Part shown: positions 1-64,000 of the stretch, in pieces
Layout of the letters: the number at the start of each line of letters is the position of its first letter
Position numbering within the stretch: the stretch's first letter is position 1
Source of the DNA: a virus
Lineage: Duplodnaviria; Caudoviricetes
Reading direction: 5' to 3' (one strand)
Length of the DNA: 64,000 nt
IMG/VR virus record: IMGVR_UViG_3300036770_008730
Notes under the pieces: generated by a model
What the model saw: the letters and a program-made list of their open reading frames with translations, nothing else
Told to the model about the DNA's origin: nothing
Databases searched by the model: none
Made by a program: the position numbers and the translations under genes

Positions 1-2
1 CA

Positions 3-968
3 TATAGCTTAGATGAAATAATTATAAAACTCCAGGGACTAAAGTATTGGTTAAAGAGAAATATTATACCAATAACTCATAAAATTTTAGATATAACTGG
101 TAGAGCATATAACAGTGGTTCTAACTACATCAAACATCGTGTTCAGGAGATTAGAGTTGTTAATATGAAAGATAGTATGACTCCTATAACTTTCAACATG
201 AATGAGACATACTTAATGCCTGTAAATAGCGGATCAACAGTTTATAATTGCGTTGTTGACTTCTATAGTATAGTTCCTTTGCCTATGACTCAGAGTCTAT
301 ATGATGTAATGGATTCAAGAAATTCACCTATTTACAACTCACCACGAGAAAATAAAATAATACCTAAGCCTTATTCTGGTCAATCTGTTGATTATCCTGA
401 TTATTTCAATCTTAAAATAAGAACATATAAAACATATCCGGAGTGGAATCCATTTCAAACATATGATTTTGGAGAAAATGTAACTTATTTTGGTTCTGTT
501 TATCAGTCTGCTACACAATCTAATAAACTTAAGAATCCTCGAAAATATGATGATGTTCAAACATTTCAGTCAACAAATAGATATACCGTTGCTGAAGTTG
601 TAAGGTATAGTGATGAGGTTTATGTTTTTTCTGGACTTGGTTCTACATATTCTGCTACTCAATCAGCTCCTACGCCACTTATAGACTCATCTAATTGGTT
701 AAGAATTACTGAGTGGAAAAAGATTAATTTACAACCGGTTCAATATATAACTGAATATAGAAAAGGAAATGATTTGAGACCATTTAATTTTTCAATAGAT
801 TCTAATATTGACCCTTTTTGTGTTATAGAATTGACTACTGATAATGGTTATGGATGTGTTTACACACAGAAAAAGAACTATGAAATAAGAGGTCTTAAAG
901 ATATTACTCAATCACTTAATCCAGTTGATCCAATTGGTCCATTTTCTCCAATCGCACCTGTTTATTAA
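3..968 (+). CDS. 5'-truncated large protein, probably virion structural (baseplate/tail); C-terminal part only
   Basis: Frame is open from position 3 (YSLDEIIIKLQGLKYWLKRNIIP...) into the 165..968 ORF, so the gene starts before the window. Tyr/Ser/Thr/Pro-rich with repeated W/Y-x-x-x-x-x-Y motifs typical of phage structural proteins. Confidence 0.5.
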   Translation, partial: YSLDEIIIKLQGLKYWLKRNIIPITHKILDITGRAYNSGSNYIKHRVQEIRVVNMKDSMTPITFNMNETYLMPVNSGSTVYNCVVDFYSIVPLPMTQSLYDVMDSRNSPIYNSPRENKIIPKPYSGQSVDYPDYFNLKIRTYKTYPEWNPFQTYDFGENVTYFGSVYQSATQSNKLKNPRKYDDVQTFQSTNRYTVAEVVRYSDEVYVFSGLGSTYSATQSAPTPLIDSSNWLRITEWKKINLQPVQYITEYRKGNDLRPFNFSIDSNIDPFCVIELTTDNGYGCVYTQKKNYEIRGLKDITQSLNPVDPIGPFSPIAPVY

Positions 969-976
969 ACAAATAA

Positions 977-1006
977 AAAAACCTCTGATTTTTATCAGAG
1001 GTTTTT
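977..1006. terminator. Bidirectional intrinsic terminator
   Basis: aaaaacctctgat-tttt-atcagaggttttt perfect hairpin between convergent genes. Confidence 0.85.
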
Positions 1007-1017
1007 AAAGTTTTGAA

Positions 1018-1704
1018 TTAAACTTCTTCTTTTTTCTTTGATTTAGAAACTTTTGCCTCTATAACTTCTTCAGAGTTTTCGATACGTCCTTCGATAGTGA
1101 CATTGTTATCAAAAGTTGAAACCCAATCTTGGATATCTTTAGAAAGTTCTTTTCCAGCGTTATCATAGTAATTAAATATTTTACTTATGGATCCTATTCT
1201 TTTTAGAATATTTGCGAATGTGTATGCATCTCTTGTAAGACCTTTGATTTTATGCTTAGAAATTAAGTGATAGATATAAGTGATTTCGGTTGCATCAACT
1301 GGTACAATGATTAAATCTTTATCATTTGTGAACTTTAAACTTTTCATACTACCCATTAAGTTTGTTAACTCTATTGCGAAGAAAACAGTGTTAACATCAT
1401 ATTCTAATTTAGAGATGATTAGGTCTGTTATAAACTTAAATTGTTCTTTATTTAAATGGAAATTGTATTTTGTATCTCTCAATTCAATGATGAAATTTCT
1501 CCATAACTCTTGAGCGTTTTTATAAAGTTCGTCTTTTTCTTTATCTGATTTATTTTTACCGCTGTTTTCTTTCATATAATTATCAATCTCTTGAATTTTT
1601 GTATCCAATGAAATTTCATAATTTGCGTTTATTATAAGATGATTAATTTCATCTTCGATGAAAGATACTTCTGGTTTTACTGTATTAGTTTCAATTTTTG
1701 TCAT
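1018..1704 (-). CDS. Hypothetical protein (228 aa)
   Basis: Long ORF tightly packed in a minus-strand operon; no motif recognised. Confidence 0.7.
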   Translation of the reverse strand: MTKIETNTVKPEVSFIEDEINHLIINANYEISLDTKIQEIDNYMKENSGKNKSDKEKDELYKNAQELWRNFIIELRDTKYNFHLNKEQFKFITDLIISKLEYDVNTVFFAIELTNLMGSMKSLKFTNDKDLIIVPVDATEITYIYHLISKHKIKGLTRDAYTFANILKRIGSISKIFNYYDNAGKELSKDIQDWVSTFDNNVTIEGRIENSEEVIEAKVSKSKKKEEV

Positions 1705-1722
1705 ATTGTTGTTTATTATTTT

Positions 1723-1968
1723 TTATCCGTTAATTTTTGTTGGTTGTTGTTCGTATAAGCTTATCAAAGTTTCTAACTTATCTTTAGCATCGGTGTATTG
1801 TGAAATCCATTTATCATGTTCAGTTAATAGGTCTGAGTGTTCTCCGATAGCAGCTAAATTTGTATTTGAAAAGTAAAGTGTGAGATTTGCTTTGGCTTCT
1901 TCCATTTGAAATTCATATTTCTTTTTAAGCGCTGAAATATAATTTTGTCCGTGATTTGGTAGGTTCAT
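1723..1968 (-). CDS. Small coiled-coil hypothetical protein
   Basis: 81-aa ORF fitted between neighbours; helical heptad character. Confidence 0.65.
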   Translation of the reverse strand: MNLPNHGQNYISALKKKYEFQMEEAKANLTLYFSNTNLAAIGEHSDLLTEHDKWISQYTDAKDKLETLISLYEQQPTKING

Positions 1969-1985
1969 ATTAATTTAAATTATTT

Positions 1986-2417
1986 TTATACAATAAACTC
2001 TTCATCTTGAGCTGCATCTTTTTGTTGTTCTTTATATAATTCCTCTACTTTATTAGCTCTTGCTACCTTTTCTACTCCGTATTTATTAACTAATGAGGAG
2101 AAAGTGTTAAGGTCGGTTTTTACTAATTTTATTTTACCGGTCTCAATATTCATATTGATTTTATCAATTTCTTGCTCGAAAAGAATTGTAATTGATTCTT
2201 CATCAAATGCTGCCAATATATCCTCATTTATTGTTACTAATAAGTCTTTCTGTGTTATGAAACAGTAGTTTGGTGCAATTAATTTAATTTTGATTAGTTC
2301 CTTCTGTTTTTCATCGCCAAGAAATTGAAATTTAATTGAAACTGGAAACGTTTTTTTGTTAAAAATCTCGTAAAATGTAGAGATAGTGTCTTCCGACAAT
2401 TGATAAAAATTATCCAT
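1986..2417 (-). CDS. Hypothetical protein
   Basis: 143-aa ORF with A-rich start context, preceded by an AAACTT-N16-TATAAA motif. Confidence 0.7.
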   Translation of the reverse strand: MDNFYQLSEDTISTFYEIFNKKTFPVSIKFQFLGDEKQKELIKIKLIAPNYCFITQKDLLVTINEDILAAFDEESITILFEQEIDKINMNIETGKIKLVKTDLNTFSSLVNKYGVEKVARANKVEELYKEQQKDAAQDEEFIV

Positions 2418-2433
2418 TTTATTTTTTTTTATT

Positions 2434-2461
2434 TTTATACGATTAAGATGATGGTAAGTTT
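2434..2461 (-). promoter_or_regulatory. Putative phage 'middle' promoter AAACTT-N16-TATAAA
   Basis: Minus strand reads aaactt accatcatcttaatcg tataaa, 16 nt before the 2417 start. Confidence 0.55.
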
Positions 2462-2892
2462 TACAATATTATTAAAAATAAAATAGTAAGAATCATTAAT
2501 AATGTTGGAATTACTTTATAGTAAATATTGCTATAGTATTTGTGGCTTTTGAATTGTGAAAATCCTATAACTATTAAGTATGAAAATTTATCTACCTTTT
2601 TTATTTCATAAACTTCATACAATTCTAATAATTTTTTCGCATCTAAGAATTGAGATAACTCTTGAGTATATTGTCTAGTAAAATTCTCAGATATTCTATC
2701 AATATCTGACTTTTTAAGCGAATATGATTCTCCAATTAAAAATTCAGGTATGTTGAGAACAGTATATAATCTATATGATCTATCAATCCTTATATTAAAT
2801 TGCTTTGATAATTCGTCTTCAGAAGATTTTACAACTTTTTTGAATTGTCTGAAAAGTTTTATTTTTTTTAATAAAGATATATTTTTCATCAT
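2461..2892 (-). CDS. Hypothetical membrane-anchored protein
   Basis: 143 aa with a C-terminal hydrophobic helix (VIPTLLMILTILFLIIL). Confidence 0.7.
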   Translation of the reverse strand: MMKNISLLKKIKLFRQFKKVVKSSEDELSKQFNIRIDRSYRLYTVLNIPEFLIGESYSLKKSDIDRISENFTRQYTQELSQFLDAKKLLELYEVYEIKKVDKFSYLIVIGFSQFKSHKYYSNIYYKVIPTLLMILTILFLIIL

Positions 2893-2914
2893 TTACTTAT
2901 ATCTTTTTAATTAA

Positions 2915-5900
2915 TTAAAGTTTAAGAGTCATGTCAGGACCAAAATTTTGACTTGCTAACCATTCGTCTATACCACTAGTATTATAATTGATAGCTTTTA
3001 ACTGAGTAATAATTTGATCTAGTTGGTCTTCTGTCTTACTTTTCTTCACTACTCCTCCAGTTACTGCTGACTTTTTTTCTCCTTGTTCTCCACCTTTTTT
3101 GTCACCTACCGATGGTCTCGCCTTTTTATCCGCTTCTATTAATTTAGAGAATACCGAAGCTTTGGATTCCAATACCGACATCACCCTATCGAACATCTCT
3201 GCGTCCATACTGGCTAATACCGCTATGTTTCCTGTTAATCTTCTTATTATTGAAACTTTCTCACCATCAATTGAAGATAAAGCATTTCCAAATCTTTGTA
3301 ATGATCTTGCTAAAACGTCATAAGCCATAGCGATTTTTACCATACCATCTGCCATCTGAGATATTGGATCTTGACCCACTAGTCTTTTTAACATTCCTCC
3401 AATACCACCACCTTGTTGCATCTTTGAGAATTGTTGAGCTATATAAGCAAAGGCTAGAATGTTAGATCCAACATTTTTCATATAATTTGGATCGATTTTC
3501 ATTTCGAAGAACTTTCTTCCTGTATAAAGAATTTTTGCAGTTTGAACTAAAGACGCTACTGTTCTCGCTACAATACCCACATCAGTTTCTTTTGTAACTG
3601 TTACTTGTTCTGTCACTTTACCACTCAATAATCCTCCTAATCCTGCAACTTTTGTTTTCTTTTCTGTTGTCGTTAGTAAAGCCTCGAGTTGTTTTACTAA
3701 AATCGCATATCCTATTGCCGTTACTGATATATTACCTATCCACGTTGCTGGGATCGTAGCTTTGAATGCTTGTTCGGCCTTCTTTATCATCAATGCGATA
3801 TTTGTAACTGATAAAAACACCGCGTTCATAAGTGATGCTGATAATGTGAATCCTGCAATTCCTCCTTTTTGTTTTGATAGTAATCCAAATAAAGAGTTAA
3901 ATTGTATTACTGTCGTTCCTATAGCTTGGCCCCATTCTTTGGTCGGATAGTTTTTGAAATCGGGTTTAGATTTACCTGGTATTAAAACTCCACCAGCTCC
4001 TAATGTATATCCATTAAGTAACTGTGCTGTTTTAACTATAGCATCAGACATTTGTAAGATACCCATTTTCATTTCCGCGATGACTTCTTTTCCACTTGTG
4101 AACCATCCCTTTCCTTGTAATGCTGCAAATACCGGAGCGAATGCATTTAATGCCGCACCTACACCCTCACCCCATTCTTTTGCTGGATAACTTTTACTCC
4201 AAACAACACCTTTTAGTTTAGTTGGGTCTCCAAAGTATCTTGCTGCCTCAACTATACCTTCACTGATTGCAATTATTGCGCCTTTCATTGCTGCCGCATC
4301 TACTCCTTTACCACCAAATAAACTTATTATTGATCCTTGTGATAGTATTGATAATACTGGAGCGAATGCTCCTATTGCTGTTCCAACACCCTCAGCCCAT
4401 TCTTTTGTTGGTGCTTTCTTCCAAACTCCTTTATTTTTTGGACTTGCAAATAGTTCAGCTGCGGTCATAATACCTCCTGATACGGTAACTATTGCCTTGG
4501 CAAAATCATCTGGTCCAATACCGCCACCACCGAATAATTTCATTACACCATTTGCCATTAACATACCATAGATTGGTGAAAATGCTCCTAAAGCGATTGC
4601 GATACCTGTCGCCCATTCAACTGTTGGTCCTTTCTTATATTGACCTTTTGCTAAAATAAATGAAACTCCCACTATTGTCGCAGCTATCTGAAGCATCATT
4701 TTCTGAGCTTTCTCAAATGGATCTTCCGCTCCAAAGAACTTCATTACACCACCTGCTAATCCTAATACACCTAATGCAATTATAGCAGGTACAAATGCTC
4801 CGTATAATAAAGCTACTGACATTGCCCAAGGAAGCATTCCCTGAACATTATATTTTCCTTTTATTAAGATGTGTGATGCAGCTACTATTGTTCCTGCTAC
4901 AACAAGTATTGCACCGAGACCCGCTGCAAAAATTAAGGCCTGTGGTCCAAATACAGCTAATCCTAATACAAATGCTGCAATACCAAATGCTGCTAAAGAG
5001 GCACCTACTCCTAACACCCACTTAAGACCTGGATAATTACCATATTTTCCAGCGTTTAGTATGTGTGATGCCACTGTTATTACTGCGGCGATAATTAGAA
5101 TTGCTAGTCCACCTTTTAGATATGTCATTGGACCACCCAGTGTGTTCAATATCTTAGCTACTACTCCTATTACAACTGCAGCTATGCCTAAAATTACACT
5201 AAAGAATAAAAGTTTGAATAGTCCCGCAAATGACATACTTTCAAAAAACTTCATAGCTTTCGATAGAATAAGTGCTGATATTGCTAAGGTTATTGCTAAT
5301 ATTGTAAAGAATACAGGCATTTTTATAATAGCTCCCCAAGAAACTTTTTCAATAATTTTACTTGCAATTCCGAATATTATACCTAAAATTCCAAGAACCG
5401 CACCTAAGACTAAAATTCTTAACATAGTAATGAAGTCTATTTGAAAAAATGCTTGACTTTTATATAAAATAAACGCCGAAGCAGCTATAGATAAAGTTAT
5501 TAATGTGAAGAATAATGGTAGAAGTAAGACGTTTTTCCAAGTTATATTTCCTATAATTTTAGTAGCGATTCCAAATATTACACCTAAAATACCTACTACA
5601 GCTCCAAGTGCTAAAATTCTCAACATTGTAATCCATTCTATATTAAAAAATTCTCTCGATATCCAGAAAATATACGCTGATGCTGCTATAGCTAATGATA
5701 TCAGTGTAAAGAATGCTGGAATTTTCGGAACATCTTTCCAATCCATCTTTCCAAGTGCAGTAGCTATTCTTTTTATAGAAAATGATAGAACAAAGAATAA
5801 AGCCGCTATCATTATAGAACCTATAAATGCTTGAATTCCTATTGGTTGAACCATTCCTAAGAATTTAGATGATGCCCACATTGCTATTGAAAATGCAACA

Positions 5901-7060
5901 AATACGAATGGCATCATAAATGATGCTATCATTGCATCTTTTGGACTTAATCCTTCAAATGATTTAAGGATTTTTCTTAATCCAAATGCAGCCACTGTAA
6001 ATATTGCAGCAATCATTATTGATGATATTGCTTGCATTAGTCCTATTGGTTGAACTTTACCCAATATCATTGATGACCACCATATACTAACTGATAATGA
6101 AAGAAATACAAGAGGTAACAATAAAGCTGTTTTCAAAACGGTACCCATGCTTAGTTTTTCTTTTTCAAACATACCGACTATTTTAACTAACGCTCCGCTC
6201 GCGACTGCAAATACACCCGCAATTACAATTGCGGTCAATGCTTGAGTAATTGATATTGGTGTTATCATTGATAAAACCTTAGAGGATAATGCAATACCTA
6301 TAGACATACCTATCATAATAAGTGGAAGAGCTACTGATGCTTTTAAAATCATACTCCATTCAAGAGAAGTTGTCTCAATTACTTTACCATCTGGCATTTT
6401 AACCTTGGTTGGTTTTGTCATTGCTGCTATCATATTTCCCAATGATGGTCCAATAAACATAAACATGAAACCTATAAATATAGCAGTCATTCCTTGTTGA
6501 ATTGTTATTACTGATGTTTTTGATAATAAGAATGATGATAACATTACAGCTCCTGACATTAATACCATTGCCATTGATGTGTCTATAGCTTCTTTTCTCG
6601 TTATTTTCAATTTTGCAATTTTTTCAAATGCTACTCCAATTAATACTATGGCTATTCCTAATCCAATTACAGATATAAAATCAATTTTACCAACAAGTTT
6701 GAATGCCATTCCTATAGCCAATACTGCAACTGCAATCAATAAAATGGTCGCAACTCCCTTTTTAATAGAACTTTCCTTTTTAGGATCACTTTCTAAATCA
6801 CCGGTTTTCTTATCACTTTCTTTCTTCTTAGACATTTCTAAGATAGTTTTCTGTTGCTTTAAGATTTCCTCTGTATCTTTTTTGATACCTTTTACTCCAA
6901 TATTAATTTCTTTGATTTCTTCGATGAAGTTTCCACTCTGAAGTGCTTTAGTGACATCAGAATTTTTTTCACCGCCTTTTCCTTTTTCCGCCATTAACTC
7001 ACCAATCTTTTCAAGAGCGGTCGAAAGATTGTCAAGTGCTTTGAGTAGTTGCTTATCCAT
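2915..7060 (-). CDS. Tail tape-measure-like protein
   Basis: 1381 aa, Ala/Gly/Ile-rich amphipathic helical repeats (three ~66-aa WKxVxxLPxFF units; four PTxEWxxGxGxAxxAFxP units), charged termini, TATATA-class motif upstream. Confidence 0.65.
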   Translation of the reverse strand: MDKQLLKALDNLSTALEKIGELMAEKGKGGEKNSDVTKALQSGNFIEEIKEINIGVKGIKKDTEEILKQQKTILEMSKKKESDKKTGDLESDPKKESSIKKGVATILLIAVAVLAIGMAFKLVGKIDFISVIGLGIAIVLIGVAFEKIAKLKITRKEAIDTSMAMVLMSGAVMLSSFLLSKTSVITIQQGMTAIFIGFMFMFIGPSLGNMIAAMTKPTKVKMPDGKVIETTSLEWSMILKASVALPLIMIGMSIGIALSSKVLSMITPISITQALTAIVIAGVFAVASGALVKIVGMFEKEKLSMGTVLKTALLLPLVFLSLSVSIWWSSMILGKVQPIGLMQAISSIMIAAIFTVAAFGLRKILKSFEGLSPKDAMIASFMMPFVFVAFSIAMWASSKFLGMVQPIGIQAFIGSIMIAALFFVLSFSIKRIATALGKMDWKDVPKIPAFFTLISLAIAASAYIFWISREFFNIEWITMLRILALGAVVGILGVIFGIATKIIGNITWKNVLLLPLFFTLITLSIAASAFILYKSQAFFQIDFITMLRILVLGAVLGILGIIFGIASKIIEKVSWGAIIKMPVFFTILAITLAISALILSKAMKFFESMSFAGLFKLLFFSVILGIAAVVIGVVAKILNTLGGPMTYLKGGLAILIIAAVITVASHILNAGKYGNYPGLKWVLGVGASLAAFGIAAFVLGLAVFGPQALIFAAGLGAILVVAGTIVAASHILIKGKYNVQGMLPWAMSVALLYGAFVPAIIALGVLGLAGGVMKFFGAEDPFEKAQKMMLQIAATIVGVSFILAKGQYKKGPTVEWATGIAIALGAFSPIYGMLMANGVMKLFGGGGIGPDDFAKAIVTVSGGIMTAAELFASPKNKGVWKKAPTKEWAEGVGTAIGAFAPVLSILSQGSIISLFGGKGVDAAAMKGAIIAISEGIVEAARYFGDPTKLKGVVWSKSYPAKEWGEGVGAALNAFAPVFAALQGKGWFTSGKEVIAEMKMGILQMSDAIVKTAQLLNGYTLGAGGVLIPGKSKPDFKNYPTKEWGQAIGTTVIQFNSLFGLLSKQKGGIAGFTLSASLMNAVFLSVTNIALMIKKAEQAFKATIPATWIGNISVTAIGYAILVKQLEALLTTTEKKTKVAGLGGLLSGKVTEQVTVTKETDVGIVARTVASLVQTAKILYTGRKFFEMKIDPNYMKNVGSNILAFAYIAQQFSKMQQGGGIGGMLKRLVGQDPISQMADGMVKIAMAYDVLARSLQRFGNALSSIDGEKVSIIRRLTGNIAVLASMDAEMFDRVMSVLESKASVFSKLIEADKKARPSVGDKKGGEQGEKKSAVTGGVVKKSKTEDQLDQIITQLKAINYNTSGIDEWLASQNFGPDMTLKL

Positions 7061-7109
7061 ACAAAACTTTTTACTTAAGGAGTATATATAAAATAAGGCT
7101 ATGTTTCTT

Positions 7110-7119
7110 TAATATATAC
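7110..7119 (+). promoter_or_regulatory. Putative late promoter TAATATATAC; a divergent copy at 7082-7091 faces the tape-measure gene
   Basis: Same motif recurs just upstream of many virion-type genes. Confidence 0.5.
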
Positions 7120-7123
7120 TAAT

Positions 7124-7585
7124 ATGAAACTAACTAAGATTATTAAACATTATTTGTTGGGTAAATCCGTAAAAGAAATGGAAATGAATAGAATTTTAGA
7201 AAAAATATCAAGCAAAAAGAAGTTAAGTGACAGAGAGAAAAATTTCTTAGAACTTTATCAATCAACTCGTGATGAAGATTTAAAGGATTATGTTTATCTT
7301 TCTAAAAACTCTACTTTTTCTAAAGTAAGTCAATTACTTGAGAATGAAAAGAAGGTTATATGTGATTTGTGTGATAAAAACGGTAAAATTGGTCTACAAA
7401 TTATTTCAATAGAAAATCAATTCGAAACCGAAAAGTGTATTTTAACATTCAAAAACAAAGAAACACATTTCTTACATGATAAGTTTCTTTATAATTTAAT
7501 TTACAATGTTAAAAAAGACGAGTATTCACTTCAAGAGCAAGATGAATATTTCGAAAAAATAACAACCAAAAGTGATGAAGATTAA
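7124..7585 (+). CDS. Hypothetical protein
   Basis: 153-aa ORF immediately after a TAATATATAC motif. Confidence 0.7.
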   Translation: MKLTKIIKHYLLGKSVKEMEMNRILEKISSKKKLSDREKNFLELYQSTRDEDLKDYVYLSKNSTFSKVSQLLENEKKVICDLCDKNGKIGLQIISIENQFETEKCILTFKNKETHFLHDKFLYNLIYNVKKDEYSLQEQDEYFEKITTKSDED

Positions 7586-7898
7586 AAGATTCGGAGAGTT
7601 TAATGAAGCTATTTCTGGAACTGAACTAGTAGGTAATATATCTATGGGTCCTGCTTATGGTGAAACTAGATTGCAGAATAAAACGGTTGGTAAAAGACAT
7701 ACAACTGCTGAATATTCAAAAGATTTGAATAATCCTGATTCTGGTAATACACTTACTAGTGATATTTTCTTTGATGATCAATATTCGGATATCTATAATC
7801 AATATCTTAAGAGTGGTGGTTCACAATCTGAACTTACGGATGATAGAGGTTTAAATATGAAAATTATGATGGATTTTTTACGAACATCCAATAGTTAA
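7575..7898 (+). CDS. Putative head-internal protein (capsid-targeting-like leader)
   Basis: ATG at 7575 gives MKIKRFGEFNE, matching the shared leader. Confidence 0.6.
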   Translation: MKIKRFGEFNEAISGTELVGNISMGPAYGETRLQNKTVGKRHTTAEYSKDLNNPDSGNTLTSDIFFDDQYSDIYNQYLKSGGSQSELTDDRGLNMKIMMDFLRTSNS

Positions 7899-7930
7899 TA
7901 TATACAAATTGATAAAAACAAAAATCAAAA

Positions 7931-9265
7931 ATGAGTAAATTAATTACATTAAATGGAATAGAAGATGATTCTCTTTTAAATGAAATCTTTAACGATGAAA
8001 TTATTGTTATAGAGGATATTCAAGGTAGTAAAATTTGGGTTAATTGGAATGGTAAAGATTTTATAATCAAGCCTAAATCTATACAAAATGAGGCCATCAA
8101 TTTGGTTGATTTGGCTATGCAGAATTATTACAATCCTGCTATAAAATATTTTAATTCATTAGATGATAGAATAAAAGGCCTTTTAAATAAAAAATGGTGG
8201 TATTGCTTTGAATATTTTCCAGATAATCAACCAGCAAATATTGAATATAGTAGAGTTCCAAAAAATAACTTAGTATTGACCTTTATAAATAAAGGTGGTG
8301 GTAAATATGAGTTCAATTATGAGGAACTAGATGAATATTCTCGACTTTTTGATGTTGATATGATTCCTATTGTTTTTTATGGTAAATTATCAGATAGAAT
8401 GATAGAGGCAATAAGATACTTTATTAATACTAGCGAGGGTGATTTAGAATATGTCTTTGGTGAAAAGTCATTCGCCTTTTTCTTCTATAAGATTTTGAAT
8501 CCAAATACCAAAAACTCTTTTTTGATGGATGAAGAGAATTATCAAAAAAATGTTGAGAAGTTGATTATCAGATGTAAATCAAAAGAACTCTCTTTTGAAA
8601 TTCTTAATCCTCTTTATAAAAGAATTAGTGAGAAAACTTCAACCGAATTTGTTGAAATATACACTCTTATTTTAATAAATTTTCTTAACTTCTGTCAATC
8701 TGTTAATTTAGAACAGATTAAACTTAAAGGTCAAAAAAGAGATGAACTTTATCTATTTCTTATATCTAAGCTTTATAATATTTATGTTTCTGAAATAAAA
8801 ACAGACCTTTTACAGTTTGAATTTTCTGTTCCTGAATTCTTTGATAAAGAAAAATTCAAAATTAATAAAGAGTTGATATCAAATAAACTAACTAAAGAAT
8901 TTATTGAAGAAGATCCTAAACTAGAATATATCTACAAAGTTATACTTGGATCTCTAAATAAGAAAAAGAAAAAACCTATTGGTCTTTTTACAGATAATAC
9001 AGTTTCTCTTTTTAATCAATTTGTAGATTCCATATCAAAATACATAGATGAATATTTGAACAAAATTCAAGAGGTTGAATTAACACGTTCTGGATTATTA
9101 GATTTCGAAGATTTCTTTGATATTCAATATGATAAAGATTCAGAAGGTGAGGTTTATCCAGATGTTTATTCAGAATTTGGAAAAGAAGAATCCGAAACAA
9201 AGAAAAAGAAAGGTAAGGGTGGTAAAATGACTGGAGGACCTTCAAAAGAATCTTCTACTAAATAA
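7931..9265 (+). CDS. RNA ligase (Rnl2)-like nucleotidyltransferase-fold protein, probably catalytically degenerate
   Basis: IEDIQGS aligns with motif I (EKIHGT) with Lys replaced by Asp; CFEYF, EKLIIR and FEILNP fall where motifs III, IV and V are expected. Confidence 0.5.
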   Translation: MSKLITLNGIEDDSLLNEIFNDEIIVIEDIQGSKIWVNWNGKDFIIKPKSIQNEAINLVDLAMQNYYNPAIKYFNSLDDRIKGLLNKKWWYCFEYFPDNQPANIEYSRVPKNNLVLTFINKGGGKYEFNYEELDEYSRLFDVDMIPIVFYGKLSDRMIEAIRYFINTSEGDLEYVFGEKSFAFFFYKILNPNTKNSFLMDEENYQKNVEKLIIRCKSKELSFEILNPLYKRISEKTSTEFVEIYTLILINFLNFCQSVNLEQIKLKGQKRDELYLFLISKLYNIYVSEIKTDLLQFEFSVPEFFDKEKFKINKELISNKLTKEFIEEDPKLEYIYKVILGSLNKKKKKPIGLFTDNTVSLFNQFVDSISKYIDEYLNKIQEVELTRSGLLDFEDFFDIQYDKDSEGEVYPDVYSEFGKEESETKKKKGKGGKMTGGPSKESSTK

Positions 9266-9279
9266 TTTCTAACTTACTA

Positions 9280-9306
9280 AAACATAAATTTTATTCTCTA
9301 TATAAA
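9280..9306 (+). promoter_or_regulatory. Putative 'middle' promoter AAACAT-N15-TATAAA
   Basis: Spacing matches the other copies; 4 nt before ATG 9311. Confidence 0.45.
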
Positions 9307-9310
9307 ATCT

Positions 9311-10552
9311 ATGAGTCAAGCTTCAGTAGTCAAATTATCAGAATTATCAAATTACACACATTTAACAAAAAATATTGAAGAAAAGAAGTCTATATTACAA
9401 TTTTTGCCTAAATGTCTTGATACTATATCCAGTACAAAACATATTAACCATAATGGGCAAAAGTTAAAAACCGCCTATATTATTGATATTGTTCATAATT
9501 TAGTCTTAAAATACTATTTTAGAAAAGAAAATAAATTTAATCTTTCATCTATTATTCTAAAAGAAAAATATGGATATCTTTATAATTATTATATTGATTA
9601 TTTGGTCTCTAAAAATATTTTGATTCTAATATCTAAACACCTTAAAGGTAAAAGTTCAAGAGTTTACTCTATATATGATACAATTCTCAAAGGTGAAATT
9701 AATAGATTTATTAATGAGGATAAGGTTATCCTTAAAAAATATAAACAGAAAATAAACCAATTATCATTTGAGGATGTTGTTCCTGAAATGAGTCTAATAG
9801 AACCTCAAATAAAATTAAAACTAATAGATGATTTATTCAGTGTTAAAATAGAATTTGATAGGTCTATTTTTTATCTCGAAAATCTAAAAAATGATGATAT
9901 TGACTTATACAATAGGAATAGATATTCCGTTGAATGTATAAATGGTAATCACATTTTTTATCATTTTGATAACTACGGCAGAATGCACACTAATTTTACT
10001 ATTTTGAAGTCATTTATTAGAAAAAATTGCCTACTTATAGATAATGAAGAAACATTTGAGATTGATATAAAAAATAGTCAACCCCTATTCCTTGCTAAAT
10101 TAATAGAAATTTCATCAACTAAGTGGGTTAAAAAAGAAGAGTTTGAGTTATTTAAATATCTTACATTAAATGGAAAATACTATGAATATCTTCAGAATGC
10201 ATTCTCTATATCAGAAAAAAAAGAAGTCAAAGAGTTGACTTATAAAGTTTTATTCGGTAGAAATAATGTTAATAGTAAATCTGATAAATTATTTTCTTCT
10301 ATTTTTCCAACAATACACAATTTTATAAAATTGTATAAAAAGGAAAATGGTGACTATAGAATTTTAGCTTATGATCTACAAAAAGCTGAAAGTAATTTGA
10401 TTTTCAATAAAATAATAAATTCAATAATGAATTCACATCCAGAAATCAAAGTTATAACGGTACATGATAGCATCATTGTTGCTAAAAAAAATCGACAAAC
10501 AGTTCAAGCCATATTTCATACAAAATTATTTGAAGAATTCGGTCTTATCTAA
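9311..10552 (+). CDS. Minimal PolA/T7-RNAP-superfamily polymerase-like protein
   Basis: YGRMHT (GR motif), EIDIKNSQP (motif A), KKEVKELTYKVLFG (motif B), DLQKAES and TVHDSII (motif C) in canonical order; no exonuclease domain. Confidence 0.6.
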   Translation: MSQASVVKLSELSNYTHLTKNIEEKKSILQFLPKCLDTISSTKHINHNGQKLKTAYIIDIVHNLVLKYYFRKENKFNLSSIILKEKYGYLYNYYIDYLVSKNILILISKHLKGKSSRVYSIYDTILKGEINRFINEDKVILKKYKQKINQLSFEDVVPEMSLIEPQIKLKLIDDLFSVKIEFDRSIFYLENLKNDDIDLYNRNRYSVECINGNHIFYHFDNYGRMHTNFTILKSFIRKNCLLIDNEETFEIDIKNSQPLFLAKLIEISSTKWVKKEEFELFKYLTLNGKYYEYLQNAFSISEKKEVKELTYKVLFGRNNVNSKSDKLFSSIFPTIHNFIKLYKKENGDYRILAYDLQKAESNLIFNKIINSIMNSHPEIKVITVHDSIIVAKKNRQTVQAIFHTKLFEEFGLI

Positions 10553-10569
10553 TTTAATATATAATAAGT

Positions 10570-11109
10570 ATGCTAGAATTAGAAAAACCTAATGCTTGTT
10601 TTGCTATTATCTCATCTCAAAAATTGAATGATATAATATCTGTTTTATATGCAAAAGAATATCAAATCATTCCAATCCAAGGTTACTATCACGGTCAATA
10701 TGAAGACTCCGTAATCGCCTTTGGTAGAGTCGATAATGATACTTTAAGACAGGATATACTTCAATTATTAAATATTTTTCATCAGGATTGTGCAATAATC
10801 AAATACTTAGGAGAAACAGGTGCTAAAAAGTTATTTAGCGATGGTCAAGAGAAACCACTTGGTATAGTAATGTATAATACGGATTCTGATAATATTTCCT
10901 ATCTTTATAACGGAACTTCATTTTCATTTGTGGAATCGGTAAGATATTGGAAGCCAACTAAAAAGGAAGATTTTAGAATTGGAATGTTAGTTGAATACTT
11001 TAATAATAATAAATGGTATCAAAAAGAAGTTAAGAATCCAAACGAAGATTATGAGAAATTCTTCAAGCTATTAATTAAGTATGATAAATTAAGAGTTGTT
11101 GCTAAATAA
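10570..11109 (+). CDS. Hypothetical protein
   Basis: 179-aa ORF after TAATATATA (10555-10563). Confidence 0.7.
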   Translation: MLELEKPNACFAIISSQKLNDIISVLYAKEYQIIPIQGYYHGQYEDSVIAFGRVDNDTLRQDILQLLNIFHQDCAIIKYLGETGAKKLFSDGQEKPLGIVMYNTDSDNISYLYNGTSFSFVESVRYWKPTKKEDFRIGMLVEYFNNNKWYQKEVKNPNEDYEKFFKLLIKYDKLRVVAK

Positions 11110-11839
11110 TATTAAACCAGTTTATTTGTCTTTCCCAGTTAGGTGTAAATCCTAAATAATATCTCATTTCATTTATAGAGTTTACTAAATTTATTCCTAT
11201 ATTAGGTTGATTTTCAACTCTCATTACTATCACTTTATTTGGAGATATTTTATTTGTTGGAATTAAATCCATACCCATCATACTACCTTGTGATATACCT
11301 TTTTGTTGTAAAATAAAAGGATTTCTAATTTTTAGTATTTGCCAAGCTTCTAGTCCCAAAATAACTGTTTTAGCTGGACCCAATCTACTTTTCATAGATA
11401 CATGATGACTTAGTTGATTAATTTTACTACTAATACTTTGTGATAAAGATTCTAAATCACTTATTCTATTTACATCACCTAGTTGAGATTTAGTAGATGT
11501 TTGATTTTCTAATTCTCCCAATATATCATTGAGTATATCAGATGGATCTAAATAATTTTTCGCATTTAGTGTTATTGTCTTTACTACTGGTTGAATAGAT
11601 GACGGATATTCTGAAAAATCTAATGATGGTGTGTTATAATCATCAATGGCTTTTTCTTCTGTATTATTAAGTAGAGCATCAATTCTATTGTCTCTCTTTT
11701 TTCTTTTGTAGGAGGCAAGCCATTCCTCATTAGTGGTCTCTATCATATCCATATAGGTGAGTTGAGCCAACTTTTGATTTTTGGATTTGTTTTCTACATA
11801 GTTAGAAACCAATTTGATATCATCCAATGATACTTTCAT
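11102..11839 (-). CDS. Hypothetical protein with a major-capsid-like segment and RxxRI motif
   Basis: ISSKINQLSHHVSMKSRLGPAKTVIL resembles the gp23-family RI..AN.IA..TRRG.GN motif; KRDNRIDALL near the N-terminus. Confidence 0.45.
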   Translation of the reverse strand: MKVSLDDIKLVSNYVENKSKNQKLAQLTYMDMIETTNEEWLASYKRKKRDNRIDALLNNTEEKAIDDYNTPSLDFSEYPSSIQPVVKTITLNAKNYLDPSDILNDILGELENQTSTKSQLGDVNRISDLESLSQSISSKINQLSHHVSMKSRLGPAKTVILGLEAWQILKIRNPFILQQKGISQGSMMGMDLIPTNKISPNKVIVMRVENQPNIGINLVNSINEMRYYLGFTPNWERQINWFNII

Positions 11840-12587
11840 ACTTATTCTTCATTCCTATTTTTTGGGATGAATTTATAGTTACTTTCATTAAATCTTCTTT
11901 GGACATTTCTGCTAATTTATTTAGCAATTGTAAATTTCTTTGATATAATTTCATGTCTGGTGCTGGTCTGTTATGATGTAAATGATAGCATTTGTATGGA
12001 AGTTCCATATAGTTTAAATAATGTTTAACTTTTATTGATACAAAATCATCTTCTCCTCCCCATCCGATAAAATCTTCATTCCAACCTCCAATTTTTTGAA
12101 TAGCGTCTCTTCTGAATAAACAGATACCTCCACATAATGGGACTTTCTGATGGTCAGTTTCGCCTCTACCTGGTCTAGAGATTTGTAAAATTTTATCTAG
12201 TGGTAGATTTGATTCTTGTGGCTCTAAATCAACAACTGATTTGTATGGATTTACCATTTCATAGTCAGACATCAATTTTAGTGCTTCAATTAGATGATTT
12301 GGATCCATTATTAAGTCTGAATCAGCATAAACAATTATATTTGATTTAGCTTGTTTCATTGCGATATTGAATGCCCAAGATTTGTTATAAGGAGCCTGAC
12401 TTTTAAGAAAAATATGTTTTGCTTTTAAATTTAAGTGAGAAATTTTGGAGTGTTTATCTTGTTCAATAAGAAGAACTTCAACGCCTCCGAATCCGTTAAT
12501 CCAATCTAAAACTCTTCTTAGGTTATTAAGTCTATCTGGAATGTGTCTGTATCCTATTACATAGGTGAATGAATATGGTTGTACCAT
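11820..12587 (-). CDS. GT-A glycosyltransferase (GT2/GT7-like galactosyltransferase domain)
   Basis: YNKSWAFNIA, YADSDL (DxD), GGWNEDFIGWGGEDD, CYHLHH. Confidence 0.85.
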   Translation of the reverse strand: MVQPYSFTYVIGYRHIPDRLNNLRRVLDWINGFGGVEVLLIEQDKHSKISHLNLKAKHIFLKSQAPYNKSWAFNIAMKQAKSNIIVYADSDLIMDPNHLIEALKLMSDYEMVNPYKSVVDLEPQESNLPLDKILQISRPGRGETDHQKVPLCGGICLFRRDAIQKIGGWNEDFIGWGGEDDFVSIKVKHYLNYMELPYKCYHLHHNRPAPDMKLYQRNLQLLNKLAEMSKEDLMKVTINSSQKIGMKNKYESIIG

Positions 12588-12776
12588 TTTGAATATTATT
12601 TTTTATTTATATATCATGTATATTTGTTTGTTTAAATAAATAAAAAGGGTATATAACAATTAATTTGTAATATATAAAAAGAATTGAAAATAATAGTAGT
12701 GATTTTAGATATTATTGTATAGGTTTAATTTTACAAACTATTAATTCTTCAAATTTTGAGGTATGAGGAACTGGTT

Positions 12777-13664
12777 ATGAATATATTAGTAGGTAATAAT
12801 GGATTTTCCTATCCAGGTGGTAGTGAGACATATAATTTTTCACTCATAGAGTCTTTTGTTAAAAAAGGTCACAATGTAGTTGCTATAGCCAAGAATGGAC
12901 CGGGTATGGTTTCAAAAAAATTAAATGAAATAGGTGTTGAAGTTTATTTTGGTGAAATTGATGGATGTTTTGATATTTGTCTACTCTCTCACTCCACTAG
13001 TATAGAGCTTGCTAAGAGAGTTAAGGGATTTAAAGTGCAGACTTGTCATGGTGTTTATCCTTCTTTGGAACAACCGGTAAAGGGTATGGATGCTTATGTT
13101 TCAATAAGTGAGGAAGTTCAAGAACACTTAAATAAAAAAGGTTATGTGTCATTAGTGATTAGAAATGGTGTAAATCATGATAGATTTTATTCAAAAAAAC
13201 CAATTAATAGAGAATTGAAAGTGGTTTTGTCATTAGCACAGAGTGATGAGGCTAATGAAATTATACAGAAGTGTTGTTCTTTAATTGGATGTGAGTTGAT
13301 AACATTGAATAAATTTAAAGAAAGAAAATGGAATGTAGAAGATGTAATTAATGAGAGTGATTTAGTTATATCTCTTGGTAGAGGTGCCTATGAATCCATG
13401 GCTTGTGGTAGAAACTTAGTTATATTTGATAAGAGAAATTATATGGAATCAGTTGGTGATGGTTTTGTAACTGGTGATAATGTTACTGATTATATAAAAA
13501 ACAATTGTAGTGGAAGATTTAGTAACATTAAATATGATTATCGTCTATTGGCTGATGAAGTTAGTAAGTATGATGCTAAGTATGGTGACCAATTGAAGAA
13601 TTTTTCACTTAATGAGTTGAATATAGATAATCAATCTGAAAAATATTTAAATATTCTAAAATGA
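12777..13664 (+). CDS. GT-B (GT4-like) glycosyltransferase
   Basis: ATG 12777 MNILVG; GGSETY, VIRNGVNHDRF, SDLVISLGRGAYESMACG. Confidence 0.75.
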   Translation: MNILVGNNGFSYPGGSETYNFSLIESFVKKGHNVVAIAKNGPGMVSKKLNEIGVEVYFGEIDGCFDICLLSHSTSIELAKRVKGFKVQTCHGVYPSLEQPVKGMDAYVSISEEVQEHLNKKGYVSLVIRNGVNHDRFYSKKPINRELKVVLSLAQSDEANEIIQKCCSLIGCELITLNKFKERKWNVEDVINESDLVISLGRGAYESMACGRNLVIFDKRNYMESVGDGFVTGDNVTDYIKNNCSGRFSNIKYDYRLLADEVSKYDAKYGDQLKNFSLNELNIDNQSEKYLNILK

Positions 13665-14359
13665 GAGTAGTTATATTAATATTATCTAAACAAGATGATA
13701 TTTTATATTCTAAATTAGAGAGTTCAATTAGATCAACTTGGGGTAATTATTTATCCGATAATATTGATATTTTTTACTATTATGGTAGCTCTGATGAATT
13801 CAAAGTGGTAGATGATAAAATATATTCAAAACATACAGATTCAATTATAAATATTGGCTATAAAACAATAGATGCTTTTGAATACTTATATAATAATATA
13901 GAATTTAATTATTTGTATAGAACAAATAGTAGTAGCTATATAAATATTAAAAAGATGATGGACTTTATCAGAGAAAAGCCATTGACAAATTTTTATTCTG
14001 CTCGTGTTAATATTGAAAATAAAAGTGGTGTAAAATTTGGAAGTGGAAGCGGATATTTTATATCCAAAGATATAGTCAAGTTTGTTATAGAAAATAAAAT
14101 AAAATGGAATCATAATTTAATAGATGATGTGGCATTAGGATCTTTATTATTAAATAATGGTTTTAATTTAACTCCTTGCTCGAGATTGGATATAGATGAT
14201 ATAAAAAATGACGAGATATTCTACAACTCATCAATTGTTGATAAATCTCACTTAGATTTGAATTTTCACTTTCGTTGTAAATCTAAGGATAAAAATAGAG
14301 AAACAGATGTTAAGATAATGAGATATTTATATGATTATTTTAACTCAGGGATAAAGTAA
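13661..14359 (+). CDS. Galactosyltransferase-like (GT31-type) protein
   Basis: SIRSTWG, YKTIDAF, YLYRTNSSSYIN, GSGSGYFISKD, IDDVALG. Confidence 0.65.
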   Translation: MRVVILILSKQDDILYSKLESSIRSTWGNYLSDNIDIFYYYGSSDEFKVVDDKIYSKHTDSIINIGYKTIDAFEYLYNNIEFNYLYRTNSSSYINIKKMMDFIREKPLTNFYSARVNIENKSGVKFGSGSGYFISKDIVKFVIENKIKWNHNLIDDVALGSLLLNNGFNLTPCSRLDIDDIKNDEIFYNSSIVDKSHLDLNFHFRCKSKDKNRETDVKIMRYLYDYFNSGIK

Positions 14360-15181
14360 TCTAAATGAATCATCAACTTGTTCAATTTTAAAAATTTTAG
14401 AAGACTTTGAATTGATTATTAAATCTGGATGATTTCCCCATTTTTTGAAGTTAAACTCAATAAGATTTATTTTTGAGTTTTTAACTCTATCTATTTCTAT
14501 TCTTTTTGATTCTTCTTCTTGTATATTTGGATTTAACCATCTCCAGTAACTACCTTCATATCCACTTAAATAATATTCACACATTCTCCTTCTATATGCT
14601 ATTTTCTCAATAGATTTTAAATTATTTGTGTGTATAAAAAAGTAGTTTTTATTAAGACTAGTTTTTTGTGGATAACAGTATTTAAAATCTTTGTCAAAAT
14701 TTGGATAGTCTGGATATCTTTCTGTTCTTATAAATCTTGATTTTTTTCTATTAAATAGGTAACATTCTGGTCCAAATGTCTCTTTTTCTTCTGTGTAGTG
14801 ATATATGTCACCTGATAGGTTAGGACCTGATAATATATATCCATCATATGATTCTCTATTTGATTGGCAAAATTCAAAAAGTTTGTATATATCATCATAT
14901 GCTATAAAATCAGCATCCCATCTAATTACAAAATCATTTGTTGATTTATTTAATGCAAAATTCTTTAAATCTCCTAAATTAGTTAATTTATGATCTTTAA
15001 ATTCAAATATTTTTATATTTGTATATTTTTTTGATAGTTCCTCAACTATTTGCAAAGAACCATCTGATGAATTATCATCAACATAAATTATCTCATTTAC
15101 TAATTCCACAATAGAAAGTATTGATTCCTTTATCCAATATCTTTCATTATTACAAACAATATTCGCCGATATATTATACAT
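14345..15181 (-). CDS. GT2-family glycosyltransferase
   Basis: CNNERYWIKESI, YVDDNSSDGS, NFALN, RWDADF. Confidence 0.8.
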   Translation of the reverse strand: MYNISANIVCNNERYWIKESILSIVELVNEIIYVDDNSSDGSLQIVEELSKKYTNIKIFEFKDHKLTNLGDLKNFALNKSTNDFVIRWDADFIAYDDIYKLFEFCQSNRESYDGYILSGPNLSGDIYHYTEEKETFGPECYLFNRKKSRFIRTERYPDYPNFDKDFKYCYPQKTSLNKNYFFIHTNNLKSIEKIAYRRRMCEYYLSGYEGSYWRWLNPNIQEEESKRIEIDRVKNSKINLIEFNFKKWGNHPDLIINSKSSKIFKIEQVDDSFRLLYP

Positions 15182-17963
15182 AGTTAATTAAGTTCCATCT
15201 CATTATTGATGAATGTTTAGTGTTATCTCTACCTTCTCTTATTTCTGATTCACTTACATCTGCAATACAGATGTTTGGGTAGAATGTGAAACATTTTCTG
15301 TAATGTTGTATCTGTAAATCACTTAGAATATTATCTATTGATTTTGTAGGAAATCTCAGAATATCTATTATTTCATCATATATTGATGAGTCAATTGCAT
15401 ATGCGAATGTTCCAAGACACTTCTTAGATAAATAGAAGTCCTCATTATACATTTCAATATTCCAGTCATATTGGCTTGTTCCAAAATACAATAGCTTCCA
15501 CTCTTTTATATTTCTTAACTTTTGAATAGATATGTTTATGTTTTCAGATATTAAAACATCATCTTCAAAAATTAAAATTCTCTTATAGTTTTTTTCTTTT
15601 GCGATTTTTATAATTTCTAGATGACTTAATAGACAACCGAGAGCAAATTTATTCTCTATCATGCCTTTTCCAGGTATAAATTTTGAATTATCAAATCTAA
15701 GATTATTTCCATCAACCGCTGAAAATCTTTCATATTGAATTTTCATCTTTTTTAATTTACTGTCAACTTTTTCAAGTTTATCAGCTCTTCTGTCTAAATT
15801 AATGACAAATACCTTATCAAAATAAGTATTGATATCTATTATGTTATCATCTTCGTCTCTCTCTTCAAAATACTGACTGAGTTCCTCTTCAATCATTTTG
15901 TTTTTTAAAGTCCATAGTCCGTTTTCATCTTTATTCAAGTCAAATTCAGGATTAAAATCATATTTTGTTAAAATATTATATCTTTCATTATATTTTCTAT
16001 TTGACATTTGACCGTGATATAAGTGTGTAATTCTTCCAGATACAAAATCTACTGATTTATTAACAACTTGTATAGCCTTATTTGACCAGTCTATGTAATG
16101 TTTTTTCCAACTTTCATTCATCTGATTTACAATTCCTGTATTGTTATTTCCTAAAAATGAATTACACATTAGAGAATCACCACCTCCTATTATTTGTGTA
16201 TCTAAGAAGCCAATTTCTTCTAAAACTTCTCTTCTCGCTGCCCATGCAAATCCTGGTATACCCAATGATATATTTAGATCCACTTTCTTTATTTCACTTA
16301 TTCTACTTATAATTCCTCTTGATATAGAACCAACCTCATCCTTTTCGTTCAATCTGTCAGCAAATTCATATAATTGAACTACCTTACAATTCTCAAGTTT
16401 TTTGTTACATTCCTCAACCCAGTTTGGATTATTGAATAAGATATCACAGTCAATCCAAGCTATATTTGTATATTCTTTAGGTATTTTTTCTAGTAATATG
16501 TTTAACAATCTTTCTTTTTGCCATAGAACATTGTTTTTATTTCCATTAATTTTTATTGTATTTTTATCATTGCAGTAAAACTCACCATCAAATGATAATT
16601 CTATTGTAAATAAATCTGCCTTTTCTTTTATTTTTTTTGAAAAAATTGAGTAATTGTATTTTATGTTTATATAACTTTTTGGATTGAAAAAAGTAGTGAT
16701 TACTGCTAATTTCGAGTCTATTTTAGACCTGACTTCCTTTATTAAAGGAGTTTGTTTTTTTTCAATTTCCAACATTTTTTTACTTATTAAATCCTCATCT
16801 ATAAATTTTGGACTTTTTCTTCCTCTCCAGTTTTTAGACTTTCTACCTAGGTGAATACAATTTGTTATGGTGATATTCTTTTGGAATAATTTTTTAAATT
16901 CTATATCTTGATGAAAAAAAGTTCCTTCAGTGTATATTTCTGAATAAGGATTACACTTTGATACATTAGGTGAGTTTATGTTAAATAAATGAAAAAATCC
17001 ATAACCATGATCTTTCTCTTTTTCTCCTAGAAAATCAATTGGTATTTCATTTCTAATAAATTTATCTACCTCATTATAATCCTGACAAATGTGTCTACTT
17101 GATGTGTAAATAGTATCTCTTTCTAATTTTTCAACATTAAAATCTTCTATTAATAAGATATCCGCATCCAAAAGTAAAATCCAATCAGGATCATTCAGAG
17201 TATTTATGGCTTCGTTTATTGCCTTACCTTTATTGAACCCCTTTTCATTTTCAAACATACAGTTTGTTACTAAACATCTTACTTCGAATTTTTTGCATAT
17301 TTCTTGACACTTATAATCAATTTCTGAAGTAACAACGGTTATATTTTTTAAGTATTTTCTATTATGTTCAAGACATAAAATTAATGTATCGTTATAATCT
17401 ACTGATACTATAATGGTGTCTATTTTTCTGACTTCTGTTTCTACTAATTTGTTTGTGTATCTTTGACCTTTTACTCTAGTGGTCTCACTTTTGACTGTAT
17501 TAATAGATGGTTTGTTTAAGTTTGATGTTATTTTGAAAGATTCTGATATCTTCTCATGTGAGATATCGATTTTTTTTCCAATAATGCAATCAATAACTTC
17601 AGTGTATTTTTTTATGAAATTATGAGGATTAAAAATTATGAATTCATATTCACCATTTGATAATTTAAAAAATGTCTCCTTATCTTGAATTTTATTATAC
17701 TTTGCTAAGTTATAGTTAAAAATTTGATTCCATAATGACCAACAAATTATTTGATTTGGAAACAAACTGATAACCTTCTCTGTGTGACTAGATTCCGTAG
17801 AAATTTTATTAAAAACAATAATTCTATTATTGTTACTCAAATAATTTGAGTCTGTAAATACTACAATATTCGAGATTAGCTTATTTTTTAAATTACTATC
17901 TATTATATTTTGAAATAGTTTTTGATTAAACTCGTGTTGTTCTATTTTTGTTACTAGAATCAT
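15174..17963 (-). CDS. Multidomain glycosyltransferase (two GT-A domains plus C-terminal GT25)
   Basis: NKGKAINEAI..WILLLDAD; IAWIDCDILF..GGGD..HLYHG; VFVINLDRRADK..FSAVDG..GCLLSH..ILIFEDD. Confidence 0.8.
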   Translation of the reverse strand: MILVTKIEQHEFNQKLFQNIIDSNLKNKLISNIVVFTDSNYLSNNNRIIVFNKISTESSHTEKVISLFPNQIICWSLWNQIFNYNLAKYNKIQDKETFFKLSNGEYEFIIFNPHNFIKKYTEVIDCIIGKKIDISHEKISESFKITSNLNKPSINTVKSETTRVKGQRYTNKLVETEVRKIDTIIVSVDYNDTLILCLEHNRKYLKNITVVTSEIDYKCQEICKKFEVRCLVTNCMFENEKGFNKGKAINEAINTLNDPDWILLLDADILLIEDFNVEKLERDTIYTSSRHICQDYNEVDKFIRNEIPIDFLGEKEKDHGYGFFHLFNINSPNVSKCNPYSEIYTEGTFFHQDIEFKKLFQKNITITNCIHLGRKSKNWRGRKSPKFIDEDLISKKMLEIEKKQTPLIKEVRSKIDSKLAVITTFFNPKSYINIKYNYSIFSKKIKEKADLFTIELSFDGEFYCNDKNTIKINGNKNNVLWQKERLLNILLEKIPKEYTNIAWIDCDILFNNPNWVEECNKKLENCKVVQLYEFADRLNEKDEVGSISRGIISRISEIKKVDLNISLGIPGFAWAARREVLEEIGFLDTQIIGGGDSLMCNSFLGNNNTGIVNQMNESWKKHYIDWSNKAIQVVNKSVDFVSGRITHLYHGQMSNRKYNERYNILTKYDFNPEFDLNKDENGLWTLKNKMIEEELSQYFEERDEDDNIIDINTYFDKVFVINLDRRADKLEKVDSKLKKMKIQYERFSAVDGNNLRFDNSKFIPGKGMIENKFALGCLLSHLEIIKIAKEKNYKRILIFEDDVLISENINISIQKLRNIKEWKLLYFGTSQYDWNIEMYNEDFYLSKKCLGTFAYAIDSSIYDEIIDILRFPTKSIDNILSDLQIQHYRKCFTFYPNICIADVSESEIREGRDNTKHSSIMRWNLINYV

Positions 17964-17999
17964 ATTGAAATTATATATAAAAGAAAACCTCGTTTTCTA

Positions 18000-18398
18000 A
18001 TGAAATTTTTAGGTAGAAGTGAAAAAATAAATTTAATTGATCTACAAATTGATAAATTGAGTTGTAAGATTGATACTGGCGCATTTGGAAACGCCATTCA
18101 TTGTGATGATATAAAAATAATAGATGATAAACTTTCATTTAGAATTAATGATAAAAACTTCCTATTTGAAAAGTATAAAACAGTAATAGTCAAAAACTCT
18201 TTTGGCAAAAAACAAAAAAGATTTCTTATATTTACGAGAATTAAATTAGGTAACTCAATCTATAAAGTTTATCTTTCTTTGACCAATAGAAAAGATATGA
18301 GACATCCTATGTTAATTGGAAGAAGATTTCTTCATAAATTCGACTACTTAGTAAATGTGAAAGAAAAAAATACTTATGATAGAGCTAAAAAGGTGTAA
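18000..18398 (+). CDS. Retropepsin-like RimK-associated ('ATP-dependent zinc protease' family) peptidase
   Basis: KIDTGA, LTNRKDMRHPMLIGRRFL. Confidence 0.8.
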   Translation: MKFLGRSEKINLIDLQIDKLSCKIDTGAFGNAIHCDDIKIIDDKLSFRINDKNFLFEKYKTVIVKNSFGKKQKRFLIFTRIKLGNSIYKVYLSLTNRKDMRHPMLIGRRFLHKFDYLVNVKEKNTYDRAKKV

Positions 18399-18909
18399 TT
18401 ATATTACTGGTCAAGTCAACTCAGTTTCTTTTGGGATTTCTAAGATATTAGAATTCTTTGAATTGATTGGTAAGACTCCTATTTTCCTCTATAATAAAGA
18501 TAGTCAATTTCAACATTTCATTCATACTTCAAGAATTGAATTTGCAAATTTCAATGAATTCCAAGATATCTTATTAAACAAGTCAAATCTTTTTCGAGTT
18601 GATTTAGTAATTTGTGACCTTTGGCATCTAAAAAATGTTTCTCAAGTCTTATCATATAAGCAAAATCTAGATAGATTGAATATAGATTATATAATTATTA
18701 CTAATAAATACCACTATGTTGAGGGTGATCCAAATGTTAATATCTACAAAATAGAAACAGAATATACTGATAATAGTAATTGGCGTTCTGAGTCTAAATA
18801 TTGGATTAGTGAAATTATTTGTAACAGCAAGACAACTATGGATGATTTAGTACTTTCCTTCAAAAGAAATAAGAAAATAGATGATATTATAGACGATAAT
18901 AGTTGTTAA
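18376..18909 (+). CDS. Hypothetical protein with C-terminal RxxKI motif
   Basis: 177 aa ending FKRNKKIDDIIDD. Confidence 0.65.
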   Translation: MIELKRCNYITGQVNSVSFGISKILEFFELIGKTPIFLYNKDSQFQHFIHTSRIEFANFNEFQDILLNKSNLFRVDLVICDLWHLKNVSQVLSYKQNLDRLNIDYIIITNKYHYVEGDPNVNIYKIETEYTDNSNWRSESKYWISEIICNSKTTMDDLVLSFKRNKKIDDIIDDNSC

Positions 18910-18933
18910 ATTCAATTTTCTTTCTTATATTTG
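18903..18933 (+). promoter_or_regulatory. Bacteroidota-type housekeeping-sigma promoter TTG-N20-TATATTTG
   Basis: Matches the established -33 TTTG / -7 TAnnTTTG consensus, upstream of ATG 18953. Confidence 0.6.
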
Positions 18934-18952
18934 TATTAAATCTAAATAAATT

Positions 18953-20050
18953 ATGAGAGTCAGAAAGAAATTCCTACAACTTACAAAATATACCTACCCA
19001 TACGGAACAGAAAGCTTCCTTAAATCATATTTACCAACTGGTTATCAAACGGATGCTCACGGTAACTTTTATTATGTTGTTGGTGATAAACCAACTACTA
19101 TGTTTACCTGTCATTTAGACACTGCTTGTATAAGACAAGAAAAAGTAACACATGTTATAAATCAAAATATGGTTTCTACAGATGGTAAAACTATATTAGG
19201 TGCTGATGATAAAGCTGGAATGGTTGTTTTGCTTTATATGATAGAAAATAAAGTTCCAGGTCTTTACTACTTCTTCTTAGGAGAAGAGGTTGGTTGTATT
19301 GGGTCTGGTAAACTAGCTGCTGATTGGAAAAATTCTATATTTAGTGATACTATCAATAAATGTGTTTCTTTTGATAGAAGAGGAACAAAATCAATTATCA
19401 CTCACCAATTATATGGTAGATGTTGTTCTGATGAATTTGGTCAAGATTTGGCAAATAAACTTAACTTAACTGGTCAGGGATTGGCTATGGAATTAGATGA
19501 TACTGGTATTTTTACCGACTCCGCTAAATTTATGTCTTTAGTTCCAGAGTGTACTAATATATCGGTTGGTTATTACAACGAACATACAACTAAAGAATGT
19601 CAAAATATTGATTTTTTATCTAACTTATGTAAAGCAGTTTGTAAGATTGATTGGAATTCATTACCTATAGTAAGAGATGCCTCTAGTGAAGATAATTGGT
19701 TTTGTGATGAAGATGATGATTTTGAAGATGATGAAGATCAATTAACTTTTAAGGACGAACTTTACTCCTACTTTCGGCTCAATAAAGGACAACCTGCTAA
19801 AAAAATGTTTATTTCTACTAAACAAATTCAATATGAAAAAGAAATAATTTCTGACTGGATTGCTAATAAGAGTTCTTATTTCGGAGTTAGTGATATTCAT
19901 TGGAATGGAAATATGCTTCAAATTGAAAATCAATATGGTCAAATTGAGTTTGTTGGATATAGATATGATCTATTCTCACTAATTCCACAGTTAGAACAGG
20001 TTGATATGAGACATATTAAAGAAAGAATAAGTAAAGTAATTGTCTTTTAA
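18953..20050 (+). CDS. M28/M20-family metallopeptidase
   Basis: CHLDT, GADDKAG, GEEVG, SFDRRG, TDS, NISVGYYNEHT metal-ligand motifs. Confidence 0.8.
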   Translation: MRVRKKFLQLTKYTYPYGTESFLKSYLPTGYQTDAHGNFYYVVGDKPTTMFTCHLDTACIRQEKVTHVINQNMVSTDGKTILGADDKAGMVVLLYMIENKVPGLYYFFLGEEVGCIGSGKLAADWKNSIFSDTINKCVSFDRRGTKSIITHQLYGRCCSDEFGQDLANKLNLTGQGLAMELDDTGIFTDSAKFMSLVPECTNISVGYYNEHTTKECQNIDFLSNLCKAVCKIDWNSLPIVRDASSEDNWFCDEDDDFEDDEDQLTFKDELYSYFRLNKGQPAKKMFISTKQIQYEKEIISDWIANKSSYFGVSDIHWNGNMLQIENQYGQIEFVGYRYDLFSLIPQLEQVDMRHIKERISKVIVF

Positions 20051-20235
20051 CCTAATATAATTCCAGGATTTTTATACCCTTTTTGTTTTGTTATTTCCAA
20101 CATTTGAGAAGTCGAAAGTTCGTTGGGATTCCAACCTTTCTTTTTTGAATATTCGTTAACAAATTTTTCTCTTAAAAAATCTAGTTCAGATTTTTTAATT
20201 TGTTGATTTCCTAAAATTAATTCTTCTTTTTTCAT
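20047..20235 (-). CDS. Small hypothetical protein
   Basis: 62-aa ORF, coupled downstream of 20246..20674. Confidence 0.6.
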   Translation of the reverse strand: MKKEELILGNQQIKKSELDFLREKFVNEYSKKKGWNPNELSTSQMLEITKQKGYKNPGIILG

Positions 20236-20245
20236 ATTTTATTCT

Positions 20246-20674
20246 TTATTTTATTAGTAAGTAAGTCAGAACTTGTAAAACAACACCTAATATTAATGCA
20301 GTTGTTCTATGTTTATATTTCATCAATGGTGCAAACGGTGGAAATGTCTTCGATTCATCTTTCCATCCTTTTGGATAAACTTTACCACCTAGTTTGTTTC
20401 TGGTATAATAATATGTTCCATTGTGAAAAAAACTAAATTCTAACAATAGACTTGTAGTTATTAGTAGAGAAAATGGGCCTATATAGTTTGACATAAATGC
20501 TGTTAATATTATCGATACTAAAAATCTTTGTAAATTAAATACTGGATTAATATTAAAGTCACATGCTTTTTTGCACATATTCTCATAATGCCAGTAAAAA
20601 CCTTCTCTTGATCCTTCTGTTATCGAATATAAAACCCAAATAAAGTTTATTAGTAATAATGAAATTAATGTCAT
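20246..20674 (-). CDS. Hypothetical membrane protein
   Basis: Three to four hydrophobic segments in 142 aa. Confidence 0.65.
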   Translation of the reverse strand: MTLISLLLINFIWVLYSITEGSREGFYWHYENMCKKACDFNINPVFNLQRFLVSIILTAFMSNYIGPFSLLITTSLLLEFSFFHNGTYYYTRNKLGGKVYPKGWKDESKTFPPFAPLMKYKHRTTALILGVVLQVLTYLLIK

Positions 20675-20675
20675 A

Positions 20676-20706
20676 TTGTATATATAATTTTTTATAAGTA
20701 TATTTG
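20676..20706 (+). promoter_or_regulatory. Bacteroidota-type promoter TTG-N20-TATATTTG
   Basis: Consensus match ending 5 nt before ATG 20712. Confidence 0.6.
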
Positions 20707-20711
20707 TATCG

Positions 20712-21182
20712 ATGTTTGAATTAAAGGGTAAAATACAATTTGATCCAGTAAATGTAACTAGAAAACATAGTAGGCAATCTTCTTGGAAGAAAACCGCTAT
20801 GATTAAAATTGATGATGATACTTGGTCATACTACGCTTGGTTTATTGAAAAGAGATTTAATCTCAAATTAAATAAACCTTTAAGAGGAACTCATATAACT
20901 ATTATAAATGATAAGTGCGATTTTGATATATTTGAGCAGGCTAGAACAGTGTTTGATGGTAAAGAGATAACATTAAAATATGATCCTACTTGTATAAGAG
21001 CTAATAAAAAAGGTCACTGGTGGATAAAAGTTTATTGTGAAGAAGTCAAATCAATTAGAATTGCTATGGGAATGACTCCTGAGCCCTATTTTGGTCTACA
21101 TTTAACTATTGGAATTGCTACTCACTTACAACTTGAACATTCAAATTATATATTGGATCAATGTATTAAATTTAATTTATGA
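20712..21182 (+). CDS. 2H phosphoesterase (two HxT motifs)
   Basis: RGTHITI and GLHLTIG about 70 aa apart in a 156-aa protein. Confidence 0.65.
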   Translation: MFELKGKIQFDPVNVTRKHSRQSSWKKTAMIKIDDDTWSYYAWFIEKRFNLKLNKPLRGTHITIINDKCDFDIFEQARTVFDGKEITLKYDPTCIRANKKGHWWIKVYCEEVKSIRIAMGMTPEPYFGLHLTIGIATHLQLEHSNYILDQCIKFNL

Positions 21183-21532
21183 TGGATGATTTTTTTGACA
21201 GCTTCAAAGGTAGGCCTAAATATGACCATAAGATAAGAGTGGTTCATTTCAAAAAGGAACCCTATGATATTTATATTGGTAGACTTCCGAATGGTAAGTT
21301 CAATAAGTGGGCTTATCCAAAAGAATTACGAGAAAAGTTTCCTGAGGGGACTTCGCGTAAAGTAATTGTTGATGCTTATGAGGATTATTTACTTTCAAAC
21401 GAAGAGTTGATGAATTCTCTTCATGAGTTAAAAGATAAAGTTCTTGGTTGTTGGTGTAAAAATTTAGGAGGTACTGGTAAATCTTGTCATGGAGACATAC
21501 TTGTAAAGTGGGTTAAAATTAAATGTAATTAG
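21179..21532 (+). CDS. DUF4326-family protein
   Basis: VVHFKKEPYDIYIGR ... LKDKVLGCWCK ... CHGDIL. Confidence 0.8.
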   Translation: MMDDFFDSFKGRPKYDHKIRVVHFKKEPYDIYIGRLPNGKFNKWAYPKELREKFPEGTSRKVIVDAYEDYLLSNEELMNSLHELKDKVLGCWCKNLGGTGKSCHGDILVKWVKIKCN

Positions 21533-21585
21533 TAAAACAAAATGACTTTAGATTAGTAAAATTAAAGTATTTCAAAAAATTAAAA

Positions 21586-22377
21586 ATGCCAGAGCTAGCT
21601 GAAGTCAAAATTGTCGCGGATTATGTAAATCACCATTCTAAGGATAGAACATTTTCTAAAGTCTTTCATGTCAAAAAAGGAAATTTACCTGAGGACTCTA
21701 ATCTAATTGAGAATTTCAAACTAATTGCTGATTCAAATGGGAAAGAATTGATACTAACTCTTAAAAATGAATTAAAGACTATTAGTATCTCTGTATTTAT
21801 GGGTATGTCTGGTAATTGGCTTTTTACCGATACTTCTACCTGGTCTGATAGAAAATTCACTAGACTTAGATTAGATACATCAGATGGTAATTCTTTATTA
21901 TTGTGGGGTCTTTATATGGGTCCTAAGTATAAAGTTGGTGGTTTTACTGGTGTAAAAAGAGGACCAGATCCAACAAAAGATTTTGACAATTTTAAATCTT
22001 CTGTTCTATCTAACTTAGATAAGAAGAATTTTGATAGGCCTATTTGTGAGGCCTTACTAGACCAAAAATATTTTAATGGTATAGGTAACTATCTTAGAAG
22101 TACAATATTGTACTATGCGAATGTTAATCCATTTGAAGTGGCCAGAGAATCACTGAAAAAAAACTCACAAATACTGGATTTGTGTAAATCAGTTCCTCTG
22201 AAGGCAATCGAATTAAATGGTGGGCAATTAAAAGACTGGAAAAGTCCGTTTGATACTGACTATGAAGAGTTCAAAAAATGGGTTTTTTATCAAAAAGGTT
22301 TATCTGTAAAAGATAATACTGGTAGAACATTTTGGTATGATGAAAAGTGGAAAGAGTTTAATATTTACAACAAATGA
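21586..22377 (+). CDS. Fpg/Nei-family DNA glycosylase/AP lyase
   Basis: N-terminal MPELAEV (catalytic Pro/Glu), H2TH motif LLDQKYFNGIGNYLRSTIL; no C-terminal Cys4 finger. Confidence 0.9.
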   Translation: MPELAEVKIVADYVNHHSKDRTFSKVFHVKKGNLPEDSNLIENFKLIADSNGKELILTLKNELKTISISVFMGMSGNWLFTDTSTWSDRKFTRLRLDTSDGNSLLLWGLYMGPKYKVGGFTGVKRGPDPTKDFDNFKSSVLSNLDKKNFDRPICEALLDQKYFNGIGNYLRSTILYYANVNPFEVARESLKKNSQILDLCKSVPLKAIELNGGQLKDWKSPFDTDYEEFKKWVFYQKGLSVKDNTGRTFWYDEKWKEFNIYNK

Positions 22378-24158
22378 AATTTACAACAAAAAAATTACTT
22401 AGTGTGGTTTGGGAATTTGCCAAACCTTTTAGAAAATCATTTTTAATGGTTTTATTTATCATAATTTTTATGACATCGATTGATGCCATAAACTCTTATT
22501 TTATGTCAAAAGTCTTTGATTCACTTCAAACACAAACATCTTTACAGACTACACTTATCTTTTGCCTTTTATCCTTTGGATTTGTTACCCTAAGAATAGT
22601 CTTACAAAGATGGAGAGAAATATTAGAAACTAAAAAATTAGATGTTTTTATAACTAATCACCTCAATCATCAATCTATTGCTAAATTCTTTACATTTTCA
22701 AATGGACAACATATCAATGAACATTCTGGTGTAAAACAAAGTATAATAACTTCCGGGTTCTCATCGATTCAGAATTTTATGAATATGTTAATTTATAATT
22801 TAATACCACACGCTTCTTTATTTCTAGCATCATTAGTTATTTTCTATTATGTTCATTGGTCAATTGGCTTAGTCTATACGATTGGTTCTGTTATTTATTT
22901 TTGGCAAATGTTAGTTTATAACAAGCAAATACATCCAAAAGTTAAAGAGGTAAATGAAATTAGAAATCAAAACTCTAGATTTATATCCGAAGTTTATCGA
23001 TATGTATTTCTGATAAAAAATGAGGTTGCTGAAAAGAAAACACTTTCTAATTTAGAGGATATTCAATCAAAATTTTATAATAAAAATTTGGAGACTTGGA
23101 CTTTTGGTCTTAAAAAGATAATGTGGATAAGACTAGTGCCGAATATATTCAGATATTCTACTATGTTAATTTCTGTTTGGTTATTTTTTCAAGGATTGAC
23201 AACCATTGGTGGTTTGTTTTTAGTATTCACTTGGTCTAGTCATTTCATTAATAGTTTGTGGTGGTTAGCTGAAATTCAAAAACAATTTATTACTGATAAG
23301 ATTAATATAGAGAAGTATTTTGAAATGCTTGAAATTCCTTCTGATATAGAGTTTTCCGATAATCCTGTTTCTAAGTCAAACTATTCTGAAATTGAATTTA
23401 AAAGTGTAGAATTCTCTTATCCTAAAAGAACAAAAGAACATACAGATGAAAAACAAGAAAAAGAACCAGTATTGAAATCTATATCTTTTAAGATTGAGAG
23501 TGGTGAGAAAGTTGCATTTGTGGGAGAATCTGGATCTGGTAAATCCACTATTGCTAATCTTATTAGAAGAGCTTTTGATCCTCAGTCTGGTGAGATATTA
23601 ATAGATGGTGTTAATCTAAGAGATTTAGAATTATCAAATTTTTTGAAATCAATAGGTTCTGTTGACCAAGAGGTTATTTTATTTGACCGCTCACTAAGAG
23701 ATAACATTTCTTTTGGTTTGGATAGAATACTAACCAATGAAGAATTAGAATCGATTTCCAAAAAGAGTGGAGTAAGTAAGTTTTTTCATAAATTAGAACA
23801 TGGTTGGGACACAATAATTGGTGAAAGAGGTTGTAAGCTATCTGGTGGTGAAAGACAAAGAATTGGTATTGCCAGGGCTTTAGCAAAAAAGCCAGAAATA
23901 CTTATCTTTGATGAGGCTACTTCAGCTTTAGATTCAGTAAGTGAAACATTTGTTCAAAAATCAATTGATGAAAGTTGCAAAGGCAAAACCTCAATAGTTA
24001 TAGCTCATAGATTATCCACTGTTAAAAACTGCGATAGAATATTTGTTATGAAAGATGGAGAGATTATCTGTAGTGGAACACATAGATATCTTTTATCTAA
24101 TTGTGAATATTATAATAATTTAATCAAAAATCAATTACAGGAAGTTTTAGTAAACTAA
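22374..24158 (+). CDS. ABC transporter, fused permease and ATPase (type IV exporter half-transporter)
   Basis: About six TM helices, Walker A GESGSGKS, signature LSGGERQR, Walker B ILIFDEATS, H-loop IAHRL. Confidence 0.95.
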   Translation: MKFTTKKLLSVVWEFAKPFRKSFLMVLFIIIFMTSIDAINSYFMSKVFDSLQTQTSLQTTLIFCLLSFGFVTLRIVLQRWREILETKKLDVFITNHLNHQSIAKFFTFSNGQHINEHSGVKQSIITSGFSSIQNFMNMLIYNLIPHASLFLASLVIFYYVHWSIGLVYTIGSVIYFWQMLVYNKQIHPKVKEVNEIRNQNSRFISEVYRYVFLIKNEVAEKKTLSNLEDIQSKFYNKNLETWTFGLKKIMWIRLVPNIFRYSTMLISVWLFFQGLTTIGGLFLVFTWSSHFINSLWWLAEIQKQFITDKINIEKYFEMLEIPSDIEFSDNPVSKSNYSEIEFKSVEFSYPKRTKEHTDEKQEKEPVLKSISFKIESGEKVAFVGESGSGKSTIANLIRRAFDPQSGEILIDGVNLRDLELSNFLKSIGSVDQEVILFDRSLRDNISFGLDRILTNEELESISKKSGVSKFFHKLEHGWDTIIGERGCKLSGGERQRIGIARALAKKPEILIFDEATSALDSVSETFVQKSIDESCKGKTSIVIAHRLSTVKNCDRIFVMKDGEIICSGTHRYLLSNCEYYNNLIKNQLQEVLVN

Positions 24159-24179
24159 TTTTTTGAATTAGTGTATAAT
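24152..24179 (+). promoter_or_regulatory. Putative 'middle' promoter AAACTA-N16-TATAAT
   Basis: Heads the 24185-thyA operon. Confidence 0.55.
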
Positions 24180-24184
24180 GATTA

Positions 24185-24691
24185 ATGATTGATTGTGATT
24201 ATATAATTTTTCACGGTGACCGAAATGTCGGAAGAAGTTCATTGTTATTTACTTTAGCTAACATCTGTAAGTCTAATAATGAAACTACTTTTTTCTTTGG
24301 CACCACCGATGAATTCAATTCAGAATCTATGATAGATAGTCCTTTTTCGAGAAAGTTCTTTTATAGACACAGAGATACAAGGTTAGTCGAAAATATTTTT
24401 CAAATAGCAGAAAGAGAAAAGTGTCAGTATGTTTTTATCGATGATATTGATTTTCTAAGTGTAGAGGATTTGAAAATAATTAATGAGTCAAAAGTCAAAA
24501 AAATTGCAACTTGTCTCACTGGTAAGATTCCTAAGCTTACGACTTATAAATCCTATGAATTATCTAGTGTATATGATGATGCAACCTTTAGAGAAGAAAA
24601 ATACCTCAGTTCTGATGGTTCAAAAATACCAATTACAGTTTTTTTCAAAACATTTGAAAGAGACAAAAAAATAAATTCAATACTTAAATGA
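24185..24691 (+). CDS. Degenerate P-loop-like protein with C-terminal RxxKI motif
   Basis: GDRNVGRSS (Walker-A-like with Arg for Lys), VFIDD (Walker-B-like), ends ERDKKINSILK. Confidence 0.45.
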   Translation: MIDCDYIIFHGDRNVGRSSLLFTLANICKSNNETTFFFGTTDEFNSESMIDSPFSRKFFYRHRDTRLVENIFQIAEREKCQYVFIDDIDFLSVEDLKIINESKVKKIATCLTGKIPKLTTYKSYELSSVYDDATFREEKYLSSDGSKIPITVFFKTFERDKKINSILK

Positions 24692-25863
24692 AGAATAATG
24701 TTGATGAACAATATTTACAATTAGTAAAACACATACTTAAAAATGGTGTAAAGAAATCTGATAGAACTGGAACTGGAACACTTTCGGTTTTTGATTATTC
24801 TATGAGATTCGATATGAGTGAAGGATTTCCACTCTTAACATCAAAAAAGATGTTTACAAAAGGTGTGATTCACGAACTTATTTGGTTTTTAAGGGGAGAT
24901 ACAAATATCAAATATCTTGTTGATAATGATGTTCATATCTGGGATGGAGACGCTTATAAACGATTTTTAACAGATGCAGCATCAATTAAAGAAGGATATT
25001 TGTCAGGTGACATTTTAGGTTCACAACCACACATTGATGAAATGTTTAGTAATCCTGATGAATTGATTATTTTAACAAAAGAAGAATTCATTGAAAAAAT
25101 CAAAACAGACGATGAATTTGCTAAGAAGTGGGGAAATCTCGGTCCCGTGTATGGGAAGCAATGGATAAGTTGGTCTAAATTTAATGATCGATCGGCAAGA
25201 GTAACTAAGCAAATTAGAGAAACTCCAAAAGATGGAGGATTTCCACAAACCAGAAATATTAATTGGATTGAAGGTGGTGAAGTAGTTTACATAGACCAAA
25301 TCGCAAACCTAATCAACGACCTTAAAACAAATCCTGATTCTAGAAGACTAATGGTAAGTGCCTGGAACGTCGGTGAAATAGACAATATGGTTTTGCCTCC
25401 ATGTCACTATGGATTTCAATGTTATACACAAGAGATGAATCTCTTTGAGAGAAAAAAATGGTGGTGTGAGTCTTTGGAGAAAAGTATTCATTATGCTGAA
25501 GATTTTAATGAGAAAGAACTAGACACATTAAATGTTCCTAAAAGAAAATTAAGTTTAAAATGGAATCAAAGATCGGTCGATGTCGGTTTAGGTTTGGGAT
25601 TCAACATAGCTTCTTATGCTTTACTTTTACACTTACTTGCAAAAGAGGTAAATATGATACCAAATGAGTTGATATTCTCTGGTGGAGATTGTCACATTTA
25701 TTTGAATCATGTTGAGAAGTTAAAAGAACAGTTACAAAATGAAACTTTTGAATTGCCAAAATTAGAATTAACAAATACATCTTTTGATGATATAAAGTAT
25801 GAAGATATAAAAATAATAAATTACAAATCCTCAGGGGTTATAAAAATGAACTTATCAAATTAA
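24688..25863 (+). CDS. thyA: Thymidylate synthase
   Basis: DRTGTGT, GFPLLT, LGPVYGKQW, PDSRR, LPPCHY, NQRSVD, FNIASY, GDCHIY. Confidence 0.97.
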   Translation: MKNNVDEQYLQLVKHILKNGVKKSDRTGTGTLSVFDYSMRFDMSEGFPLLTSKKMFTKGVIHELIWFLRGDTNIKYLVDNDVHIWDGDAYKRFLTDAASIKEGYLSGDILGSQPHIDEMFSNPDELIILTKEEFIEKIKTDDEFAKKWGNLGPVYGKQWISWSKFNDRSARVTKQIRETPKDGGFPQTRNINWIEGGEVVYIDQIANLINDLKTNPDSRRLMVSAWNVGEIDNMVLPPCHYGFQCYTQEMNLFERKKWWCESLEKSIHYAEDFNEKELDTLNVPKRKLSLKWNQRSVDVGLGLGFNIASYALLLHLLAKEVNMIPNELIFSGGDCHIYLNHVEKLKEQLQNETFELPKLELTNTSFDDIKYEDIKIINYKSSGVIKMNLSN

Positions 25864-25864
25864 T

Positions 25865-26068
25865 ATGGAAAAAAAGAAAAATGAACCTGGATCTATCAAT
25901 ATGGTCAAAGTAAAAGAATCAATTTCAGCAATTGAGTTTTTAACTAAACAATATAAAAGAAAAAGAATGACTACAGAAAATTATATTAAGCAGATTCATC
26001 AAAATCTTGCTAATCTTGATACACAAAGAGACTATTTAGAGTATCTAAAAAATATTGGTCAGAACTAA
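25865..26068 (+). CDS. Small hypothetical protein
   Basis: 67-aa ORF coupled to thyA and to the next gene. Confidence 0.6.
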   Translation: MEKKKNEPGSINMVKVKESISAIEFLTKQYKRKRMTTENYIKQIHQNLANLDTQRDYLEYLKNIGQN

Positions 26069-26562
26069 TGAGTAAGGAAAATTATCTTAGTCCGATTGTT
26101 GAGGCTATAAAGAGTATAGACACTAATTCGGAAAACTCTAATAAGTGGGTTTATGATGAAGTGGTTTCTACAACTAGAGTTGTAGAAGAGCAAAAAGTTT
26201 TTTTGTGGATTAGACTTTACCTAAAAGAGGAGAACCTAAATGTTCAAGTTGGTGATGATGTTTCTATCAATTTTTCACCAAGTGGTGAGAAATTAGTTAC
26301 AAAGTTTGCAGCTTATGGTAAAGAAGGATTAGAAAAAGATCATGTCGGTCAAGTAACAAATTTCAATCCTAATGATGATAAAAGAGTTTTATGTTTGTTG
26401 GTTGATGAGAATTTTATTAATACAAGTGATGATATACCTTTTATAAGAACATTATTTAAAACAGGTAAACATTATGAATACCAACTTGTAAAGAGAGATG
26501 AACTACAATTTGTAGTTGAAGGAAATGGAATTATTTTAGATTATTACGATTGTGATTTTTAA
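26068..26562 (+). CDS. Hypothetical protein
   Basis: 164-aa ORF, TAATG overlap with the previous gene. Confidence 0.7.
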   Translation: MSKENYLSPIVEAIKSIDTNSENSNKWVYDEVVSTTRVVEEQKVFLWIRLYLKEENLNVQVGDDVSINFSPSGEKLVTKFAAYGKEGLEKDHVGQVTNFNPNDDKRVLCLLVDENFINTSDDIPFIRTLFKTGKHYEYQLVKRDELQFVVEGNGIILDYYDCDF

Positions 26563-26563
26563 A

Positions 26564-27226
26564 CTAACCTTTTTTGAAGTCTAATTTATCCGATTTTATA
26601 TATCTATTGGTATATGAGCACAATGGTTGAAGATTTGAGTAATGATTCAACTTTAAGATGTCCTCTTCGGATTTTGCGGAAGATAATGGAACTATATGAT
26701 CAATTTCCCATCCATAGTTTAACTCTCCATTATATAATCCATAATTATTCCAGTTCATCCAATCTTCAAATTTTGATTCTATGTGAATTTTTAATTCAAG
26801 TGGTGTACATCCTATGATTTCATGTGTTCTTGATATTTTCACATATCCATTTTTCTTCAAAATACATCTTATCGAACTTCCTATGCGTTCACATAATCTT
26901 TTTGGTGCATTATTCCTCCTTAATTCATTGATTTCTTCTTTATTTAGTTTATATTTTTCTCGTCTTTTTTGTGTTATAGATTCTTTATTTTTTTGAAAGT
27001 AATTTTTTTTATATTCTTTAACTTTATCTTTGTCTATTTTTCTTTTTTCCTTATTATATTTTTTACCTCTTTCGCTTTCTTTTTCTTTGTTTTTGTTTCT
27101 ATACTCAGTGTATATTATTTTACAACAACTTCTACAATTAATGTTAAGTCCGTCTTTCTTGTTTTTATCCTTCGTGAACTCGAATAATTCTTTTTCTGAC
27201 TTACAAGTTGAACAATTTTTACTCAT
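26564..27226 (-). mobile_element. Free-standing HNH homing-endonuclease gene
   Basis: N-terminal CxxC..CxxC (CSTC..CRSC), Lys-rich linker, WEIDHIVPLS..NHYSNLQPL HNH core; inverted relative to the flanking operon. Confidence 0.8.
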
Positions 27227-27269
27227 ACATTTAATTAATTTTTGTATATATTAATATTGAGTATCTATC

Positions 27270-27296
27270 AAACTTTTTTTCACAGAATTCTATAAC
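27270..27296 (+). promoter_or_regulatory. Putative 'middle' promoter AAACTT-N15-TATAAC
   Basis: Directly upstream of the DNA polymerase frame. Confidence 0.6.
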
Positions 27297-27344
27297 ATTT
27301 AAATAAAAAATAATCCAGAAGTCATTTTAGTAGAAACACAATAT

Positions 27345-29024
27345 TTGACCAACAGTAAGAAGCTTGTAGTTAGCTATGTTGATAAAACAGGAGATATAAA
27401 GCTTAAATATTATAATTGGGATAACCCAATGAAGTATGTTGCCTGTGAAGATACTGATACACAAAAGCATCCTAAGTTTAAATCTTGGGATGGGAAATCA
27501 GTAAAACAAATTGAAGTTAATCAGCCTGATAGATATGCTATCTATGAATTCTTAGATCATTTACCAGAATCTGAAAAACAAGAAATATTTGAATTCAATT
27601 TACCTAAAATCTATTTTATAGATATTGAGACTGAAATTCTTGATGGGTTTCCAGAGGCAGCTGATATAAAAGATCCAGCTGGAAATGTTATTAAAGAAGG
27701 AGCGGCTACAAGAGTTCTTTCCATTTCTATAGTTTATGAGGATAAGATTATATTGTTGGGTCTAAAGGACCTTTCACAGGATGCTCAAGATAGAATTATC
27801 AAAAACTCAAATAAGTATTTTGAAAAGTTCTCAGCTGATTACAAGTTCAAATATATGAAGTATGATGATGAGTTTGATATGCTTCATGCTTTCTTCTATA
27901 AGATGGTTCCTAAAATGGCACTACTTACTGGTTGGAACTTCCTTAATTATGACTGGTTATATTTAGTAAATCGTTCTAGAAAGTTATCAAAGTTTATCAA
28001 TGGTAAGGAATATAAAATCGATCCAGCTGTTTCATCTCTTACAAAAAGAATGAACAAGATTTGGTCAACTGAGTTTGAGGTTCCGGCTCATAGAATGATT
28101 TTTGATTATATGCAACTTTATGAAGTGTGTGATACTTCTATCAAAGTTAAAGAGTCGTCATCTTTAGATTTTGTTTCTAATAAGTTAGTTGGTATAGAAA
28201 AGATTAAGTATGTTAATTCTATTTTTAAGTTAAATCAAGATTCCACTATTGGTGGTTATGACTTCAAAGAAGGAGATATATGTCGTTCAGACAAACAGGG
28301 ATATTATATGTATATAGGAACCGATAGAATTGATTTTACCAAAGAACAATTTAGTAAGTATAAATCTTTATTCAAAGAAGTAAATGTTTCTAATTTACAG
28401 AAATTGTATGAAGAAGACTTTGAGATTTATATGTATTATAACGCTGTCGATTCAGTGTTAGTTCAAAAAATTCATGATGCTAGAAATTATATTTCAATCA
28501 TATATGCGATTTCATCACTTGCTCAAATTAGAATAGTGGATGTTGTTTCTCAAATGAATAATGCTCTTGGTTCTTTGGCAATCACAGAAGGAGTTTTAAG
28601 AAACAGATTTCGTAAAATGGATAACATTGTTCTTTTTAGAGATGAAAAAGGAGATGCTGAGTCAACTATTGCAGGTGGTTGGGTAAAGGATCCAGTTGTT
28701 GGAATGAATCAATGGTGTGTTTGTTACGATTTTGCCTCACTTTATCCTACAACGCAAAGGCAATTCTTTATCGCTCCTGAGACATTTGTTGGATTAGAAG
28801 ATGAAAATAAGAGAGGTTATTGTACAAATGGTAGAAAGATAGACTTAGAAAAGCATGTTCTTTGTGTTAATGGTGTTGTATTTGAGAAGAGAAAATCTCC
28901 TACTTTAATTATGCTTGAAGATGTTTACGCTGATAGAAAGAAGAATAAGAATATAATGATGGATAAAAAAGAAGAACTTAAAAAAGTTCTTGATGAGATA
29001 AAGCAACTCGAATCTGATTTATAA
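27345..29024 (+). CDS. Family-B DNA polymerase, N-terminal subunit of a split enzyme (exonuclease plus motif A)
   Basis: FIDIETE (ExoI), TGWNFLNYDW (ExoII), YNAVDS (ExoIII), GGWVKDP, YDFASLYP; ends before KxxxNSxYG and YGDTDS. Start uncertain: frame is open from 27303. Confidence 0.9.
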   Translation: MTNSKKLVVSYVDKTGDIKLKYYNWDNPMKYVACEDTDTQKHPKFKSWDGKSVKQIEVNQPDRYAIYEFLDHLPESEKQEIFEFNLPKIYFIDIETEILDGFPEAADIKDPAGNVIKEGAATRVLSISIVYEDKIILLGLKDLSQDAQDRIIKNSNKYFEKFSADYKFKYMKYDDEFDMLHAFFYKMVPKMALLTGWNFLNYDWLYLVNRSRKLSKFINGKEYKIDPAVSSLTKRMNKIWSTEFEVPAHRMIFDYMQLYEVCDTSIKVKESSSLDFVSNKLVGIEKIKYVNSIFKLNQDSTIGGYDFKEGDICRSDKQGYYMYIGTDRIDFTKEQFSKYKSLFKEVNVSNLQKLYEEDFEIYMYYNAVDSVLVQKIHDARNYISIIYAISSLAQIRIVDVVSQMNNALGSLAITEGVLRNRFRKMDNIVLFRDEKGDAESTIAGGWVKDPVVGMNQWCVCYDFASLYPTTQRQFFIAPETFVGLEDENKRGYCTNGRKIDLEKHVLCVNGVVFEKRKSPTLIMLEDVYADRKKNKNIMMDKKEELKKVLDEIKQLESDL

Positions 29025-29061
29025 TTCCTTAAAAATATATAAAAAAAAGACTTTAAATACT

Positions 29062-29070
29062 TAATATATA
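29062..29070 (+). promoter_or_regulatory. Putative late promoter TAATATATA
   Basis: 25 nt upstream of the leader-bearing gene at 29096. Confidence 0.5.
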
Positions 29071-29095
29071 TGGTAGGAAAAAATAAATCTATTTT

Positions 29096-30781
29096 ATGCA
29101 AATTAAAAATTTTTCAAATCATTCTAATGAGTATGTTAAGTTGTATGAATCTAAACTATCTCAATGTGAGTTTTTATCAGAACAAAAGATTACTGCGAAT
29201 GACATCATAAATCCTCTTGAAGACCTAATCACTGAAGAGTTCATCAAAAAAATGATTGACAGAATTGGTGACAGTAAGTTTGGTCAAACTGTAAAGAATG
29301 TTGCGTCTACAGTAAAGACTGCAGTAAGTAATTTTTTCAATGGTGTTGTTAATTTCTTTAAAAACTTCTCATTCAAAAAATTGATAGGGGGTATCGTAAA
29401 CAAAATCAAAGAAATAGGATCTAAGGCTTGGCAAAAAGTAAAAGACGCTTTGTCATCTATGAGAGAATTTATTCTTCAAAATAATATGGTCGATCCTGAA
29501 ACAGGAAAGCCAATTTTGAAAAACATATGGTCTGTTCTTTGTACAAAGGCTAAAAGTGTTATCAACATGAAGGACTCTGGTCTTTCTGATGCTGATTTAC
29601 AGAAAGCTGGTGGTCAGATACAATTAAACGAAGCAGCTGATAAATATGATATTGGTGATGATGAGGTGAAGTACTATGGTGTATTTGAAAAAATTTCACA
29701 TGCTTTGGGTATCAAAAATGCGAGATTCAACGGTGTTGTTTCTCAGATTATGAAAAAAGGTACAATTGGTTTAATAATTATTGGTTTGATGAAGGTTGCG
29801 GGTTTAAGTCTTGGAGCCTTAGCAATAGCTAATCCAATAGCTATGGCTGTGATTGGTGGTATGTTATTGATGGCTGGTTTAATAATTTTAGCAATTTGGA
29901 TTTGCAAACCTTATCCTACGGTTGACGATTGTTTAGCTTATTTACATATGTTTTTTGGTAATAATCTTAAAAGCACTGGTATTACTGTTATTTTCAGTCA
30001 GACAAATTATAATATCAATATTGGAATTTCTGGTGGTAAAGAGGAAGATGTTACTACTGAAAAAGATGAAGAACCTATAAAAGATGATGGTGGTGAGGAC
30101 AAAAAAGAGCCTCTTCCTGAAAAATCACTTTACCCATTAATGATTAAAAATCTTAAAGCACTTCAAAGTATGTTAATTTCTTTTGATGGTGTTTCATTAG
30201 AAGGTGATGAACTTGCTAAAGGTAGTCGAGTTAAACAGAAAGAAAAACAAAAGGAAAAAGAAAAGGAAAAGGTAAGAGAAAGTCTAAGAGTTTTATCTTT
30301 TAGTGAATTAATTTTAGAAAAAGAATTTACTAAACAACCAAGAAATGTAAAGATTACAAAAGGTGAAGATTATCTTACCCAAGCTTTCAAAAATATTACT
30401 AAGTCAATTCAGAATATTAAGAATGAAAGTGATAAAGGTATATCTATTACTGATAAGTTTGTTGGTGATATTCTTTCTAAGAAAATGGAAGCTAAAGATG
30501 TTATTAAATCACTTTATGATGATATTTATGAACATTTGTATGGTAAATATGCTTCTACGATGCCTGACTTCGGAGCACTTTATAAAGAAAGTGTAGATGT
30601 TATATCTAAAACGGCTCAAAGAAAAATTGTAGCTGAGAAGATTGCAAGATTAGCTAAGAGAACGATGCAGTTTGAAGGTGAAGGTTTCTATAGTGGTTTA
30701 GGTGAGTTTGGTGCGGATATGGAAGAATTCAACACTACTTTAAAACAAATTATGGATTCTTTGAAAGCAGAAAATAAATAA
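29096..30781 (+). CDS. Putative head-internal protein with hydrophobic hairpin
   Basis: MQIKNFSNHSNE..KLYE leader; long Gly/Ala/Ile hydrophobic stretch (about aa 222-270); internal LRVLSFSELILE. Confidence 0.5.
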   Translation: MQIKNFSNHSNEYVKLYESKLSQCEFLSEQKITANDIINPLEDLITEEFIKKMIDRIGDSKFGQTVKNVASTVKTAVSNFFNGVVNFFKNFSFKKLIGGIVNKIKEIGSKAWQKVKDALSSMREFILQNNMVDPETGKPILKNIWSVLCTKAKSVINMKDSGLSDADLQKAGGQIQLNEAADKYDIGDDEVKYYGVFEKISHALGIKNARFNGVVSQIMKKGTIGLIIIGLMKVAGLSLGALAIANPIAMAVIGGMLLMAGLIILAIWICKPYPTVDDCLAYLHMFFGNNLKSTGITVIFSQTNYNINIGISGGKEEDVTTEKDEEPIKDDGGEDKKEPLPEKSLYPLMIKNLKALQSMLISFDGVSLEGDELAKGSRVKQKEKQKEKEKEKVRESLRVLSFSELILEKEFTKQPRNVKITKGEDYLTQAFKNITKSIQNIKNESDKGISITDKFVGDILSKKMEAKDVIKSLYDDIYEHLYGKYASTMPDFGALYKESVDVISKTAQRKIVAEKIARLAKRTMQFEGEGFYSGLGEFGADMEEFNTTLKQIMDSLKAENK

Positions 30782-30798
30782 AAAATTAAACTATTCAT

Positions 30799-31419
30799 AT
30801 GAATAACAAAATCAGAAAATTTGACCAATATAATGAAGGACTAGCTGATAGAATCAGAGCAGCTGGAGCAAAAACCAGAAGAATAGTTACTGGTGAGTCT
30901 GCTGGTGAAGAAATTCAGAAATTGAGCCAAGAACAACAAGAAAAAATTGAAAAATTATACTGGGAAAATCCCACCGAGGCTGCGAAATACCTTAGAAGTA
31001 TTATCGTAAAAGAAAAGAACTCTCAATTTGGATTGGGATTAGCTCTTACAATTGCGGGTGCTGGTATGGTCTATAAGGCTTCTAACTTCGAGCCACCAGA
31101 TCCAGATATTCCACCAGAACCTCCGACACCAAATGTTGAAGATTATGTAGTTCAAAAAGGTGACTCTTGGTGGAGAATCGCTCAGGAACATCTACCAGCA
31201 GGTTCTTCAAATAAAGAAATATTAGCATATGCTAAACAATTGGCAGCTGACAATGGTGCTGAAAATCTATATAGTGGTAAGTTTGGTAGCCCTGGTCTTA
31301 AACCTGATACTTGGACAAACATGTCTTCTGGTGATTCAGTTCCAAAATCAGTTATTTCAGCAGCTGATAAATTGACTACAGGTGAAGAAATTATGATAAC
31401 ACCATTCAAAGGAGTATAA
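30799..31419 (+). CDS. LysM-domain protein with capsid-targeting-like leader and TM helix
   Basis: MNNKIRKFDQYNE; GLGLALTIAGAGMVY; Pro-rich linker; YVVQKGDSWWRIA. Confidence 0.75.
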   Translation: MNNKIRKFDQYNEGLADRIRAAGAKTRRIVTGESAGEEIQKLSQEQQEKIEKLYWENPTEAAKYLRSIIVKEKNSQFGLGLALTIAGAGMVYKASNFEPPDPDIPPEPPTPNVEDYVVQKGDSWWRIAQEHLPAGSSNKEILAYAKQLAADNGAENLYSGKFGSPGLKPDTWTNMSSGDSVPKSVISAADKLTTGEEIMITPFKGV

Positions 31420-31443
31420 TCTTAGAATTAAAAATAAATTTTG

Positions 31444-31472
31444 AAAATCCTCTAGAAATAGAGGATTTTTTT
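31444..31472 (+). terminator. Intrinsic terminator
   Basis: aaaatcctcta-gaaa-tagaggatttt followed by a T run. Confidence 0.85.
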
Positions 31473-31500
31473 GTATATTTACATATTAAATCATAATAAT

Positions 31501-32073
31501 ATGAAAAACCTATTTTTCCTCACACTCATTATTCTTTTAGGTATTTATGTTTTCAAAGATAATACTCAACCACTTTTTGATATTGAGAACAATTCAACTT
31601 TAAATAATTCTAACAAAAGAACAGTTTATCTTTCAGGTTTCAATTCTTTTGATCAAGAATATGTAAAAGGAGCAAAAAAAATTATTGAAGATAATTTTAA
31701 TTTTAATTGTGTTATAAAAAAATCCGTTATTATAGGATACTCTGAGGATAATTTTGATTGTGATTTAGCTCAAACTAAACTTGGTTATAGTCCCTATAAA
31801 CATTGTGACCTTGATGAATCTGTTACTGTATTCATTACAAATGAAAATATACATTCTTTTGGGAAAAAAGTTCGAGGAGTTTGTTATGGAAATCAAATTT
31901 ATGTCGAGCAGTATCATGGTTTCAAAGAGACTATTGTTCATGAATTATGTCATAGCATTGGTATGAGTCATTGTGAAAACGAATGTATAATGAACTCTAA
32001 TTCTAAATGTCGTTGGAATAAGAAATTAAATAAACCAATTTATTGTAAATCTTGTAAATCTAAGTTACCTTAA
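31501..32073 (+). CDS. Secreted/membrane Zn metallopeptidase (archaemetzincin/metzincin-like)
   Basis: Signal/TM MKNLFFLTLIILLG; HELCHSIGMSHC..CIM (HExxHxxGxxH plus Met-turn); C-terminal CxxC. Confidence 0.8.
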   Translation: MKNLFFLTLIILLGIYVFKDNTQPLFDIENNSTLNNSNKRTVYLSGFNSFDQEYVKGAKKIIEDNFNFNCVIKKSVIIGYSEDNFDCDLAQTKLGYSPYKHCDLDESVTVFITNENIHSFGKKVRGVCYGNQIYVEQYHGFKETIVHELCHSIGMSHCENECIMNSNSKCRWNKKLNKPIYCKSCKSKLP

Positions 32074-32719
32074 TTGATTTGAAATCTAAAGTTGGTAAAA
32101 CTTCTTTTATTACCTTAGTTGCTTTTTTGATATATTTTGCTTTATCATCATAAAAGATTGCTTTCTGAAATCCTGTTTCTTTTATAATCTCAACTATCTT
32201 TTCTCCTTTCCAGTGTCCTGCATTTTTTCTACCAACTGGCATCATATGTAGTCCATATTTAGGTAATTCTAATCCTAATGTTTTTAAAGTCTGAGATACT
32301 TTATCTCTCATAGTTTCAACTCTTGCTGTCACAATACACTTCTCTTCTACTGATTTGTATAATTTTACCATTTCGTCTTTAACTGTTGTTGGTAAGCTAA
32401 TATTTGACAAATAAAACTCATTTGGACTTACCATATAGATTCTCTTACCTTTTCTAACCCAATAATCTTGTATCTCTGGTATAGACATTTCTGGATCTTC
32501 GATAAAGATTCTTCCATTTTCCCATTTCAATTCTTGCTGACTTCTCTTAATTTTTTTCAATGATAGGTCTATGATTTCACCTACGGTGAGATCCTCCTTT
32601 AAATATTCGATTGCTAATTCTTCAAAATCCGGACTTTCAACTAAAGTATCATCAAAGTCAAAAATATAGAGAGTGTCTTTATTCTCTACAAATTCAAAAT
32701 ATTTTTTAATCTTTGTCAT
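32060..32719 (-). CDS. HAD-superfamily phosphatase with capsid-targeting-like leader
   Basis: MTKIKKYFEFVE; FDFDDTL (motif I), VTAR (II), K (III), FYDD (IV). Confidence 0.8.
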   Translation of the reverse strand: MTKIKKYFEFVENKDTLYIFDFDDTLVESPDFEELAIEYLKEDLTVGEIIDLSLKKIKRSQQELKWENGRIFIEDPEMSIPEIQDYWVRKGKRIYMVSPNEFYLSNISLPTTVKDEMVKLYKSVEEKCIVTARVETMRDKVSQTLKTLGLELPKYGLHMMPVGRKNAGHWKGEKIVEIIKETGFQKAIFYDDKAKYIKKATKVIKEVLPTLDFKSIKVT

Positions 32720-32888
32720 TGAAAAACTCGTCTATAAGACCACTATAATTTGTTCCAAAGTGTTCTATACACTTATTATATATTTCTTCTTCAAGTTCGA
32801 TTCCTTCTTGAATTAGTCTTTTTACAAAATTTTCAATATCTTCAACTGAGTTGTAGATGTTGAATTCGTCATAGTCGTGAATTAGCAT
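32706..32888 (-). CDS. Small hypothetical protein
   Basis: Probable start MLIHDYDEF at 32888, downstream of AAATATATAA. Confidence 0.55.
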   Translation of the reverse strand: MLIHDYDEFNIYNSVEDIENFVKRLIQEGIELEEEIYNKCIEHFGTNYSGLIDEFFNDKD

Positions 32889-32950
32889 GGTGGTTGGATT
32901 ATTTTTATAACTTATATATTTATAAAAAACCAACAAAAAACCTATTTTTC

Positions 32951-32977
32951 AAACTAAAACAGAAAAAAAAATATAAA
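32951..32977 (+). promoter_or_regulatory. Putative 'middle' promoter AAACTA-N15-TATAAA
   Basis: Upstream of the DinG-like helicase. Confidence 0.55.
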
Positions 32978-33000
32978 TTTTAGAAAAAAAATTATAATTG

Positions 33001-34668
33001 ATGTCATTAAAAAAAGATTTAGCTAAATACAAGCCTAGAAAAGAACAAAAAGAGGCTCTTAATTTCATTGAAACTGAATATCAGAAAAATAAACTTAACA
33101 AGTTTTTTTTACTTAATTTACCCGTTGGAGTTGGTAAGTCACACTTAGCACTTATGATTGCTGATTGGTATCGTAGGAATATAAATAAAACCGCTAAGGT
33201 TGATATTATTACTAACAGTAAGATATTGCAAGACCAATACTCAAATACTTATCAATCTGTCTGTGATTTAAAGGGTAAGGAAAACTACGAATGTGATTCT
33301 TATTCTACTTCCTGTGCTCAGGGAGCTGAGTTTAATAGACTTAACAAAACAAGTTGTGAGAATTGTCCTTATACTTATGCTAAAGATTCTTTTATTGCTG
33401 GTGATATTTCATTAACTAATTTTTATCTTTTTATACTTTATGCTATCTATAATCCTAAATTGATGGAGAATAGAGATTCTAGAGTTTTGATAGTTGATGA
33501 AAGCCATGAGTTTGATGATGTGATGTCTGATTTTATCACTATAAGAATTACTGAAGGTGTTGTAAAAAAATTCAAATTTTCAAATGAATCTGATATACTT
33601 AAAAGATTAAAAGCTGTAACTACCATAAGTCAATATATCGACTTTTTGAGATACTTGAATACTGAGATTGCTGATACTATAGAAGATATGGAAAAAGGCA
33701 TGGGTAGTCAATCAAGAAGTGTTAGACAGGATAAAAGAGACTTGAAGATTTCTAAATTACTGAAAAGTAAAAATTCCGATGTTAAGATTATGCAATTAGC
33801 ATCTGATCTTCGCCAGTATCAATTAAAAATAGAAATCTTCTTAAAAGAATATAAAGAGAATCCTAATAATTGGGTATTGGAGTCTGGTTATAATGAGAGA
33901 ATGAAACAAAAAGAACTATCATTAGAGCCAATATGGGCTTATGATTATTTAGATAAGTATGTTTTTAGTAAGTACGATATGGTTTTTCTAATGTCTGGAA
34001 CCATCCTAGATAAAAGTTTATTTTGTCAACTTAATGGACTTGATGTCACTAAGGCGGTTTATTATTCAATTGGTTCTCCATTTCCTCTTAAAAATAGGAT
34101 GATATACTATATGCCTTTGGGCAAGATGTCTTATAAAAGTAAAGAAGATACATTTCAAAGATATATCCCTTATATCAAAAAACTATTGGATAAATATAAA
34201 AACAAAAAAGGTATCATACATACCAACTCTTTTGAATTGGCTAGATGGATTGAAGAAAAAATTAAAGATCCAAGGTTAATTTTTCATGATTCTTCAAATA
34301 AAGATGAGATGTTGAAGATGCATAAGGAATCCGAAGAAGCTACAGTAATAGTTAGTCCTTCTATGGATACTGGCGTTTCGTTTGATAATGATGATGCTAG
34401 ATTTCAAATTATTGCAAAAGTTCCTTATCCTAGTTTAGCATCACAGAAAAACAAATTAAGACAATCTAATAATCCTGAATGGTATTCTTGGAAAACAGTT
34501 TCTGGATTGATACAAATGACTGGTAGACCTGTTAGATCTCATTTAGACTATGCTGATACTATTATCTTAGATGGTTCTTTTGGAGATGTGATGAAGCATT
34601 CTTCAAAGTTTTTACCTGATTGGTTACAGGAGGCAATAAAAAGAATTAATGTAAAAATAGAAGCATAA
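33001..34668 (+). CDS. DinG/XPD-family SF2 helicase
   Basis: Q-motif PRKEQ, LPVGVGKS, LQDQY, four Cys for a putative Fe-S cluster, VDESH, MSGT, SPSMDTGVSF, QMTGRPVRS. Confidence 0.9.
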   Translation: MSLKKDLAKYKPRKEQKEALNFIETEYQKNKLNKFFLLNLPVGVGKSHLALMIADWYRRNINKTAKVDIITNSKILQDQYSNTYQSVCDLKGKENYECDSYSTSCAQGAEFNRLNKTSCENCPYTYAKDSFIAGDISLTNFYLFILYAIYNPKLMENRDSRVLIVDESHEFDDVMSDFITIRITEGVVKKFKFSNESDILKRLKAVTTISQYIDFLRYLNTEIADTIEDMEKGMGSQSRSVRQDKRDLKISKLLKSKNSDVKIMQLASDLRQYQLKIEIFLKEYKENPNNWVLESGYNERMKQKELSLEPIWAYDYLDKYVFSKYDMVFLMSGTILDKSLFCQLNGLDVTKAVYYSIGSPFPLKNRMIYYMPLGKMSYKSKEDTFQRYIPYIKKLLDKYKNKKGIIHTNSFELARWIEEKIKDPRLIFHDSSNKDEMLKMHKESEEATVIVSPSMDTGVSFDNDDARFQIIAKVPYPSLASQKNKLRQSNNPEWYSWKTVSGLIQMTGRPVRSHLDYADTIILDGSFGDVMKHSSKFLPDWLQEAIKRINVKIEA

Positions 34669-34670
34669 AA

Positions 34671-34693
34671 AAATCCACCTTAAAGGTGGATTT
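34671..34693. terminator. Bidirectional intrinsic terminator
   Basis: aaatccacct-taa-aggtggattt between convergent genes, flanked by A/T runs. Confidence 0.85.
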
Positions 34694-34698
34694 ATTTT

Positions 34699-35538
34699 TT
34701 AGTTTAGACTGGGTTTTGCTACATTTCCAGTATTTATTTTAGATTTTATAAAGTCTAAGTATTTAATAACATTTTCTGGTTTTTTAACTTTTTGACCTTT
34801 TACTAAATTACTTAGTCTATCGACTGCATCATAAGCTGTTGTTCTTTTTAAAGTTTTCAAATCAGTTTCTACATCTTTAGTTTCGTCAAAGTTTAATTCC
34901 GATTTGGCTTGATTCATTAGTCTTGTTCTTGTTCCTTCTCCAGGAGAATCATTTTTACCAAGTTTTTTTTGTTGAACTTTCCAAGCTGTAACTAATTCTT
35001 TGTATCTTTTTTCTACTTCGGGATTGGTTTTTTGTTGATTTTTTGATACTTCGGACTGTGCTTGTTTCATTAATCTAGCTCTCGTACCTTGTCCAGGAGA
35101 TTCGTTCTTTCCAAGTTTTTTTTGTTCAGCTTTCCATTTTGATACTAACTCTTTATACTTTGCATCTACATCTGAATTTAGTTTAGAATTTCCATCAACC
35201 CCGGGGGTTTCTTGTTTTGAATTTTCAGATTCTGCTTGTGAATTTACCTCTTCTGGCTTAACATCCTCTGGCTTAACATCCTCTGGCTTAGACTCAGATG
35301 GTTTGTTATTCTGATCTTTTTTAGGATCTTTCCATCCTTTGACCTCTCCTTTTTTACCTACAAACATTTTTCCAATGGGTTTTCCAGTTTCATCAACCTC
35401 TTGAAATTTCAATACTTGAGGATTTTGAGGAATACTTCCCACAACTTTAACTTTTTTACCATTAATTAACCAGAACTTACCTTTTTCAAAAAAGTTTACC
35501 GCCTCATTGAACATTTCGTATTTATTCAGATACTTCAT
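34699..35538 (-). CDS. Putative head-internal protein with internal repeats
   Basis: MKYLNKYEMFNE leader at 35538; KPEDV x3; two ~37-aa KYKELV..W..QKKLGKN.SPG.GTR.RLM units. Confidence 0.6.
   Translation of the reverse strand: MKYLNKYEMFNEAVNFFEKGKFWLINGKKVKVVGSIPQNPQVLKFQEVDETGKPIGKMFVGKKGEVKGWKDPKKDQNNKPSESKPEDVKPEDVKPEEVNSQAESENSKQETPGVDGNSKLNSDVDAKYKELVSKWKAEQKKLGKNESPGQGTRARLMKQAQSEVSKNQQKTNPEVEKRYKELVTAWKVQQKKLGKNDSPGEGTRTRLMNQAKSELNFDETKDVETDLKTLKRTTAYDAVDRLSNLVKGQKVKKPENVIKYLDFIKSKINTGNVAKPSLN
35252..35290. repeat. 15-bp tandem repeat (x2.6) encoding KPEDV
   Basis: tctggcttaacatcc repeated. Confidence 0.9.
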
Positions 35539-35542
35539 AATG

Positions 35543-36055
35543 TTATTTTTTCTTTTTTGCTTCAATAGCTTTTAATAAAGCTGGTGGTAATTTTTTCTTC
35601 TGTTTATCTGAGGCCTTAGAATCTTTTTCATCTTTTTTACCACCTTTTTTCTTATTCTCTATTGCAGCTGCAATAAAGTCACCTTTTGTGATTTTATTTT
35701 CTGGTGGATATTTTTTTGCTAATTCCTTTTCTTTTTCATTTTTTGGATTTTTTCCTTCTGATTTTTTCTCAAGAAAAGAATTGAATTTTTCAACATATAC
35801 CGGATTTCCCATACTTGGTGTTGAAGGATCATTTTCTGAACCAATTACTTCATCTCCCCAAAAACGGTCTTCTTCCTCCTCATATCCTTCTTCATCTTCA
35901 CCGGTTCCACAAGGTTTACATTCTTCTTCCTTTTCCTCTTCTGGTGTGTTTGGTCTAGTTAAATTTGGAAATCCATTAGGATTTGTTTCTTCTTCACTAA
36001 ATCTACCATAGTCTGGTTGATTGAGGAAATTTTCGAATGCTTTTATGTGTCTCAT
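35543..36055 (-). CDS. Putative head-internal / scaffold-like acidic-basic protein
   Basis: MRHIKAFENFLN leader, acidic middle, Lys-rich tail. Confidence 0.6.
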   Translation of the reverse strand: MRHIKAFENFLNQPDYGRFSEEETNPNGFPNLTRPNTPEEEKEEECKPCGTGEDEEGYEEEEDRFWGDEVIGSENDPSTPSMGNPVYVEKFNSFLEKKSEGKNPKNEKEKELAKKYPPENKITKGDFIAAAIENKKKGGKKDEKDSKASDKQKKKLPPALLKAIEAKKKK

Positions 36056-36129
36056 GTTTAAGTGATAATTTTTATAAAGTATATATTATTTTTTTATTTT
36101 CATTTTTCCTATTTTAATATATAAGACAA

Positions 36130-37104
36130 ATGAGATTATTAAGATTTTTAGATTTTATTCTGGAAGCCGCATCTGATAAGTTACTTCCTTTCAGAGCTAG
36201 TAGTGATTTCGAAAAGAAAATAGATGAGATAGACTCTGCAATAGCTACTAAGTTTAGTCAGTATATTAGGTCTAGATACCCAAGTAAGTATACTCTAATA
36301 ACCATTTCAGATGAGGGAAATATTCAATACTCGGACTCTTATAGAGTAGATGAGTTTAAACAAAAAGAACTTGGTGAAGGATATCCTACTGATAGGTGGT
36401 TGAATTATTTCCCACCAAATCCATCAGATGAGATATTTTCTTATCGTAGGATTGAAATAGGTGTTGGTAAATTTATTAATAAAATATTCCCGGGTGATTT
36501 TAGCGCATCTGAAATAGAAAATTTTGTGAATCAATGGAGATCTTTAAGTGAAGTTCGCCCCAATTTTGAATTATGGTCTGGATATGAAATAAGAAGAGGT
36601 TATAGGTCCACTAACTATCATTATACAGATACTAATATGAATACTCTTATGAACTCATGTATGAATGATCAATTAGATTGTATAGAGATGTATGAGTATT
36701 GTCCTGAGTTAAGACTTTTGGTTTTATTGGATGATAATAATCACATACTTGGTAGGGCCCTAATTTGGAAAGACCATCAAGGTAGGTATATAATGGATAG
36801 AGTTTATTATGTTTATGATAGTGATTATCATAAATTCTTAAAATACGCTAAAGAGAATGGTTGGTGGTATAAAAAAAGAAATATAAGCGGTGGTTCATCT
36901 TTTATCAAAGATGATAAAGAAATGAGTCTCGATACAAAAGTGAGAGTTCCTGATGTATTTGATGCTGAATATAGAGGTGATAAATTTCCATATATGGATA
37001 CTTTTTTCTATGCTCAGGGAGAATGGGCATATAATAATCCACCGGATGAGGGTAGATATTTAAAATTGACCGATACCGAAGGTGGATTTGAAATATTCGA
37101 TTAG
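36130..37104 (+). CDS. Conserved phage hypothetical protein with capsid-targeting-like leader
   Basis: MRLLRFLDFILE; motifs NSCM, GRALIW, MDRVY, PYMDT. Confidence 0.6.
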   Translation: MRLLRFLDFILEAASDKLLPFRASSDFEKKIDEIDSAIATKFSQYIRSRYPSKYTLITISDEGNIQYSDSYRVDEFKQKELGEGYPTDRWLNYFPPNPSDEIFSYRRIEIGVGKFINKIFPGDFSASEIENFVNQWRSLSEVRPNFELWSGYEIRRGYRSTNYHYTDTNMNTLMNSCMNDQLDCIEMYEYCPELRLLVLLDDNNHILGRALIWKDHQGRYIMDRVYYVYDSDYHKFLKYAKENGWWYKKRNISGGSSFIKDDKEMSLDTKVRVPDVFDAEYRGDKFPYMDTFFYAQGEWAYNNPPDEGRYLKLTDTEGGFEIFD

Positions 37105-37230
37105 TGGATCAAAAACAAATAACGAGATACCTGTGAAAAAATCGAATACTTTGTGATTGGTCAAATGGTGCTATTCTCAAATATTTAGTGATGATAAATT
37201 TAACTCTCAAAAAAAATAATATATACATTC

Positions 37231-38214
37231 GTGCAAATAAAAAGATATAGTCAGTATTCACTTGAGGAAAGTTTAGTTGATGATTTCTTATCGTCTTTTA
37301 ATGATTTACTTGTTGAATCTAGTGGTTCTGATACTGATGAGTTACAACAACAGATAATATCGAGATTCAAAGAAAGATTTGGAGAAGTAACTCCTTCTAA
37401 TCAAGATTTTGCAGACTTTTATCACGAACTTCGAAACGAAGGTATAGATGGTATACTTATTTTTAACACTTTAGATCCATTTTTAAAAGAACCTGAAGAA
37501 AAGTCAGGAACAGGAACATTAACTGATTCATATAAAAGAGTAGAAAAAAAAGTTCTTTCTGATTTAAGACTTGATACTAAGTTAGCTTTAACATTTGGTG
37601 CAGGTATTGGTGCTATGTATCCTATAGTTTCCAAGTTGATGCAGAATATGAATATAAACTCAATCGAATTAACTACCGAGACGGTTGTCCTTTTGACAAT
37701 TGCTGCTTTAACAATAGTTTATTTAGAGGAAAAGAAAGATATATCAGTTGAAGAAAGAGAAAAACTAACAAAGGATTCTAAGTCAATGTTGGAGGAATTA
37801 AGGATGAGAAGTATAGGTGATGGTATTGTTAAAAAGATTATTAAAGCACTTACTTCGGTCAAAAATATATTCTCACTTATTGGTAAACATATAGGTGCTG
37901 TCATAGGTGGTATAATTGATATGTTTTCATATACGGCTATTCTTATTCCAATTATGAATGCTATTTTATTCTTAATAGGTAAATATGAACTAACACCAGA
38001 TACAATAGTTCAAAACTTCTTTTCACTTGGTATGGGTGTTGCGTCTAAGATAGCTAAACATGGATTGGTAGAATTAATAAGTAAGTTAAAGAATAGATTA
38101 AATATTAATAAAGATAAAGTTTTAGACGAGATAGAAACTCCAGTTATTCAAAGGTTTTCAAATTATATAGATCAAGATCCTAAACAAGATGGTGAATTGA
38201 TTAAGGAGCAATAG
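37231..38214 (+). CDS. Putative head-internal membrane protein
   Basis: GTG start MQIKRYSQYSLEE after TAATATATAC; four hydrophobic segments. Confidence 0.55.
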   Translation: MQIKRYSQYSLEESLVDDFLSSFNDLLVESSGSDTDELQQQIISRFKERFGEVTPSNQDFADFYHELRNEGIDGILIFNTLDPFLKEPEEKSGTGTLTDSYKRVEKKVLSDLRLDTKLALTFGAGIGAMYPIVSKLMQNMNINSIELTTETVVLLTIAALTIVYLEEKKDISVEEREKLTKDSKSMLEELRMRSIGDGIVKKIIKALTSVKNIFSLIGKHIGAVIGGIIDMFSYTAILIPIMNAILFLIGKYELTPDTIVQNFFSLGMGVASKIAKHGLVELISKLKNRLNINKDKVLDEIETPVIQRFSNYIDQDPKQDGELIKEQ

Positions 38215-38225
38215 TTTTTTTGATG

Positions 38226-38252
38226 AAACTTAAATGGTAGATTTTATATAAT
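38226..38252 (+). promoter_or_regulatory. Putative 'middle' promoter AAACTT-N15-TATAAT
   Basis: Upstream of the replicative helicase. Confidence 0.6.
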
Positions 38253-38277
38253 ATAAAAACATAAACTATTTAACATA

Positions 38278-39612
38278 ATGACTCCTCAACTTGAAAAAGT
38301 ATTTTTTTCATTTATTTTACAGAATAAAAAGTATTTTGAAATAGTTAAGCCTTATTTTTTCAGAAATTCTGAAATTCAATTTGTCTATGGTGTTATCAGA
38401 AGTTACATACTAAAAAACTCTGATACTCAAATACCAACTCCAAGACAAATTTTAGATATGGTGACTTTAGAGGATAAAGAAGGAGTTATCACCAAAGAGA
38501 TTCTTAAATCTATGCTTCAAGTTAATTTGAAAGAATATGATGAAAAGAATTTTACTGAACCTAAATTTAATGCATGGGTTCTATCTAACAGACTTAAAAC
38601 AGGAACTGTTGATATTATAGATGAAACTAGAAATTTAGATTCTATTTCCGATTTTGAAAAGGCTATTGAGGCTGCTGATAAAATCAAAGCAATTGTAGAA
38701 GAAATGTCTTCTACAAATTTTGTTCAAGATGATGATATGGGATCTGACTTTGATGAACCAGAAAATCACGTTCAAGATTCTTCAAAATTTAAAGTTAAAT
38801 GTGGATTTGAAACTATTGACCATATGTTAGGTGGTGGTTGGGATATTTCAACACTAAATGTTGTAATGGCTGAGACCAATAATGGTAAATCACTTTGGAT
38901 GCAGAATTTTGCAGTTAAATCGGCTGATATGGGTTCAAATGTTCTTTATATAACACTTGAAATGAGTGAGAGAAAGGTAATGAAACGTGTTGGTGCGATG
39001 AGGTTAAAAATTCCCATCAATGACTATGATAGATTGTCAAAAGATACTGAGATGATTAAGAAAAGAATACAAAGTCTTTCTAAGTCTGATAGCGCGGGTG
39101 GCGATCTTTTTGATAAAAAAGTTGGTAAAATAATAACTAAGTTCTGGGCAGCTGGAACTGCAACAGTTTCTGATTTTGATAATTATTTACAAAAACTTAA
39201 AGAGAAAAAAGATATAAAAATAGACCTTGTTATTGTTGATTATATAACACTGCTATCCGCTCCTAAAGGACTGGGTGCTGATAATCTTTATACTAAGGGT
39301 AAGGCTTTAGCTGAAGGATTAAGAGCGTTAGGTGCTAAATATAAACTTCCTGTGATAACAGGAGTTCAAGTGGCAAAAGATGCTTGGAACTCATCTGATA
39401 TAACATTGGAAAGTGTTCCGGAATCTAAAGCAATAGCAGAGACAGCAGATACTTTCTTTGCTATAATAAGAACAGAAGAAATGAAAAGAGTAAACTTATA
39501 TAGATTTAAGCTTTTAAAACAAAGAGATGGTGATTTTCTAAAATCTCAAGTAAAATTGAATTTGAATTCAACTTATTTGACATTAGAAAATGATCAATTC
39601 TTAGACCAATAA
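38278..39612 (+). CDS. Replicative DNA helicase (T4 gp41/DnaB-like)
   Basis: MAETNNGKS, YITLEMSE, VIVDYI, TGVQV, ESKAIAETAD, LKQRDG. Confidence 0.9.
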   Translation: MTPQLEKVFFSFILQNKKYFEIVKPYFFRNSEIQFVYGVIRSYILKNSDTQIPTPRQILDMVTLEDKEGVITKEILKSMLQVNLKEYDEKNFTEPKFNAWVLSNRLKTGTVDIIDETRNLDSISDFEKAIEAADKIKAIVEEMSSTNFVQDDDMGSDFDEPENHVQDSSKFKVKCGFETIDHMLGGGWDISTLNVVMAETNNGKSLWMQNFAVKSADMGSNVLYITLEMSERKVMKRVGAMRLKIPINDYDRLSKDTEMIKKRIQSLSKSDSAGGDLFDKKVGKIITKFWAAGTATVSDFDNYLQKLKEKKDIKIDLVIVDYITLLSAPKGLGADNLYTKGKALAEGLRALGAKYKLPVITGVQVAKDAWNSSDITLESVPESKAIAETADTFFAIIRTEEMKRVNLYRFKLLKQRDGDFLKSQVKLNLNSTYLTLENDQFLDQ

Positions 39613-39629
39613 AAAATAAGAAAAAACAT

Positions 39630-40583
39630 ATGGCTAAAAAAATTAGACATGATGAGGATGACTTTGAAGATGAATTAGAATCTGAAGAATCCGAAGAAAA
39701 TACAGAACTTGTTGAGGAAGAACCAGAAGAAGAATCTGAATCAGAGATAAAGATAGACGATGATGATGAAAATATCGATATTGTAATTGAAATTGACGAT
39801 GAAGATATTAATGATTTATCAACTAGTGATGAACCTCAGAAAGAAGAAGAGGAATCAGATATTGTTTTATCTAAACACAAAATAGAAGGTAAACACACCT
39901 TAAAATATGATTCTATTTTCAAAGGAAAAAAAGAAGATCCTTTAGATGAGAATGATCCAGATAATAATGGTTATACTGGTAATTATTTTAAAGAAACAAT
40001 AGAAGTTGATAAGGCTTCAAACTACTACTTTGAATCTATTGATAATGAGGCTTATATTAGGTCAAAGTTGGTTAAAGAAAGAGTCTATTTGGTTCTTAGT
40101 GAAAGAACTTCACTCAATTTCCTAAACAATAGAAGAAAGCCTTCAAGAGTTGACTTTAATAATTATTACTCGTTGTTAAAAACAAACCTTACAGAAGAGA
40201 GTTTTACCAACATAGAGTTATTTAATGAGTTGTCGGTTTATTTCTCTGATAATTTATTCAACATGTTCAAGTTGTTAGATAACAAATGGAGAAATTTAAT
40301 AATAACTGAGTTACAAGAGCATATTGGTAAGAGCTCTAATTCTAAAGAGATTACGAATAGAAATATTTATCCAGGAACAGAGATTGAATTTACTTATGAG
40401 GATTATGATGGACCTAAACATATAACAGGAGATGTAGTCGACTGTGATTATAAAAACTCAATGTTTAAAGTAAACTCATATGAAAGAATTTATGAAATAA
40501 ATATTGATGATATAACTAAAATTTTAAATAATACGAAATTTAAGTATAACCTCAATAAACTTAATAACATAGATTTTCTATAA
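39630..40583 (+). CDS. Hypothetical protein with very acidic N-terminus
   Basis: About 80 aa Asp/Glu-rich N-terminal tract; operonic with the helicase. Confidence 0.65.
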   Translation: MAKKIRHDEDDFEDELESEESEENTELVEEEPEEESESEIKIDDDDENIDIVIEIDDEDINDLSTSDEPQKEEEESDIVLSKHKIEGKHTLKYDSIFKGKKEDPLDENDPDNNGYTGNYFKETIEVDKASNYYFESIDNEAYIRSKLVKERVYLVLSERTSLNFLNNRRKPSRVDFNNYYSLLKTNLTEESFTNIELFNELSVYFSDNLFNMFKLLDNKWRNLIITELQEHIGKSSNSKEITNRNIYPGTEIEFTYEDYDGPKHITGDVVDCDYKNSMFKVNSYERIYEINIDDITKILNNTKFKYNLNKLNNIDFL

Positions 40584-40584
40584 A
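40557..40584 (+). promoter_or_regulatory. Putative 'middle' promoter AAACTT-N16-TATAAA
   Basis: About 105 nt upstream of nrdA. Confidence 0.45.
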
Positions 40585-40688
40585 AAAATTTATATTTTAA
40601 CTTATAAAAAACCTCAAAAAAATAAAAAAAACAAAATTTTCATTTGAAAATTTACACATATATAATAGACAAAAAAAATTAAAATAGC

Positions 40689-42980
40689 ATGAGAAAAGAG
40701 ATTTATGTATTAAAAAGAGATGGTCGCCAAGAGTTACTAAATTATGAAAAAATCAACAAGGTTCTTTTATGGGCAACAGAAGGTATTTCATCTGTTAGTG
40801 CATCCGATGTGGCTATGAACGCCAAATTACAAATTCATGATGGGATAAAAACCTCAGATATTCATAGAGTTTTGATACAGAGTGCTTCAGATATGATTAC
40901 TGAAGAAACACCAAACTACCAATTTGTGGCTTCTAAACTTTTAAACTATTTACTTAGGAAAGAAGTTTTTAATACCTACACAAATTTTCCAAGATTAAAG
41001 GATTTTATAAAATCAAATATTGAAAAGGGTGTTTATGATTCTGATGTTATTAATCATTATACGGAAAATGAGCTTGACAAAATTGAAGGATTTATTAAGC
41101 ATAAAAGAGATGAAGACTTGACTTATGCTGGTGTTCAACAATTAATGGATAAATATCTTGTTCAAAATAGAAAAACTGGAGATCATTATGAAACTCCTCA
41201 GTTTATGTATATGATGATTTCAATAACTCTTTTTGCTAAATATACTGGTGAAGACAGAATGGAAAAAATTAAAAGATTTTACGAGTTACTTTCTTTACAA
41301 AAGATTTCTCTTCCTACTCCTATTTTAGCTGGTGTTAGAACTCCAAACAAACAATTTTCATCTTGTGTCTTAATAGATGTGGCTGATGATTTGGATTCAA
41401 TTGGAGCATCCACACATGCTGTTTTAAGATACATTTCTAATAGAGCTGGTATCGGTCTTAACTTTAGATTAAGAGCTATTGGATCTGAAGTAAATGGTGG
41501 TGAGAAAGTTCATACTGGTTTAATTCCTTTCCTAAAAGTATTTGAATCAGCTGTTAAATCTTGTAGTCAAGGTGGTATCAGAGGTGGTGCGTCAACTGCC
41601 CATTATCCTTTCTGGCATAAAGAAATTATGGAGATCCTAGTGTTAAAAAACAATACAGGAAATGACCTTAATCGTGTTAGAAGAATGGATCATTCAATTC
41701 AATTATGTCGTTTATTCTATAAGAGATTTGTAGCTAAGGAAAACCTAACTCTTTTCTCACCAAATGATGTTCCGGATTTATATGAAGCATTTGGATATGA
41801 TAATGATAAGTTTGAATCACTTTATGCTAAGTATGAGAAAGATACTAAAATCTCTAAAGTAGTAATTCCAGCAGTTGAAGTAATGAACTTACTTCTTCAG
41901 GAAAGATTAGAGAATGGTAGAATTTACATTCAGAATTTAGATAATGCTAATACACACTCTGGTTTTATTGACAAAATCAATATGAGTAATTTATGTCAAG
42001 AAATCAATTTACCAACTACACCTTTTAAAGATGTTAATTCAGAAGAAGGTGAGATTGCACTTTGTGTACTTGGTGCTATCAATTTGGGAACTATTAAGGC
42101 TTTAGATGAATTAGAAGAAGTTTGTGAATACACGGTTAGAATGTTAGATTTTATTATTGAGATTCAAGATTATCCAGTTGCTGCAGCTAAAAAGATGTTG
42201 AAGAGAAGATCTTTAGGAGTTGGTGTTACTAACTTTGCTTATTGGTTAGCTAAAAATGGTTTAGATTACTCTAAAAACTCATTAGTTGAAATTGACCGTT
42301 TATTTGAACATATTCAATATTACTTATTGAAAGCTTCTAATAAATTGGCAAAAGAGTATGGTAAATGTGAATATTTTGATAAAACTAAGTATTCTTTAGG
42401 TCAATTACCAATCGACCATTATAACAAAAATATGGATACTCTGGTTAAAAGAGAATTTGAATGTGATTGGAATTCTCTTAGAAAAGATATTTTAGAATTT
42501 GGATTAAGAAATTCTGTTGTATCTGCTCAAATGCCTTGTGAAAGTTCTTCAGTTGTAAGTTCTTCAACTAATGGAATTGAGGCTCCGAGAAAATTAATCA
42601 CGGTGAAGAAATCAAAATCTGGCTCTCCACTTCCTGTTGTTGTTCCTGAAGTAAACAAATTAAAAAACAAATATTCAGTTTCATGGGGATTCAGTAACGA
42701 TGATATGAACAATGTTGTTGGTGTTATTCAAAAGTATTTTGACCAAGGTATTTCTGTAAATCATTACTACGATAAAAAGAAATACAAAGATGGTAATATT
42801 CCTCTTTCTGAAGTGGCTAAAGATATTATGACTTTTTACAAATTAGGAGGTAAACAAATCTATTACTCTAATTCAAAAGATTACAAATCTGACAAACTTG
42901 AAGATATTATCACAACAGAAAAGATTCATGTAATGGAAGAAGCTGGTGTAAATGATTGTGGAGATTCTTGCACAATTTAA
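40689..42980 (+). CDS. nrdA: Ribonucleotide reductase class Ia alpha subunit with ATP cone
   Basis: VLKRDGRQE ATP cone, QFSSCVL, SQGGIRGG, SNLCQEI, C-terminal CGDSCTI. Confidence 0.97.
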   Translation: MRKEIYVLKRDGRQELLNYEKINKVLLWATEGISSVSASDVAMNAKLQIHDGIKTSDIHRVLIQSASDMITEETPNYQFVASKLLNYLLRKEVFNTYTNFPRLKDFIKSNIEKGVYDSDVINHYTENELDKIEGFIKHKRDEDLTYAGVQQLMDKYLVQNRKTGDHYETPQFMYMMISITLFAKYTGEDRMEKIKRFYELLSLQKISLPTPILAGVRTPNKQFSSCVLIDVADDLDSIGASTHAVLRYISNRAGIGLNFRLRAIGSEVNGGEKVHTGLIPFLKVFESAVKSCSQGGIRGGASTAHYPFWHKEIMEILVLKNNTGNDLNRVRRMDHSIQLCRLFYKRFVAKENLTLFSPNDVPDLYEAFGYDNDKFESLYAKYEKDTKISKVVIPAVEVMNLLLQERLENGRIYIQNLDNANTHSGFIDKINMSNLCQEINLPTTPFKDVNSEEGEIALCVLGAINLGTIKALDELEEVCEYTVRMLDFIIEIQDYPVAAAKKMLKRRSLGVGVTNFAYWLAKNGLDYSKNSLVEIDRLFEHIQYYLLKASNKLAKEYGKCEYFDKTKYSLGQLPIDHYNKNMDTLVKREFECDWNSLRKDILEFGLRNSVVSAQMPCESSSVVSSSTNGIEAPRKLITVKKSKSGSPLPVVVPEVNKLKNKYSVSWGFSNDDMNNVVGVIQKYFDQGISVNHYYDKKKYKDGNIPLSEVAKDIMTFYKLGGKQIYYSNSKDYKSDKLEDIITTEKIHVMEEAGVNDCGDSCTI

Positions 42981-42987
42981 TAAAGTT

Positions 42988-43016
42988 AAAAGGAAGTTAA
43001 AACTTCCTTTTTTTTT
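42988..43016 (+). terminator. Intrinsic terminator-like hairpin
   Basis: aaaaggaagt-taaa-acttcctttt followed by a T run, between nrdA and nrdB. Confidence 0.75.
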
Positions 43017-43047
43017 CAACTATAAAAACTAACTCAATTAATAATTT

Positions 43048-44121
43048 ATGTTAAACATACTAAATCTCGACAACAGTGTTGACTACACTAAAATTCCAGT
43101 ATTCTTTGGTTCAAGAGGAATGTCCGTTCAAAGATATGACAAGTTCAAATATCCTGGATTCTTTGAACTTTTCAAGAAACAAATAAATGCTTTCTGGTTA
43201 CCAGAAGAATTCGACTTATCAAAAGATAGATTAGATTACAAAAATATGAGTGATAATGAGAAATTCATTTTTACCTCAAATTTGAAATATCAAATTTTAC
43301 TTGATAGTGTTCAGTCTCGTGGTATTCCTCATTTAACTGAAGATCTTTCAAATCCTGAGGTCGAAGCTTTTTGCTCAGCTTGGTCTTTTTTTGAGACTAT
43401 TCACTCTTATTCATACACTTTTATCATTAAAAATGTTTATGCTCAACCAGGTGAAGTATTTGATAATATCTTAAATGATAATGAAATTATTAAGAGAGCC
43501 TCATCTGTTACAAAGTATTATGATGATATGATTAACTCTTATGGAGAAACAGAACTAGATAAGAAAAAGAAGTTATACTTAACTTTAATGAGTGTAAATA
43601 TTTTAGAAGGTATCAGATTCTATGTTAGTTTTGCTTGTTCTTACGCTTTTGCACAGAATGGTAAAATGGAAGGTAATGCTAAAGTAATTTCTTTAATCAA
43701 TAAAGATGAAAACTTACACTTAGGGTTTACTCAAAAGATATTGAGAGATATGTCTATTAATAAGGAAGAGGGATTCTTTGACATTGCTAATGAGCTAAAA
43801 CCTAAAGTTGTTGAAATGTTTAAGTTGGCAGCAGAAGAAGAAATGGAATGGGCTGATTATCTTTTCCAAAATGGTTCTATGTTAGGATTAAATGCTGATA
43901 TCTTAAAAAAGTATATGATGTTTTTAACTAATTCAAGATTGAAAGCTATTGGTTTAGATCCTATTTTTGAAAAAGTTAATAATCCTATCAACTGGATTAA
44001 TGCTTGGACAAACTCTGAATCAGTTCAGGCAGCTCCACAAGAAACAGAAATCGAATCTTATAATAAGGCGGCTGTTAATAACGACTTAAGTGATAGTGAT
44101 TTTGGTGATTTTAATTTTTAA
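43048..44121 (+). CDS. nrdB: Ribonucleotide reductase class I beta subunit
   Basis: FWLPEE, LDSVQ, ETIHSYSY, LEGIRFY, DENLH, APQETEIESY. Confidence 0.97.
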   Translation: MLNILNLDNSVDYTKIPVFFGSRGMSVQRYDKFKYPGFFELFKKQINAFWLPEEFDLSKDRLDYKNMSDNEKFIFTSNLKYQILLDSVQSRGIPHLTEDLSNPEVEAFCSAWSFFETIHSYSYTFIIKNVYAQPGEVFDNILNDNEIIKRASSVTKYYDDMINSYGETELDKKKKLYLTLMSVNILEGIRFYVSFACSYAFAQNGKMEGNAKVISLINKDENLHLGFTQKILRDMSINKEEGFFDIANELKPKVVEMFKLAAEEEMEWADYLFQNGSMLGLNADILKKYMMFLTNSRLKAIGLDPIFEKVNNPINWINAWTNSESVQAAPQETEIESYNKAAVNNDLSDSDFGDFNF

Positions 44122-44160
44122 TTAAACTTTTTTAATTTTTAATTAAACTTTTTTAATTTT
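44111..44160. repeat. 21-bp tandem duplication (x2.4)
   Basis: ttaatttttaattaaactttt repeated exactly twice across the nrdB stop codon. Confidence 0.9.
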
Positions 44161-44171
44161 AATACTATAAA
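44145..44171 (+). promoter_or_regulatory. Putative 'middle' promoter AAACTT-N15-TATAAA
   Basis: Faces the non-coding structured region and the Ro60 gene. Confidence 0.6.
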
Positions 44172-44173
44172 TA

Positions 44174-44640
44174 ATCCACCTCTGAAAAAAGAGAAATTTT
44201 AGAGGTTGATATATACAAAACAAATTCGTTCTTTAACTTATTGAAACAATATTCCAGTAGCGAATTAAAGAGATACTTCGAGGTTTATGAAAAAAAACTC
44301 TTTAATAATTTACTCTGGTCAATATATAAAAAACAGACATAGTGATAGTTTGAGATACATCGTTTTAAACTACAATTCAAAAAAAAAGTGTCCGCTAATT
44401 AGCAAGACTACTGATGTCCGAGATTGAATACTCTGACTATAAGTGAAAAAATTCAGATAGCACTCTGTAAAAGGCTAAGGAATTCATCAAATTCCTTTAA
44501 ATAAATGGATGTGAGAGATGTACTTGTAAATATCGACAAAGTTTTGAGAGAATTCTTTGTGACAACTTAGACTAAGTTTTCTTGTTTGTTAATTATTAAA
44601 ATGACCAGATTAAATTAATTTTTAATCTGGTCTTTTGTTT
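44174..44640 (+). ncRNA. Putative structured RNA (array of Y-RNA-like or Ro60-binding stem-loops)
   Basis: Largest intergenic gap, no plausible ORF; two units share TAG(C/T)GA-N6-GAGATAC(T/A)TCG with compensatory N6 stems; further hairpins; adjacent to the TROVE gene. Confidence 0.6.
44603..44640 (+). terminator. Intrinsic terminator ending the structured RNA, upstream of Ro60
   Basis: gaccagattaaa-ttaatt-tttaatctggtc followed by ttttgttt. Confidence 0.75.
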
Positions 44641-44673
44641 TAAAATACTTATTAATAAATAAAAATAGAAATT

Positions 44674-46125
44674 ATGGCAAAATTTAATGCAACCTTACCG
44701 AAACAAAAAACTTTAACCACTAACTTAGCTGGTGGTAAAGCTTACAAACAATCAGAAGAAATGGCTTTTCTTTCTTTGATATTAACATCTTTTGTTAATG
44801 ACCAGTTCTATCGTGGTGCTGATACCTCAATAGACGAGTTAAAGCAAATGGTCTCTAGTATCAAAGACAAAGAGTTTATGGCAAAGGCCGCTGTTTATGC
44901 TAGAGATAAGTTTGGTATGAGAAGTATTACACATGCTCTCGCTGGTGAATTATCATCTCACCTAACAGGTGCTGAATGGGGTAAAAACTTTTATGATAAA
45001 GTAGTAATCAGACCAGATGATATGACAGAAATCTTATCTTATTATTTAGAGAATAAAACTGATAAGAAAAATCCTAAGTTTCCAAATGCTATTAAGAAAG
45101 GTTTTGCTAAAGCTTTTGATAAGTTTGATAACTATCAAATAGCTAAATATAAAAACGAGAACAAAGAGTTTAAGTTAGTTGATGTTGTTAATCTGGTTCA
45201 CCCATCACCTAATACTAGAAACAAATCCGCTTTAGAATCTTTAATCAAAGGTGAGTTGAAAAATACTCAAACTTGGGAGTCTAAGTTGTCTTTAGCTGGT
45301 CAGTTAGCTGAGACAGAAGAAGATTTAACAAAGTTAAAATCGGATGCTTGGTCTGAACTGATTCTATCTAAGAAAATTGGATATATGGCTCTGTTAAAGA
45401 ATTTGAGAAATATTATTCAACAATCACCTGATTCGGTAGATTCGGCTTGTGAATTACTTACTAATGAAAGTATGATTAAATCATCAAGAGTTCTTCCTTT
45501 CCGTTTCACAACCGCTTATGAAGAATTACAAAAGTTAGATTCATCTGACCTTACTCGTAAAGTGATTATTGCACTTAACCAGGCTTTAGAAACATCACTT
45601 TGTAATGTTCCTAAGTTAGATGGTTCTACTTTGGTAGTTTTAGATGTTAGTGGTTCAATGATGGGTAAACCATCTGAGATTGCTTCACTTTTTGGAGCGG
45701 TGTTAGCTAAAGTAAACAATGCTGATGTCCTAACATTCTCAACTGACTCTAACTATCTTTCTTACAATCCAATTGATTCGGTATTAAGTATTAGAGAAGG
45801 ATTTAGATTTGCTGGTGGTGGAACAAACTTTCCATCAATCTTTAGAAAAGCGAATAAGTCCTACGACAACATAATAATTCTGAGTGATATGCAAGGTTGG
45901 ATTGGTGGTGATACTCCTGTTAATGAGTTTAATGCTTATAAGAAAAAGTATGGTTGTAATCCTCATGTATTTTCTTGGGATTTAGCGGGTTATTCAACTT
46001 TACAATTTCCCGAGAATCAGGTGTATTGTTTATCTGGTTTCTCTGATAAAGTGTTTCAAGTGATGTCTTTGTTAAAAGAAGATAAACAAGCACTTATTAA
46101 TCAGATTAAACAGATCCAGTTGTAA
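44674..46125 (+). CDS. Ro60/Rsr-like TROVE + vWA RNA-binding protein
   Basis: TNLAGGKAY, FVNDQFY, KAAVYAR..GMRS, ALLKNLRNI, VLPFRF, vWA MIDAS DVSGSM, GGGTNF, ILSDMQ. Confidence 0.93.
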   Translation: MAKFNATLPKQKTLTTNLAGGKAYKQSEEMAFLSLILTSFVNDQFYRGADTSIDELKQMVSSIKDKEFMAKAAVYARDKFGMRSITHALAGELSSHLTGAEWGKNFYDKVVIRPDDMTEILSYYLENKTDKKNPKFPNAIKKGFAKAFDKFDNYQIAKYKNENKEFKLVDVVNLVHPSPNTRNKSALESLIKGELKNTQTWESKLSLAGQLAETEEDLTKLKSDAWSELILSKKIGYMALLKNLRNIIQQSPDSVDSACELLTNESMIKSSRVLPFRFTTAYEELQKLDSSDLTRKVIIALNQALETSLCNVPKLDGSTLVVLDVSGSMMGKPSEIASLFGAVLAKVNNADVLTFSTDSNYLSYNPIDSVLSIREGFRFAGGGTNFPSIFRKANKSYDNIIILSDMQGWIGGDTPVNEFNAYKKKYGCNPHVFSWDLAGYSTLQFPENQVYCLSGFSDKVFQVMSLLKEDKQALINQIKQIQL

Positions 46126-46129
46126 AAAG

Positions 46130-46155
46130 AAAACCACTCAATGAGTGGTTTTTTT
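46130..46155. terminator. Bidirectional intrinsic terminator
   Basis: aaaaccactc-aat-gagtggtttt followed by T run, between convergent genes. Confidence 0.85.
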
Positions 46156-46196
46156 GTATCTATTCTTCGATTCTATCTAATTCATACGAAACAAAA

Positions 46197-46967
46197 TTAT
46201 CCGTTGTAGTAGTAATTGAAGTCCTCTTCAATATACCATTCGATTGAAGCCTCTACTTCTCCCCAATCTATAGTAAAGGTTTTTGATTCATTATCATATT
46301 CACCAATTCCATAGATGTCATCTTCAGTGACAAATCCAACCATGATTATATCTTCTTGAATATTGTAATCTAAATACTTTTGTAAGTTTATACCAGTGCC
46401 AGTAACAGTTTGTCTTTTGTAATAATCTGTGAGTTGTTTTATACCTCTTTGGAATTCTGGTGTAAATTTTGATTTATTTAAATAATCGGAATATACTTTA
46501 TCTAATTCTTCCTTTTTGATAGTATCTGATTCAAACTGAATATCGAATCTATATTTGATTAGTTCATTTGATACCGTGCTTAAGTAATCGTTCTTTTTGA
46601 GTTTTATTCCTTTTTCAGAAACTCTACTAATCATAGGTTCAATAGAACCAATTATCATTGATAGCTTAGATTGTATTTGTTTGAATTGTTCGAACGTTCC
46701 GTTTTTTTCGGATAAGAATTGAATTGATATGCCATATTCAATTTTATATTGTTTATCTTTTTCTAAATCTACATTAATAATGTGTCCTCTTTCATCAACA
46801 ATATGACAACTTTTTGTGATTTCGAAATCTTTGTCATCTATTATATCCCATAAACTATCTTCAAATTCTGACCAATCTAAAGATTTAGACTTAATAAAAT
46901 CGTTTAATTCTCTGGATATACCAAATGATTCATTAATAAAAAAGTTTTCAAATCTTTTAATTTTCAT
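46197..46967 (-). CDS. Putative head-internal protein
   Basis: MKIKRFENFFINE leader directly after TAATATATAC (46971-46980). Confidence 0.6.
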   Translation of the reverse strand: MKIKRFENFFINESFGISRELNDFIKSKSLDWSEFEDSLWDIIDDKDFEITKSCHIVDERGHIINVDLEKDKQYKIEYGISIQFLSEKNGTFEQFKQIQSKLSMIIGSIEPMISRVSEKGIKLKKNDYLSTVSNELIKYRFDIQFESDTIKKEELDKVYSDYLNKSKFTPEFQRGIKQLTDYYKRQTVTGTGINLQKYLDYNIQEDIIMVGFVTEDDIYGIGEYDNESKTFTIDWGEVEASIEWYIEEDFNYYYNG

Positions 46968-46982
46968 AGAGTATATATTAAA

Positions 46983-47753
46983 TTACTTCCAAATTTTTTC
47001 AAGATTAATCTTTGAATTAATGTCTATAACTTTGTTTCCTTTTCTAAGAGTATATCTTTGTATAGGTGATAATCTTTTAACTATATTTGATACTTTTTTG
47101 ATTTCTGATTTATCCATATCATAATTAAATATTTGAATTAGATTTTCAATTTCACTAAAAGAAACTTGATTTTTTTGACCTAGAAAATAAGTAAAGTTAT
47201 AATTAAGATCATTATATTTTATTGCATCTGGATCTGTTGATTTACTAATCAAAAAATTAGTAAGACAGTTTTCGATGCCTATAGTTGGAAGAGTATATTT
47301 ATAACCATCTATTTTTATGTTTTTTTCTGATTTATCATATGATATTTTCAATTCTTCATCAAAAGTAAAATAGTTAAAGTGCTTAGGACTAAACTCTATA
47401 ATCTCTTCTTTACCATTTTCTTCATCGAAGTAATTTAATGATACAATCTTTCCTTTAGTGAAGTGTACTATTTCAAAAAAAATGAAAATTACATCGATGC
47501 TTTTTATATCACTGAAAGTATATCCATTAGAGAGTATTGTATTTTTCTCAACTACACTTTTCAATTTTTCAATTATTAGACCTAAGTTATCTCTAACATA
47601 TCCATACTCATATTCAATAATATCTTGTATATCGGCTTTCTTTATGAAAATTTCAAAGTCATCTTTGTAAAAAAGTCCTTGTGATGGAAGATTTTTAACA
47701 TCTAGTTTCTTCTGTATATTTAGTAAACCTTTAATTATATTAAGTAAATTCAT
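46983..47753 (-). CDS. Baseplate hub / tail assembly protein-like (T4 gp26-type)
   Basis: LPSQGLFY near the N-terminus and YKYTLPTIG later; probable start MNLLN at 47753. Confidence 0.5.
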   Translation of the reverse strand: MNLLNIIKGLLNIQKKLDVKNLPSQGLFYKDDFEIFIKKADIQDIIEYEYGYVRDNLGLIIEKLKSVVEKNTILSNGYTFSDIKSIDVIFIFFEIVHFTKGKIVSLNYFDEENGKEEIIEFSPKHFNYFTFDEELKISYDKSEKNIKIDGYKYTLPTIGIENCLTNFLISKSTDPDAIKYNDLNYNFTYFLGQKNQVSFSEIENLIQIFNYDMDKSEIKKVSNIVKRLSPIQRYTLRKGNKVIDINSKINLEKIWK

Positions 47754-47820
47754 ATGTAAATTAAATTTATATTTATATATTATTTTCCTATAAACGCTCA
47801 TGACATTTATATATAATATA

Positions 47821-48546
47821 ATGTTATTAAACGGTGATTGTTTTGAATACCTTAAAACTATAGAGTCTTCTTCTGTTGATTTGGTTTTAGTAGATCCGCC
47901 ATATGTTATTTCGAAAAAATCGTATTTTACGAAGCATTCATCTAGTGCCTCAAAAGAGATGGTTACTAAATATAACTTTTCTATTGATTTTGGAGATTGG
48001 GATAAACAAGAAATAGATTTAGATTCACTTTTTAGTGAGTATAACAGAGTGCTGAAGGATGGTGGTAGTCTAATAATATTCTATGATGTTTGGAAATCAT
48101 CAAAGATAAAACTATTTGCTGATAAGTATAAATTTAACCAGCCTCGTGTTGGTCAGTGGCAAAAAACAAATCCTGTTCCTATAAATTCAAAAGTAAATTA
48201 TCTTTCTAATTCAATAGAGTTCTTTTTTTCATTTGTTAAAGGTAAGAAACCCACATTCAATAGTTCCTATGACAATGGTGTTTATAAATATCCAATTTGT
48301 CATGGTGGTGAAAGAACAGAACATCCAACTCAAAAGCCTCTATCACTAATTAAAGATTTGGTGGAAAAACATTCAAATCCAGGAGACTTGATTTTAGATA
48401 CATTTGCTGGTTCTGGTACTACAGGAGAAGCTTGTACACTATTAAATAGAAAGTATATTTTAATCGAAAAGGATGAAAAATATTTCAAAATTTTAAAAAA
48501 TCGAATTGAAAATTTATCAACAAAATCAAATATAGATAATATATAA
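47821..48546 (+). CDS. Orphan DNA N6-A/N4-C methyltransferase (beta class)
   Basis: GDC, VDPPY, HPTQKP, DTFAGSGTTG; no adjacent restriction endonuclease. Confidence 0.92.
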   Translation: MLLNGDCFEYLKTIESSSVDLVLVDPPYVISKKSYFTKHSSSASKEMVTKYNFSIDFGDWDKQEIDLDSLFSEYNRVLKDGGSLIIFYDVWKSSKIKLFADKYKFNQPRVGQWQKTNPVPINSKVNYLSNSIEFFFSFVKGKKPTFNSSYDNGVYKYPICHGGERTEHPTQKPLSLIKDLVEKHSNPGDLILDTFAGSGTTGEACTLLNRKYILIEKDEKYFKILKNRIENLSTKSNIDNI

Positions 48547-48565
48547 AAAAAAATAAAACTGTAAT

Positions 48566-48967
48566 ATGAGTATTAGAGTCAAAAATTCACAATTGACAAC
48601 TGACGCAATTCAATCAATAAATAATTTATTGGATTTGAATATAAATGCCACTGCTGCGTTTAGATTAACAAGAATAATAAAAGAATTATCTTCTATAGTT
48701 GAAGATAAGGTAAAAATGGAAAGAAGAATCTTAGATAAATATGTCGAGAAAGATGAATCTGGTAACCCCGTAAAGCCAAAAGATGAGAATGGAAATGAAA
48801 TTTCCGATTCTGTTAATATTCTAAATATGGATGAGTTCACAAAAGAAATGTCTCAATTAATGGAATTAGAAAATGAAATTGGATATGATCCTATCAAATT
48901 TGAGGACCTTCAATTAGAAACTGCAAAAGTTAAAGATTTAATGAAAATAGAATTTTTATTTGTATAA
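48566..48967 (+). CDS. Hypothetical protein
   Basis: 133 aa after TAATATATAA (48537-48546). Confidence 0.65.
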   Translation: MSIRVKNSQLTTDAIQSINNLLDLNINATAAFRLTRIIKELSSIVEDKVKMERRILDKYVEKDESGNPVKPKDENGNEISDSVNILNMDEFTKEMSQLMELENEIGYDPIKFEDLQLETAKVKDLMKIEFLFV

Positions 48968-48984
48968 ATAAAAAACAATTTTTG

Positions 48985-49010
48985 AAAAGTCCGATTTTAT
49001 CGGACTTTTT
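48985..49010 (+). terminator. Intrinsic terminator
   Basis: aaaagtccgat-ttt-atcggactttt. Confidence 0.85.
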
Positions 49011-49070
49011 AGTTTTAAAATTAACAGAATGGTTATCAAAATTAATATATACTAAAAATTTACAGATTAG

Positions 49071-50750
49071 ATGCCAGGAACATTTAGTTTAAATATAGGT
49101 CAGCCTACAGAATCTTCAAGGAAGCAAACAATTTTTAGTGTTCTTCAGGATTTACCAAATAATACTCAAAAGTTAATTTCTCCAAAAGATGTTAGAGATG
49201 CTTTTTTATCTACTTGGTCAAATTCATCATTTAGAGTAACTACACCAGGCGTCTTATCGACCTCTGAATACATTGGGATTGATAGTGGTGATCCTTCCAA
49301 CAGAGACATAAAAAATAAGATTTTTATAGGTAAGAGAAGTTATGGTAATCTTGATATCATGACAAATACTCTACTAAATTCTGATACAGATATTTTCTTT
49401 TTTAACACAAAAGAAGATACTGCTACTCAGAGTTCAACAAAGTTGTCAATTTTAGCTGGAACTAATTCAGCTCTTTATTCTACCGCACCTTATATAGAAA
49501 GTGTAGTAAACTCATCAAATACAGGATTTGATTTGAATATTAAAAATCCATCTTTCTTTGATGGTCCTATAAATGTAACAAGTTTATCTGGAAGGGTATC
49601 TATAAATGGCATAGCTTTTCCAACTTTATCCGAGACTTCGGCTAGTGCATCTAATGGACTTATTTTAAGATATTTTGGTACCTATCCTAATGGTTATCTA
49701 CAATGGGAATTACCTACAGTTAGTGTGAGTAGTATAGGTGTTACTGGACTTCCAACTAATATTTATGGAAGTACTGTGAGTGTTAATGGATATCCTATTG
49801 AATTTATCGAAAATAATATAGTACCTATTACCTTAGGTGGTGTGACTCAAGGAGCTTCTTTTCCAGCTACCTCTTTTTATAATGGTTCTTCTTATCAGAA
49901 TTGGCCAATTGTAGAAGTTATTAGAAATATTCTATATCCTTATATTGAGCCCGATTTAACTCTTAATATTGATATTAATAATAGTGGTTCTATATATGCT
50001 GAAGTTGGAACAACTCCATCTATAACTATTACTTATTCGGTTACTCATTATGCTAGACAATCATCTGAAAATATTAGTTCTTTTATAATATCATCTAATA
50101 CTTCTGTTATTGAGGGAACAACCTACTCTGGTTCACCAACATTAAGCTTTGGTGGTATTCCAGGATCTTATTTTCATGGAACTGCTAGTGCGGCAACATA
50201 TAGTAGTGTTACCGGAACCACTGTTAGCTTTTACTCTTTTGCATCTAACTATTCTTCTGTTACTTTAGCTGGTTTCCCTTTATATTTTTCTTTTAGCGCA
50301 ACTGCTAGTATGAGATTTGTTAGCCCTGTTGTTGGTGGTTTTATATCTGGTAATACATTGAATTTTGATTTACAAACTTCTGGAAATACTAATACTCGAG
50401 AAAGTGTCGCTGCTTTAGTATATGGTCAAACTGTTTCAGTTAATAAGGCAATACTGCCATATCCTGGAGTATCTCAATCTATATTTGTATCAGCTACTGG
50501 TATCGGATACTTATATTTTGCAGTTCCTGGAGTTACGGAATATAATTTAGGTATACTTTCACAGATAAAAGATCCAAATGGGTATATTGTTCATGATTAT
50601 CAAAGTTATTCTTATTCAGCATTTACTTTTTCAAACAACGCAATATTACCTATAAGTCCATTTGATTATTACTCATCGTACAGAGTTTATAAAACTTATG
50701 CAACATGTAGTTATTATGGAGGAGGAAGTTTTGAATTAATATTTACATAA
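49071..50750 (+). CDS. Virion structural (tail/baseplate appendage) protein, paralog A
   Basis: Ser/Thr/Gly-rich beta-type composition; TAATATATAC upstream; paralogous to 50750..52243. Confidence 0.6.
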   Translation: MPGTFSLNIGQPTESSRKQTIFSVLQDLPNNTQKLISPKDVRDAFLSTWSNSSFRVTTPGVLSTSEYIGIDSGDPSNRDIKNKIFIGKRSYGNLDIMTNTLLNSDTDIFFFNTKEDTATQSSTKLSILAGTNSALYSTAPYIESVVNSSNTGFDLNIKNPSFFDGPINVTSLSGRVSINGIAFPTLSETSASASNGLILRYFGTYPNGYLQWELPTVSVSSIGVTGLPTNIYGSTVSVNGYPIEFIENNIVPITLGGVTQGASFPATSFYNGSSYQNWPIVEVIRNILYPYIEPDLTLNIDINNSGSIYAEVGTTPSITITYSVTHYARQSSENISSFIISSNTSVIEGTTYSGSPTLSFGGIPGSYFHGTASAATYSSVTGTTVSFYSFASNYSSVTLAGFPLYFSFSATASMRFVSPVVGGFISGNTLNFDLQTSGNTNTRESVAALVYGQTVSVNKAILPYPGVSQSIFVSATGIGYLYFAVPGVTEYNLGILSQIKDPNGYIVHDYQSYSYSAFTFSNNAILPISPFDYYSSYRVYKTYATCSYYGGGSFELIFT

Positions 50751-52243
50751 TGGCTACTTTTAGTTTAAACATAGGTCTGAGTACAGAAGCAACAGCTTAT
50801 CCGTTAGTATCTTATGCTGATGTGGATAACTTTTTTTATAGACTCATTGATAATGAAACTAAATTAATAAACCCTGTTGATTTGAGAGATTGTATTCTAT
50901 CTTTATATTCATCTTCTGGTTTCAAAGTTACTGATACCGCAGTCTCAACAAAAAAATACATAGGAATTGATACATTGAATCCATCAGATAGAGATGTGAA
51001 AAGGTTAATTTATTTAGGTAAAAGATCTTTTTCAGGTACATATTCTTATACGAGTTCAGATGATATATTATCAACTTTTTCTTATTCTACTACCGAAACG
51101 GATATTTACTTTTTTAACACTAAAAGAGATACTATAGATAATAATGAAACAAAGATTAGCATAATTGCTGGAACCTCACTTGGTTTGCATACCAATTCTG
51201 CCTATATCAGAACACAAAAAGTGACTTCTACATCTTCATTGTCTTTTGATTTTGTTAATCCATCTATTAATGGAAATATTGATATAAGAAGTGATTATGC
51301 CACTGTTTCTTTTAATGATATAGTTTTCCCCACAATAACTGAGTCCTTTGGATCTGCTTCTAATTTGAAAACATTCAAATGGGACAATGGTAAACTAATT
51401 TGGGATGATATCACTTATAATAATGTTGGATATATTGGTATGACCGGTGTCGACTTACAAATTTATGGACAACCTGTTAATATAAATGGATTTCCTTTAG
51501 AATTAACTGATAGTAGAAAAATGCCTATAAAGTTCAATGATATGATTCTTGGAACAACATTTAGTCAAGAACCTATAACCGATGTAATAAAAAAACTACT
51601 CTATCCTTATCTACCACCATTGTGTAGTATAAGTATACAATCTCCTTATAGCCAAGGCTTTAGTGAGGTCGGCACATCTCCTGTTCCAATTGTTCAATTT
51701 AGTATCACTAAGAGAACTTTACCAACATCGACCGCTACTCTTATCAATATGATTCCTGGTATTTACCCAAGTATTACTACTTTGGGTCAGGTAACACAAA
51801 CAAGTACTTCTACAGGAGTTGTTATTACTCCTATCACCACTGCAATAACTACATTTCAGATTAGTGTAAATGATGGTACTCAATCAGCCACCGCTAGTAC
51901 GACTATACAAGGTGTCTATCCTTATTTTTATGGGTTCAGTTCACTTTCTACTATGACTACTATTGGACTTTCTTCTCTAACTAAGTCTGTAGAAAAAAAA
52001 TCTGATAAGAATTTTGCAGTAACTGGAAATGGTAATTTATATTTTATATATGATTCTGTTTATGGAACGCTCTCAAATATATATGATTGGTTAGGAAATA
52101 CGGCATCAGCATCATTTTCACATTCTACACAAGTATTTTCTTCACCAAGTGGACTATGGGCGGCTAAGCAGTTTCATGTTTATAAATGGTCTGGTTCTCC
52201 TCAGATTGGTCCACCTGCATTAAATTTTTATTTACAGTACTAA
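50750..52243 (+). CDS. Virion structural (tail/baseplate appendage) protein, paralog B
   Basis: Shares TFSLNIG..TE, LI.P.D.RD..LS, YIGID..PS.RD.K..I..GKRS, LYPY..P with paralog A. Confidence 0.6.
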   Translation: MATFSLNIGLSTEATAYPLVSYADVDNFFYRLIDNETKLINPVDLRDCILSLYSSSGFKVTDTAVSTKKYIGIDTLNPSDRDVKRLIYLGKRSFSGTYSYTSSDDILSTFSYSTTETDIYFFNTKRDTIDNNETKISIIAGTSLGLHTNSAYIRTQKVTSTSSLSFDFVNPSINGNIDIRSDYATVSFNDIVFPTITESFGSASNLKTFKWDNGKLIWDDITYNNVGYIGMTGVDLQIYGQPVNINGFPLELTDSRKMPIKFNDMILGTTFSQEPITDVIKKLLYPYLPPLCSISIQSPYSQGFSEVGTSPVPIVQFSITKRTLPTSTATLINMIPGIYPSITTLGQVTQTSTSTGVVITPITTAITTFQISVNDGTQSATASTTIQGVYPYFYGFSSLSTMTTIGLSSLTKSVEKKSDKNFAVTGNGNLYFIYDSVYGTLSNIYDWLGNTASASFSHSTQVFSSPSGLWAAKQFHVYKWSGSPQIGPPALNFYLQY

Positions 52244-52261
52244 AAAAATTATATATAGTTT

Positions 52262-54502
52262 ATGCCAATACAACTGATAGAAAATTTCGAGTTAAGTGTT
52301 CCAAAACCAATTGATAACAGAATTGTTGTTGGTCCTGGTTTTACATATACTGATAAAAATTCTATACCACTTCCTTATGTAGGTATGAGGATATTTGACA
52401 CTAATGATAGTTACCCCTATCTTTGGACAGGCTCTACTTGGTCTTTTGAGACTAATAGAGTTAATGTTACACATAATATAACTAGTAACTCTGATCATTT
52501 TATAAATTTTGTTTCGGCAACTGGATCACCTCAACTTTTACAGTCTAATCAAACTCTTAGATTTCATCCACTCAGAGGTCAAATTACAGCTGGTCCTGGT
52601 TCAGCTATATATCCAACCTATGGATTCACTTCTTCTAATTCATCTCAATTTATGGGTATGTGGAAAGTTTCATCAAATATTATTGGATTTTCTATTTCAC
52701 GAATATCTGGTACTGACTTTCAAATATCATCAACTGGTATCACAGCTTCTCAAAGATTTAACGTTGCTAATGATATACCAGGTTCTTTCACATTTGGTCA
52801 GGGAACAGCAAGATTTGGTAGATTGACCGGTACAACTTTTCCAAGTATAGAGTTTTACGCGACTTCTCCTAATACAGCTCTTAGAGTTTATAACTTGTCA
52901 CCAGTTAACATTGAAGCTACTAGATCTGGTGGATTGCCAGGTTATTCAAACGCCACAACTGCAACTACTGGTTTAAGTTTAGAAAACTGGACAAACTATT
53001 CTGTTTTAGCTGTCAGAGATCAACATTATATAAATACAGAATCACGTCGAGGTATATTGAGTATTGGAAATGCGGGAAATAATGACCAATTCGTATTCTT
53101 TATGAGGGATCATAGTATTGCTTCATCAAATTCATCATTTGATTATGATGGTGGTGGTCTTATCATTCAAAGAAATCTTTCAGTAAGTGGTGGTACAAGA
53201 CTTTCAGGAACTGTAAGTGTATTGTCAAATGTCACAATTAGTAAAGATGTTGCTGGTGACTACTACGGACTGGCAATTAAAAACTCATCAACTGCTGCTA
53301 CTTCTACTAAAACATCAATTTTATCTTTTTGGGGTAAAAGTACCACCGGTGTGGATCAAAGGGTTGTTGATATATATGCTCAATGTAGACCATTAAGTGG
53401 TCCAATTAATATAGGTGAATGGGCAAAATCCTCGCTAGTATTTCAAGTTATTCCGAGAGATTCATCTGGATCGACAATTAATATTGGTGGTGTTTCTGGT
53501 TGGAATGCGCACACTATTGAACTCAGAGAAGATGGTCAAGTTTATATGGGTCCAAATGTGGGATCTGGTGCCGCACCAACTACTATTATTGGTTCTTCTC
53601 CTCTATTTCCTAACTCGCTTCCTAGATTAGATATTGCTACTGGATTATCTTCCGGTGCTTATAATGATTGTATAGTATTTAGACAACCAGCTATTAGTGT
53701 TTCAGCAGTCACTAGAAGAATTGGTTTGTTAATGAAGTTGAGTGGTGAGAGTAACTCGACCGAATCTTTAAAAAGTGGTGGCATGATGGTAGAGTCGAGT
53801 GAGGGCGCTGCTAATTTCCCAAGTCTTTTTCTAGTAACTTCTGATGAAAAAAGACTTGAGATAGATGCTACTCAATATGGTGGAAACTTTATATTCAATA
53901 ATCCTACAAATAGTATTTTTAACGGTTCTACTGCAAAAATACCTGGCAAAAAGGTAATTATATCAAATAATGATATAATTACTGATATTCACAATAAAGG
54001 AACCAATGGTATAGGTGATTCCGGTAATCAAGTATCTCCTTGGGCATATCCCTCTATCGCCTCTGGTCAATTATCAGTTCCAGATGTCATTTATGATAGC
54101 GTTAATATTTCACTTAGCTCTTTACAAATTAAACCTTTAATATGGATGAGAGTCGGAAATGTTGTTAGTGTATCTGGTTCAGTTAGAATTAATATATCGG
54201 TTGCAAATGCAATAACGGAATTTAAATTACCACTACCTCTTCTAAGTAATTTTGGTTTTGGAGCTGGTAATGCCAATAATTGGCAGTTAAATGGTATTGG
54301 TAAAACTGTTGATAAGTTTGGATCAGCAACATCTCCCTCTGGTGATGTTGTTACTATTCAGGCTTATGGCTCTCCCGGATTTGCACATTTCAAATTTAAG
54401 GCAAGTTCTACCGGAGTTCAAACAATTGTATATAACTATCAGTATGTTATGGGTAACTATCCTAATGGTGCTGTTCCAGATCCACCTTCTCCAACAGATT
54501 AG
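52262..54502 (+). CDS. Tail fibre / receptor-binding-like protein
   Basis: N-terminal PKPIDNRIVV..YVGMRIF domain, Gly/Ser/Thr-rich repeats, C-terminal WMRVGNVVSVSG beta domain. Confidence 0.6.
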   Translation: MPIQLIENFELSVPKPIDNRIVVGPGFTYTDKNSIPLPYVGMRIFDTNDSYPYLWTGSTWSFETNRVNVTHNITSNSDHFINFVSATGSPQLLQSNQTLRFHPLRGQITAGPGSAIYPTYGFTSSNSSQFMGMWKVSSNIIGFSISRISGTDFQISSTGITASQRFNVANDIPGSFTFGQGTARFGRLTGTTFPSIEFYATSPNTALRVYNLSPVNIEATRSGGLPGYSNATTATTGLSLENWTNYSVLAVRDQHYINTESRRGILSIGNAGNNDQFVFFMRDHSIASSNSSFDYDGGGLIIQRNLSVSGGTRLSGTVSVLSNVTISKDVAGDYYGLAIKNSSTAATSTKTSILSFWGKSTTGVDQRVVDIYAQCRPLSGPINIGEWAKSSLVFQVIPRDSSGSTINIGGVSGWNAHTIELREDGQVYMGPNVGSGAAPTTIIGSSPLFPNSLPRLDIATGLSSGAYNDCIVFRQPAISVSAVTRRIGLLMKLSGESNSTESLKSGGMMVESSEGAANFPSLFLVTSDEKRLEIDATQYGGNFIFNNPTNSIFNGSTAKIPGKKVIISNNDIITDIHNKGTNGIGDSGNQVSPWAYPSIASGQLSVPDVIYDSVNISLSSLQIKPLIWMRVGNVVSVSGSVRINISVANAITEFKLPLPLLSNFGFGAGNANNWQLNGIGKTVDKFGSATSPSGDVVTIQAYGSPGFAHFKFKASSTGVQTIVYNYQYVMGNYPNGAVPDPPSPTD

Positions 54503-54577
54503 TGATTCTTCAAATTTATAATTTTAATTCTATCTTGATAGTATTTAGAATCATAATTACTGGAAATTAATGCATTT

Positions 54578-55255
54578 TTAATTTATTTTCTCAAACCACC
54601 AATTGAAATAAATATAGTTATCTCCTACAAGATTACAATAATCTTCTCCTATTTTGATAATTAGTTTGTCAGAGTGTGATCTTACCAATTCTATTTCGAT
54701 TCCTTTTGTTATTTTGTGCATTTTTCCAGTTTCTACAGAATAACAAACTACTTCATCGTTTATTAATTTATAAATTCCTGGTTCTGGTTTTAACCATTGT
54801 TTAATGGTTTTGATTATGAGTCCTTTTATTTTTACAACCCATTCCTTTGCTTGATATAATTCATGGTCTTTGAATACCTCAGATTTTAATTCTGGTGAGT
54901 TCATTATATTCTTTACTACTCCGAAATACTCTGTATCTGAAATAATGAAACTTATATAGACATCGTAATTAATGTTATTTGATTTTATAATTCTTAGAAC
55001 TTTTAAATTTTTAATATCTTGTTCTTCTAATGCTATTTTACTTCTTAATTTGCTATATGCAGAAGTTCCTTTAAGATTATAAAGGATATCATTTATTCTG
55101 GACATAGCAGCTCTTATCTTATCCTGGTGCTTATCAAATGCATCTATTGATAATTTTGGATCATCTACATGTACTGATGCCCTTGCTGAGTCTGGATTTA
55201 ATCTTTGAAGATTGAATTCAGTAAATTCTAGAATTAATCTATTCTTCTGTTTCAT
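54578..55255 (-). CDS. Hypothetical protein, possible head-internal
   Basis: MKQKNRLILEFTEFNL weak leader match; TATATA cluster upstream. Confidence 0.55.
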   Translation of the reverse strand: MKQKNRLILEFTEFNLQRLNPDSARASVHVDDPKLSIDAFDKHQDKIRAAMSRINDILYNLKGTSAYSKLRSKIALEEQDIKNLKVLRIIKSNNINYDVYISFIISDTEYFGVVKNIMNSPELKSEVFKDHELYQAKEWVVKIKGLIIKTIKQWLKPEPGIYKLINDEVVCYSVETGKMHKITKGIEIELVRSHSDKLIIKIGEDYCNLVGDNYIYFNWWFEKIN

Positions 55256-55291
55256 ATATAAATATATATATTAAAATCATAAATTAGTATT

Positions 55292-55624
55292 ATGAAAATT
55301 AAAAGATTTAATGAATCCGAAGAAGTAACAATTAGTAATAAATCTGTTCAAGATTTAGTAAAAAGATTAGGTGAGTTTTCATCTCAGATTTCTGAAAACT
55401 TAAAAATGGTAGAGTCATTACATAATGAACTTAATAATTATAAATCACTTTCAACAAAATCAAATAATCAGATAGATGATTCAATCTCATTGTCTCAGTT
55501 GCTACAAACTTCTATAAATGATTGCAAAGACTACGCTGATAAAATTATTGAAAATCTTAACTCTTATACTCAAGAGGGAAGTCAATATCTATATACTAAA
55601 AGTAAAAAAACATCTGAAGAATGA
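55292..55624 (+). CDS. Putative head-internal coiled-coil protein
   Basis: MKIKRFNESEE leader. Confidence 0.6.
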   Translation: MKIKRFNESEEVTISNKSVQDLVKRLGEFSSQISENLKMVESLHNELNNYKSLSTKSNNQIDDSISLSQLLQTSINDCKDYADKIIENLNSYTQEGSQYLYTKSKKTSEE

Positions 55625-56442
55625 AAATAAAAGAATCTTTAAGAGATAGAATAGTCAATACTTTTCTTTATTGTTTAAATTGGACAAGATTCAAATTATT
55701 TAGAATAAAGAAATTTGGAGAACAAGAACCGAAAACTTATAAAATGAATCTTGTTTTCTATGATAATTTCAAAAAATTTGATAATAAAAATTGGAGAATA
55801 GGTCAGCCTTGGGGTCTTTTTCATCCTGAATATCCCTATCAGTATTACTCAAAAGACGCTGTTAGTGTGAAAGATAATTCTTTAGTTCTAAGTCAATTTT
55901 ATTCACCTAAAAAATTAACATTTCAAGATAATCAACAAGTATTTGATATACCCCAAGCGGTTGGACTTGTAACTAGTTATGAATCTTTTGGTTATGGATT
56001 TTATAAGTTTGAATGTAAATTACCAAAAGGTATTGGCCTTTGGCCAGCAATTTGGCTGAGCTGTGATAAAACTTGGCCACCAGAGATTGATATATTAGAA
56101 GCATATTCTAATGAAAATGGTGATTATAAAAATCATTTGCAATCTAACTTTCATTATGATTTTGACAAAAATAAAAAACAAGCTGGTGCTAGAAACCACA
56201 CAGTTTATTCAAACAATGATATTCTTAGTTTAGGTTGTCATTTTACAAAAGATTTTATTAAAATATACTATAATGGTTATTTGGTTAGACAAATCACCAA
56301 TGATGAAATCTTAGACTTCTTTAGAGATAAGAAAATGATAATAATCTTAAACAACGCTATAAGAGCTGAATATAAAGATAAGACAGAATTAGTAAGTCAA
56401 ACTTCTAATTTTTATATTTACAATATAAGTTACTGGCAATGA
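55621..56442 (+). CDS. Glycoside hydrolase family 16
   Basis: FGYGFY.FECKLP.G.GLWPAIWL and catalytic EIDILE. Confidence 0.88.
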   Translation: MKIKESLRDRIVNTFLYCLNWTRFKLFRIKKFGEQEPKTYKMNLVFYDNFKKFDNKNWRIGQPWGLFHPEYPYQYYSKDAVSVKDNSLVLSQFYSPKKLTFQDNQQVFDIPQAVGLVTSYESFGYGFYKFECKLPKGIGLWPAIWLSCDKTWPPEIDILEAYSNENGDYKNHLQSNFHYDFDKNKKQAGARNHTVYSNNDILSLGCHFTKDFIKIYYNGYLVRQITNDEILDFFRDKKMIIILNNAIRAEYKDKTELVSQTSNFYIYNISYWQ

Positions 56443-56573
56443 TTTGGGAAAAGATATCAGAAGAAACAAAAAACAAAATATTAAATTCTCTTAAGAAATT
56501 TTCTATCGATAAAGCTATCAGAAAAAGTAAGCGAATATTTAAAATTAAAAGACTTTTCAATGTTGTTGGGTAG
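56439..56573 (+). CDS. 44-aa microprotein absent from the ORF track, with RxxKI motif
   Basis: ATGA overlap with the GH16 stop; MIWEKISEETKNKILNSLKKFSIDKAIRKSKRIFKIKRLFNVVG; overlaps the next start. Confidence 0.55.
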   Translation: MIWEKISEETKNKILNSLKKFSIDKAIRKSKRIFKIKRLFNVVG

Positions 56574-56805
56574 AAAATCAGAGGAATTAATAAATCCTGG
56601 TTATATTTTTGCTCCTTATATACCTGCTGATAATTCAGTTGAATATTCCGGTAAAAAGACAATGAGAAAATCTAAAATTAATAAGATTTTTGAACTTCAA
56701 CTTGACATAAAGTGTGAGTCTCCTATTTCAATAGTTAGTAGGTATTCTAAAAAAGTTCTTAACAATAAATATTATCAAACAATAGAAATAAAAAAATCCT
56801 CTTAA
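56560..56805 (+). CDS. Small protein resembling a fragment of gp23-type major capsid protein
   Basis: PGYIFAPYIP resembles G(Y/F)xYxPY(V/I)P and IVSRYS resembles xxTRYG; RKSKINKIF lies between them. Confidence 0.5.
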   Translation: MLLGRKSEELINPGYIFAPYIPADNSVEYSGKKTMRKSKINKIFELQLDIKCESPISIVSRYSKKVLNNKYYQTIEIKKSS

Positions 56806-56819
56806 ATTAAGAGGATTTT
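56793..56819. terminator. Bidirectional intrinsic terminator
   Basis: aaaatcctctta-aat-taagaggatttt. Confidence 0.85.
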
Positions 56820-56891
56820 ATTTTTATGATAATTATAATTTAGAAATAAGTTTACTCATGCTTGAGAACCGAACTTTTTAATTTCCATAGA

Positions 56892-57464
56892 TTATTTATT
56901 GTATTTTAATTTATAAAGTGTTTTGTATATTAAAGCAACCGCCTCATCAACAATATTTAATAAATGACTGTCTTCAGCTTTAATACATTTCTTTTCCGTT
57001 TTTACAAATTCAACTAATTCTTCAAAATAAGCAATCTTATCTTTTGAGCTAGTTTCTTTTGTATCTATTACTTCATATCCTTCTACTATACCATATTGTC
57101 CCTGATATACTTCAATCATCTCATCGATAAAACCTAATATACCATCGTAGTATTCACCTAAAGCTGTGTGTGCTGCATGAGAACCTGGTTCACCTTTAAC
57201 AGTTAGATGATAGATATGTGCCATTTCTCTACTCTCAAAAAGTTTAGAGAAGAATTTTACTACATCCCCACCAGAAGAAGTTGTTTCTTTTTTCTCAGTC
57301 TCTTTTTCTTCTGACTCTTCTTTCTTTTGTTCTTTATTACCAGACATCAACTTTATAAGCTCTTCTTTTGACATATCTTCATAGTTTGAAGGTAAATTTG
57401 GTTTAGCCTCATCTTGTTCGTTGATTCTTCTGTATTTTTTCTGAATATCTGAAAATCTTTTCAT
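56892..57464 (-). CDS. DUF5856-like ferritin-fold protein with leader
   Basis: MKRFSDI..RINE; HIYHL..SHAAHTALGEYYDGI..DEMIEVYQG..TLYKL. Confidence 0.65.
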   Translation of the reverse strand: MKRFSDIQKKYRRINEQDEAKPNLPSNYEDMSKEELIKLMSGNKEQKKEESEEKETEKKETTSSGGDVVKFFSKLFESREMAHIYHLTVKGEPGSHAAHTALGEYYDGILGFIDEMIEVYQGQYGIVEGYEVIDTKETSSKDKIAYFEELVEFVKTEKKCIKAEDSHLLNIVDEAVALIYKTLYKLKYNK

Positions 57465-57483
57465 TTATAATGATTATTTTTTT

Positions 57484-57690
57484 TTATATATTAAAATCTT
57501 TTGTTGAATTTTCTTCTTCAACTTTACTTATTGATAAATCAGTAACTCCTTCTATTTTTTTGAATGTATCATCTGCAATAAATGAAGCTTCTCCTTCATT
57601 TGCTGCTGTGATTTCAACTTCAACCACCATTTGAACTTTAAACTTTTTCTGTTCAACTGTATTTTCCAATATTTTAGAGAATTTCTTCAT
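57484..57690 (-). CDS. Small putative head-internal protein
   Basis: MKKFSKILE leader. Confidence 0.55.
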   Translation of the reverse strand: MKKFSKILENTVEQKKFKVQMVVEVEITAANEGEASFIADDTFKKIEGVTDLSISKVEEENSTKDFNI

Positions 57691-58801
57691 CTTGTAAAAG
57701 TGCTGCTTTTATTTTTCCTATTTTTTGTTTTAGATATCTTCCATTCTTGTTGAATTGTTTTCCCCAATATTTGATAAAATCTAAACAACTCATTTTTTCA
57801 AATGTTGCCAAAGGAATGATTGGTTCTGCTTTCTGTGATGTAATTTCTTTTTTGTAGACCGCAATCCACATATCTTTAAGTTTATCTGCTATTTTATGGG
57901 AATTATCACAATCAGCAAATAAAAAATTACTGAATTTACTGAAATCATGATTATCGATTTCAGAAATCAAAGACATATAATATACCTCAGCGTCAAATTT
58001 TTCCATATATGTAGCCGTTTGCCAAATATCAAATGACTCAAGTTCCGCTTCTGGATACTTATGTAAATAATAAAACATCTCTTGAACAATAGCGTTCAAT
58101 TCAAAAGATTCGCTTATATAGATGTAATGAAGAAATGAACTTGTCCAATTTGCCCAAACCGGTTTTGGAAATTTCCATATGTTATTTTCAGCATAAGTAA
58201 GTGATGTATTGAAAGATCTATCATAGATTGGTTTTCGATATTCACCCCTTCTTGTTCCTTTTATAGTTCTTTTGTAATGTTCGAATGAGTGATTTAATTC
58301 GTGAAAAATTACAGAACCTATGCCATCTTCAAGTCTTTTTGAGTGACTCGGATTTTGTAAATCAAAGGTCACTTTATCAATTTCTATTTCTATTCCTATT
58401 TGAATTATCAAACCTATATCAGATAGTTTTTTTATAGGGTTGACTATTTTGGAATAATTTTTCCAATTTTTATGACCGAATCCCGATGCTGAACCACCTA
58501 CAACAATTGATTTATCTCCATATTTATTTTTGAATAAAGCAGTTCTCATCTTTTTGAATTCAAGAACAATTTCAAATGCAACTACTGGAAAATCCACATA
58601 AGCTGCCCAATCCGTTATATACGGTCTCAACTTTCTATAACTTATTTTTACTGTTTCATTGAAAGTCAATCCATCTGAATCAATAAATTTAAGAAATTCT
58701 TGTTTTGTTCTTAGGCTGATAGGCTCGTGTAAAAGCAAACTAGCCTTTGACACTCCTACTTTTTCATTTATTGAAAATTCTTCAAATCGGTATATCTTCA
58801 T
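57674..58801 (-). CDS. Putative HExxH zinc metalloprotease with capsid-targeting-like leader
   Basis: MKIYRFEEFSINE; IFHELNHSFEH followed by ESFELNA (gluzincin-like third ligand). Confidence 0.6.
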   Translation of the reverse strand: MKIYRFEEFSINEKVGVSKASLLLHEPISLRTKQEFLKFIDSDGLTFNETVKISYRKLRPYITDWAAYVDFPVVAFEIVLEFKKMRTALFKNKYGDKSIVVGGSASGFGHKNWKNYSKIVNPIKKLSDIGLIIQIGIEIEIDKVTFDLQNPSHSKRLEDGIGSVIFHELNHSFEHYKRTIKGTRRGEYRKPIYDRSFNTSLTYAENNIWKFPKPVWANWTSSFLHYIYISESFELNAIVQEMFYYLHKYPEAELESFDIWQTATYMEKFDAEVYYMSLISEIDNHDFSKFSNFLFADCDNSHKIADKLKDMWIAVYKKEITSQKAEPIIPLATFEKMSCLDFIKYWGKQFNKNGRYLKQKIGKIKAALLQDEEIL

Positions 58802-58886
58802 CTGAGTATATATTAATATTTTTTTCTAAGAATAAAAAGTAGTATTTGTAATTTAATATATAATTCAACAAAAAATAAATTTTATT

Positions 58887-59246
58887 ATGGTTTATATTAA
58901 AAAATATAAAAGATTTGTTGAAGAGTTTGTGATGGCTGGGTCTCCAAGACCTGGAACAATTGAGACCCCGGTTGAAACACCTGTTACTCCGGCACTCCCA
59001 ATACCTACTGAGATTCCTGATGAACAAGATAATCCTTTAGCTTCAACTAAAACTGCTCCAAGGCCTGGAACAATTGAGACTCCGGTTGAAACACCTGTTA
59101 CTCCCGCACTTCCTATACCGACAGAAATTCCGGATGAACAAGATAATCCGTTAGCTTCTGCAGAAGATGTTATAAATAGGTTATCATCTATTTATTCCAA
59201 AGAAGATAAAAAAGGTAAATCAGAAATCGATTCTTATTTCTATTAA
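58887..59246 (+). CDS. Pro/Thr/Glu-rich repeat protein with leader
   Basis: MVYIKKYKRFVEE; two PRPGTIETPVETPVTPALPIPTEIPDEQDNPLAS copies. Confidence 0.65.
   Translation: MVYIKKYKRFVEEFVMAGSPRPGTIETPVETPVTPALPIPTEIPDEQDNPLASTKTAPRPGTIETPVETPVTPALPIPTEIPDEQDNPLASAEDVINRLSSIYSKEDKKGKSEIDSYFY
58944..59159. repeat. Direct repeat, 114-bp period, x~1.9
   Basis: Copies begin at 58944 and 59058; 34 aa identical, differences only at synonymous positions. Confidence 0.9.
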
Positions 59247-59264
59247 AAAATATAAGCTATAAAT

Positions 59265-60992
59265 ATGAAGTCATTCGATAAATTTCTAAAAGAAGAAGTA
59301 GATTTAAGAGGTAGTAAAGGCATTCCATCAGATTTTATGTCAAAAGCTGAACAAGAAGCTAGATTAAAAAAGGGTGTAAGACCTGACGATGAATCTCAAA
59401 TGAGAAACATTTTACCAAGATTTCAATCTTTAATGGGTGAATCTGGTAGGCTGATGGGAATGAAAAATGGTCAAAGATTGACACCTCAACAAATGGAACA
59501 AAGATCCGCTAAATTAGAGGAATTAGCAAAAAAGGTGATTTTAGAAGAGTTTGGAGATATACTAGCCGAATCATCTGTTCCTGTAGAATTAGATATAAAA
59601 TTAGTTAGAATGGGTGGAGTTGCTCAACAACTTCCTAACATTAGACAAGTTCCAAGAGCTCCTCAACCACCTCAACAGCCTCAACCACCTCAACAACCCG
59701 AGGAATGTGAGGATTGTCAACCTGGACAACAACCACAACAACAAGCTGGTGAGGATTTATCAGCAGCAATTGATAAGAAGAAGATTCTGAATATGATTGC
59801 TCAAGGTGCTGGTAAGAAAACAAAAGATATTATTAGATACTCTGAAACAGTAGAAGAAGGTTTGTCAGAAATATTTGAAAACGATGCAACAACTATTCTT
59901 AATTGTTGGGTTGGCCTTTCTGAAGAAGCTGATAAAATGGACTGGGTTATACCAATTGCATCAAAGGCAGGTATGATGTCAAGTGCTCCTGGTGGAATGG
60001 CTGGTGCTTGTGAGGTTGTTTGGGAAAGTTTGTCTGGTGAGATATATGCTTTCAAACTTATTTTAGAAAAACAAGCAACAAAAGTGATTATCAAAGCTGT
60101 TGGTGTGGATTTTCCTATGTTAATTCATGAGGCAGTTAAAGGTGTTTATACATTTTTACAATCAGTTTCAATTAAAAAAGGAGAAGCTGCAAAATCTGTG
60201 AAAAAAGCAACTTCATCATTTACTGATGAGGCTCAAGACTTTAGATATGGACCACCAGCATTGCAGATGTTAATAGATTTTACTAATAAGTTTCCAGAAT
60301 CGACAAATTACAAACAATTTCAAGCTAAGATTTATAAGTTTTTAGCACACGATAAAGAAAGACATAAAGAACAGTTGAAAAATATTGAAGAAATGGCCGA
60401 GAAGATGGAAGGCGCTCAAAAGGAACAATATAAAGAACTAATCAAAAGGATGAAGAAAAGAGTTGAATTGTATAAGACAGATGCTCAATTCTTAGAAATT
60501 ATGAAAAGTTTATTTTCTACTTTTGATCAAGTTGGTGGTGAGTTCACATTGAATGAAGATAAGTTCAACGAATCTCATGCTAAAAAAGAAATAAAAGAAA
60601 TAGTTGAATTTATTGTTAAAGAAGATGAATATTTGGCTGGTAGAGCTGCTGAATATGAAAGATATAAAAAGGAACAAGAAGAAAGATCTAAGATGTCTAA
60701 AAGAGAAGAAGAGGAAGCAGAATCTGAAATGGATAAACTAATTAAACAATCTCTTTCACGTGAGACAGAAAAGACAGAAGAGAAAGATTTTGAAAAAATG
60801 TCTGATTCTGAATTATCAAAACTTTCACAATCTGAAATACAATTAGCTATTGATAAAGCAGTCGAAGAGGAAAATTATGAGTTTGCTGATAAATTGACTA
60901 AGAAGTTCCTAAAAGGTGAAGCTAAGATAGTATGGGAAAAAGAACTTCAGAGAATTAACGAAATGTATAAATTACACACAAGAAGAAAATAA
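59265..60992 (+). CDS. Large putative head-internal protein with C-terminal UVR-like helix pair
   Basis: MKSFDKFLKEE leader; Gln/Pro-rich linker; AIDKAVEEENYEFADKL. Confidence 0.55.
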   Translation: MKSFDKFLKEEVDLRGSKGIPSDFMSKAEQEARLKKGVRPDDESQMRNILPRFQSLMGESGRLMGMKNGQRLTPQQMEQRSAKLEELAKKVILEEFGDILAESSVPVELDIKLVRMGGVAQQLPNIRQVPRAPQPPQQPQPPQQPEECEDCQPGQQPQQQAGEDLSAAIDKKKILNMIAQGAGKKTKDIIRYSETVEEGLSEIFENDATTILNCWVGLSEEADKMDWVIPIASKAGMMSSAPGGMAGACEVVWESLSGEIYAFKLILEKQATKVIIKAVGVDFPMLIHEAVKGVYTFLQSVSIKKGEAAKSVKKATSSFTDEAQDFRYGPPALQMLIDFTNKFPESTNYKQFQAKIYKFLAHDKERHKEQLKNIEEMAEKMEGAQKEQYKELIKRMKKRVELYKTDAQFLEIMKSLFSTFDQVGGEFTLNEDKFNESHAKKEIKEIVEFIVKEDEYLAGRAAEYERYKKEQEERSKMSKREEEEAESEMDKLIKQSLSRETEKTEEKDFEKMSDSELSKLSQSEIQLAIDKAVEEENYEFADKLTKKFLKGEAKIVWEKELQRINEMYKLHTRRK

Positions 60993-61001
60993 ACTACTAA
61001 A

Positions 61002-63038
61002 ATGAAATTATTCAAATATAATCAGTTTTTAGGACTAAATTCAATTAATGAGAATGTTGCGAAAGCAAAATCTTATCTTAAAGAATTCTACTTGACAGAA
61101 AAGGCTGCAAGAGAATTAGGTTTTATAACCGAAGATATGGATTATGAAAAGAAAGAAGGTGAAAGAAGAGTTTTTCTTATGAAAGACTTTACATCTGAAC
61201 AACAACAACAAATCAAAAATAAAATTAAAGGAAGAGGTGAATTCGAAGGAAAAGCTTTAAGAGTTTCTGATGAAGAAATTCGTAAGATAGAACAAAGTGA
61301 AGAATTTAAATCTGTAAGAGAACTAAAAGCTGAAATTAAAGATGCTGAAGGAAAAGTAACAAAAACCTATCAATTGGATAGAGATAATGCTGGTTGGGTT
61401 TCTCATTTTACTTATTTCTACTACGCTGAGAATAGCTCACTTGAAGCACTTACCAGTATTTATGAACGATTAATTCAATATAAAGATTTATTAGATAAGT
61501 TACCTAAAAAGTTTGATAATAACTTCATTGATGAGTCAATACCTAATGAGGATCATACCCATACGAATGCTGAAGATTTATCTGATGAGTTAGATAAATT
61601 GGTTAAATATAAACAACTTTCTAAAATAAAAGAAAGACTTTTACCACATCTTAAAAGAGATTTAGAAAAAGCATCTGAATTACAGATGAAAGATATGTTT
61701 GAAATTGCTGCCGGATTTGACGAATTTGAGCCAGAAGAAAAAAGAGAAACTATTTGGAAAAACTTCTTTGGTGAAATGGCTGAAGATAGACAACCAACTC
61801 TACCTAATGGTTCTCCTAATCCTAATTTTGGTAAGGTAAGATATATGAGTAGATTAGGTTTAATTAAAGACTTGAATGATTTTATTAAATCGGCAAAAGC
61901 ACATTTAGCTGGTTCTACCAGTGATGGATATAGTGAAAGAATCGATAAGATTAACAAAACAAATGATAGATTCGGGGTTAAAGGTGCAAAAGTGGTATTT
62001 AATGAAAATGGAATTATGGTGGTTAGAGTTTATTCTTATGCTGCAAATAACTTCTTAAATAACTATTGCAGTCATTGTATTGTTAATCGTGGTGAAAATT
62101 ATTGGGATAGTTATGTTGGTGATATGAACGCTCAATATTATCTTTATAACTTTAATTTACCTTCTACCAACCCAAGATGGACTATAGGTGTTTCAATAAA
62201 ACCTGAAAGAACTTATCAAAGTGGTGCTTGTCAAGACATCAGAAATAACTATATTGGTGGTGAATTCAAAACAATGTTAAAACAATGGGAAAAAGAATAT
62301 GAAATTGAAACTGACATTTACAATCAAATTCTTAACCCTCTTACAAGAGAAGAATTAGATAAGATGCAAAGACAAAAATTGGCAGATAGAGAGATTGTTA
62401 AGAAGGGTATTACTATTCAACAAATCAAGCAATTTGTAACCGAGGATGGTGCTAATATCAATAAAGATAACGGTAAAGCCTTATTAAATGCAATAGAAGA
62501 GGATGATGTTGAAAAAATAAAATATATTTTAGATTTAGGAGCTTCTCCAACCTTAGGAACTCCAATGGCTAAGGCTAAAAGCTTAAAAGTTATTCAATTA
62601 CTTGTTGAAGCTGGTGCTCCAGTTGTGAATCAGGTTTTTGATAGTTGTTTTGGTGACTTAGATGCCTTAGAATACTTATTCAAAGCAGGACTTGATCCAA
62701 ATCTTGAACAGCAAAAACCATTTAGAAAAGCTATCAAAGGAACTTGGAGAGATTCCAAAAATCCAGGAGATCCATATTTTGAACAATTCAAAATGATTTT
62801 GAAATATGGTGGTAAAACCCAAGATGATCGTGGTAGAAATACTGTATTAAAATGGTGTGCTGAGTATGGTAGATTTGAAATACTTGACTACATGGATAAA
62901 AATGGTATTAGTAATAAATTCACTGCTGCTGAATATAAAGACTCTTTAACTTGGATAACACACGGTGTTAAAATACCTCAAGATGATTGGGAAAAAATGA
63001 AAGAATATTTAAGTTCAAAGATTGCAGAAAAATCTTAA
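61002..63038 (+). CDS. Ankyrin-repeat protein with capsid-targeting-like leader
   Basis: MKLFKYNQFLGLNSINE; GANIN..ALLNAIEEDDVEKIKYILDLGA, KVIQLLVEAGA, ALEYLFKAG repeats. Confidence 0.7.
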   Translation: MKLFKYNQFLGLNSINENVAKAKSYLKEFYLTEKAARELGFITEDMDYEKKEGERRVFLMKDFTSEQQQQIKNKIKGRGEFEGKALRVSDEEIRKIEQSEEFKSVRELKAEIKDAEGKVTKTYQLDRDNAGWVSHFTYFYYAENSSLEALTSIYERLIQYKDLLDKLPKKFDNNFIDESIPNEDHTHTNAEDLSDELDKLVKYKQLSKIKERLLPHLKRDLEKASELQMKDMFEIAAGFDEFEPEEKRETIWKNFFGEMAEDRQPTLPNGSPNPNFGKVRYMSRLGLIKDLNDFIKSAKAHLAGSTSDGYSERIDKINKTNDRFGVKGAKVVFNENGIMVVRVYSYAANNFLNNYCSHCIVNRGENYWDSYVGDMNAQYYLYNFNLPSTNPRWTIGVSIKPERTYQSGACQDIRNNYIGGEFKTMLKQWEKEYEIETDIYNQILNPLTREELDKMQRQKLADREIVKKGITIQQIKQFVTEDGANINKDNGKALLNAIEEDDVEKIKYILDLGASPTLGTPMAKAKSLKVIQLLVEAGAPVVNQVFDSCFGDLDALEYLFKAGLDPNLEQQKPFRKAIKGTWRDSKNPGDPYFEQFKMILKYGGKTQDDRGRNTVLKWCAEYGRFEILDYMDKNGISNKFTAAEYKDSLTWITHGVKIPQDDWEKMKEYLSSKIAEKS

Positions 63039-63044
63039 AAAAAT

Positions 63045-63070
63045 AAACCCTGATTTTTTCAGGGTTTTTT
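63045..63070. terminator. Bidirectional intrinsic terminator
   Basis: aaaccctga-ttttt-tcagggttt between convergent genes. Confidence 0.8.
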
Positions 63071-63772
63071 TATTATATTCCAAATCAAGTAAGCATCATT
63101 GCAATCTTCATAAGGCTTAGGAATCGTACTTACCGATTTCAAATCACCACTCACTGATTTACAATGTTTAGCCCAATAGTCATTTAAATTCTCATTTTCA
63201 ATAATAGCTAAAGCCATATCAGTCTTTTGAAACTTACCACCAGGTATACCTATATTGTTTCTAAATTCCTCTGTAATCTTTTTCTTTTTCACTCCAGTTT
63301 CTTTTATAATTGGTTTGTAAGTCAATTTACAAGACTCTAATTTCAAAGTAGATGGTGACATCACAGTTATATCTTGACTTACTTTATCAAATAATTTCTT
63401 TCTTAAAAGAGTGGAAAAAGTTACCAAATCTATTAAATCACCAACTTGAGCACCAAAGTTATATCCTTCAATTCCTACTTTAGTGGGTAATTCAGGATTT
63501 ATTGATTCCAAAATATCACTGATTATTTGGTCAGTTATCTTATCATAATCTTTTAACTTTACCAATTCTCCTTCTGAATATCCATCAAAATTTCTATATT
63601 CAATGAATTTATATTCAACATGCTCTTCCGCCATCTTAAACCATTTAGTCATTCCAGTTTTACCATAAACTTTAGATTCTCTGCAATAGTTTATAACCCT
63701 AAAAGAATCTTTATGAGATACTACTAAGGCAGTTGAAATTAAACTTGGATCGACAGCTACTATATTATACAT
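63059..63772 (-). CDS. RuvC-like (RNase H fold) nuclease / Holliday junction resolvase
   Basis: VAVDPSL, GIEGY, SPSTLK, DCNDAYLI acidic catalytic pattern. Confidence 0.7.
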   Translation of the reverse strand: MYNIVAVDPSLISTALVVSHKDSFRVINYCRESKVYGKTGMTKWFKMAEEHVEYKFIEYRNFDGYSEGELVKLKDYDKITDQIISDILESINPELPTKVGIEGYNFGAQVGDLIDLVTFSTLLRKKLFDKVSQDITVMSPSTLKLESCKLTYKPIIKETGVKKKKITEEFRNNIGIPGGKFQKTDMALAIIENENLNDYWAKHCKSVSGDLKSVSTIPKPYEDCNDAYLIWNIIKKP

Positions 63773-63807
63773 AAAAGTATATAGTAAAAAAGACTTTCTC
63801 TAAGAAT

Positions 63808-63838
63808 TTTGACTTTTACAGAACATTCCGTATATTTG
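63808..63838 (+). promoter_or_regulatory. Bacteroidota-type promoter TTTG-N19-TATATTTG
   Basis: Exact consensus match upstream of ATG 63854. Confidence 0.7.
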
Positions 63839-63853
63839 TATAAATAAATCACT

Positions 63854-64000
63854 ATGAAAGGTCATAAAATTACAAATACAAAAGATTCTCTTAAATTTAT
63901 GTTTGCTGGTAAATCTATTGTTACCTTCCTAAACTCACAATCTGGTAATCGTTTTACTTTCAAAATAAAAGCCGCTAAAGATTCAAACCTATTTTTTGTT
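63854..64000 (+). CDS. 3'-truncated hypothetical (probably early) phage protein
   Basis: MKGHKITNTKDSLKFMFAGKSIVTFLNSQSGNRFTFKIK... runs off the window end; too short for the ORF track. Confidence 0.65.
   Translation, partial: MKGHKITNTKDSLKFMFAGKSIVTFLNSQSGNRFTFKIKAAKDSNLFFV

What the first reader, a model, noticed from the sequence alone, without database searches (positions are those of the whole stretch)
7575..63038. About 17 unrelated proteins share an N-terminal capsid-targeting / prohead-protease-like leader
Seen: MKIKRFGEFNE (7575), MQIKNFSNHSNE (29096), MNNKIRKFDQYNE (30799), MTKIKKYFEFVE (32719), MKYLNKYEMFNE (35538), MRHIKAFENFLN (36055), MRLLRFLDFILE (36130), MQIKRYSQYSLEE (37231), MKIKRFENFFINE (46967), MKQKNRLILEFTEF (55255, weak), MKIKRFNE (55292), MKRFSDI..INE (57464), MKKFSKILE (57690), MKIYRFEEFSINE (58801), MVYIKKYKRFVEE (58887), MKSFDKFLKEE (59265), MKLFKYNQF..SINE (61002). 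The bodies are unrelated. Nearly all of these genes follow the TAATATATA motif or lie in its operons, and none of the replication genes carry the leader. Known: T4 internal proteins use a roughly 10-aa signal (MKTYQEFIAE) cleaved after I/L-x-E by gp21. Inference: a large packaged and injected proteome that can be read directly from sequence.
Basis: partly seen in the sequence, partly recalled or inferred. Interest (0 to 1): 0.75.

Follow-up and report, generated by a model that had tools for sequence, protein, structure and literature searches.

The report
T4-like head-address tag, huge phage
In this piece of an uncultivated huge phage, about 14 unrelated proteins (plus 3 doubtful ones) start with the same 10-13-residue peptide, which closely matches the tag phage T4 uses to load proteins into its head and then cut off, so these phages probably pack a very large protein cargo, though no experiment has shown it.

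Summary
Of the 17 listed N-termini, 13 score 9.3-16 bits and one (36130) 7.2 bits with a model trained only on non-orthologous genes of a related phage. Internal-Met control peptides almost never reach these scores. Three are weak (55255, 57464, 57690). The bodies share no BLASTP similarity. Synonymous codon use in the leader equals that of gene bodies, so selection acts on the peptide. Orthologs keep the tag, including 119 of 119 homologs of the HAD-like protein.

A model built without T4 sequences ranks T4 IPIII, IPII and IPI 2nd to 4th of 302 T4 ORFs. The invariant aromatic pair (i, i+3) and the terminal hydrophobic-x-Glu match the T4 residues reported to drive targeting (4, 7) and processing (8, 10). 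Relatives carry a T4-type head module with a gp21-family protease fused to a scaffold. That scaffold is full of [LIV]-N-E-[SN] and Y-[LI]-A-E sites, the same motif that ends the leaders. Tagged genes share the TAATATATA promoter motif with head genes.

Best reading (0.55): a T4-type capsid-targeting propeptide expanded to roughly 4-18% of called ORFs. Packaging, cleavage and injection are all untested. This scan had already found the tag in neighbouring windows of the same genome. I found no published description.

The parts
7575..7898 (+). Tagged gene, 107 aa, leader MKIKRFGEFNE|A. Second gene behind the TAATATATA copy at 7110.
   Evidence: 13.8 bits with the independent model. No Pfam or PHROG hit.
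29096..30781 (+). Tagged gene, 561 aa, leader MQIKNFSNHSNE|Y. Hydrophobic hairpin at residues 222-276.
   Evidence: 10.2 bits. TAATATATA lies 25 nt upstream. Hydropathy scan.
30799..31419 (+). Tagged gene, 206 aa, leader MNNKIRKFDQYNE|G, with a LysM domain at residues 116-152.
   Evidence: 9.4 bits, aligned from residue 5. PF01476 LysM at E 1.6e-5.
32060..32719 (-). Tagged gene, 219 aa, leader MTKIKKYFEFVE|N placed directly in front of a HAD-type DxDxT strand (YIFDFDDT).
   Evidence: 16.0 bits. 119 of 119 database homologs carry the leader in front of DxDxT.
32706..32888 (-).
   Evidence: 8.4 bits. The start codon is uncertain.
34699..35538 (-). Tagged gene, 279 aa, leader MKYLNKYEMFNE|A.
   Evidence: 10.4 bits. 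The ATG is 5 nt after the stop of the upstream tagged gene.
35543..36055 (-). Tagged gene, 170 aa, leader MRHIKAFENFLN followed by an acidic linker.
   Evidence: 12.5 bits. TAATATATA lies 24 nt upstream. The G001 ortholog starts MKHIKRFENFSFEEEE.
36130..37104 (+). Tagged gene, 324 aa, leader MRLLRFLDFILE|A (moderate match).
   Evidence: 7.2 bits; 1 of 344 controls reaches this. TAATATATA lies 6 nt upstream. The G001 ortholog starts MINKYNNFLLNES.
37231..38214 (+). Tagged gene, 327 aa, GTG start, leader (M)QIKRYSQYSLEE|S. Two hydrophobic segments.
   Evidence: 9.3 bits. TAATATATA lies 5 nt upstream. The ortholog starts MKITKFQQYSLQDS. Hydropathy scan.
46197..46967 (-). Tagged gene, 256 aa, canonical leader MKIKRFENFFINE|S.
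   Evidence: 12.9 bits. TAATATATA lies 4 nt upstream.
54578..55255 (-). Weak member, 225 aa, starting MKQKNRLILEFTEF.
   Evidence: 5.4 bits, off register. The G001 ortholog has a clearer leader, MDKLKILKFSQFTKVFE. TAATATATA lies 9 nt upstream.
55292..55624 (+). Tagged gene, 110 aa, short leader MKIKRFNE|S.
   Evidence: 12.3 bits. The ortholog starts MKIRRFFESEE.
56892..57464 (-). Weak member, 190 aa, starting MKRFSDIQKKYRRINE|Q. DUF5856 / phrog_858, a homolog of T4 rI.-1.
   Evidence: 3.9 bits. PF19174 at E 7.8e-14. phrog_858 at E 2.2e-17. The N-terminus may be a feature of this protein family rather than the tag.
57484..57690 (-). Weak member, 68 aa, starting MKKFSKILE|N.
   Evidence: 3.0 bits. 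Lies in the operon behind 58801.
57674..58801 (-). Tagged gene, 375 aa, canonical leader MKIYRFEEFSINE|K. HELNH motif at residue 167.
   Evidence: 12.9 bits. TAATATATA lies 5 nt upstream. HExxH found. Only viral proteins of unknown function as relatives.
58887..59246 (+). Tagged gene, 119 aa, leader MVYIKKYKRFVEE|F followed by a Pro/Thr-rich linker.
   Evidence: 13.4 bits. TAATATATA lies 24 nt upstream. The ortholog starts MGFIKKYKMFTEE.
59265..60992 (+). Tagged gene, 575 aa, short-form leader MKSFDKFLKE|E.
   Evidence: 12.4 bits. The ortholog starts MKKFSDFIKEE.
61002..63038 (+). Tagged gene, 678 aa, leader MKLFKYNQFLGLNSINE|N. Weak, sub-threshold ankyrin-repeat matches in the C-terminal part.
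   Evidence: 12.8 bits. PF12796 at E 1.4e-5 but 26.0 bits, below its curated cut-off of 27.3; no ankyrin family passes its cut-off. The ortholog starts MKLFKYNQFLGEDTLNE.
29062..29070 (+). One of 9 TAATATATA promoter-like copies directly upstream of tagged genes. The others are at 36080-36088 (-), 36115-36123 (+), 37217-37225 (+), 46972-46980 (-), 55265-55273 (-), 57485-57493 (-), 58807-58815 (-) and 58854-58862 (+).
   Evidence: 18 copies against 3.7 expected. Enrichment upstream of tagged genes p=0.0014. In relatives the same motif precedes the portal gene (G001), the protease-scaffold gene (LR745206; G001 has only a near variant) and the gene after the capsid gene (G001).

Best explanation
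The shared N-terminus is a portable protein-level address tag of the T4 'capsid targeting sequence' type. A short basic start (M-K-x-I-K-K/R) is followed by two aromatic residues three positions apart. I infer that these dock the newly made protein onto the scaffolding core of the assembling prohead. The tag ends in hydrophobic-x-Glu, most often [FIL]-N-E followed by S, A or E. I infer that the phage's gp21-family prohead protease cuts there, which frees the mature protein inside the head so that it leaves with the DNA at infection.

Shown by sequence analysis here:
- the tag is real and confined to N-termini;
- selection acts on the peptide;
- it is conserved in orthologs and across four Mahaphage genomes;
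- it matches the T4 tag at the residues reported to matter for function;
- relatives encode a T4-type portal, capsid protein and protease;
- the same Glu motif fills the scaffold;
- tagged genes are enriched for a promoter motif also found upstream of the portal and protease-scaffold genes.

Inferred and not shown: binding to the core, cleavage, presence in virions and injection.
For: 1. Blind T4 test. A profile trained only on huge-phage leaders ranks IPIII, IPII and IPI 2nd to 4th of 302 T4 ORFs. The chance of one event at rank 4 or better is about 0.013.
2. Key residues. According to PMC9026906, T4 CTS targeting depends on residues 4 and 7 (Tyr, Phe) and processing on residues 8 and 10 (Ile, Glu). 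The huge-phage leader has an invariant [FY]-x-x-F and an invariant Glu. The LR756500 consensus MKYIKEYEEF[IL]NE[AS] reads like T4 MKTYQEFIAEA.
3. Leader end. A hydrophobic-x-E within residues 7-20 occurs in 42 of 46 tagged proteins. The stricter hydrophobic-[NK]-E-[SANEG] occurs in 22 of 46 tagged against 4 of 170 untagged proteins. T4 gp21 cuts after L/I-x-E (PMC9026906).
4. T4-type head module in relative G001. Portal PF07230 scores 200 bits and capsid protein PF07068 102 bits. A profile of the protease domain hits PDB 5JBL (T4 gp21) at E 4.3e-7. The invariant His72 and Ser127/128 align with the positions where the 5JBL chain has Ala; from memory, 5JBL is the His/Ser-to-Ala catalytic mutant.
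5. Scaffold. The protease-scaffold protein has about 13 Y-S-E-Y-[LI]-A-E-N repeats. It has 7 [LIVMFYK]NE[SN] sites, about 16 times the proteome density. In 129 homologs the motif is 7 times more frequent than in shuffles, and 118 sites lie at the domain junction. Glu168 of that site is invariant.
6. The capsid protein carries a conserved S-I-N-E-N in its N-terminal region.
7. Promoter. TAATATATA precedes 9 of 17 tagged and 6 of 49 untagged genes here (p=0.0014). In LR745206 the figures are 31 of 79 and 79 of 777 (p=3e-10). The exact motif precedes the portal gene in G001 and the protease-scaffold gene in LR745206; the capsid gene has only a TATATATAG-like variant.
8. Peptide-level selection. 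Synonymous codon use in the leader equals that of gene bodies, all p>0.1.
9. Portability. The bodies are unrelated. The tag sits directly in front of known folds: the HAD DxDxT strand and an NFACT-R domain next to the capsid gene.
Against: There is no experimental evidence for any phage of this clade.

The scale is far beyond T4's handful of CTS proteins. In LR745206 79-115 genes are tagged, and in this window a fifth of the genes.

Tagged bodies are acidic, with median pI 4.95 against 6.42 (p=3e-6). From memory, T4 IPII and IPIII are basic DNA-associated proteins.

Some tagged proteins have membrane-spanning hairpins or are large (575-678 aa).

The head module was seen in relatives, not in this window.

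Only about half of the leaders have the strict [NK]-E-[SANEG] ending.

The similarity to T4 is a short motif, and the three T4 internal proteins are not independent of each other.
Confidence: 0.55

Rival explanations
1. The peptide is a real protein-level tag, but for another shared partner. Candidates are a phage chaperone or hub, a compartment in the infected cell, or recognition by the protease for activation without packaging. On this reading the tagged proteins are not virion cargo.
For: The number of tagged proteins (79-115 in LR745206), their acidity and the membrane segments in some fit an intracellular sorting or activation tag as well as they fit packaging. Nothing tested here measures location.
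Against: The residues that match T4 are the ones T4 uses for head targeting. The terminal motif is shared with the scaffold and capsid protein. Tagged genes share the promoter motif found upstream of the portal and protease-scaffold genes.
Confidence: 0.27
2. The conservation lies in the mRNA. It would be a translation-start element for transcripts that begin at or just before the ATG, since TAATATATA often lies only 4-7 nt upstream. The peptide would then be a by-product.
For: The spacing between motif and ATG is bimodal, with a 4-7 nt class. The hosts are probably Bacteroidota, which make little use of Shine-Dalgarno sequences (general knowledge).
Against: Synonymous codon use in leader codons 2-14 does not differ from gene bodies for any of 11 amino acids. 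Substitutions are conservative at the amino-acid level (K/R, F/Y, I/L). Genes with the same 5-6 nt spacing (7124, 10570) have no leader, and about half of the tagged genes have no motif directly upstream. The motif's register relative to Met varies by 0-2 residues.
Confidence: 0.05
3. The leader is a passively spread promoter-plus-first-codons cassette, or the remnant of one ancestral gene family. It would have no function of its own.
For: Tagged genes cluster (seven in a row at 56892-63038) and often follow the same promoter motif. From memory, mobile promoter cassettes are known in T4-type phages.
Against: There is no body similarity. The pattern persists in orthologs at 40-55% identity, in 119 of 119 homologs of one family, and in genomes whose capsid proteins are only 36% identical. 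Neutral sequence would have decayed over that distance. Leaders also occur on operon-internal genes without the promoter.
Confidence: 0.05
4. The pattern is chance or a composition effect of a 29% G+C genome, where Lys, Ile, Phe, Asn and Glu codons are common.
For: The leader is made of AT-rich codons.
Against: 0-0.2% of internal-Met peptides and none of 178 spurious-ORF N-termini reach 10 bits, against 18% of true N-termini. None of the ORFs sampled from Lak-B5 or PTm1, at similar G+C, reach it.
Confidence: 0.01

Closest known systems
Capsid targeting sequence (CTS) of phage T4 internal proteins IPI, IPII and IPIII (Mullaney & Black 1996, as reviewed in PMC9026906 and PMC3012670)
   Same: Both are 10-19-residue N-terminal peptides on otherwise unrelated proteins. 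Both have aromatic residues three apart and end in I/L-x-Glu. A T4-type gp21 protease is present. The huge-phage profile picks the three T4 internal proteins out of 302 ORFs at ranks 2-4.
   Different: The tag is about three residues longer at the basic start (M-K-x-I-K-K/R). Position P2 is mostly Asn rather than Ala. It sits on roughly 80-115 genes per genome rather than a handful. The bodies are mostly acidic, often large, and some have membrane segments. The protease is fused to the scaffold. Nothing has been tested experimentally.
Variable internal-protein genes of T-even phages (CTS-like leaders on diverse basic proteins in T2, T4D and T6; PMC9026906)
   Same: A conserved leader sits on rapidly changing, unrelated bodies, read as an arms-race cargo set.
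   Different: Those are a few genes at one or two loci. Here tagged genes are spread over the whole 0.6-Mb genome.
Processed head and ejection proteins of phiKZ-like giant phages (201phi2-1, phiKZ, SPN3US; PMC9026906, PMC5694885, PMC10052503)
   Same: These are large capsids with about 50 or more head proteins, many cut after Glu by a gp21-related protease and ejected into the host.
   Different: Their cleavage motif is S/A-x-E, and I found no mention of a common N-terminal consensus in the text I read. Here P3 is F, I, L or Y, and the tag itself is conserved.
T4 gp21 prohead protease and gp22 scaffold
   Same: The Gly-Glu-Leu-Asp/Asn-His-Pro and Ser-Ser-Arg motifs are conserved, and the profile matches PDB 5JBL at E 4.3e-7. 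The scaffold is cut-site-rich like gp22.
   Different: Protease and scaffold are one 630-850-residue polypeptide with a 14-residue repeat array.

Membership tests
T4-type capsid targeting sequence (CTS) | Located at the extreme N-terminus, about 10-19 residues long | tested here: met
   Hits are almost exclusively at start Met residues. The Glu lies at residue 7-18, mostly 8-13.
T4-type capsid targeting sequence (CTS) | Aromatic/hydrophobic targeting residues equivalent to T4 CTS positions 4 and 7 | tested here: met
   An aromatic [FY]-x-x-[FY] pair is kept in 12 of the 13 aligned leaders; the second position is Phe in 12 of 13, nearly invariant. T4 positions taken from PMC9026906.
T4-type capsid targeting sequence (CTS) | Ends in a gp21 site, L/I-x-Glu | tested here: met
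   42 of 46 tagged proteins have hydrophobic-x-E. P3 is F 18, I 10, L 8, Y 5, V 1. P3 is often Phe or Tyr rather than Leu or Ile, so the rule is met in a relaxed form.
T4-type capsid targeting sequence (CTS) | Carried by proteins with unrelated mature parts | tested here: met
   No BLASTP pair at E<1e-3 among the window's tagged bodies.
T4-type capsid targeting sequence (CTS) | Detectable sequence likeness to the T4 CTS | tested here: met
   IPIII scores 8.2 bits, IPII 7.6 and IPI 7.6, ranks 2-4 of 302 T4 ORFs.
T4-type capsid targeting sequence (CTS) | The genome encodes a gp21-family prohead protease and a gp23-type capsid protein | tested here: met
   Met in relatives G001, LR745206, LR756504, LR756501 and LR756500. 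The head module is not inside this window, and no whole genome is held for it.
T4-type capsid targeting sequence (CTS) | The tag is sufficient for incorporation into proheads and is removed by the protease | not testable with these tools
   Needs virion proteomics, N-terminomics or a fusion-packaging assay.
T4-type head maturation module (gp20, gp21, gp22, gp23) | Separate protease (gp21) and scaffold (gp22) genes | tested here: not met
   Protease domain and repeat-rich scaffold form one ORF of 632-807 aa in all five relatives. Most of the 150 listed homologs are 500-900 aa.
phiKZ-type head protein propeptides | Cleavage motif S/A/G-x-Glu | tested here: not met
   P3 is F, I, L, Y or V in all 42 scored leaders.
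Sec/Tat/lipoprotein signal peptides | Hydrophobic core of 8 or more residues after a basic N-region | tested here: not met
   The leaders have no hydrophobic stretch, and acidic or polar residues follow the aromatic pair. The hydropathy scan finds no N-terminal segment.

The most novel reading that the evidence does not exclude
Mahaphage-clade huge phages use one ancient, T4-related 10-13-residue address tag to load on the order of a hundred different proteins into the capsid and deliver them with the DNA. The cargo would include enzymes, weakly ankyrin-like, LysM and membrane-inserting proteins. The whole injected proteome of an uncultivated phage could then be read from its sequence, and the tag could be reused to package foreign proteins.
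Probability: 0.4. Interest if true: 0.85.

Novelty: new variant of a known kind. Interest (0 to 1): 0.68.

Why it matters
Huge phages carry hundreds of genes of unknown role. If this tag marks head cargo, it sorts roughly a tenth of each genome into one class: proteins that act at the moment of infection. That gives direct candidates for anti-defence and host-takeover factors in phages that cannot yet be grown.

It would also show that the T4 internal-protein system is an old, scalable delivery device rather than a T-even curiosity. The short tag could be tried in T4-based protein-packaging vectors.

The link found here between the end of the tag and the cut-site-rich protease-scaffold fusion gives a simple biochemical test: recombinant protease domain plus leader peptides.

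Tried and rejected
- Complex prediction, protease-domain alignment A1 with leader alignment A2: no verdict (score 0.01, below the mark). It counts neither for nor against.
- Megablast of 10 kb of the window against the phage collection: no match. The window's own genome is not in that collection, and no whole genome is held.
- Cultured relative Tenacibaculum phage PTm1, whose published virion data might have helped: no leader in its first 50 kb, and its paper is not in the library.
- Idea that the 'basic and aromatic N-terminal extensions' of huge-phage ribosomal protein S21 noted by Al-Shayeb et al. (PMC7162821) are this tag: the S21 genes of three relatives are 64-67 aa with no extension. 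Dropped.
- G001 portal N-terminus (MASYNNFNQEN, 13.9 bits): not conserved in four relatives. I treat it as a false positive of the profile. The same applies to an internal Met of RNR beta.
- Pfam, PHROGs and Atlas searches on the tagged bodies gave few names: LysM, DUF5856/phrog_858, sub-threshold ankyrin matches and a weak HAD/polynucleotide-kinase-like hit.
- Orthologs are only slightly more identical in the leader than elsewhere: 49% in the leader, 39% in the next 30 residues, 42% in the rest. Exact identity is therefore not the signal; the pattern is.
- Literature: none of the 21 papers that use the phrase 'capsid targeting sequence' concerns huge phages by its title or abstract. Al-Shayeb et al. 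2020 contains none of the terms 'internal protein', 'prohead', 'injected' or 'packaged'.
Full report
WHAT THE WINDOW IS

The window has 29-33% G+C and is densely coded. It encodes a DNA polymerase, a DnaB-type helicase, a Ro60/TROVE protein and thymidylate synthase. It also encodes an Fpg glycosylase, an ABC transporter, a DNA methylase, a second helicase, several glycosyltransferases and two ribonucleotide reductase subunits.

No whole genome is held for it, and 10 kb of it has no megablast match in the phage collection. A syntenic relative exists in IMG/VR: G001, 150 kb, estimated 25% complete. The capsid protein of G001 is 71% identical to those of the 635-642-kb genomes LR745206 and LR756502. 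It is 50-52% identical to LR756504 and to the 735-kb LR756501, 36% to LR756500, about 30% to the Lak phages and 29% to Tenacibaculum phage PTm1.

These LR genomes are the 'Mahaphage' clade of Al-Shayeb et al. 2020, predicted to infect Bacteroidetes (PMC7162821).

THE OBSERVATION

All 17 starts exist as listed. Fourteen of them align as M, 0-2 residues, then [KRQ]-[IL]-[KR]-[KR]-[FY]-x-[EQN]-[FY], 0-8 residues, and hydrophobic-x-Glu. In a 13-sequence alignment Met1 and the Glu are invariant, and the second aromatic residue is Phe in 12 of 13, nearly invariant.

To avoid circularity I trained a profile on the window and tested it on G001. At 6 bits or more it hits 23 of 160 N-termini and 3 of 688 internal-Met peptides.

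I then did the reverse, using a profile built only from 32 G001 N-termini that are not orthologs of window genes:
- Thirteen of the 17 claimed starts score 9.3-16 bits.
- 36130 scores 7.2 bits.
- 55255, 57464 and 57690 are weak at 5.4, 3.9 and 3.0 bits.
- The best of 344 window control peptides scores 8.1 and the next 3.9.

With the pooled profile, 18% of 226 true N-termini reach 10 bits. Only 0.1% of 1032 internal-Met peptides and none of 178 spurious-ORF N-termini do so. Equally AT-rich phages do not show the tag: 0 of 55 ORFs in Lak-B5 and 0 of 58 in PTm1.

The bodies have no BLASTP similarity to one another. None of the replication or nucleotide-metabolism genes carries the leader.

PEPTIDE OR RNA?

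Synonymous codon use in leader codons 2-14 is indistinguishable from gene bodies for all 11 amino acids tested. Substitutions are conservative at the protein level. Genes with the same promoter spacing can lack the leader, and half of the tagged genes have no promoter motif directly upstream. Selection is therefore on the peptide.

CONSERVATION

Ten ortholog pairs between the window and G001 keep the pattern. All 119 database homologs of the HAD-like protein 32060-32719, at about 62-93% identity, carry it immediately before the catalytic DxDxT strand.

A complete relative, LR745206, has 79 called ORFs at 10 bits or more (8.4%) and 115 at 8 bits or more. None of 2769 controls reaches 10 bits. 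The tag is also present in LR756504, LR756501 and the distant LR756500, at 3.9-5.5% of called ORFs at 10 bits. These are under-estimates, because the profile was trained on one sub-lineage.

COMPARISON WITH T4

I fetched the T4 genome and scored all 302 called ORFs with the huge-phage profile. IPIII, IPII and IPI rank 2nd, 3rd and 4th. First is gp61.1, which starts MKTFKEFIKED.

According to PMC9026906, the first 10 residues of IPIII suffice for head incorporation. Targeting depends mainly on residues 4 and 7, and processing on residues 8 and 10. In MKTYQEFIAE these are Tyr, Phe, Ile and Glu. They correspond to the aromatic pair and the hydrophobic-x-Glu of the huge-phage leader. The LR756500 consensus MKYIKEYEEF[IL]NE[AS] differs from T4 mainly by three extra residues near the start. 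T4 gp21 cuts after L/I-x-E.

THE HEAD MODULE AND THE CUT SITE

G001 encodes a T4-type portal (PF07230, 200 bits) and a gp23-type capsid protein (PF07068, 102 bits). Between them lies a 732-residue protein.

Its first ~170 residues form a very large family: 2,909 cluster representatives at E≤0.001, and most of the 150 best hits listed are 500-900 residues long. A 34-sequence profile of this domain matches PDB 5JBL, the T4 gp21 protease, at E 4.3e-7. The invariant His72 and Ser127/128 align with the positions where the 5JBL chain has Ala; from memory, 5JBL is the His/Ser-to-Ala catalytic mutant.

The rest of the protein is scaffold-like:
- about 13 copies of a 14-residue repeat containing Y-[LI]-A-E-N;
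- an acidic stretch;
- a C-terminal part with L-N-E-S, I-N-E-S and K-N-E-S.

[LIVMFYK]-N-E-[SN] occurs 7 times in this protein, about 16 times the proteome density. In 129 full-length homologs the motif is 7 times more frequent than in composition-preserving shuffles. Of these sites, 118 fall at residues 150-200, the junction after the protease domain, and the Glu there is invariant. The residue before N-E is mostly L, I or V, and the residue after is mostly S or N.

The capsid proteins of the clade share S-I-N-E-N or a close variant in the N-terminal region.

The same motif ends the leaders. Hydrophobic-[NK]-E-[SANEG] occurs in residues 5-22 of 22 of 46 tagged proteins against 4 of 170 untagged ones. 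In LR745206, 37 of the 101 [LIVMFYK]NE[SN] sites in the whole proteome lie in the first 20 residues, against 9.6 expected.

This ties the end of the tag to the probable specificity of the prohead protease. It is inference, not a demonstrated cleavage.

EXPRESSION CLASS

TAATATATA is over-represented, with 18 copies against 3.7 expected. It lies upstream of 9 of 17 tagged and 6 of 49 untagged genes (p=0.0014). In LR745206 the figures are 31 of 79 and 79 of 777 (p=3e-10).

The exact motif precedes the portal gene and the gene after the capsid gene in G001, and the protease-scaffold gene in LR745206. G001's protease-scaffold gene and the capsid genes of both relatives have only near variants (TAAATATATA, TATATATAG). 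It also precedes the three large paralogous proteins at 49071-54502 here. It is therefore probably the late/structural promoter class (T4's late promoter is TATAAATA, from memory). This would place tagged genes in the same expression class as head genes.

WHAT THE TAGGED PROTEINS ARE

Most have no known family. The exceptions are:
- a LysM protein (30799);
- a HAD-like protein (32719);
- a DUF5856/phrog_858 protein homologous to T4 rI.-1 (57464);
- an HExxH protein (58801);
- a protein with weak, sub-threshold ankyrin-repeat matches (61002);
- two proteins with hydrophobic hairpins or segments (29096, 37231).

Tagged bodies are more acidic than untagged ones, with median pI 4.95 against 6.42 (p=3e-6). 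In this they differ from the T4 internal proteins IPII and IPIII, which are basic (from memory).

VERDICT

The best explanation is a T4-type capsid-targeting propeptide removed by a gp21-family protease, expanded to roughly 4-18% of called ORFs (confidence 0.55). The main rival is a protein-level tag for some other shared partner or for processing only (0.27). RNA-level, passive-cassette and chance explanations are unlikely.

The tag works like, and is probably homologous to, the T4 CTS. It differs in consensus, in scale, in cargo type and in the fused protease-scaffold. I therefore class it as a new variant of a known kind.

This scan had already reported the same tag in neighbouring windows of this genome. 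My tests were made independently. They add the protease-scaffold cut-site link, the codon test, the 119-homolog family and the four-genome survey. I found no published description.

Noticed in passing
L015:18966-19130 (T4 gene 61.1, minus strand): T4 gp61.1 starts MKTFKEFIKED and is the top T4 hit of the huge-phage leader profile (10.1 bits), above IPIII, IPII and IPI. It may be an unrecognised CTS-bearing T4 protein.
   Followed up: no
window 56892-57464 (-); T4 rI.-1 at NC_000866 58819-59205: The window protein (DUF5856, phrog_858 at E 2e-17) is a homolog of T4 rI.-1. The T4 protein's N-terminus, MKFSDFSQ, ranked 5th in the T4 scan. The MK(x)FSD start may be a feature of this family rather than the general tag.
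   Followed up: partly
LR745206 genome-wide (L027-L058); window 7110, 10555, 36115, 37217, 46972, 58807: The distance from the end of TAATATATA to the ATG is bimodal: 4-7 nt for 17 tagged genes and 19-27 nt for 13. The short class would give leaderless or nearly leaderless mRNAs.
   Followed up: partly
L006:14242-16440 (P0001) and homologs in L019-L022: The prohead protease is fused to a scaffold with about 13 copies of a 14-residue repeat (N-I-x-Y-S-E-Y-[LI]-A-E-N-L-D-K) and an acidic stretch. The family has 2,909 cluster representatives at E≤0.001 in the 1.84-billion-protein library.
   Followed up: partly
window 49071-54502 (+): Three consecutive large proteins (559, 497 and 746 aa). The first two start MPGTFSLNIG and MATFSLNIG. 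They lie behind a TAATATATA copy, are conserved in G001 and have no PHROG or Pfam match. They are probably virion proteins.
   Followed up: no
window 11102-17963: A cluster of at least five glycosyltransferase genes (GT2, GT4, galactosyltransferase-like and a 929-aa protein with a glucosyltransferase PHROG). None carries the leader.
   Followed up: no
L006:18339-18731 (G001): A leader-tagged 130-aa NFACT-R (PF05670) protein lies immediately downstream of the capsid gene, with TAATATATA 4 nt before its ATG.
   Followed up: no
window and G001, all tagged genes: Tagged proteins are markedly acidic (median pI 4.95 against 6.42). Several have Pro/Thr- or Glu-rich low-complexity linkers right after the leader, for example 58887 and 36055.
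   Followed up: partly

Follow-up and report, generated by a model that had tools for sequence, protein, structure and literature searches.

The prevailing view of Y RNAs is that they link Ro60 to its effectors; in Deinococcus, a Y RNA tethers PNPase. In other systems Y RNAs become unstable when Ro60 is deleted. YrlA RNAs are roughly 100-200 nt long, and to our knowledge a tRNA mimic is the only effector-side module that has been recognised in bacterial Y RNAs. [quoted passage not shown] The hairpin-type second Y RNAs comprise YrlB of S. Typhimurium and M. smegmatis and Yrn2 of D. radiodurans, and the loop of such RNAs is described as small and pyrimidine-rich (PMC4201824). In Thermus phage phiLo, two Yrl RNAs whose genes precede that of Ro60 are bound by the Ro60 protein and also form complexes with host PNPase (PMC12135203). 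The phiLo Yrl RNAs are described as one 5'-3' stem around a single internal bulge, and no large pseudoknotted domain is reported for them (PMC12135203).

The locus described here lies in a 64,000-nt stretch of DNA, hereafter called the window. This DNA belongs to a huge freshwater phage, and the RNA from the locus was detected in lake metatranscriptomes. We propose, with a probability of about 0.7, that positions 44254 to ~44640 (+) encode a noncoding RNA that is a Y-RNA-type partner of the phage Ro60 encoded directly downstream. Gene neighbourhood and handle homology are what link this RNA to Ro60, and binding of Ro60 is predicted from them. The feature is either a single multi-domain bipartite RNA whose two modules are homologous, or a precursor that is cleaved into two RNAs.

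The original prediction had named the downstream gene as Ro60, and this identification was correct. The gene (44674..46125, +) encodes a 483-aa Ro60/Rsr homologue with a TROVE HEAT-repeat ring and a vWA domain. It matched Pfam TROVE at 2.9e-20, Pfam vWA_Ro60 weakly, and PHROG 850, 'RNA-binding protein', at 2.9e-51. Among proteins of known structure, phiLo Ro60 (PDB 9KOP/9L5Y) matched at 7e-24 over residues 12-474, the match to 9KOP being full-length, and Xenopus and human Ro60 matched at ~1e-4. The gene has its own terminator at 46127-46155. The closest TROVE relatives outside phages are found on MAG contigs labelled Saprospiraceae or Lewinellaceae. The host is likely a member of the Bacteroidota.

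The gap upstream of this gene (44122-44673, 552 nt) is, as had been claimed, the longest stretch of the window without ORFs of at least 100 aa, and the + strand here specifies a structured RNA that is conserved. The RNA, ~350-385 nt in length, ends in an intrinsic terminator, after which comes the TROVE start codon. A conserved motif and covariation were both found upstream of homologous TROVE genes (covariance model R1; compensatory pairs). The covariation supports at least 10 helices, including one long-range helix and two pseudoknots. RNAalifold predicted 37 pairs, 27 of which show compensatory changes, and canonical pairing per helix was 85-100%, compared with 7-73% in slid controls. Given that module 1 contains many G:U pairs, the RNA strand is fixed as +. 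The flanks said to be shared by the first two units are real, since TAGYGA-N6-GAGWTACWTCG occurs exactly twice in the 64 kb against 0.02 expected. However, the comparative structure is not the array of three or four units, or the 'short, multi-copy ligand class', that was originally envisaged; instead, it is a bipartite RNA in which a hairpin module is followed by a module with a ~240-nt pseudoknotted domain. Rfam 15 returned only noise, both for the whole window at gathering thresholds and for the gap at E<10, and ARAGORN found neither tRNA nor tmRNA in the window. A diverged RNase P RNA, suggested by GUGAAAAAGUCCGG, a bulged U and a similar length, was considered and rejected: no RNase P model matched at E<10, and the P4-like pairing, judged by eye, breaks in several relatives.

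Module 1 (44254..44320, +), which corresponds to the first of the originally proposed units, is a Y-RNA-type handle hairpin. Its basal helix, CCAG[U]AG/CU-CUGG (44254-44260 / 44313-44318), carries a bulged U at 44258 and is followed by an internal loop, CGA / AAUUUA, for which the handle consensus is UAGYGA/UUUACU. Beyond the inner stem (44264-44272 / 44298-44306) lies an A-rich loop of 25-35 nt containing an invariant UACUUCG (44274-44280), and many relatives have UUCGA(A) in this module. Both stems had been proposed from the window itself, and both are supported by covariation: among 42 distinct relatives pairing holds in 96.1% of cells, and compensatory changes are seen at 11 of the 16 pairs, a level of pairing that was reached by none of 500 shuffles and compares with 34-54% in slid controls. 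The bulged U is present in 66/67 relatives, and in some subclades CCAG/CUGG of the basal helix is changed to CCG/CGG or UCAG/CUGA.

Module 2 (44333..44589, +), also supported by covariation, consists of a second handle and a clade-specific domain. It is closed by the long-range helix P2, ACAGACA[U]AG/CU-UGUUUGU (44333-44342 / 44581-44589), with a bulged U at 44340 that occurs in 67/67 relatives. All 9 pairs of P2 are 100% canonical, against 41-49% in slid controls, and 6 are compensatory (GCAAACA/UGUUUGC, GCAGACA/UGUCUGC, GAGGACA/UGUCCUC). The gacat/gtgtc stem originally assigned to this unit can fold in the window and has no comparative support; ACAGACA[U]AG pairs instead with the distant CU-UGUUUGU. 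After the 5' strand of P2 come UGA and the hairpin UAGUUU/AAACUA (44346-44351 / 44367-44372), which contains GAGAUACAUCG (44352-44362). This inner stem had also been proposed, and it was recovered in 44/67 relatives. The 3' strand, AAAUUUWCU-UGU, mirrors AAUUUACU-CUGG of module 1, and an insert of about 210 nt (44373-44580) occupies the 3' side of the internal loop.

The insert includes a variable central region (44387..44476, +) of three hairpins, P4-P6, whose length and sequence differ widely among relatives. At the base of P5 (44409-44412 / 44442-44445) pairing is 86% canonical and 3/4 pairs are compensatory; for the outer part of P6 (44459-44461 / 44474-44476) the figures are 88% and 3/3. 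The P4 stems covary, the sequence often being GACAGCAA, and the candidate P4 pairing may compete with the P5 base. MFE folding of this region, whether global or constrained, contradicts the covariation, and its results were therefore not used for P4-P6. The third of the proposed units falls here: its hairpin GUCCGAG/CUCUGAC (44416-44422/44431-44437) does exist, but the helix is variable and GUCCGA is present in only 12/67 relatives, so that the likeness to a metazoan-type GUCCGA/UUGAC Ro60 site was set aside as coincidental. We also considered ACAGCAA as a conserved single strand beside a short clamp helix. It is exact in 16/67 relatives (ACAGC in 39/67), the segment forms a hairpin loop and a stem that covaries to other sequences in the 67 relatives, and of five other phage TROVE loci that were checked, four lack ACAGCAA on the TROVE strand.

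Next to this region stands P7 (AAGGAAUU/AAUUCCUU, 44477-44484 / 44490-44497), which is 99% canonical. A pseudoknot, PK1, arises where the loop CAUC (44485-44488) of this hairpin pairs with GAUG (44508-44511); in it all 3 scored pairs are compensatory (CAU/AUG, CAG/CUG, UAU/AUA, AGU/ACU) and 85% are canonical, compared with 29-50% in slid controls. P7 and PK1 are both missing in a short-form subclade. The conserved 3' domain (44504..44590, +) includes the hairpin P8 (44512-44515 / 44523-44526; 91% canonical), the pseudoknot PK2 (44519-44521 / 44530-44532; 89%), the hairpin P9 with its loop UUUUGAGAGAAUU (44536-44541 / 44555-44560; 94%), all three with compensatory changes, then a palindromic conserved CUUAGRCUAA segment (44566-44577) and the 3' strand of P2. 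What had been taken for a degenerate fourth unit (44508-44534) is a hairpin and pseudoknot of this domain and not a repeat unit. Model R2 matched the window alone (81.7 bits); it had no match among 49 distant TROVE loci, and the domain is thus clade-specific.

The RNA is flanked by conserved signals on both sides. A conserved box upstream (44165..44216, +) contains CTATAAAT (44165-44172), a hairpin whose arms partly covary (44179-44188/44196-44205; CCTCT/AGAGG, CCCTT/AAGGG, CCTTC/GAAGG, CCCTC/GAGGG), and TGATATATAC (44207-44216). The last of these matches the promoter-like motif of the phage, T[AGT]ATATATA[AC], of which the window has 24 copies where 5.1 would be expected. Related loci with the box number 87 (45 unique), and within the window the full box is single-copy; it lies outside all contigs from the RNA runs. 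The box probably serves the RNA as a promoter or regulatory element. At the other end, a terminator scan found an intrinsic terminator (44603..44641, +) with a 12-bp stem (44603-44614 / 44621-44632) and a U-run, ending about 33-35 nt before the TROVE ATG. Its stem is 96% canonical with 6/9 pairs compensatory, and the sequence GACCAGA within it is unusually conserved. A motif scan of the interval between terminator and ATG found no promoter-like motif.

The region is transcribed, as had been anticipated. Contigs from four lake metatranscriptomes, produced by four studies, are confined to 44255-44605 and give zero coverage of the flanking RNR and TROVE ORFs. One whole 351-nt contig, with a single mismatch, spans both modules; the longest contig has its 5' end at 44255, and the start of the X19 contig, 44342, is close to that of module 2. 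The RNA is far more abundant than the flanking mRNAs in the sense that it assembles from small lake metatranscriptomes and its neighbours do not, a comparison of contigs and not of levels. This confinement points to a discrete, stable small RNA, which at ~350-385 nt is larger than typical Y RNAs. Because assembled contigs show neither strand, exact ends nor level, they are compatible with one RNA or two, and with more than one exact 3' end.

Linkage between the RNA and TROVE is strict. In ~90 related phage loci the RNA lies immediately 5' of TROVE in the same orientation; the gene upstream of the RNA differs between loci, and the stretch downstream of TROVE is syntenic. An RNA-pattern search of IMG/VR gave 26 true matches, all with TROVE directly downstream, and 20 chance matches with neither. 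Among 80 metagenome TROVE loci, nearly all that had enough upstream DNA contained the RNA. In two TROVE relatives (L116 and L142) neither the RNA nor an R1 handle was found, and tRNA arrays are present instead. No candidate effector emerged when the neighbouring genes were searched against Pfam and PHROG. RtcB was ruled out as one because its gene was missing from the four related phage genomes searched.

We also asked how far the handle extends beyond this clade, using R1, the covariance model of module 1. It gave 29 matches in 21 of 49 distant TROVE loci, all of them upstream of TROVE and on its strand, and no match in 21 control loci without TROVE. The TROVE proteins at these positive loci share 32-56% amino acid identity with ours and come from several phyla. 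In three phage genomes of 436-483 kb the handle occurs once per genome, beside TROVE. Handle RNAs are also found as free-standing genes within phage tRNA arrays, 100-150 kb from TROVE, with tandem copies elsewhere, and their presence in tRNA arrays points to a trans-acting gene family. Tandem short handle units occur in three relatives (L161, L166, L058), and the earlier IMG/VR pattern for the first unit, one N longer, had 6 matches, including real, more distant handle RNAs. The family is widespread: it accompanies the TROVE genes of Bacteroidota, Clostridia, crAss-like and huge phages and recurs within phage tRNA arrays. Rfam 15 has no entry that matches it, and no description of it was found in the literature searched.

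Some R1 matches carry loop insertions that coincide with YrlA matches; in L152, for example, the R1 match (427-560) brackets the Rfam YrlA match (438-548). The YrlA-like RNA of L149, beside a 55%-identical TROVE, reads UUCAGA-AGUGCU-AUAAGGG-UUACUUCGA...[T and D arms]...CCCUUAU-UAUUUUU-CUCUGA in the Rfam alignment. Its layout is that of module 1: outer stem, loop, inner stem and UUACUUCG. Read in this way, the handle of module 1 and the stem of the YrlA-like RNAs at related TROVE loci are homologous by position. The phage RNA was originally described as Y-RNA-like without a tRNA T-loop, and this holds: ARAGORN reported 0 tRNAs and a T-loop pattern was found in 0/67 relatives. The Rfam YrlA model (RF02553, gathering threshold 69 bits) did not match 44100-44700 even at E<10, and the same model gives 28-39 bits on related loci. 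The YrlA motif GNCGAAN0-1G occurs in 7/67 relatives at positions that are not conserved. Both modules instead share a sequence-conserved helix with a bulged U, CCAG[U]AG rather than GGUCCGA or GNCGAA, which is a candidate Ro60 site.

Based on these observations, we propose the following model. The RNA would probably be made from the promoter-like TGATATATAC box, with its 5' end processed, and the transcript may be cut into two RNAs. The terminator would set a high ratio of RNA to protein, with TROVE expressed by read-through. Module 1 would be comparable to the second, hairpin-type bacterial Y RNAs (YrlB/Yrn2). Module 2 repeats the same handle (bulged-U helix, UAGYGA/UUUACU loop, stem, UACUUCG) and adds the ~240-nt domain, and so would play the part that YrlA plays at bacterial Ro60 loci. 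One or both handles would dock Ro60, possibly two rings per RNA, and by analogy with the Deinococcus Y RNA and PNPase the large domain may tether or gate Ro60 toward some effector or substrate of host or phage. Any part in anti-defence or in RNA quality control is speculation. A bolder form of this model, which we regard as rather unlikely, is that the two-pseudoknot domain is a new class of large structured RNA that replaces tRNA mimicry as effector recruiter. It would dock one or two Ro60 rings on a host machine or RNA substrate, for example a ribosome, an exoribonuclease or a defence nuclease, and RNA surveillance would thereby be redirected in the course of huge-phage infection.

Other explanations were weighed against a Y-RNA-type partner. 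The RNA might be a cis-acting leader or attenuator of the TROVE mRNA, autoregulated by Ro60 or sensing a ligand, in which case the terminator would decide TROVE transcription and the abundant RNA would be a by-product. The strong terminator so close to the ATG, with no promoter-like motif found between them, fits this idea, and since GACCAGA in the terminator stem is conserved and resembles the module 1 basal helix, alternative pairings are conceivable. However, no covariation was seen between module 1 and the terminator, whether their arms were exchanged as a 5'/3' closing stem or as an antiterminator, and subclades with an altered CCAG/CUGG mostly keep the terminator unchanged. The interval between RNA and TROVE also tolerates an ORF (L093), a tRNA (L122) or 100 nt (L011), the handle occurs far from TROVE as described above, and we know of no attenuator that approaches ~350 nt with two pseudoknots. 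A purely regulatory leader thus seems improbable to us, although it is compatible with a Y-RNA-type partner and both could hold.

Even less credible is a function unrelated to Ro60, such as a scaffold, ribozyme or mimic that acts on host machinery and travels with TROVE only because both lie in a conserved block of RNA and nucleotide metabolism genes. The large domain is indeed clade-specific, with no relatives in Rfam or at distant TROVE loci, synteny extends downstream of TROVE, and two TROVE relatives have no RNA. Yet adjacency and orientation are kept in ~90 loci despite the varying upstream gene, and the handle is enriched specifically upstream of 32-56%-identical TROVE genes of several phyla. 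We give hardly any credence now to the original model, in which each of three or four short Y-like units is an independent Ro60 ligand. Two homologous modules are real, tandem short units do occur in the three relatives named above, and processing into separate RNAs is possible, as the X19 contig start would allow; however, the closing helix of the second unit spans 250 nt, which places the third and fourth units within module 2, these two lack the handle motifs, and a single contig covers both modules.

If the bolder form of the model is true, Y RNAs would be modular adaptors whose 'cargo' domain is freely swapped. One handle, on the predicted Ro60 side, is common to short hairpin RNAs, YrlA-like tRNA mimics and a much larger pseudoknotted RNA. 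The locus offers a testable system of one protein, one RNA and defined point mutations, in which the role of Ro60 in phage infection and the evolution of Y-RNA cargo can be addressed.

Compared with the described systems, the locus is a variant of the Ro60/Y-RNA system in which the tRNA-like part is replaced by a novel ~240-nt pseudoknotted domain, Ro60 binding being presumed. Like YrlA (RF02553; PMC4201824), the RNA lies upstream of the Ro60 gene on the same strand and has an outer helix, an internal loop and an inner helix; where the TROVE gene is 50-56% identical, YrlA-like RNAs next to it share UUACUUCG and CUCUGR with module 1. Unlike YrlA, it has no T or D arms, no conserved GNCGAAN0-1G and no Rfam match, its total length is ~350-385 nt, and the module 2 domain (~240 nt) sits on the 3' side of the internal loop rather than in the apical loop. 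Module 1 resembles YrlB and Yrn2, as judged from descriptions of YrlB, in being a long hairpin without a tRNA-like domain beside a larger RNA upstream of the Ro60 gene, but its loop is large and A-rich with an invariant UACUUCG. The phiLo Ro60 is the closest solved relative of the window protein (E 7e-24) and also has two upstream partner RNAs. R1 finds no handle at the phiLo Ro60 locus. The phiLo Yrl1 and Yrl2 (PDB 9KOP, 9L5Y) share with our RNA a stem-bulge-stem arrangement, and their CGAA motif is comparable to the UUCGA(A) of many module 1 relatives.

The 552-nt gap at 44122-44673, singled out in the original prediction as the largest non-coding stretch, is indeed the longest part of the window free of ORFs of at least 100 aa. 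Next to it, 44674-46125 (+) encodes a 483-aa Ro60/Rsr homologue, as had also been claimed. The protein matches Pfam TROVE (2.9e-20; vWA_Ro60 weakly), PHROG 850 'RNA-binding protein' (2.9e-51), Ro60 of Thermus phage phiLo (PDB 9KOP/9L5Y; 7e-24, residues 12-474) and Xenopus/human Ro60 (~1e-4). Its best database relative (72.7% aa) is from LR745206, an uncultured phage of 634 kb; more relatives occur in IMG/VR (contigs of 100-480 kb) and on many contigs from freshwater metagenomes, and DNA of the window was found again in subsurface and freshwater metagenomes. Upstream of the gap lie ribonucleotide reductase (RNR) genes, a class I-type pair of large and small subunits at 40689-44121. In the related loci L002-L016, the RNR large-subunit homologue is only ~30% identical to that of the window and a small-subunit match is absent; therefore, the nucleotide-metabolism module adjoining the RNA has been exchanged.

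We compared the contigs of four RNA runs from four studies (lake metatranscriptomes) with 43000-47000, and counted those with 0-3 differences as the window's own RNA. Such contigs lie only within 44255-44605: one entire 351-nt contig covers this interval with a single mismatch, and others match closely at 44297-44600, 44284-44591 and 44342-44604. The RNR and TROVE ORFs showed essentially zero coverage, with two stray pieces of 18-30 nt from unrelated contigs or a relative's contigs. DNA carry-over would not result in coverage confined to the RNA. Contigs of a related variant reached a depth of up to 58 in a 120-Mb run. The terminator and many G:U pairs assign the RNA to the + strand; since neither strand nor precise termini can be read from contigs, the placement of the 5' end near 44254/5 is provisional, and so is the fate of the terminator hairpin.

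To describe the fold, we aligned 67 distinct RNAs sharing 57-76% identity with the window (alignment A2). RNAalifold gave 37 pairs, of which 27 showed compensatory changes. Doubly changed pairs were sought in an unbiased scan, which together with per-helix counts yielded the following helices (pairs, canonical fraction and compensatory pairs in brackets): P1a, 44254-60/44313-18 (6, 100%, 1); P1b, 44264-73/44297-306 (10, 95%, 9); the long-range P2, 44333-42/44581-89 (9, 100%, 6); the P5 base, 44409-12/44442-45 (4, 86%, 3); outer P6, 44459-61/44474-76 (3, 88%, 3); P7, 44477-82/44492-97 (6, 99%, 2); P8, 44512-15/44523-25 (4, 91%, 3); P9, 44536-41/44555-60 (6, 94%, 3); the pseudoknots PK1, 44485-87/44509-11 (3, 85%, 3), and PK2, 44519-21/44530-32 (3, 89%, 2); and the terminator stem, 44603-11/44624-32 (9, 96%, 6). 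Slid controls over all these helices were 7-73% canonical. The covarying stems claimed for unit 1 (here module 1, 44254-44320) held in a formal test on 42 sequences: 96.1% were paired and 11/16 pairs were compensatory, a result reached by 0/500 shuffles (slid controls, 34-54%). Its consensus is CCAG[U]AG-YGA-(stem)-GWUACUUCG...(stem')-AAUUUACU-CUGG, and that of the second copy (module 2) is NNACA[U]AG-CGA-UAGUUU-GAGAUACUUCG...AAACUA...(~210-nt insert)...AAAUUUWCU-UGUNN; the bulged U is essentially invariant in both modules (66/67 and 67/67 relatives). Separately, 44566-44577 and homologous positions in relatives carry a conserved, near-palindromic CUUAGRCUAA(G). Its halves are only 1-3 nt apart, which leaves too little room for a hairpin loop, and the segment could conceivably make a contact between two molecules (dimer) or a tertiary contact.

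The original prediction read the region as an array of separate short units, and such an array of independent units was one of the alternatives considered. The repeated handle (bulged-U helix, internal loop, stem and UACUUCG) speaks for it; helix support across the region, however, makes this one multi-domain RNA (356-433 nt over the first 23 loci measured) and not an array. The proposed closure of unit 2 by gacat/gtgtc was without comparative support. The observation is partly confirmed, and the interpretation partly supported.

The gap has its own terminator at its end, with an intrinsic hairpin at 44603-44632 (+) followed by a U-run, ~33 nt before the TROVE ATG. At its other side, 87 loci share a conserved 52-nt box (44165-44216, +), in which CTATAAAT and a partly covarying hairpin are followed by TGATATATAC; as a whole it occurs once in the window. 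The motif T[AGT]ATATATA[AC] has 24 sites in the window, among them 7110-7119, 37217-37226, 48537-48546 and 49043-49052 (+) and 46971-46980 (-), against 5.1 expected (~five-fold; 0/100 shuffles reach 24). It is often found 5-25 nt 5' of start codons and probably serves this phage as promoter element. Contigs of the four RNA runs do not cover the box, which suggests 5' processing of the RNA or DNA-level control. Just 5' of the promoter-like motif, CTATAAAWAATCCACC and the partly covarying hairpin (44165-44205; 87 related loci) are more strongly conserved than a plain promoter would require, and an operator, an RNA 5' leader or another role is conceivable. No copy of the motif follows the terminator ahead of the TROVE start codon, so TROVE is probably expressed by terminator read-through.

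The RNA is tightly linked to the Ro60 gene. In 12 first relatives, conservation extends over about 450 nt ahead of TROVE, although the gene further upstream differs or is even reversed. A scan of IMG/VR with the RNA pattern only gave 46 hits: 26 had both units, with TROVE directly downstream wherever there was sufficient downstream DNA, and 20 were chance hits with neither both units nor TROVE. Among 80 metagenome TROVE loci, two TACWTCG motifs 85-90 nt apart occur in nearly all of those with at least 400 nt upstream, and three near-complete genomes (436-483 kb) have one handle match each, adjoining TROVE. An additional ORF lies between RNA and TROVE in L093, a tRNA in L122, and L116 and L142 have tRNA arrays in place of the RNA. 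In these last two, whose TROVE proteins are 66-67% aa relatives, the array and a small ORF precede TROVE, and a GC-rich structured stretch (GGGGGATGCCCC...AACCGAATTGACTAC...) lies before the last tRNA. L011 has a ~100-nt GC-rich insertion between RNA terminator and TROVE ATG that is absent from other loci.

Rfam 15 at gathering thresholds found nothing in the window, Y_RNA/YrlA were unmatched in the gap even at E<10, and ARAGORN found no tRNA. Of the YrlA-defining features, GNCGAAN0-1G occurs in only 7/67 members of the window family and the T-loop pattern in 0/67, in agreement with the predicted lack of a tRNA T-loop. The small-RNA motif ACAGCAA is not conserved in this family. The literature searched does not describe this RNA.

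More distant TROVE relatives occur on MAG contigs labelled Saprospiraceae, Lewinellaceae, Chitinophagales and other taxa (47-56% identity) and in Clostridia genomes (32-37%), and many of these genes are preceded by tRNA arrays in which YrlA matches below threshold. We searched TROVE loci with R1, a covariance model built from unit 1. R1 gave 29 matches (E 3e-8 to 0.45) in 21/49 distant loci, every one upstream of TROVE and on its strand, and 0 in 21 control loci without TROVE. The loci with matches include crAss-like phage cr111_1; several matches carry 22-87-nt loop insertions, and one brackets a YrlA hit. In further viral contigs, R1 matched ahead of a TROVE gene 48% identical (L058). The handle is a member of a family that travels with TROVE genes. 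The model of the 3' domain (R2) matched in the window only. In the Rfam alignment, the YrlA-like RNA of L149 reads UUCAGA-AGUGCU-AUAAGGG-UUACUUCGA...[T arm, D arm]...CCCUUAU-UAUUUUU-CUCUGA, which is the unit 1 layout plus a tRNA-like core in the loop. R1 also matched within large tRNA arrays of viral contigs L059 and L063, and in LR745206 tRNA genes flank three further handle copies, at ~343, 369 and 389 kb (L191 1062-1129, L192 1037-1172, L193 998-1101). These handle-type RNAs in phage tRNA arrays lie far from any TROVE gene, and their loops carry inserts of 0 to 85 nt; the L059 copy at 4068-4190 encloses a sequence called tRNA-Phe by ARAGORN.

The locus almost certainly produces a real, highly structured RNA, discrete, abundant and conserved, and its homology to the Y-RNA handle is probable. 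We estimate at about 0.7 the probability that it is a partner of Ro60. Less probably, it may be a cis attenuator, for which the terminator and the probable read-through into TROVE could be cited; or its function may be unrelated to Ro60, a reading to be weighed with the loci that have TROVE and no RNA on one side and the linkage and R1 results on the other. If it is a Ro60 partner, Y-RNA precedent (PMC4201824, PMC12135203) suggests that the handle or handles would bind Ro60, that the 240-nt domain of module 2 may recruit or gate an effector or substrate, and that the terminator might set an excess of RNA over protein; any specific effector model is doubtful. We propose that huge freshwater phages encode at this locus a Y-like RNA that is large and bipartite, a variant of the Ro60/Y-RNA theme. 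In bacteria that have been characterised, Chen et al. (PMC4201824) report a pair of Y RNAs at each locus, one with a tRNA-like module and one a long hairpin, and in M. smegmatis both are processed from a single precursor upstream of rsr. Module 1 and module 2 (44333-44589) of the window fit this two-Y-RNA scheme, with a new cargo domain.
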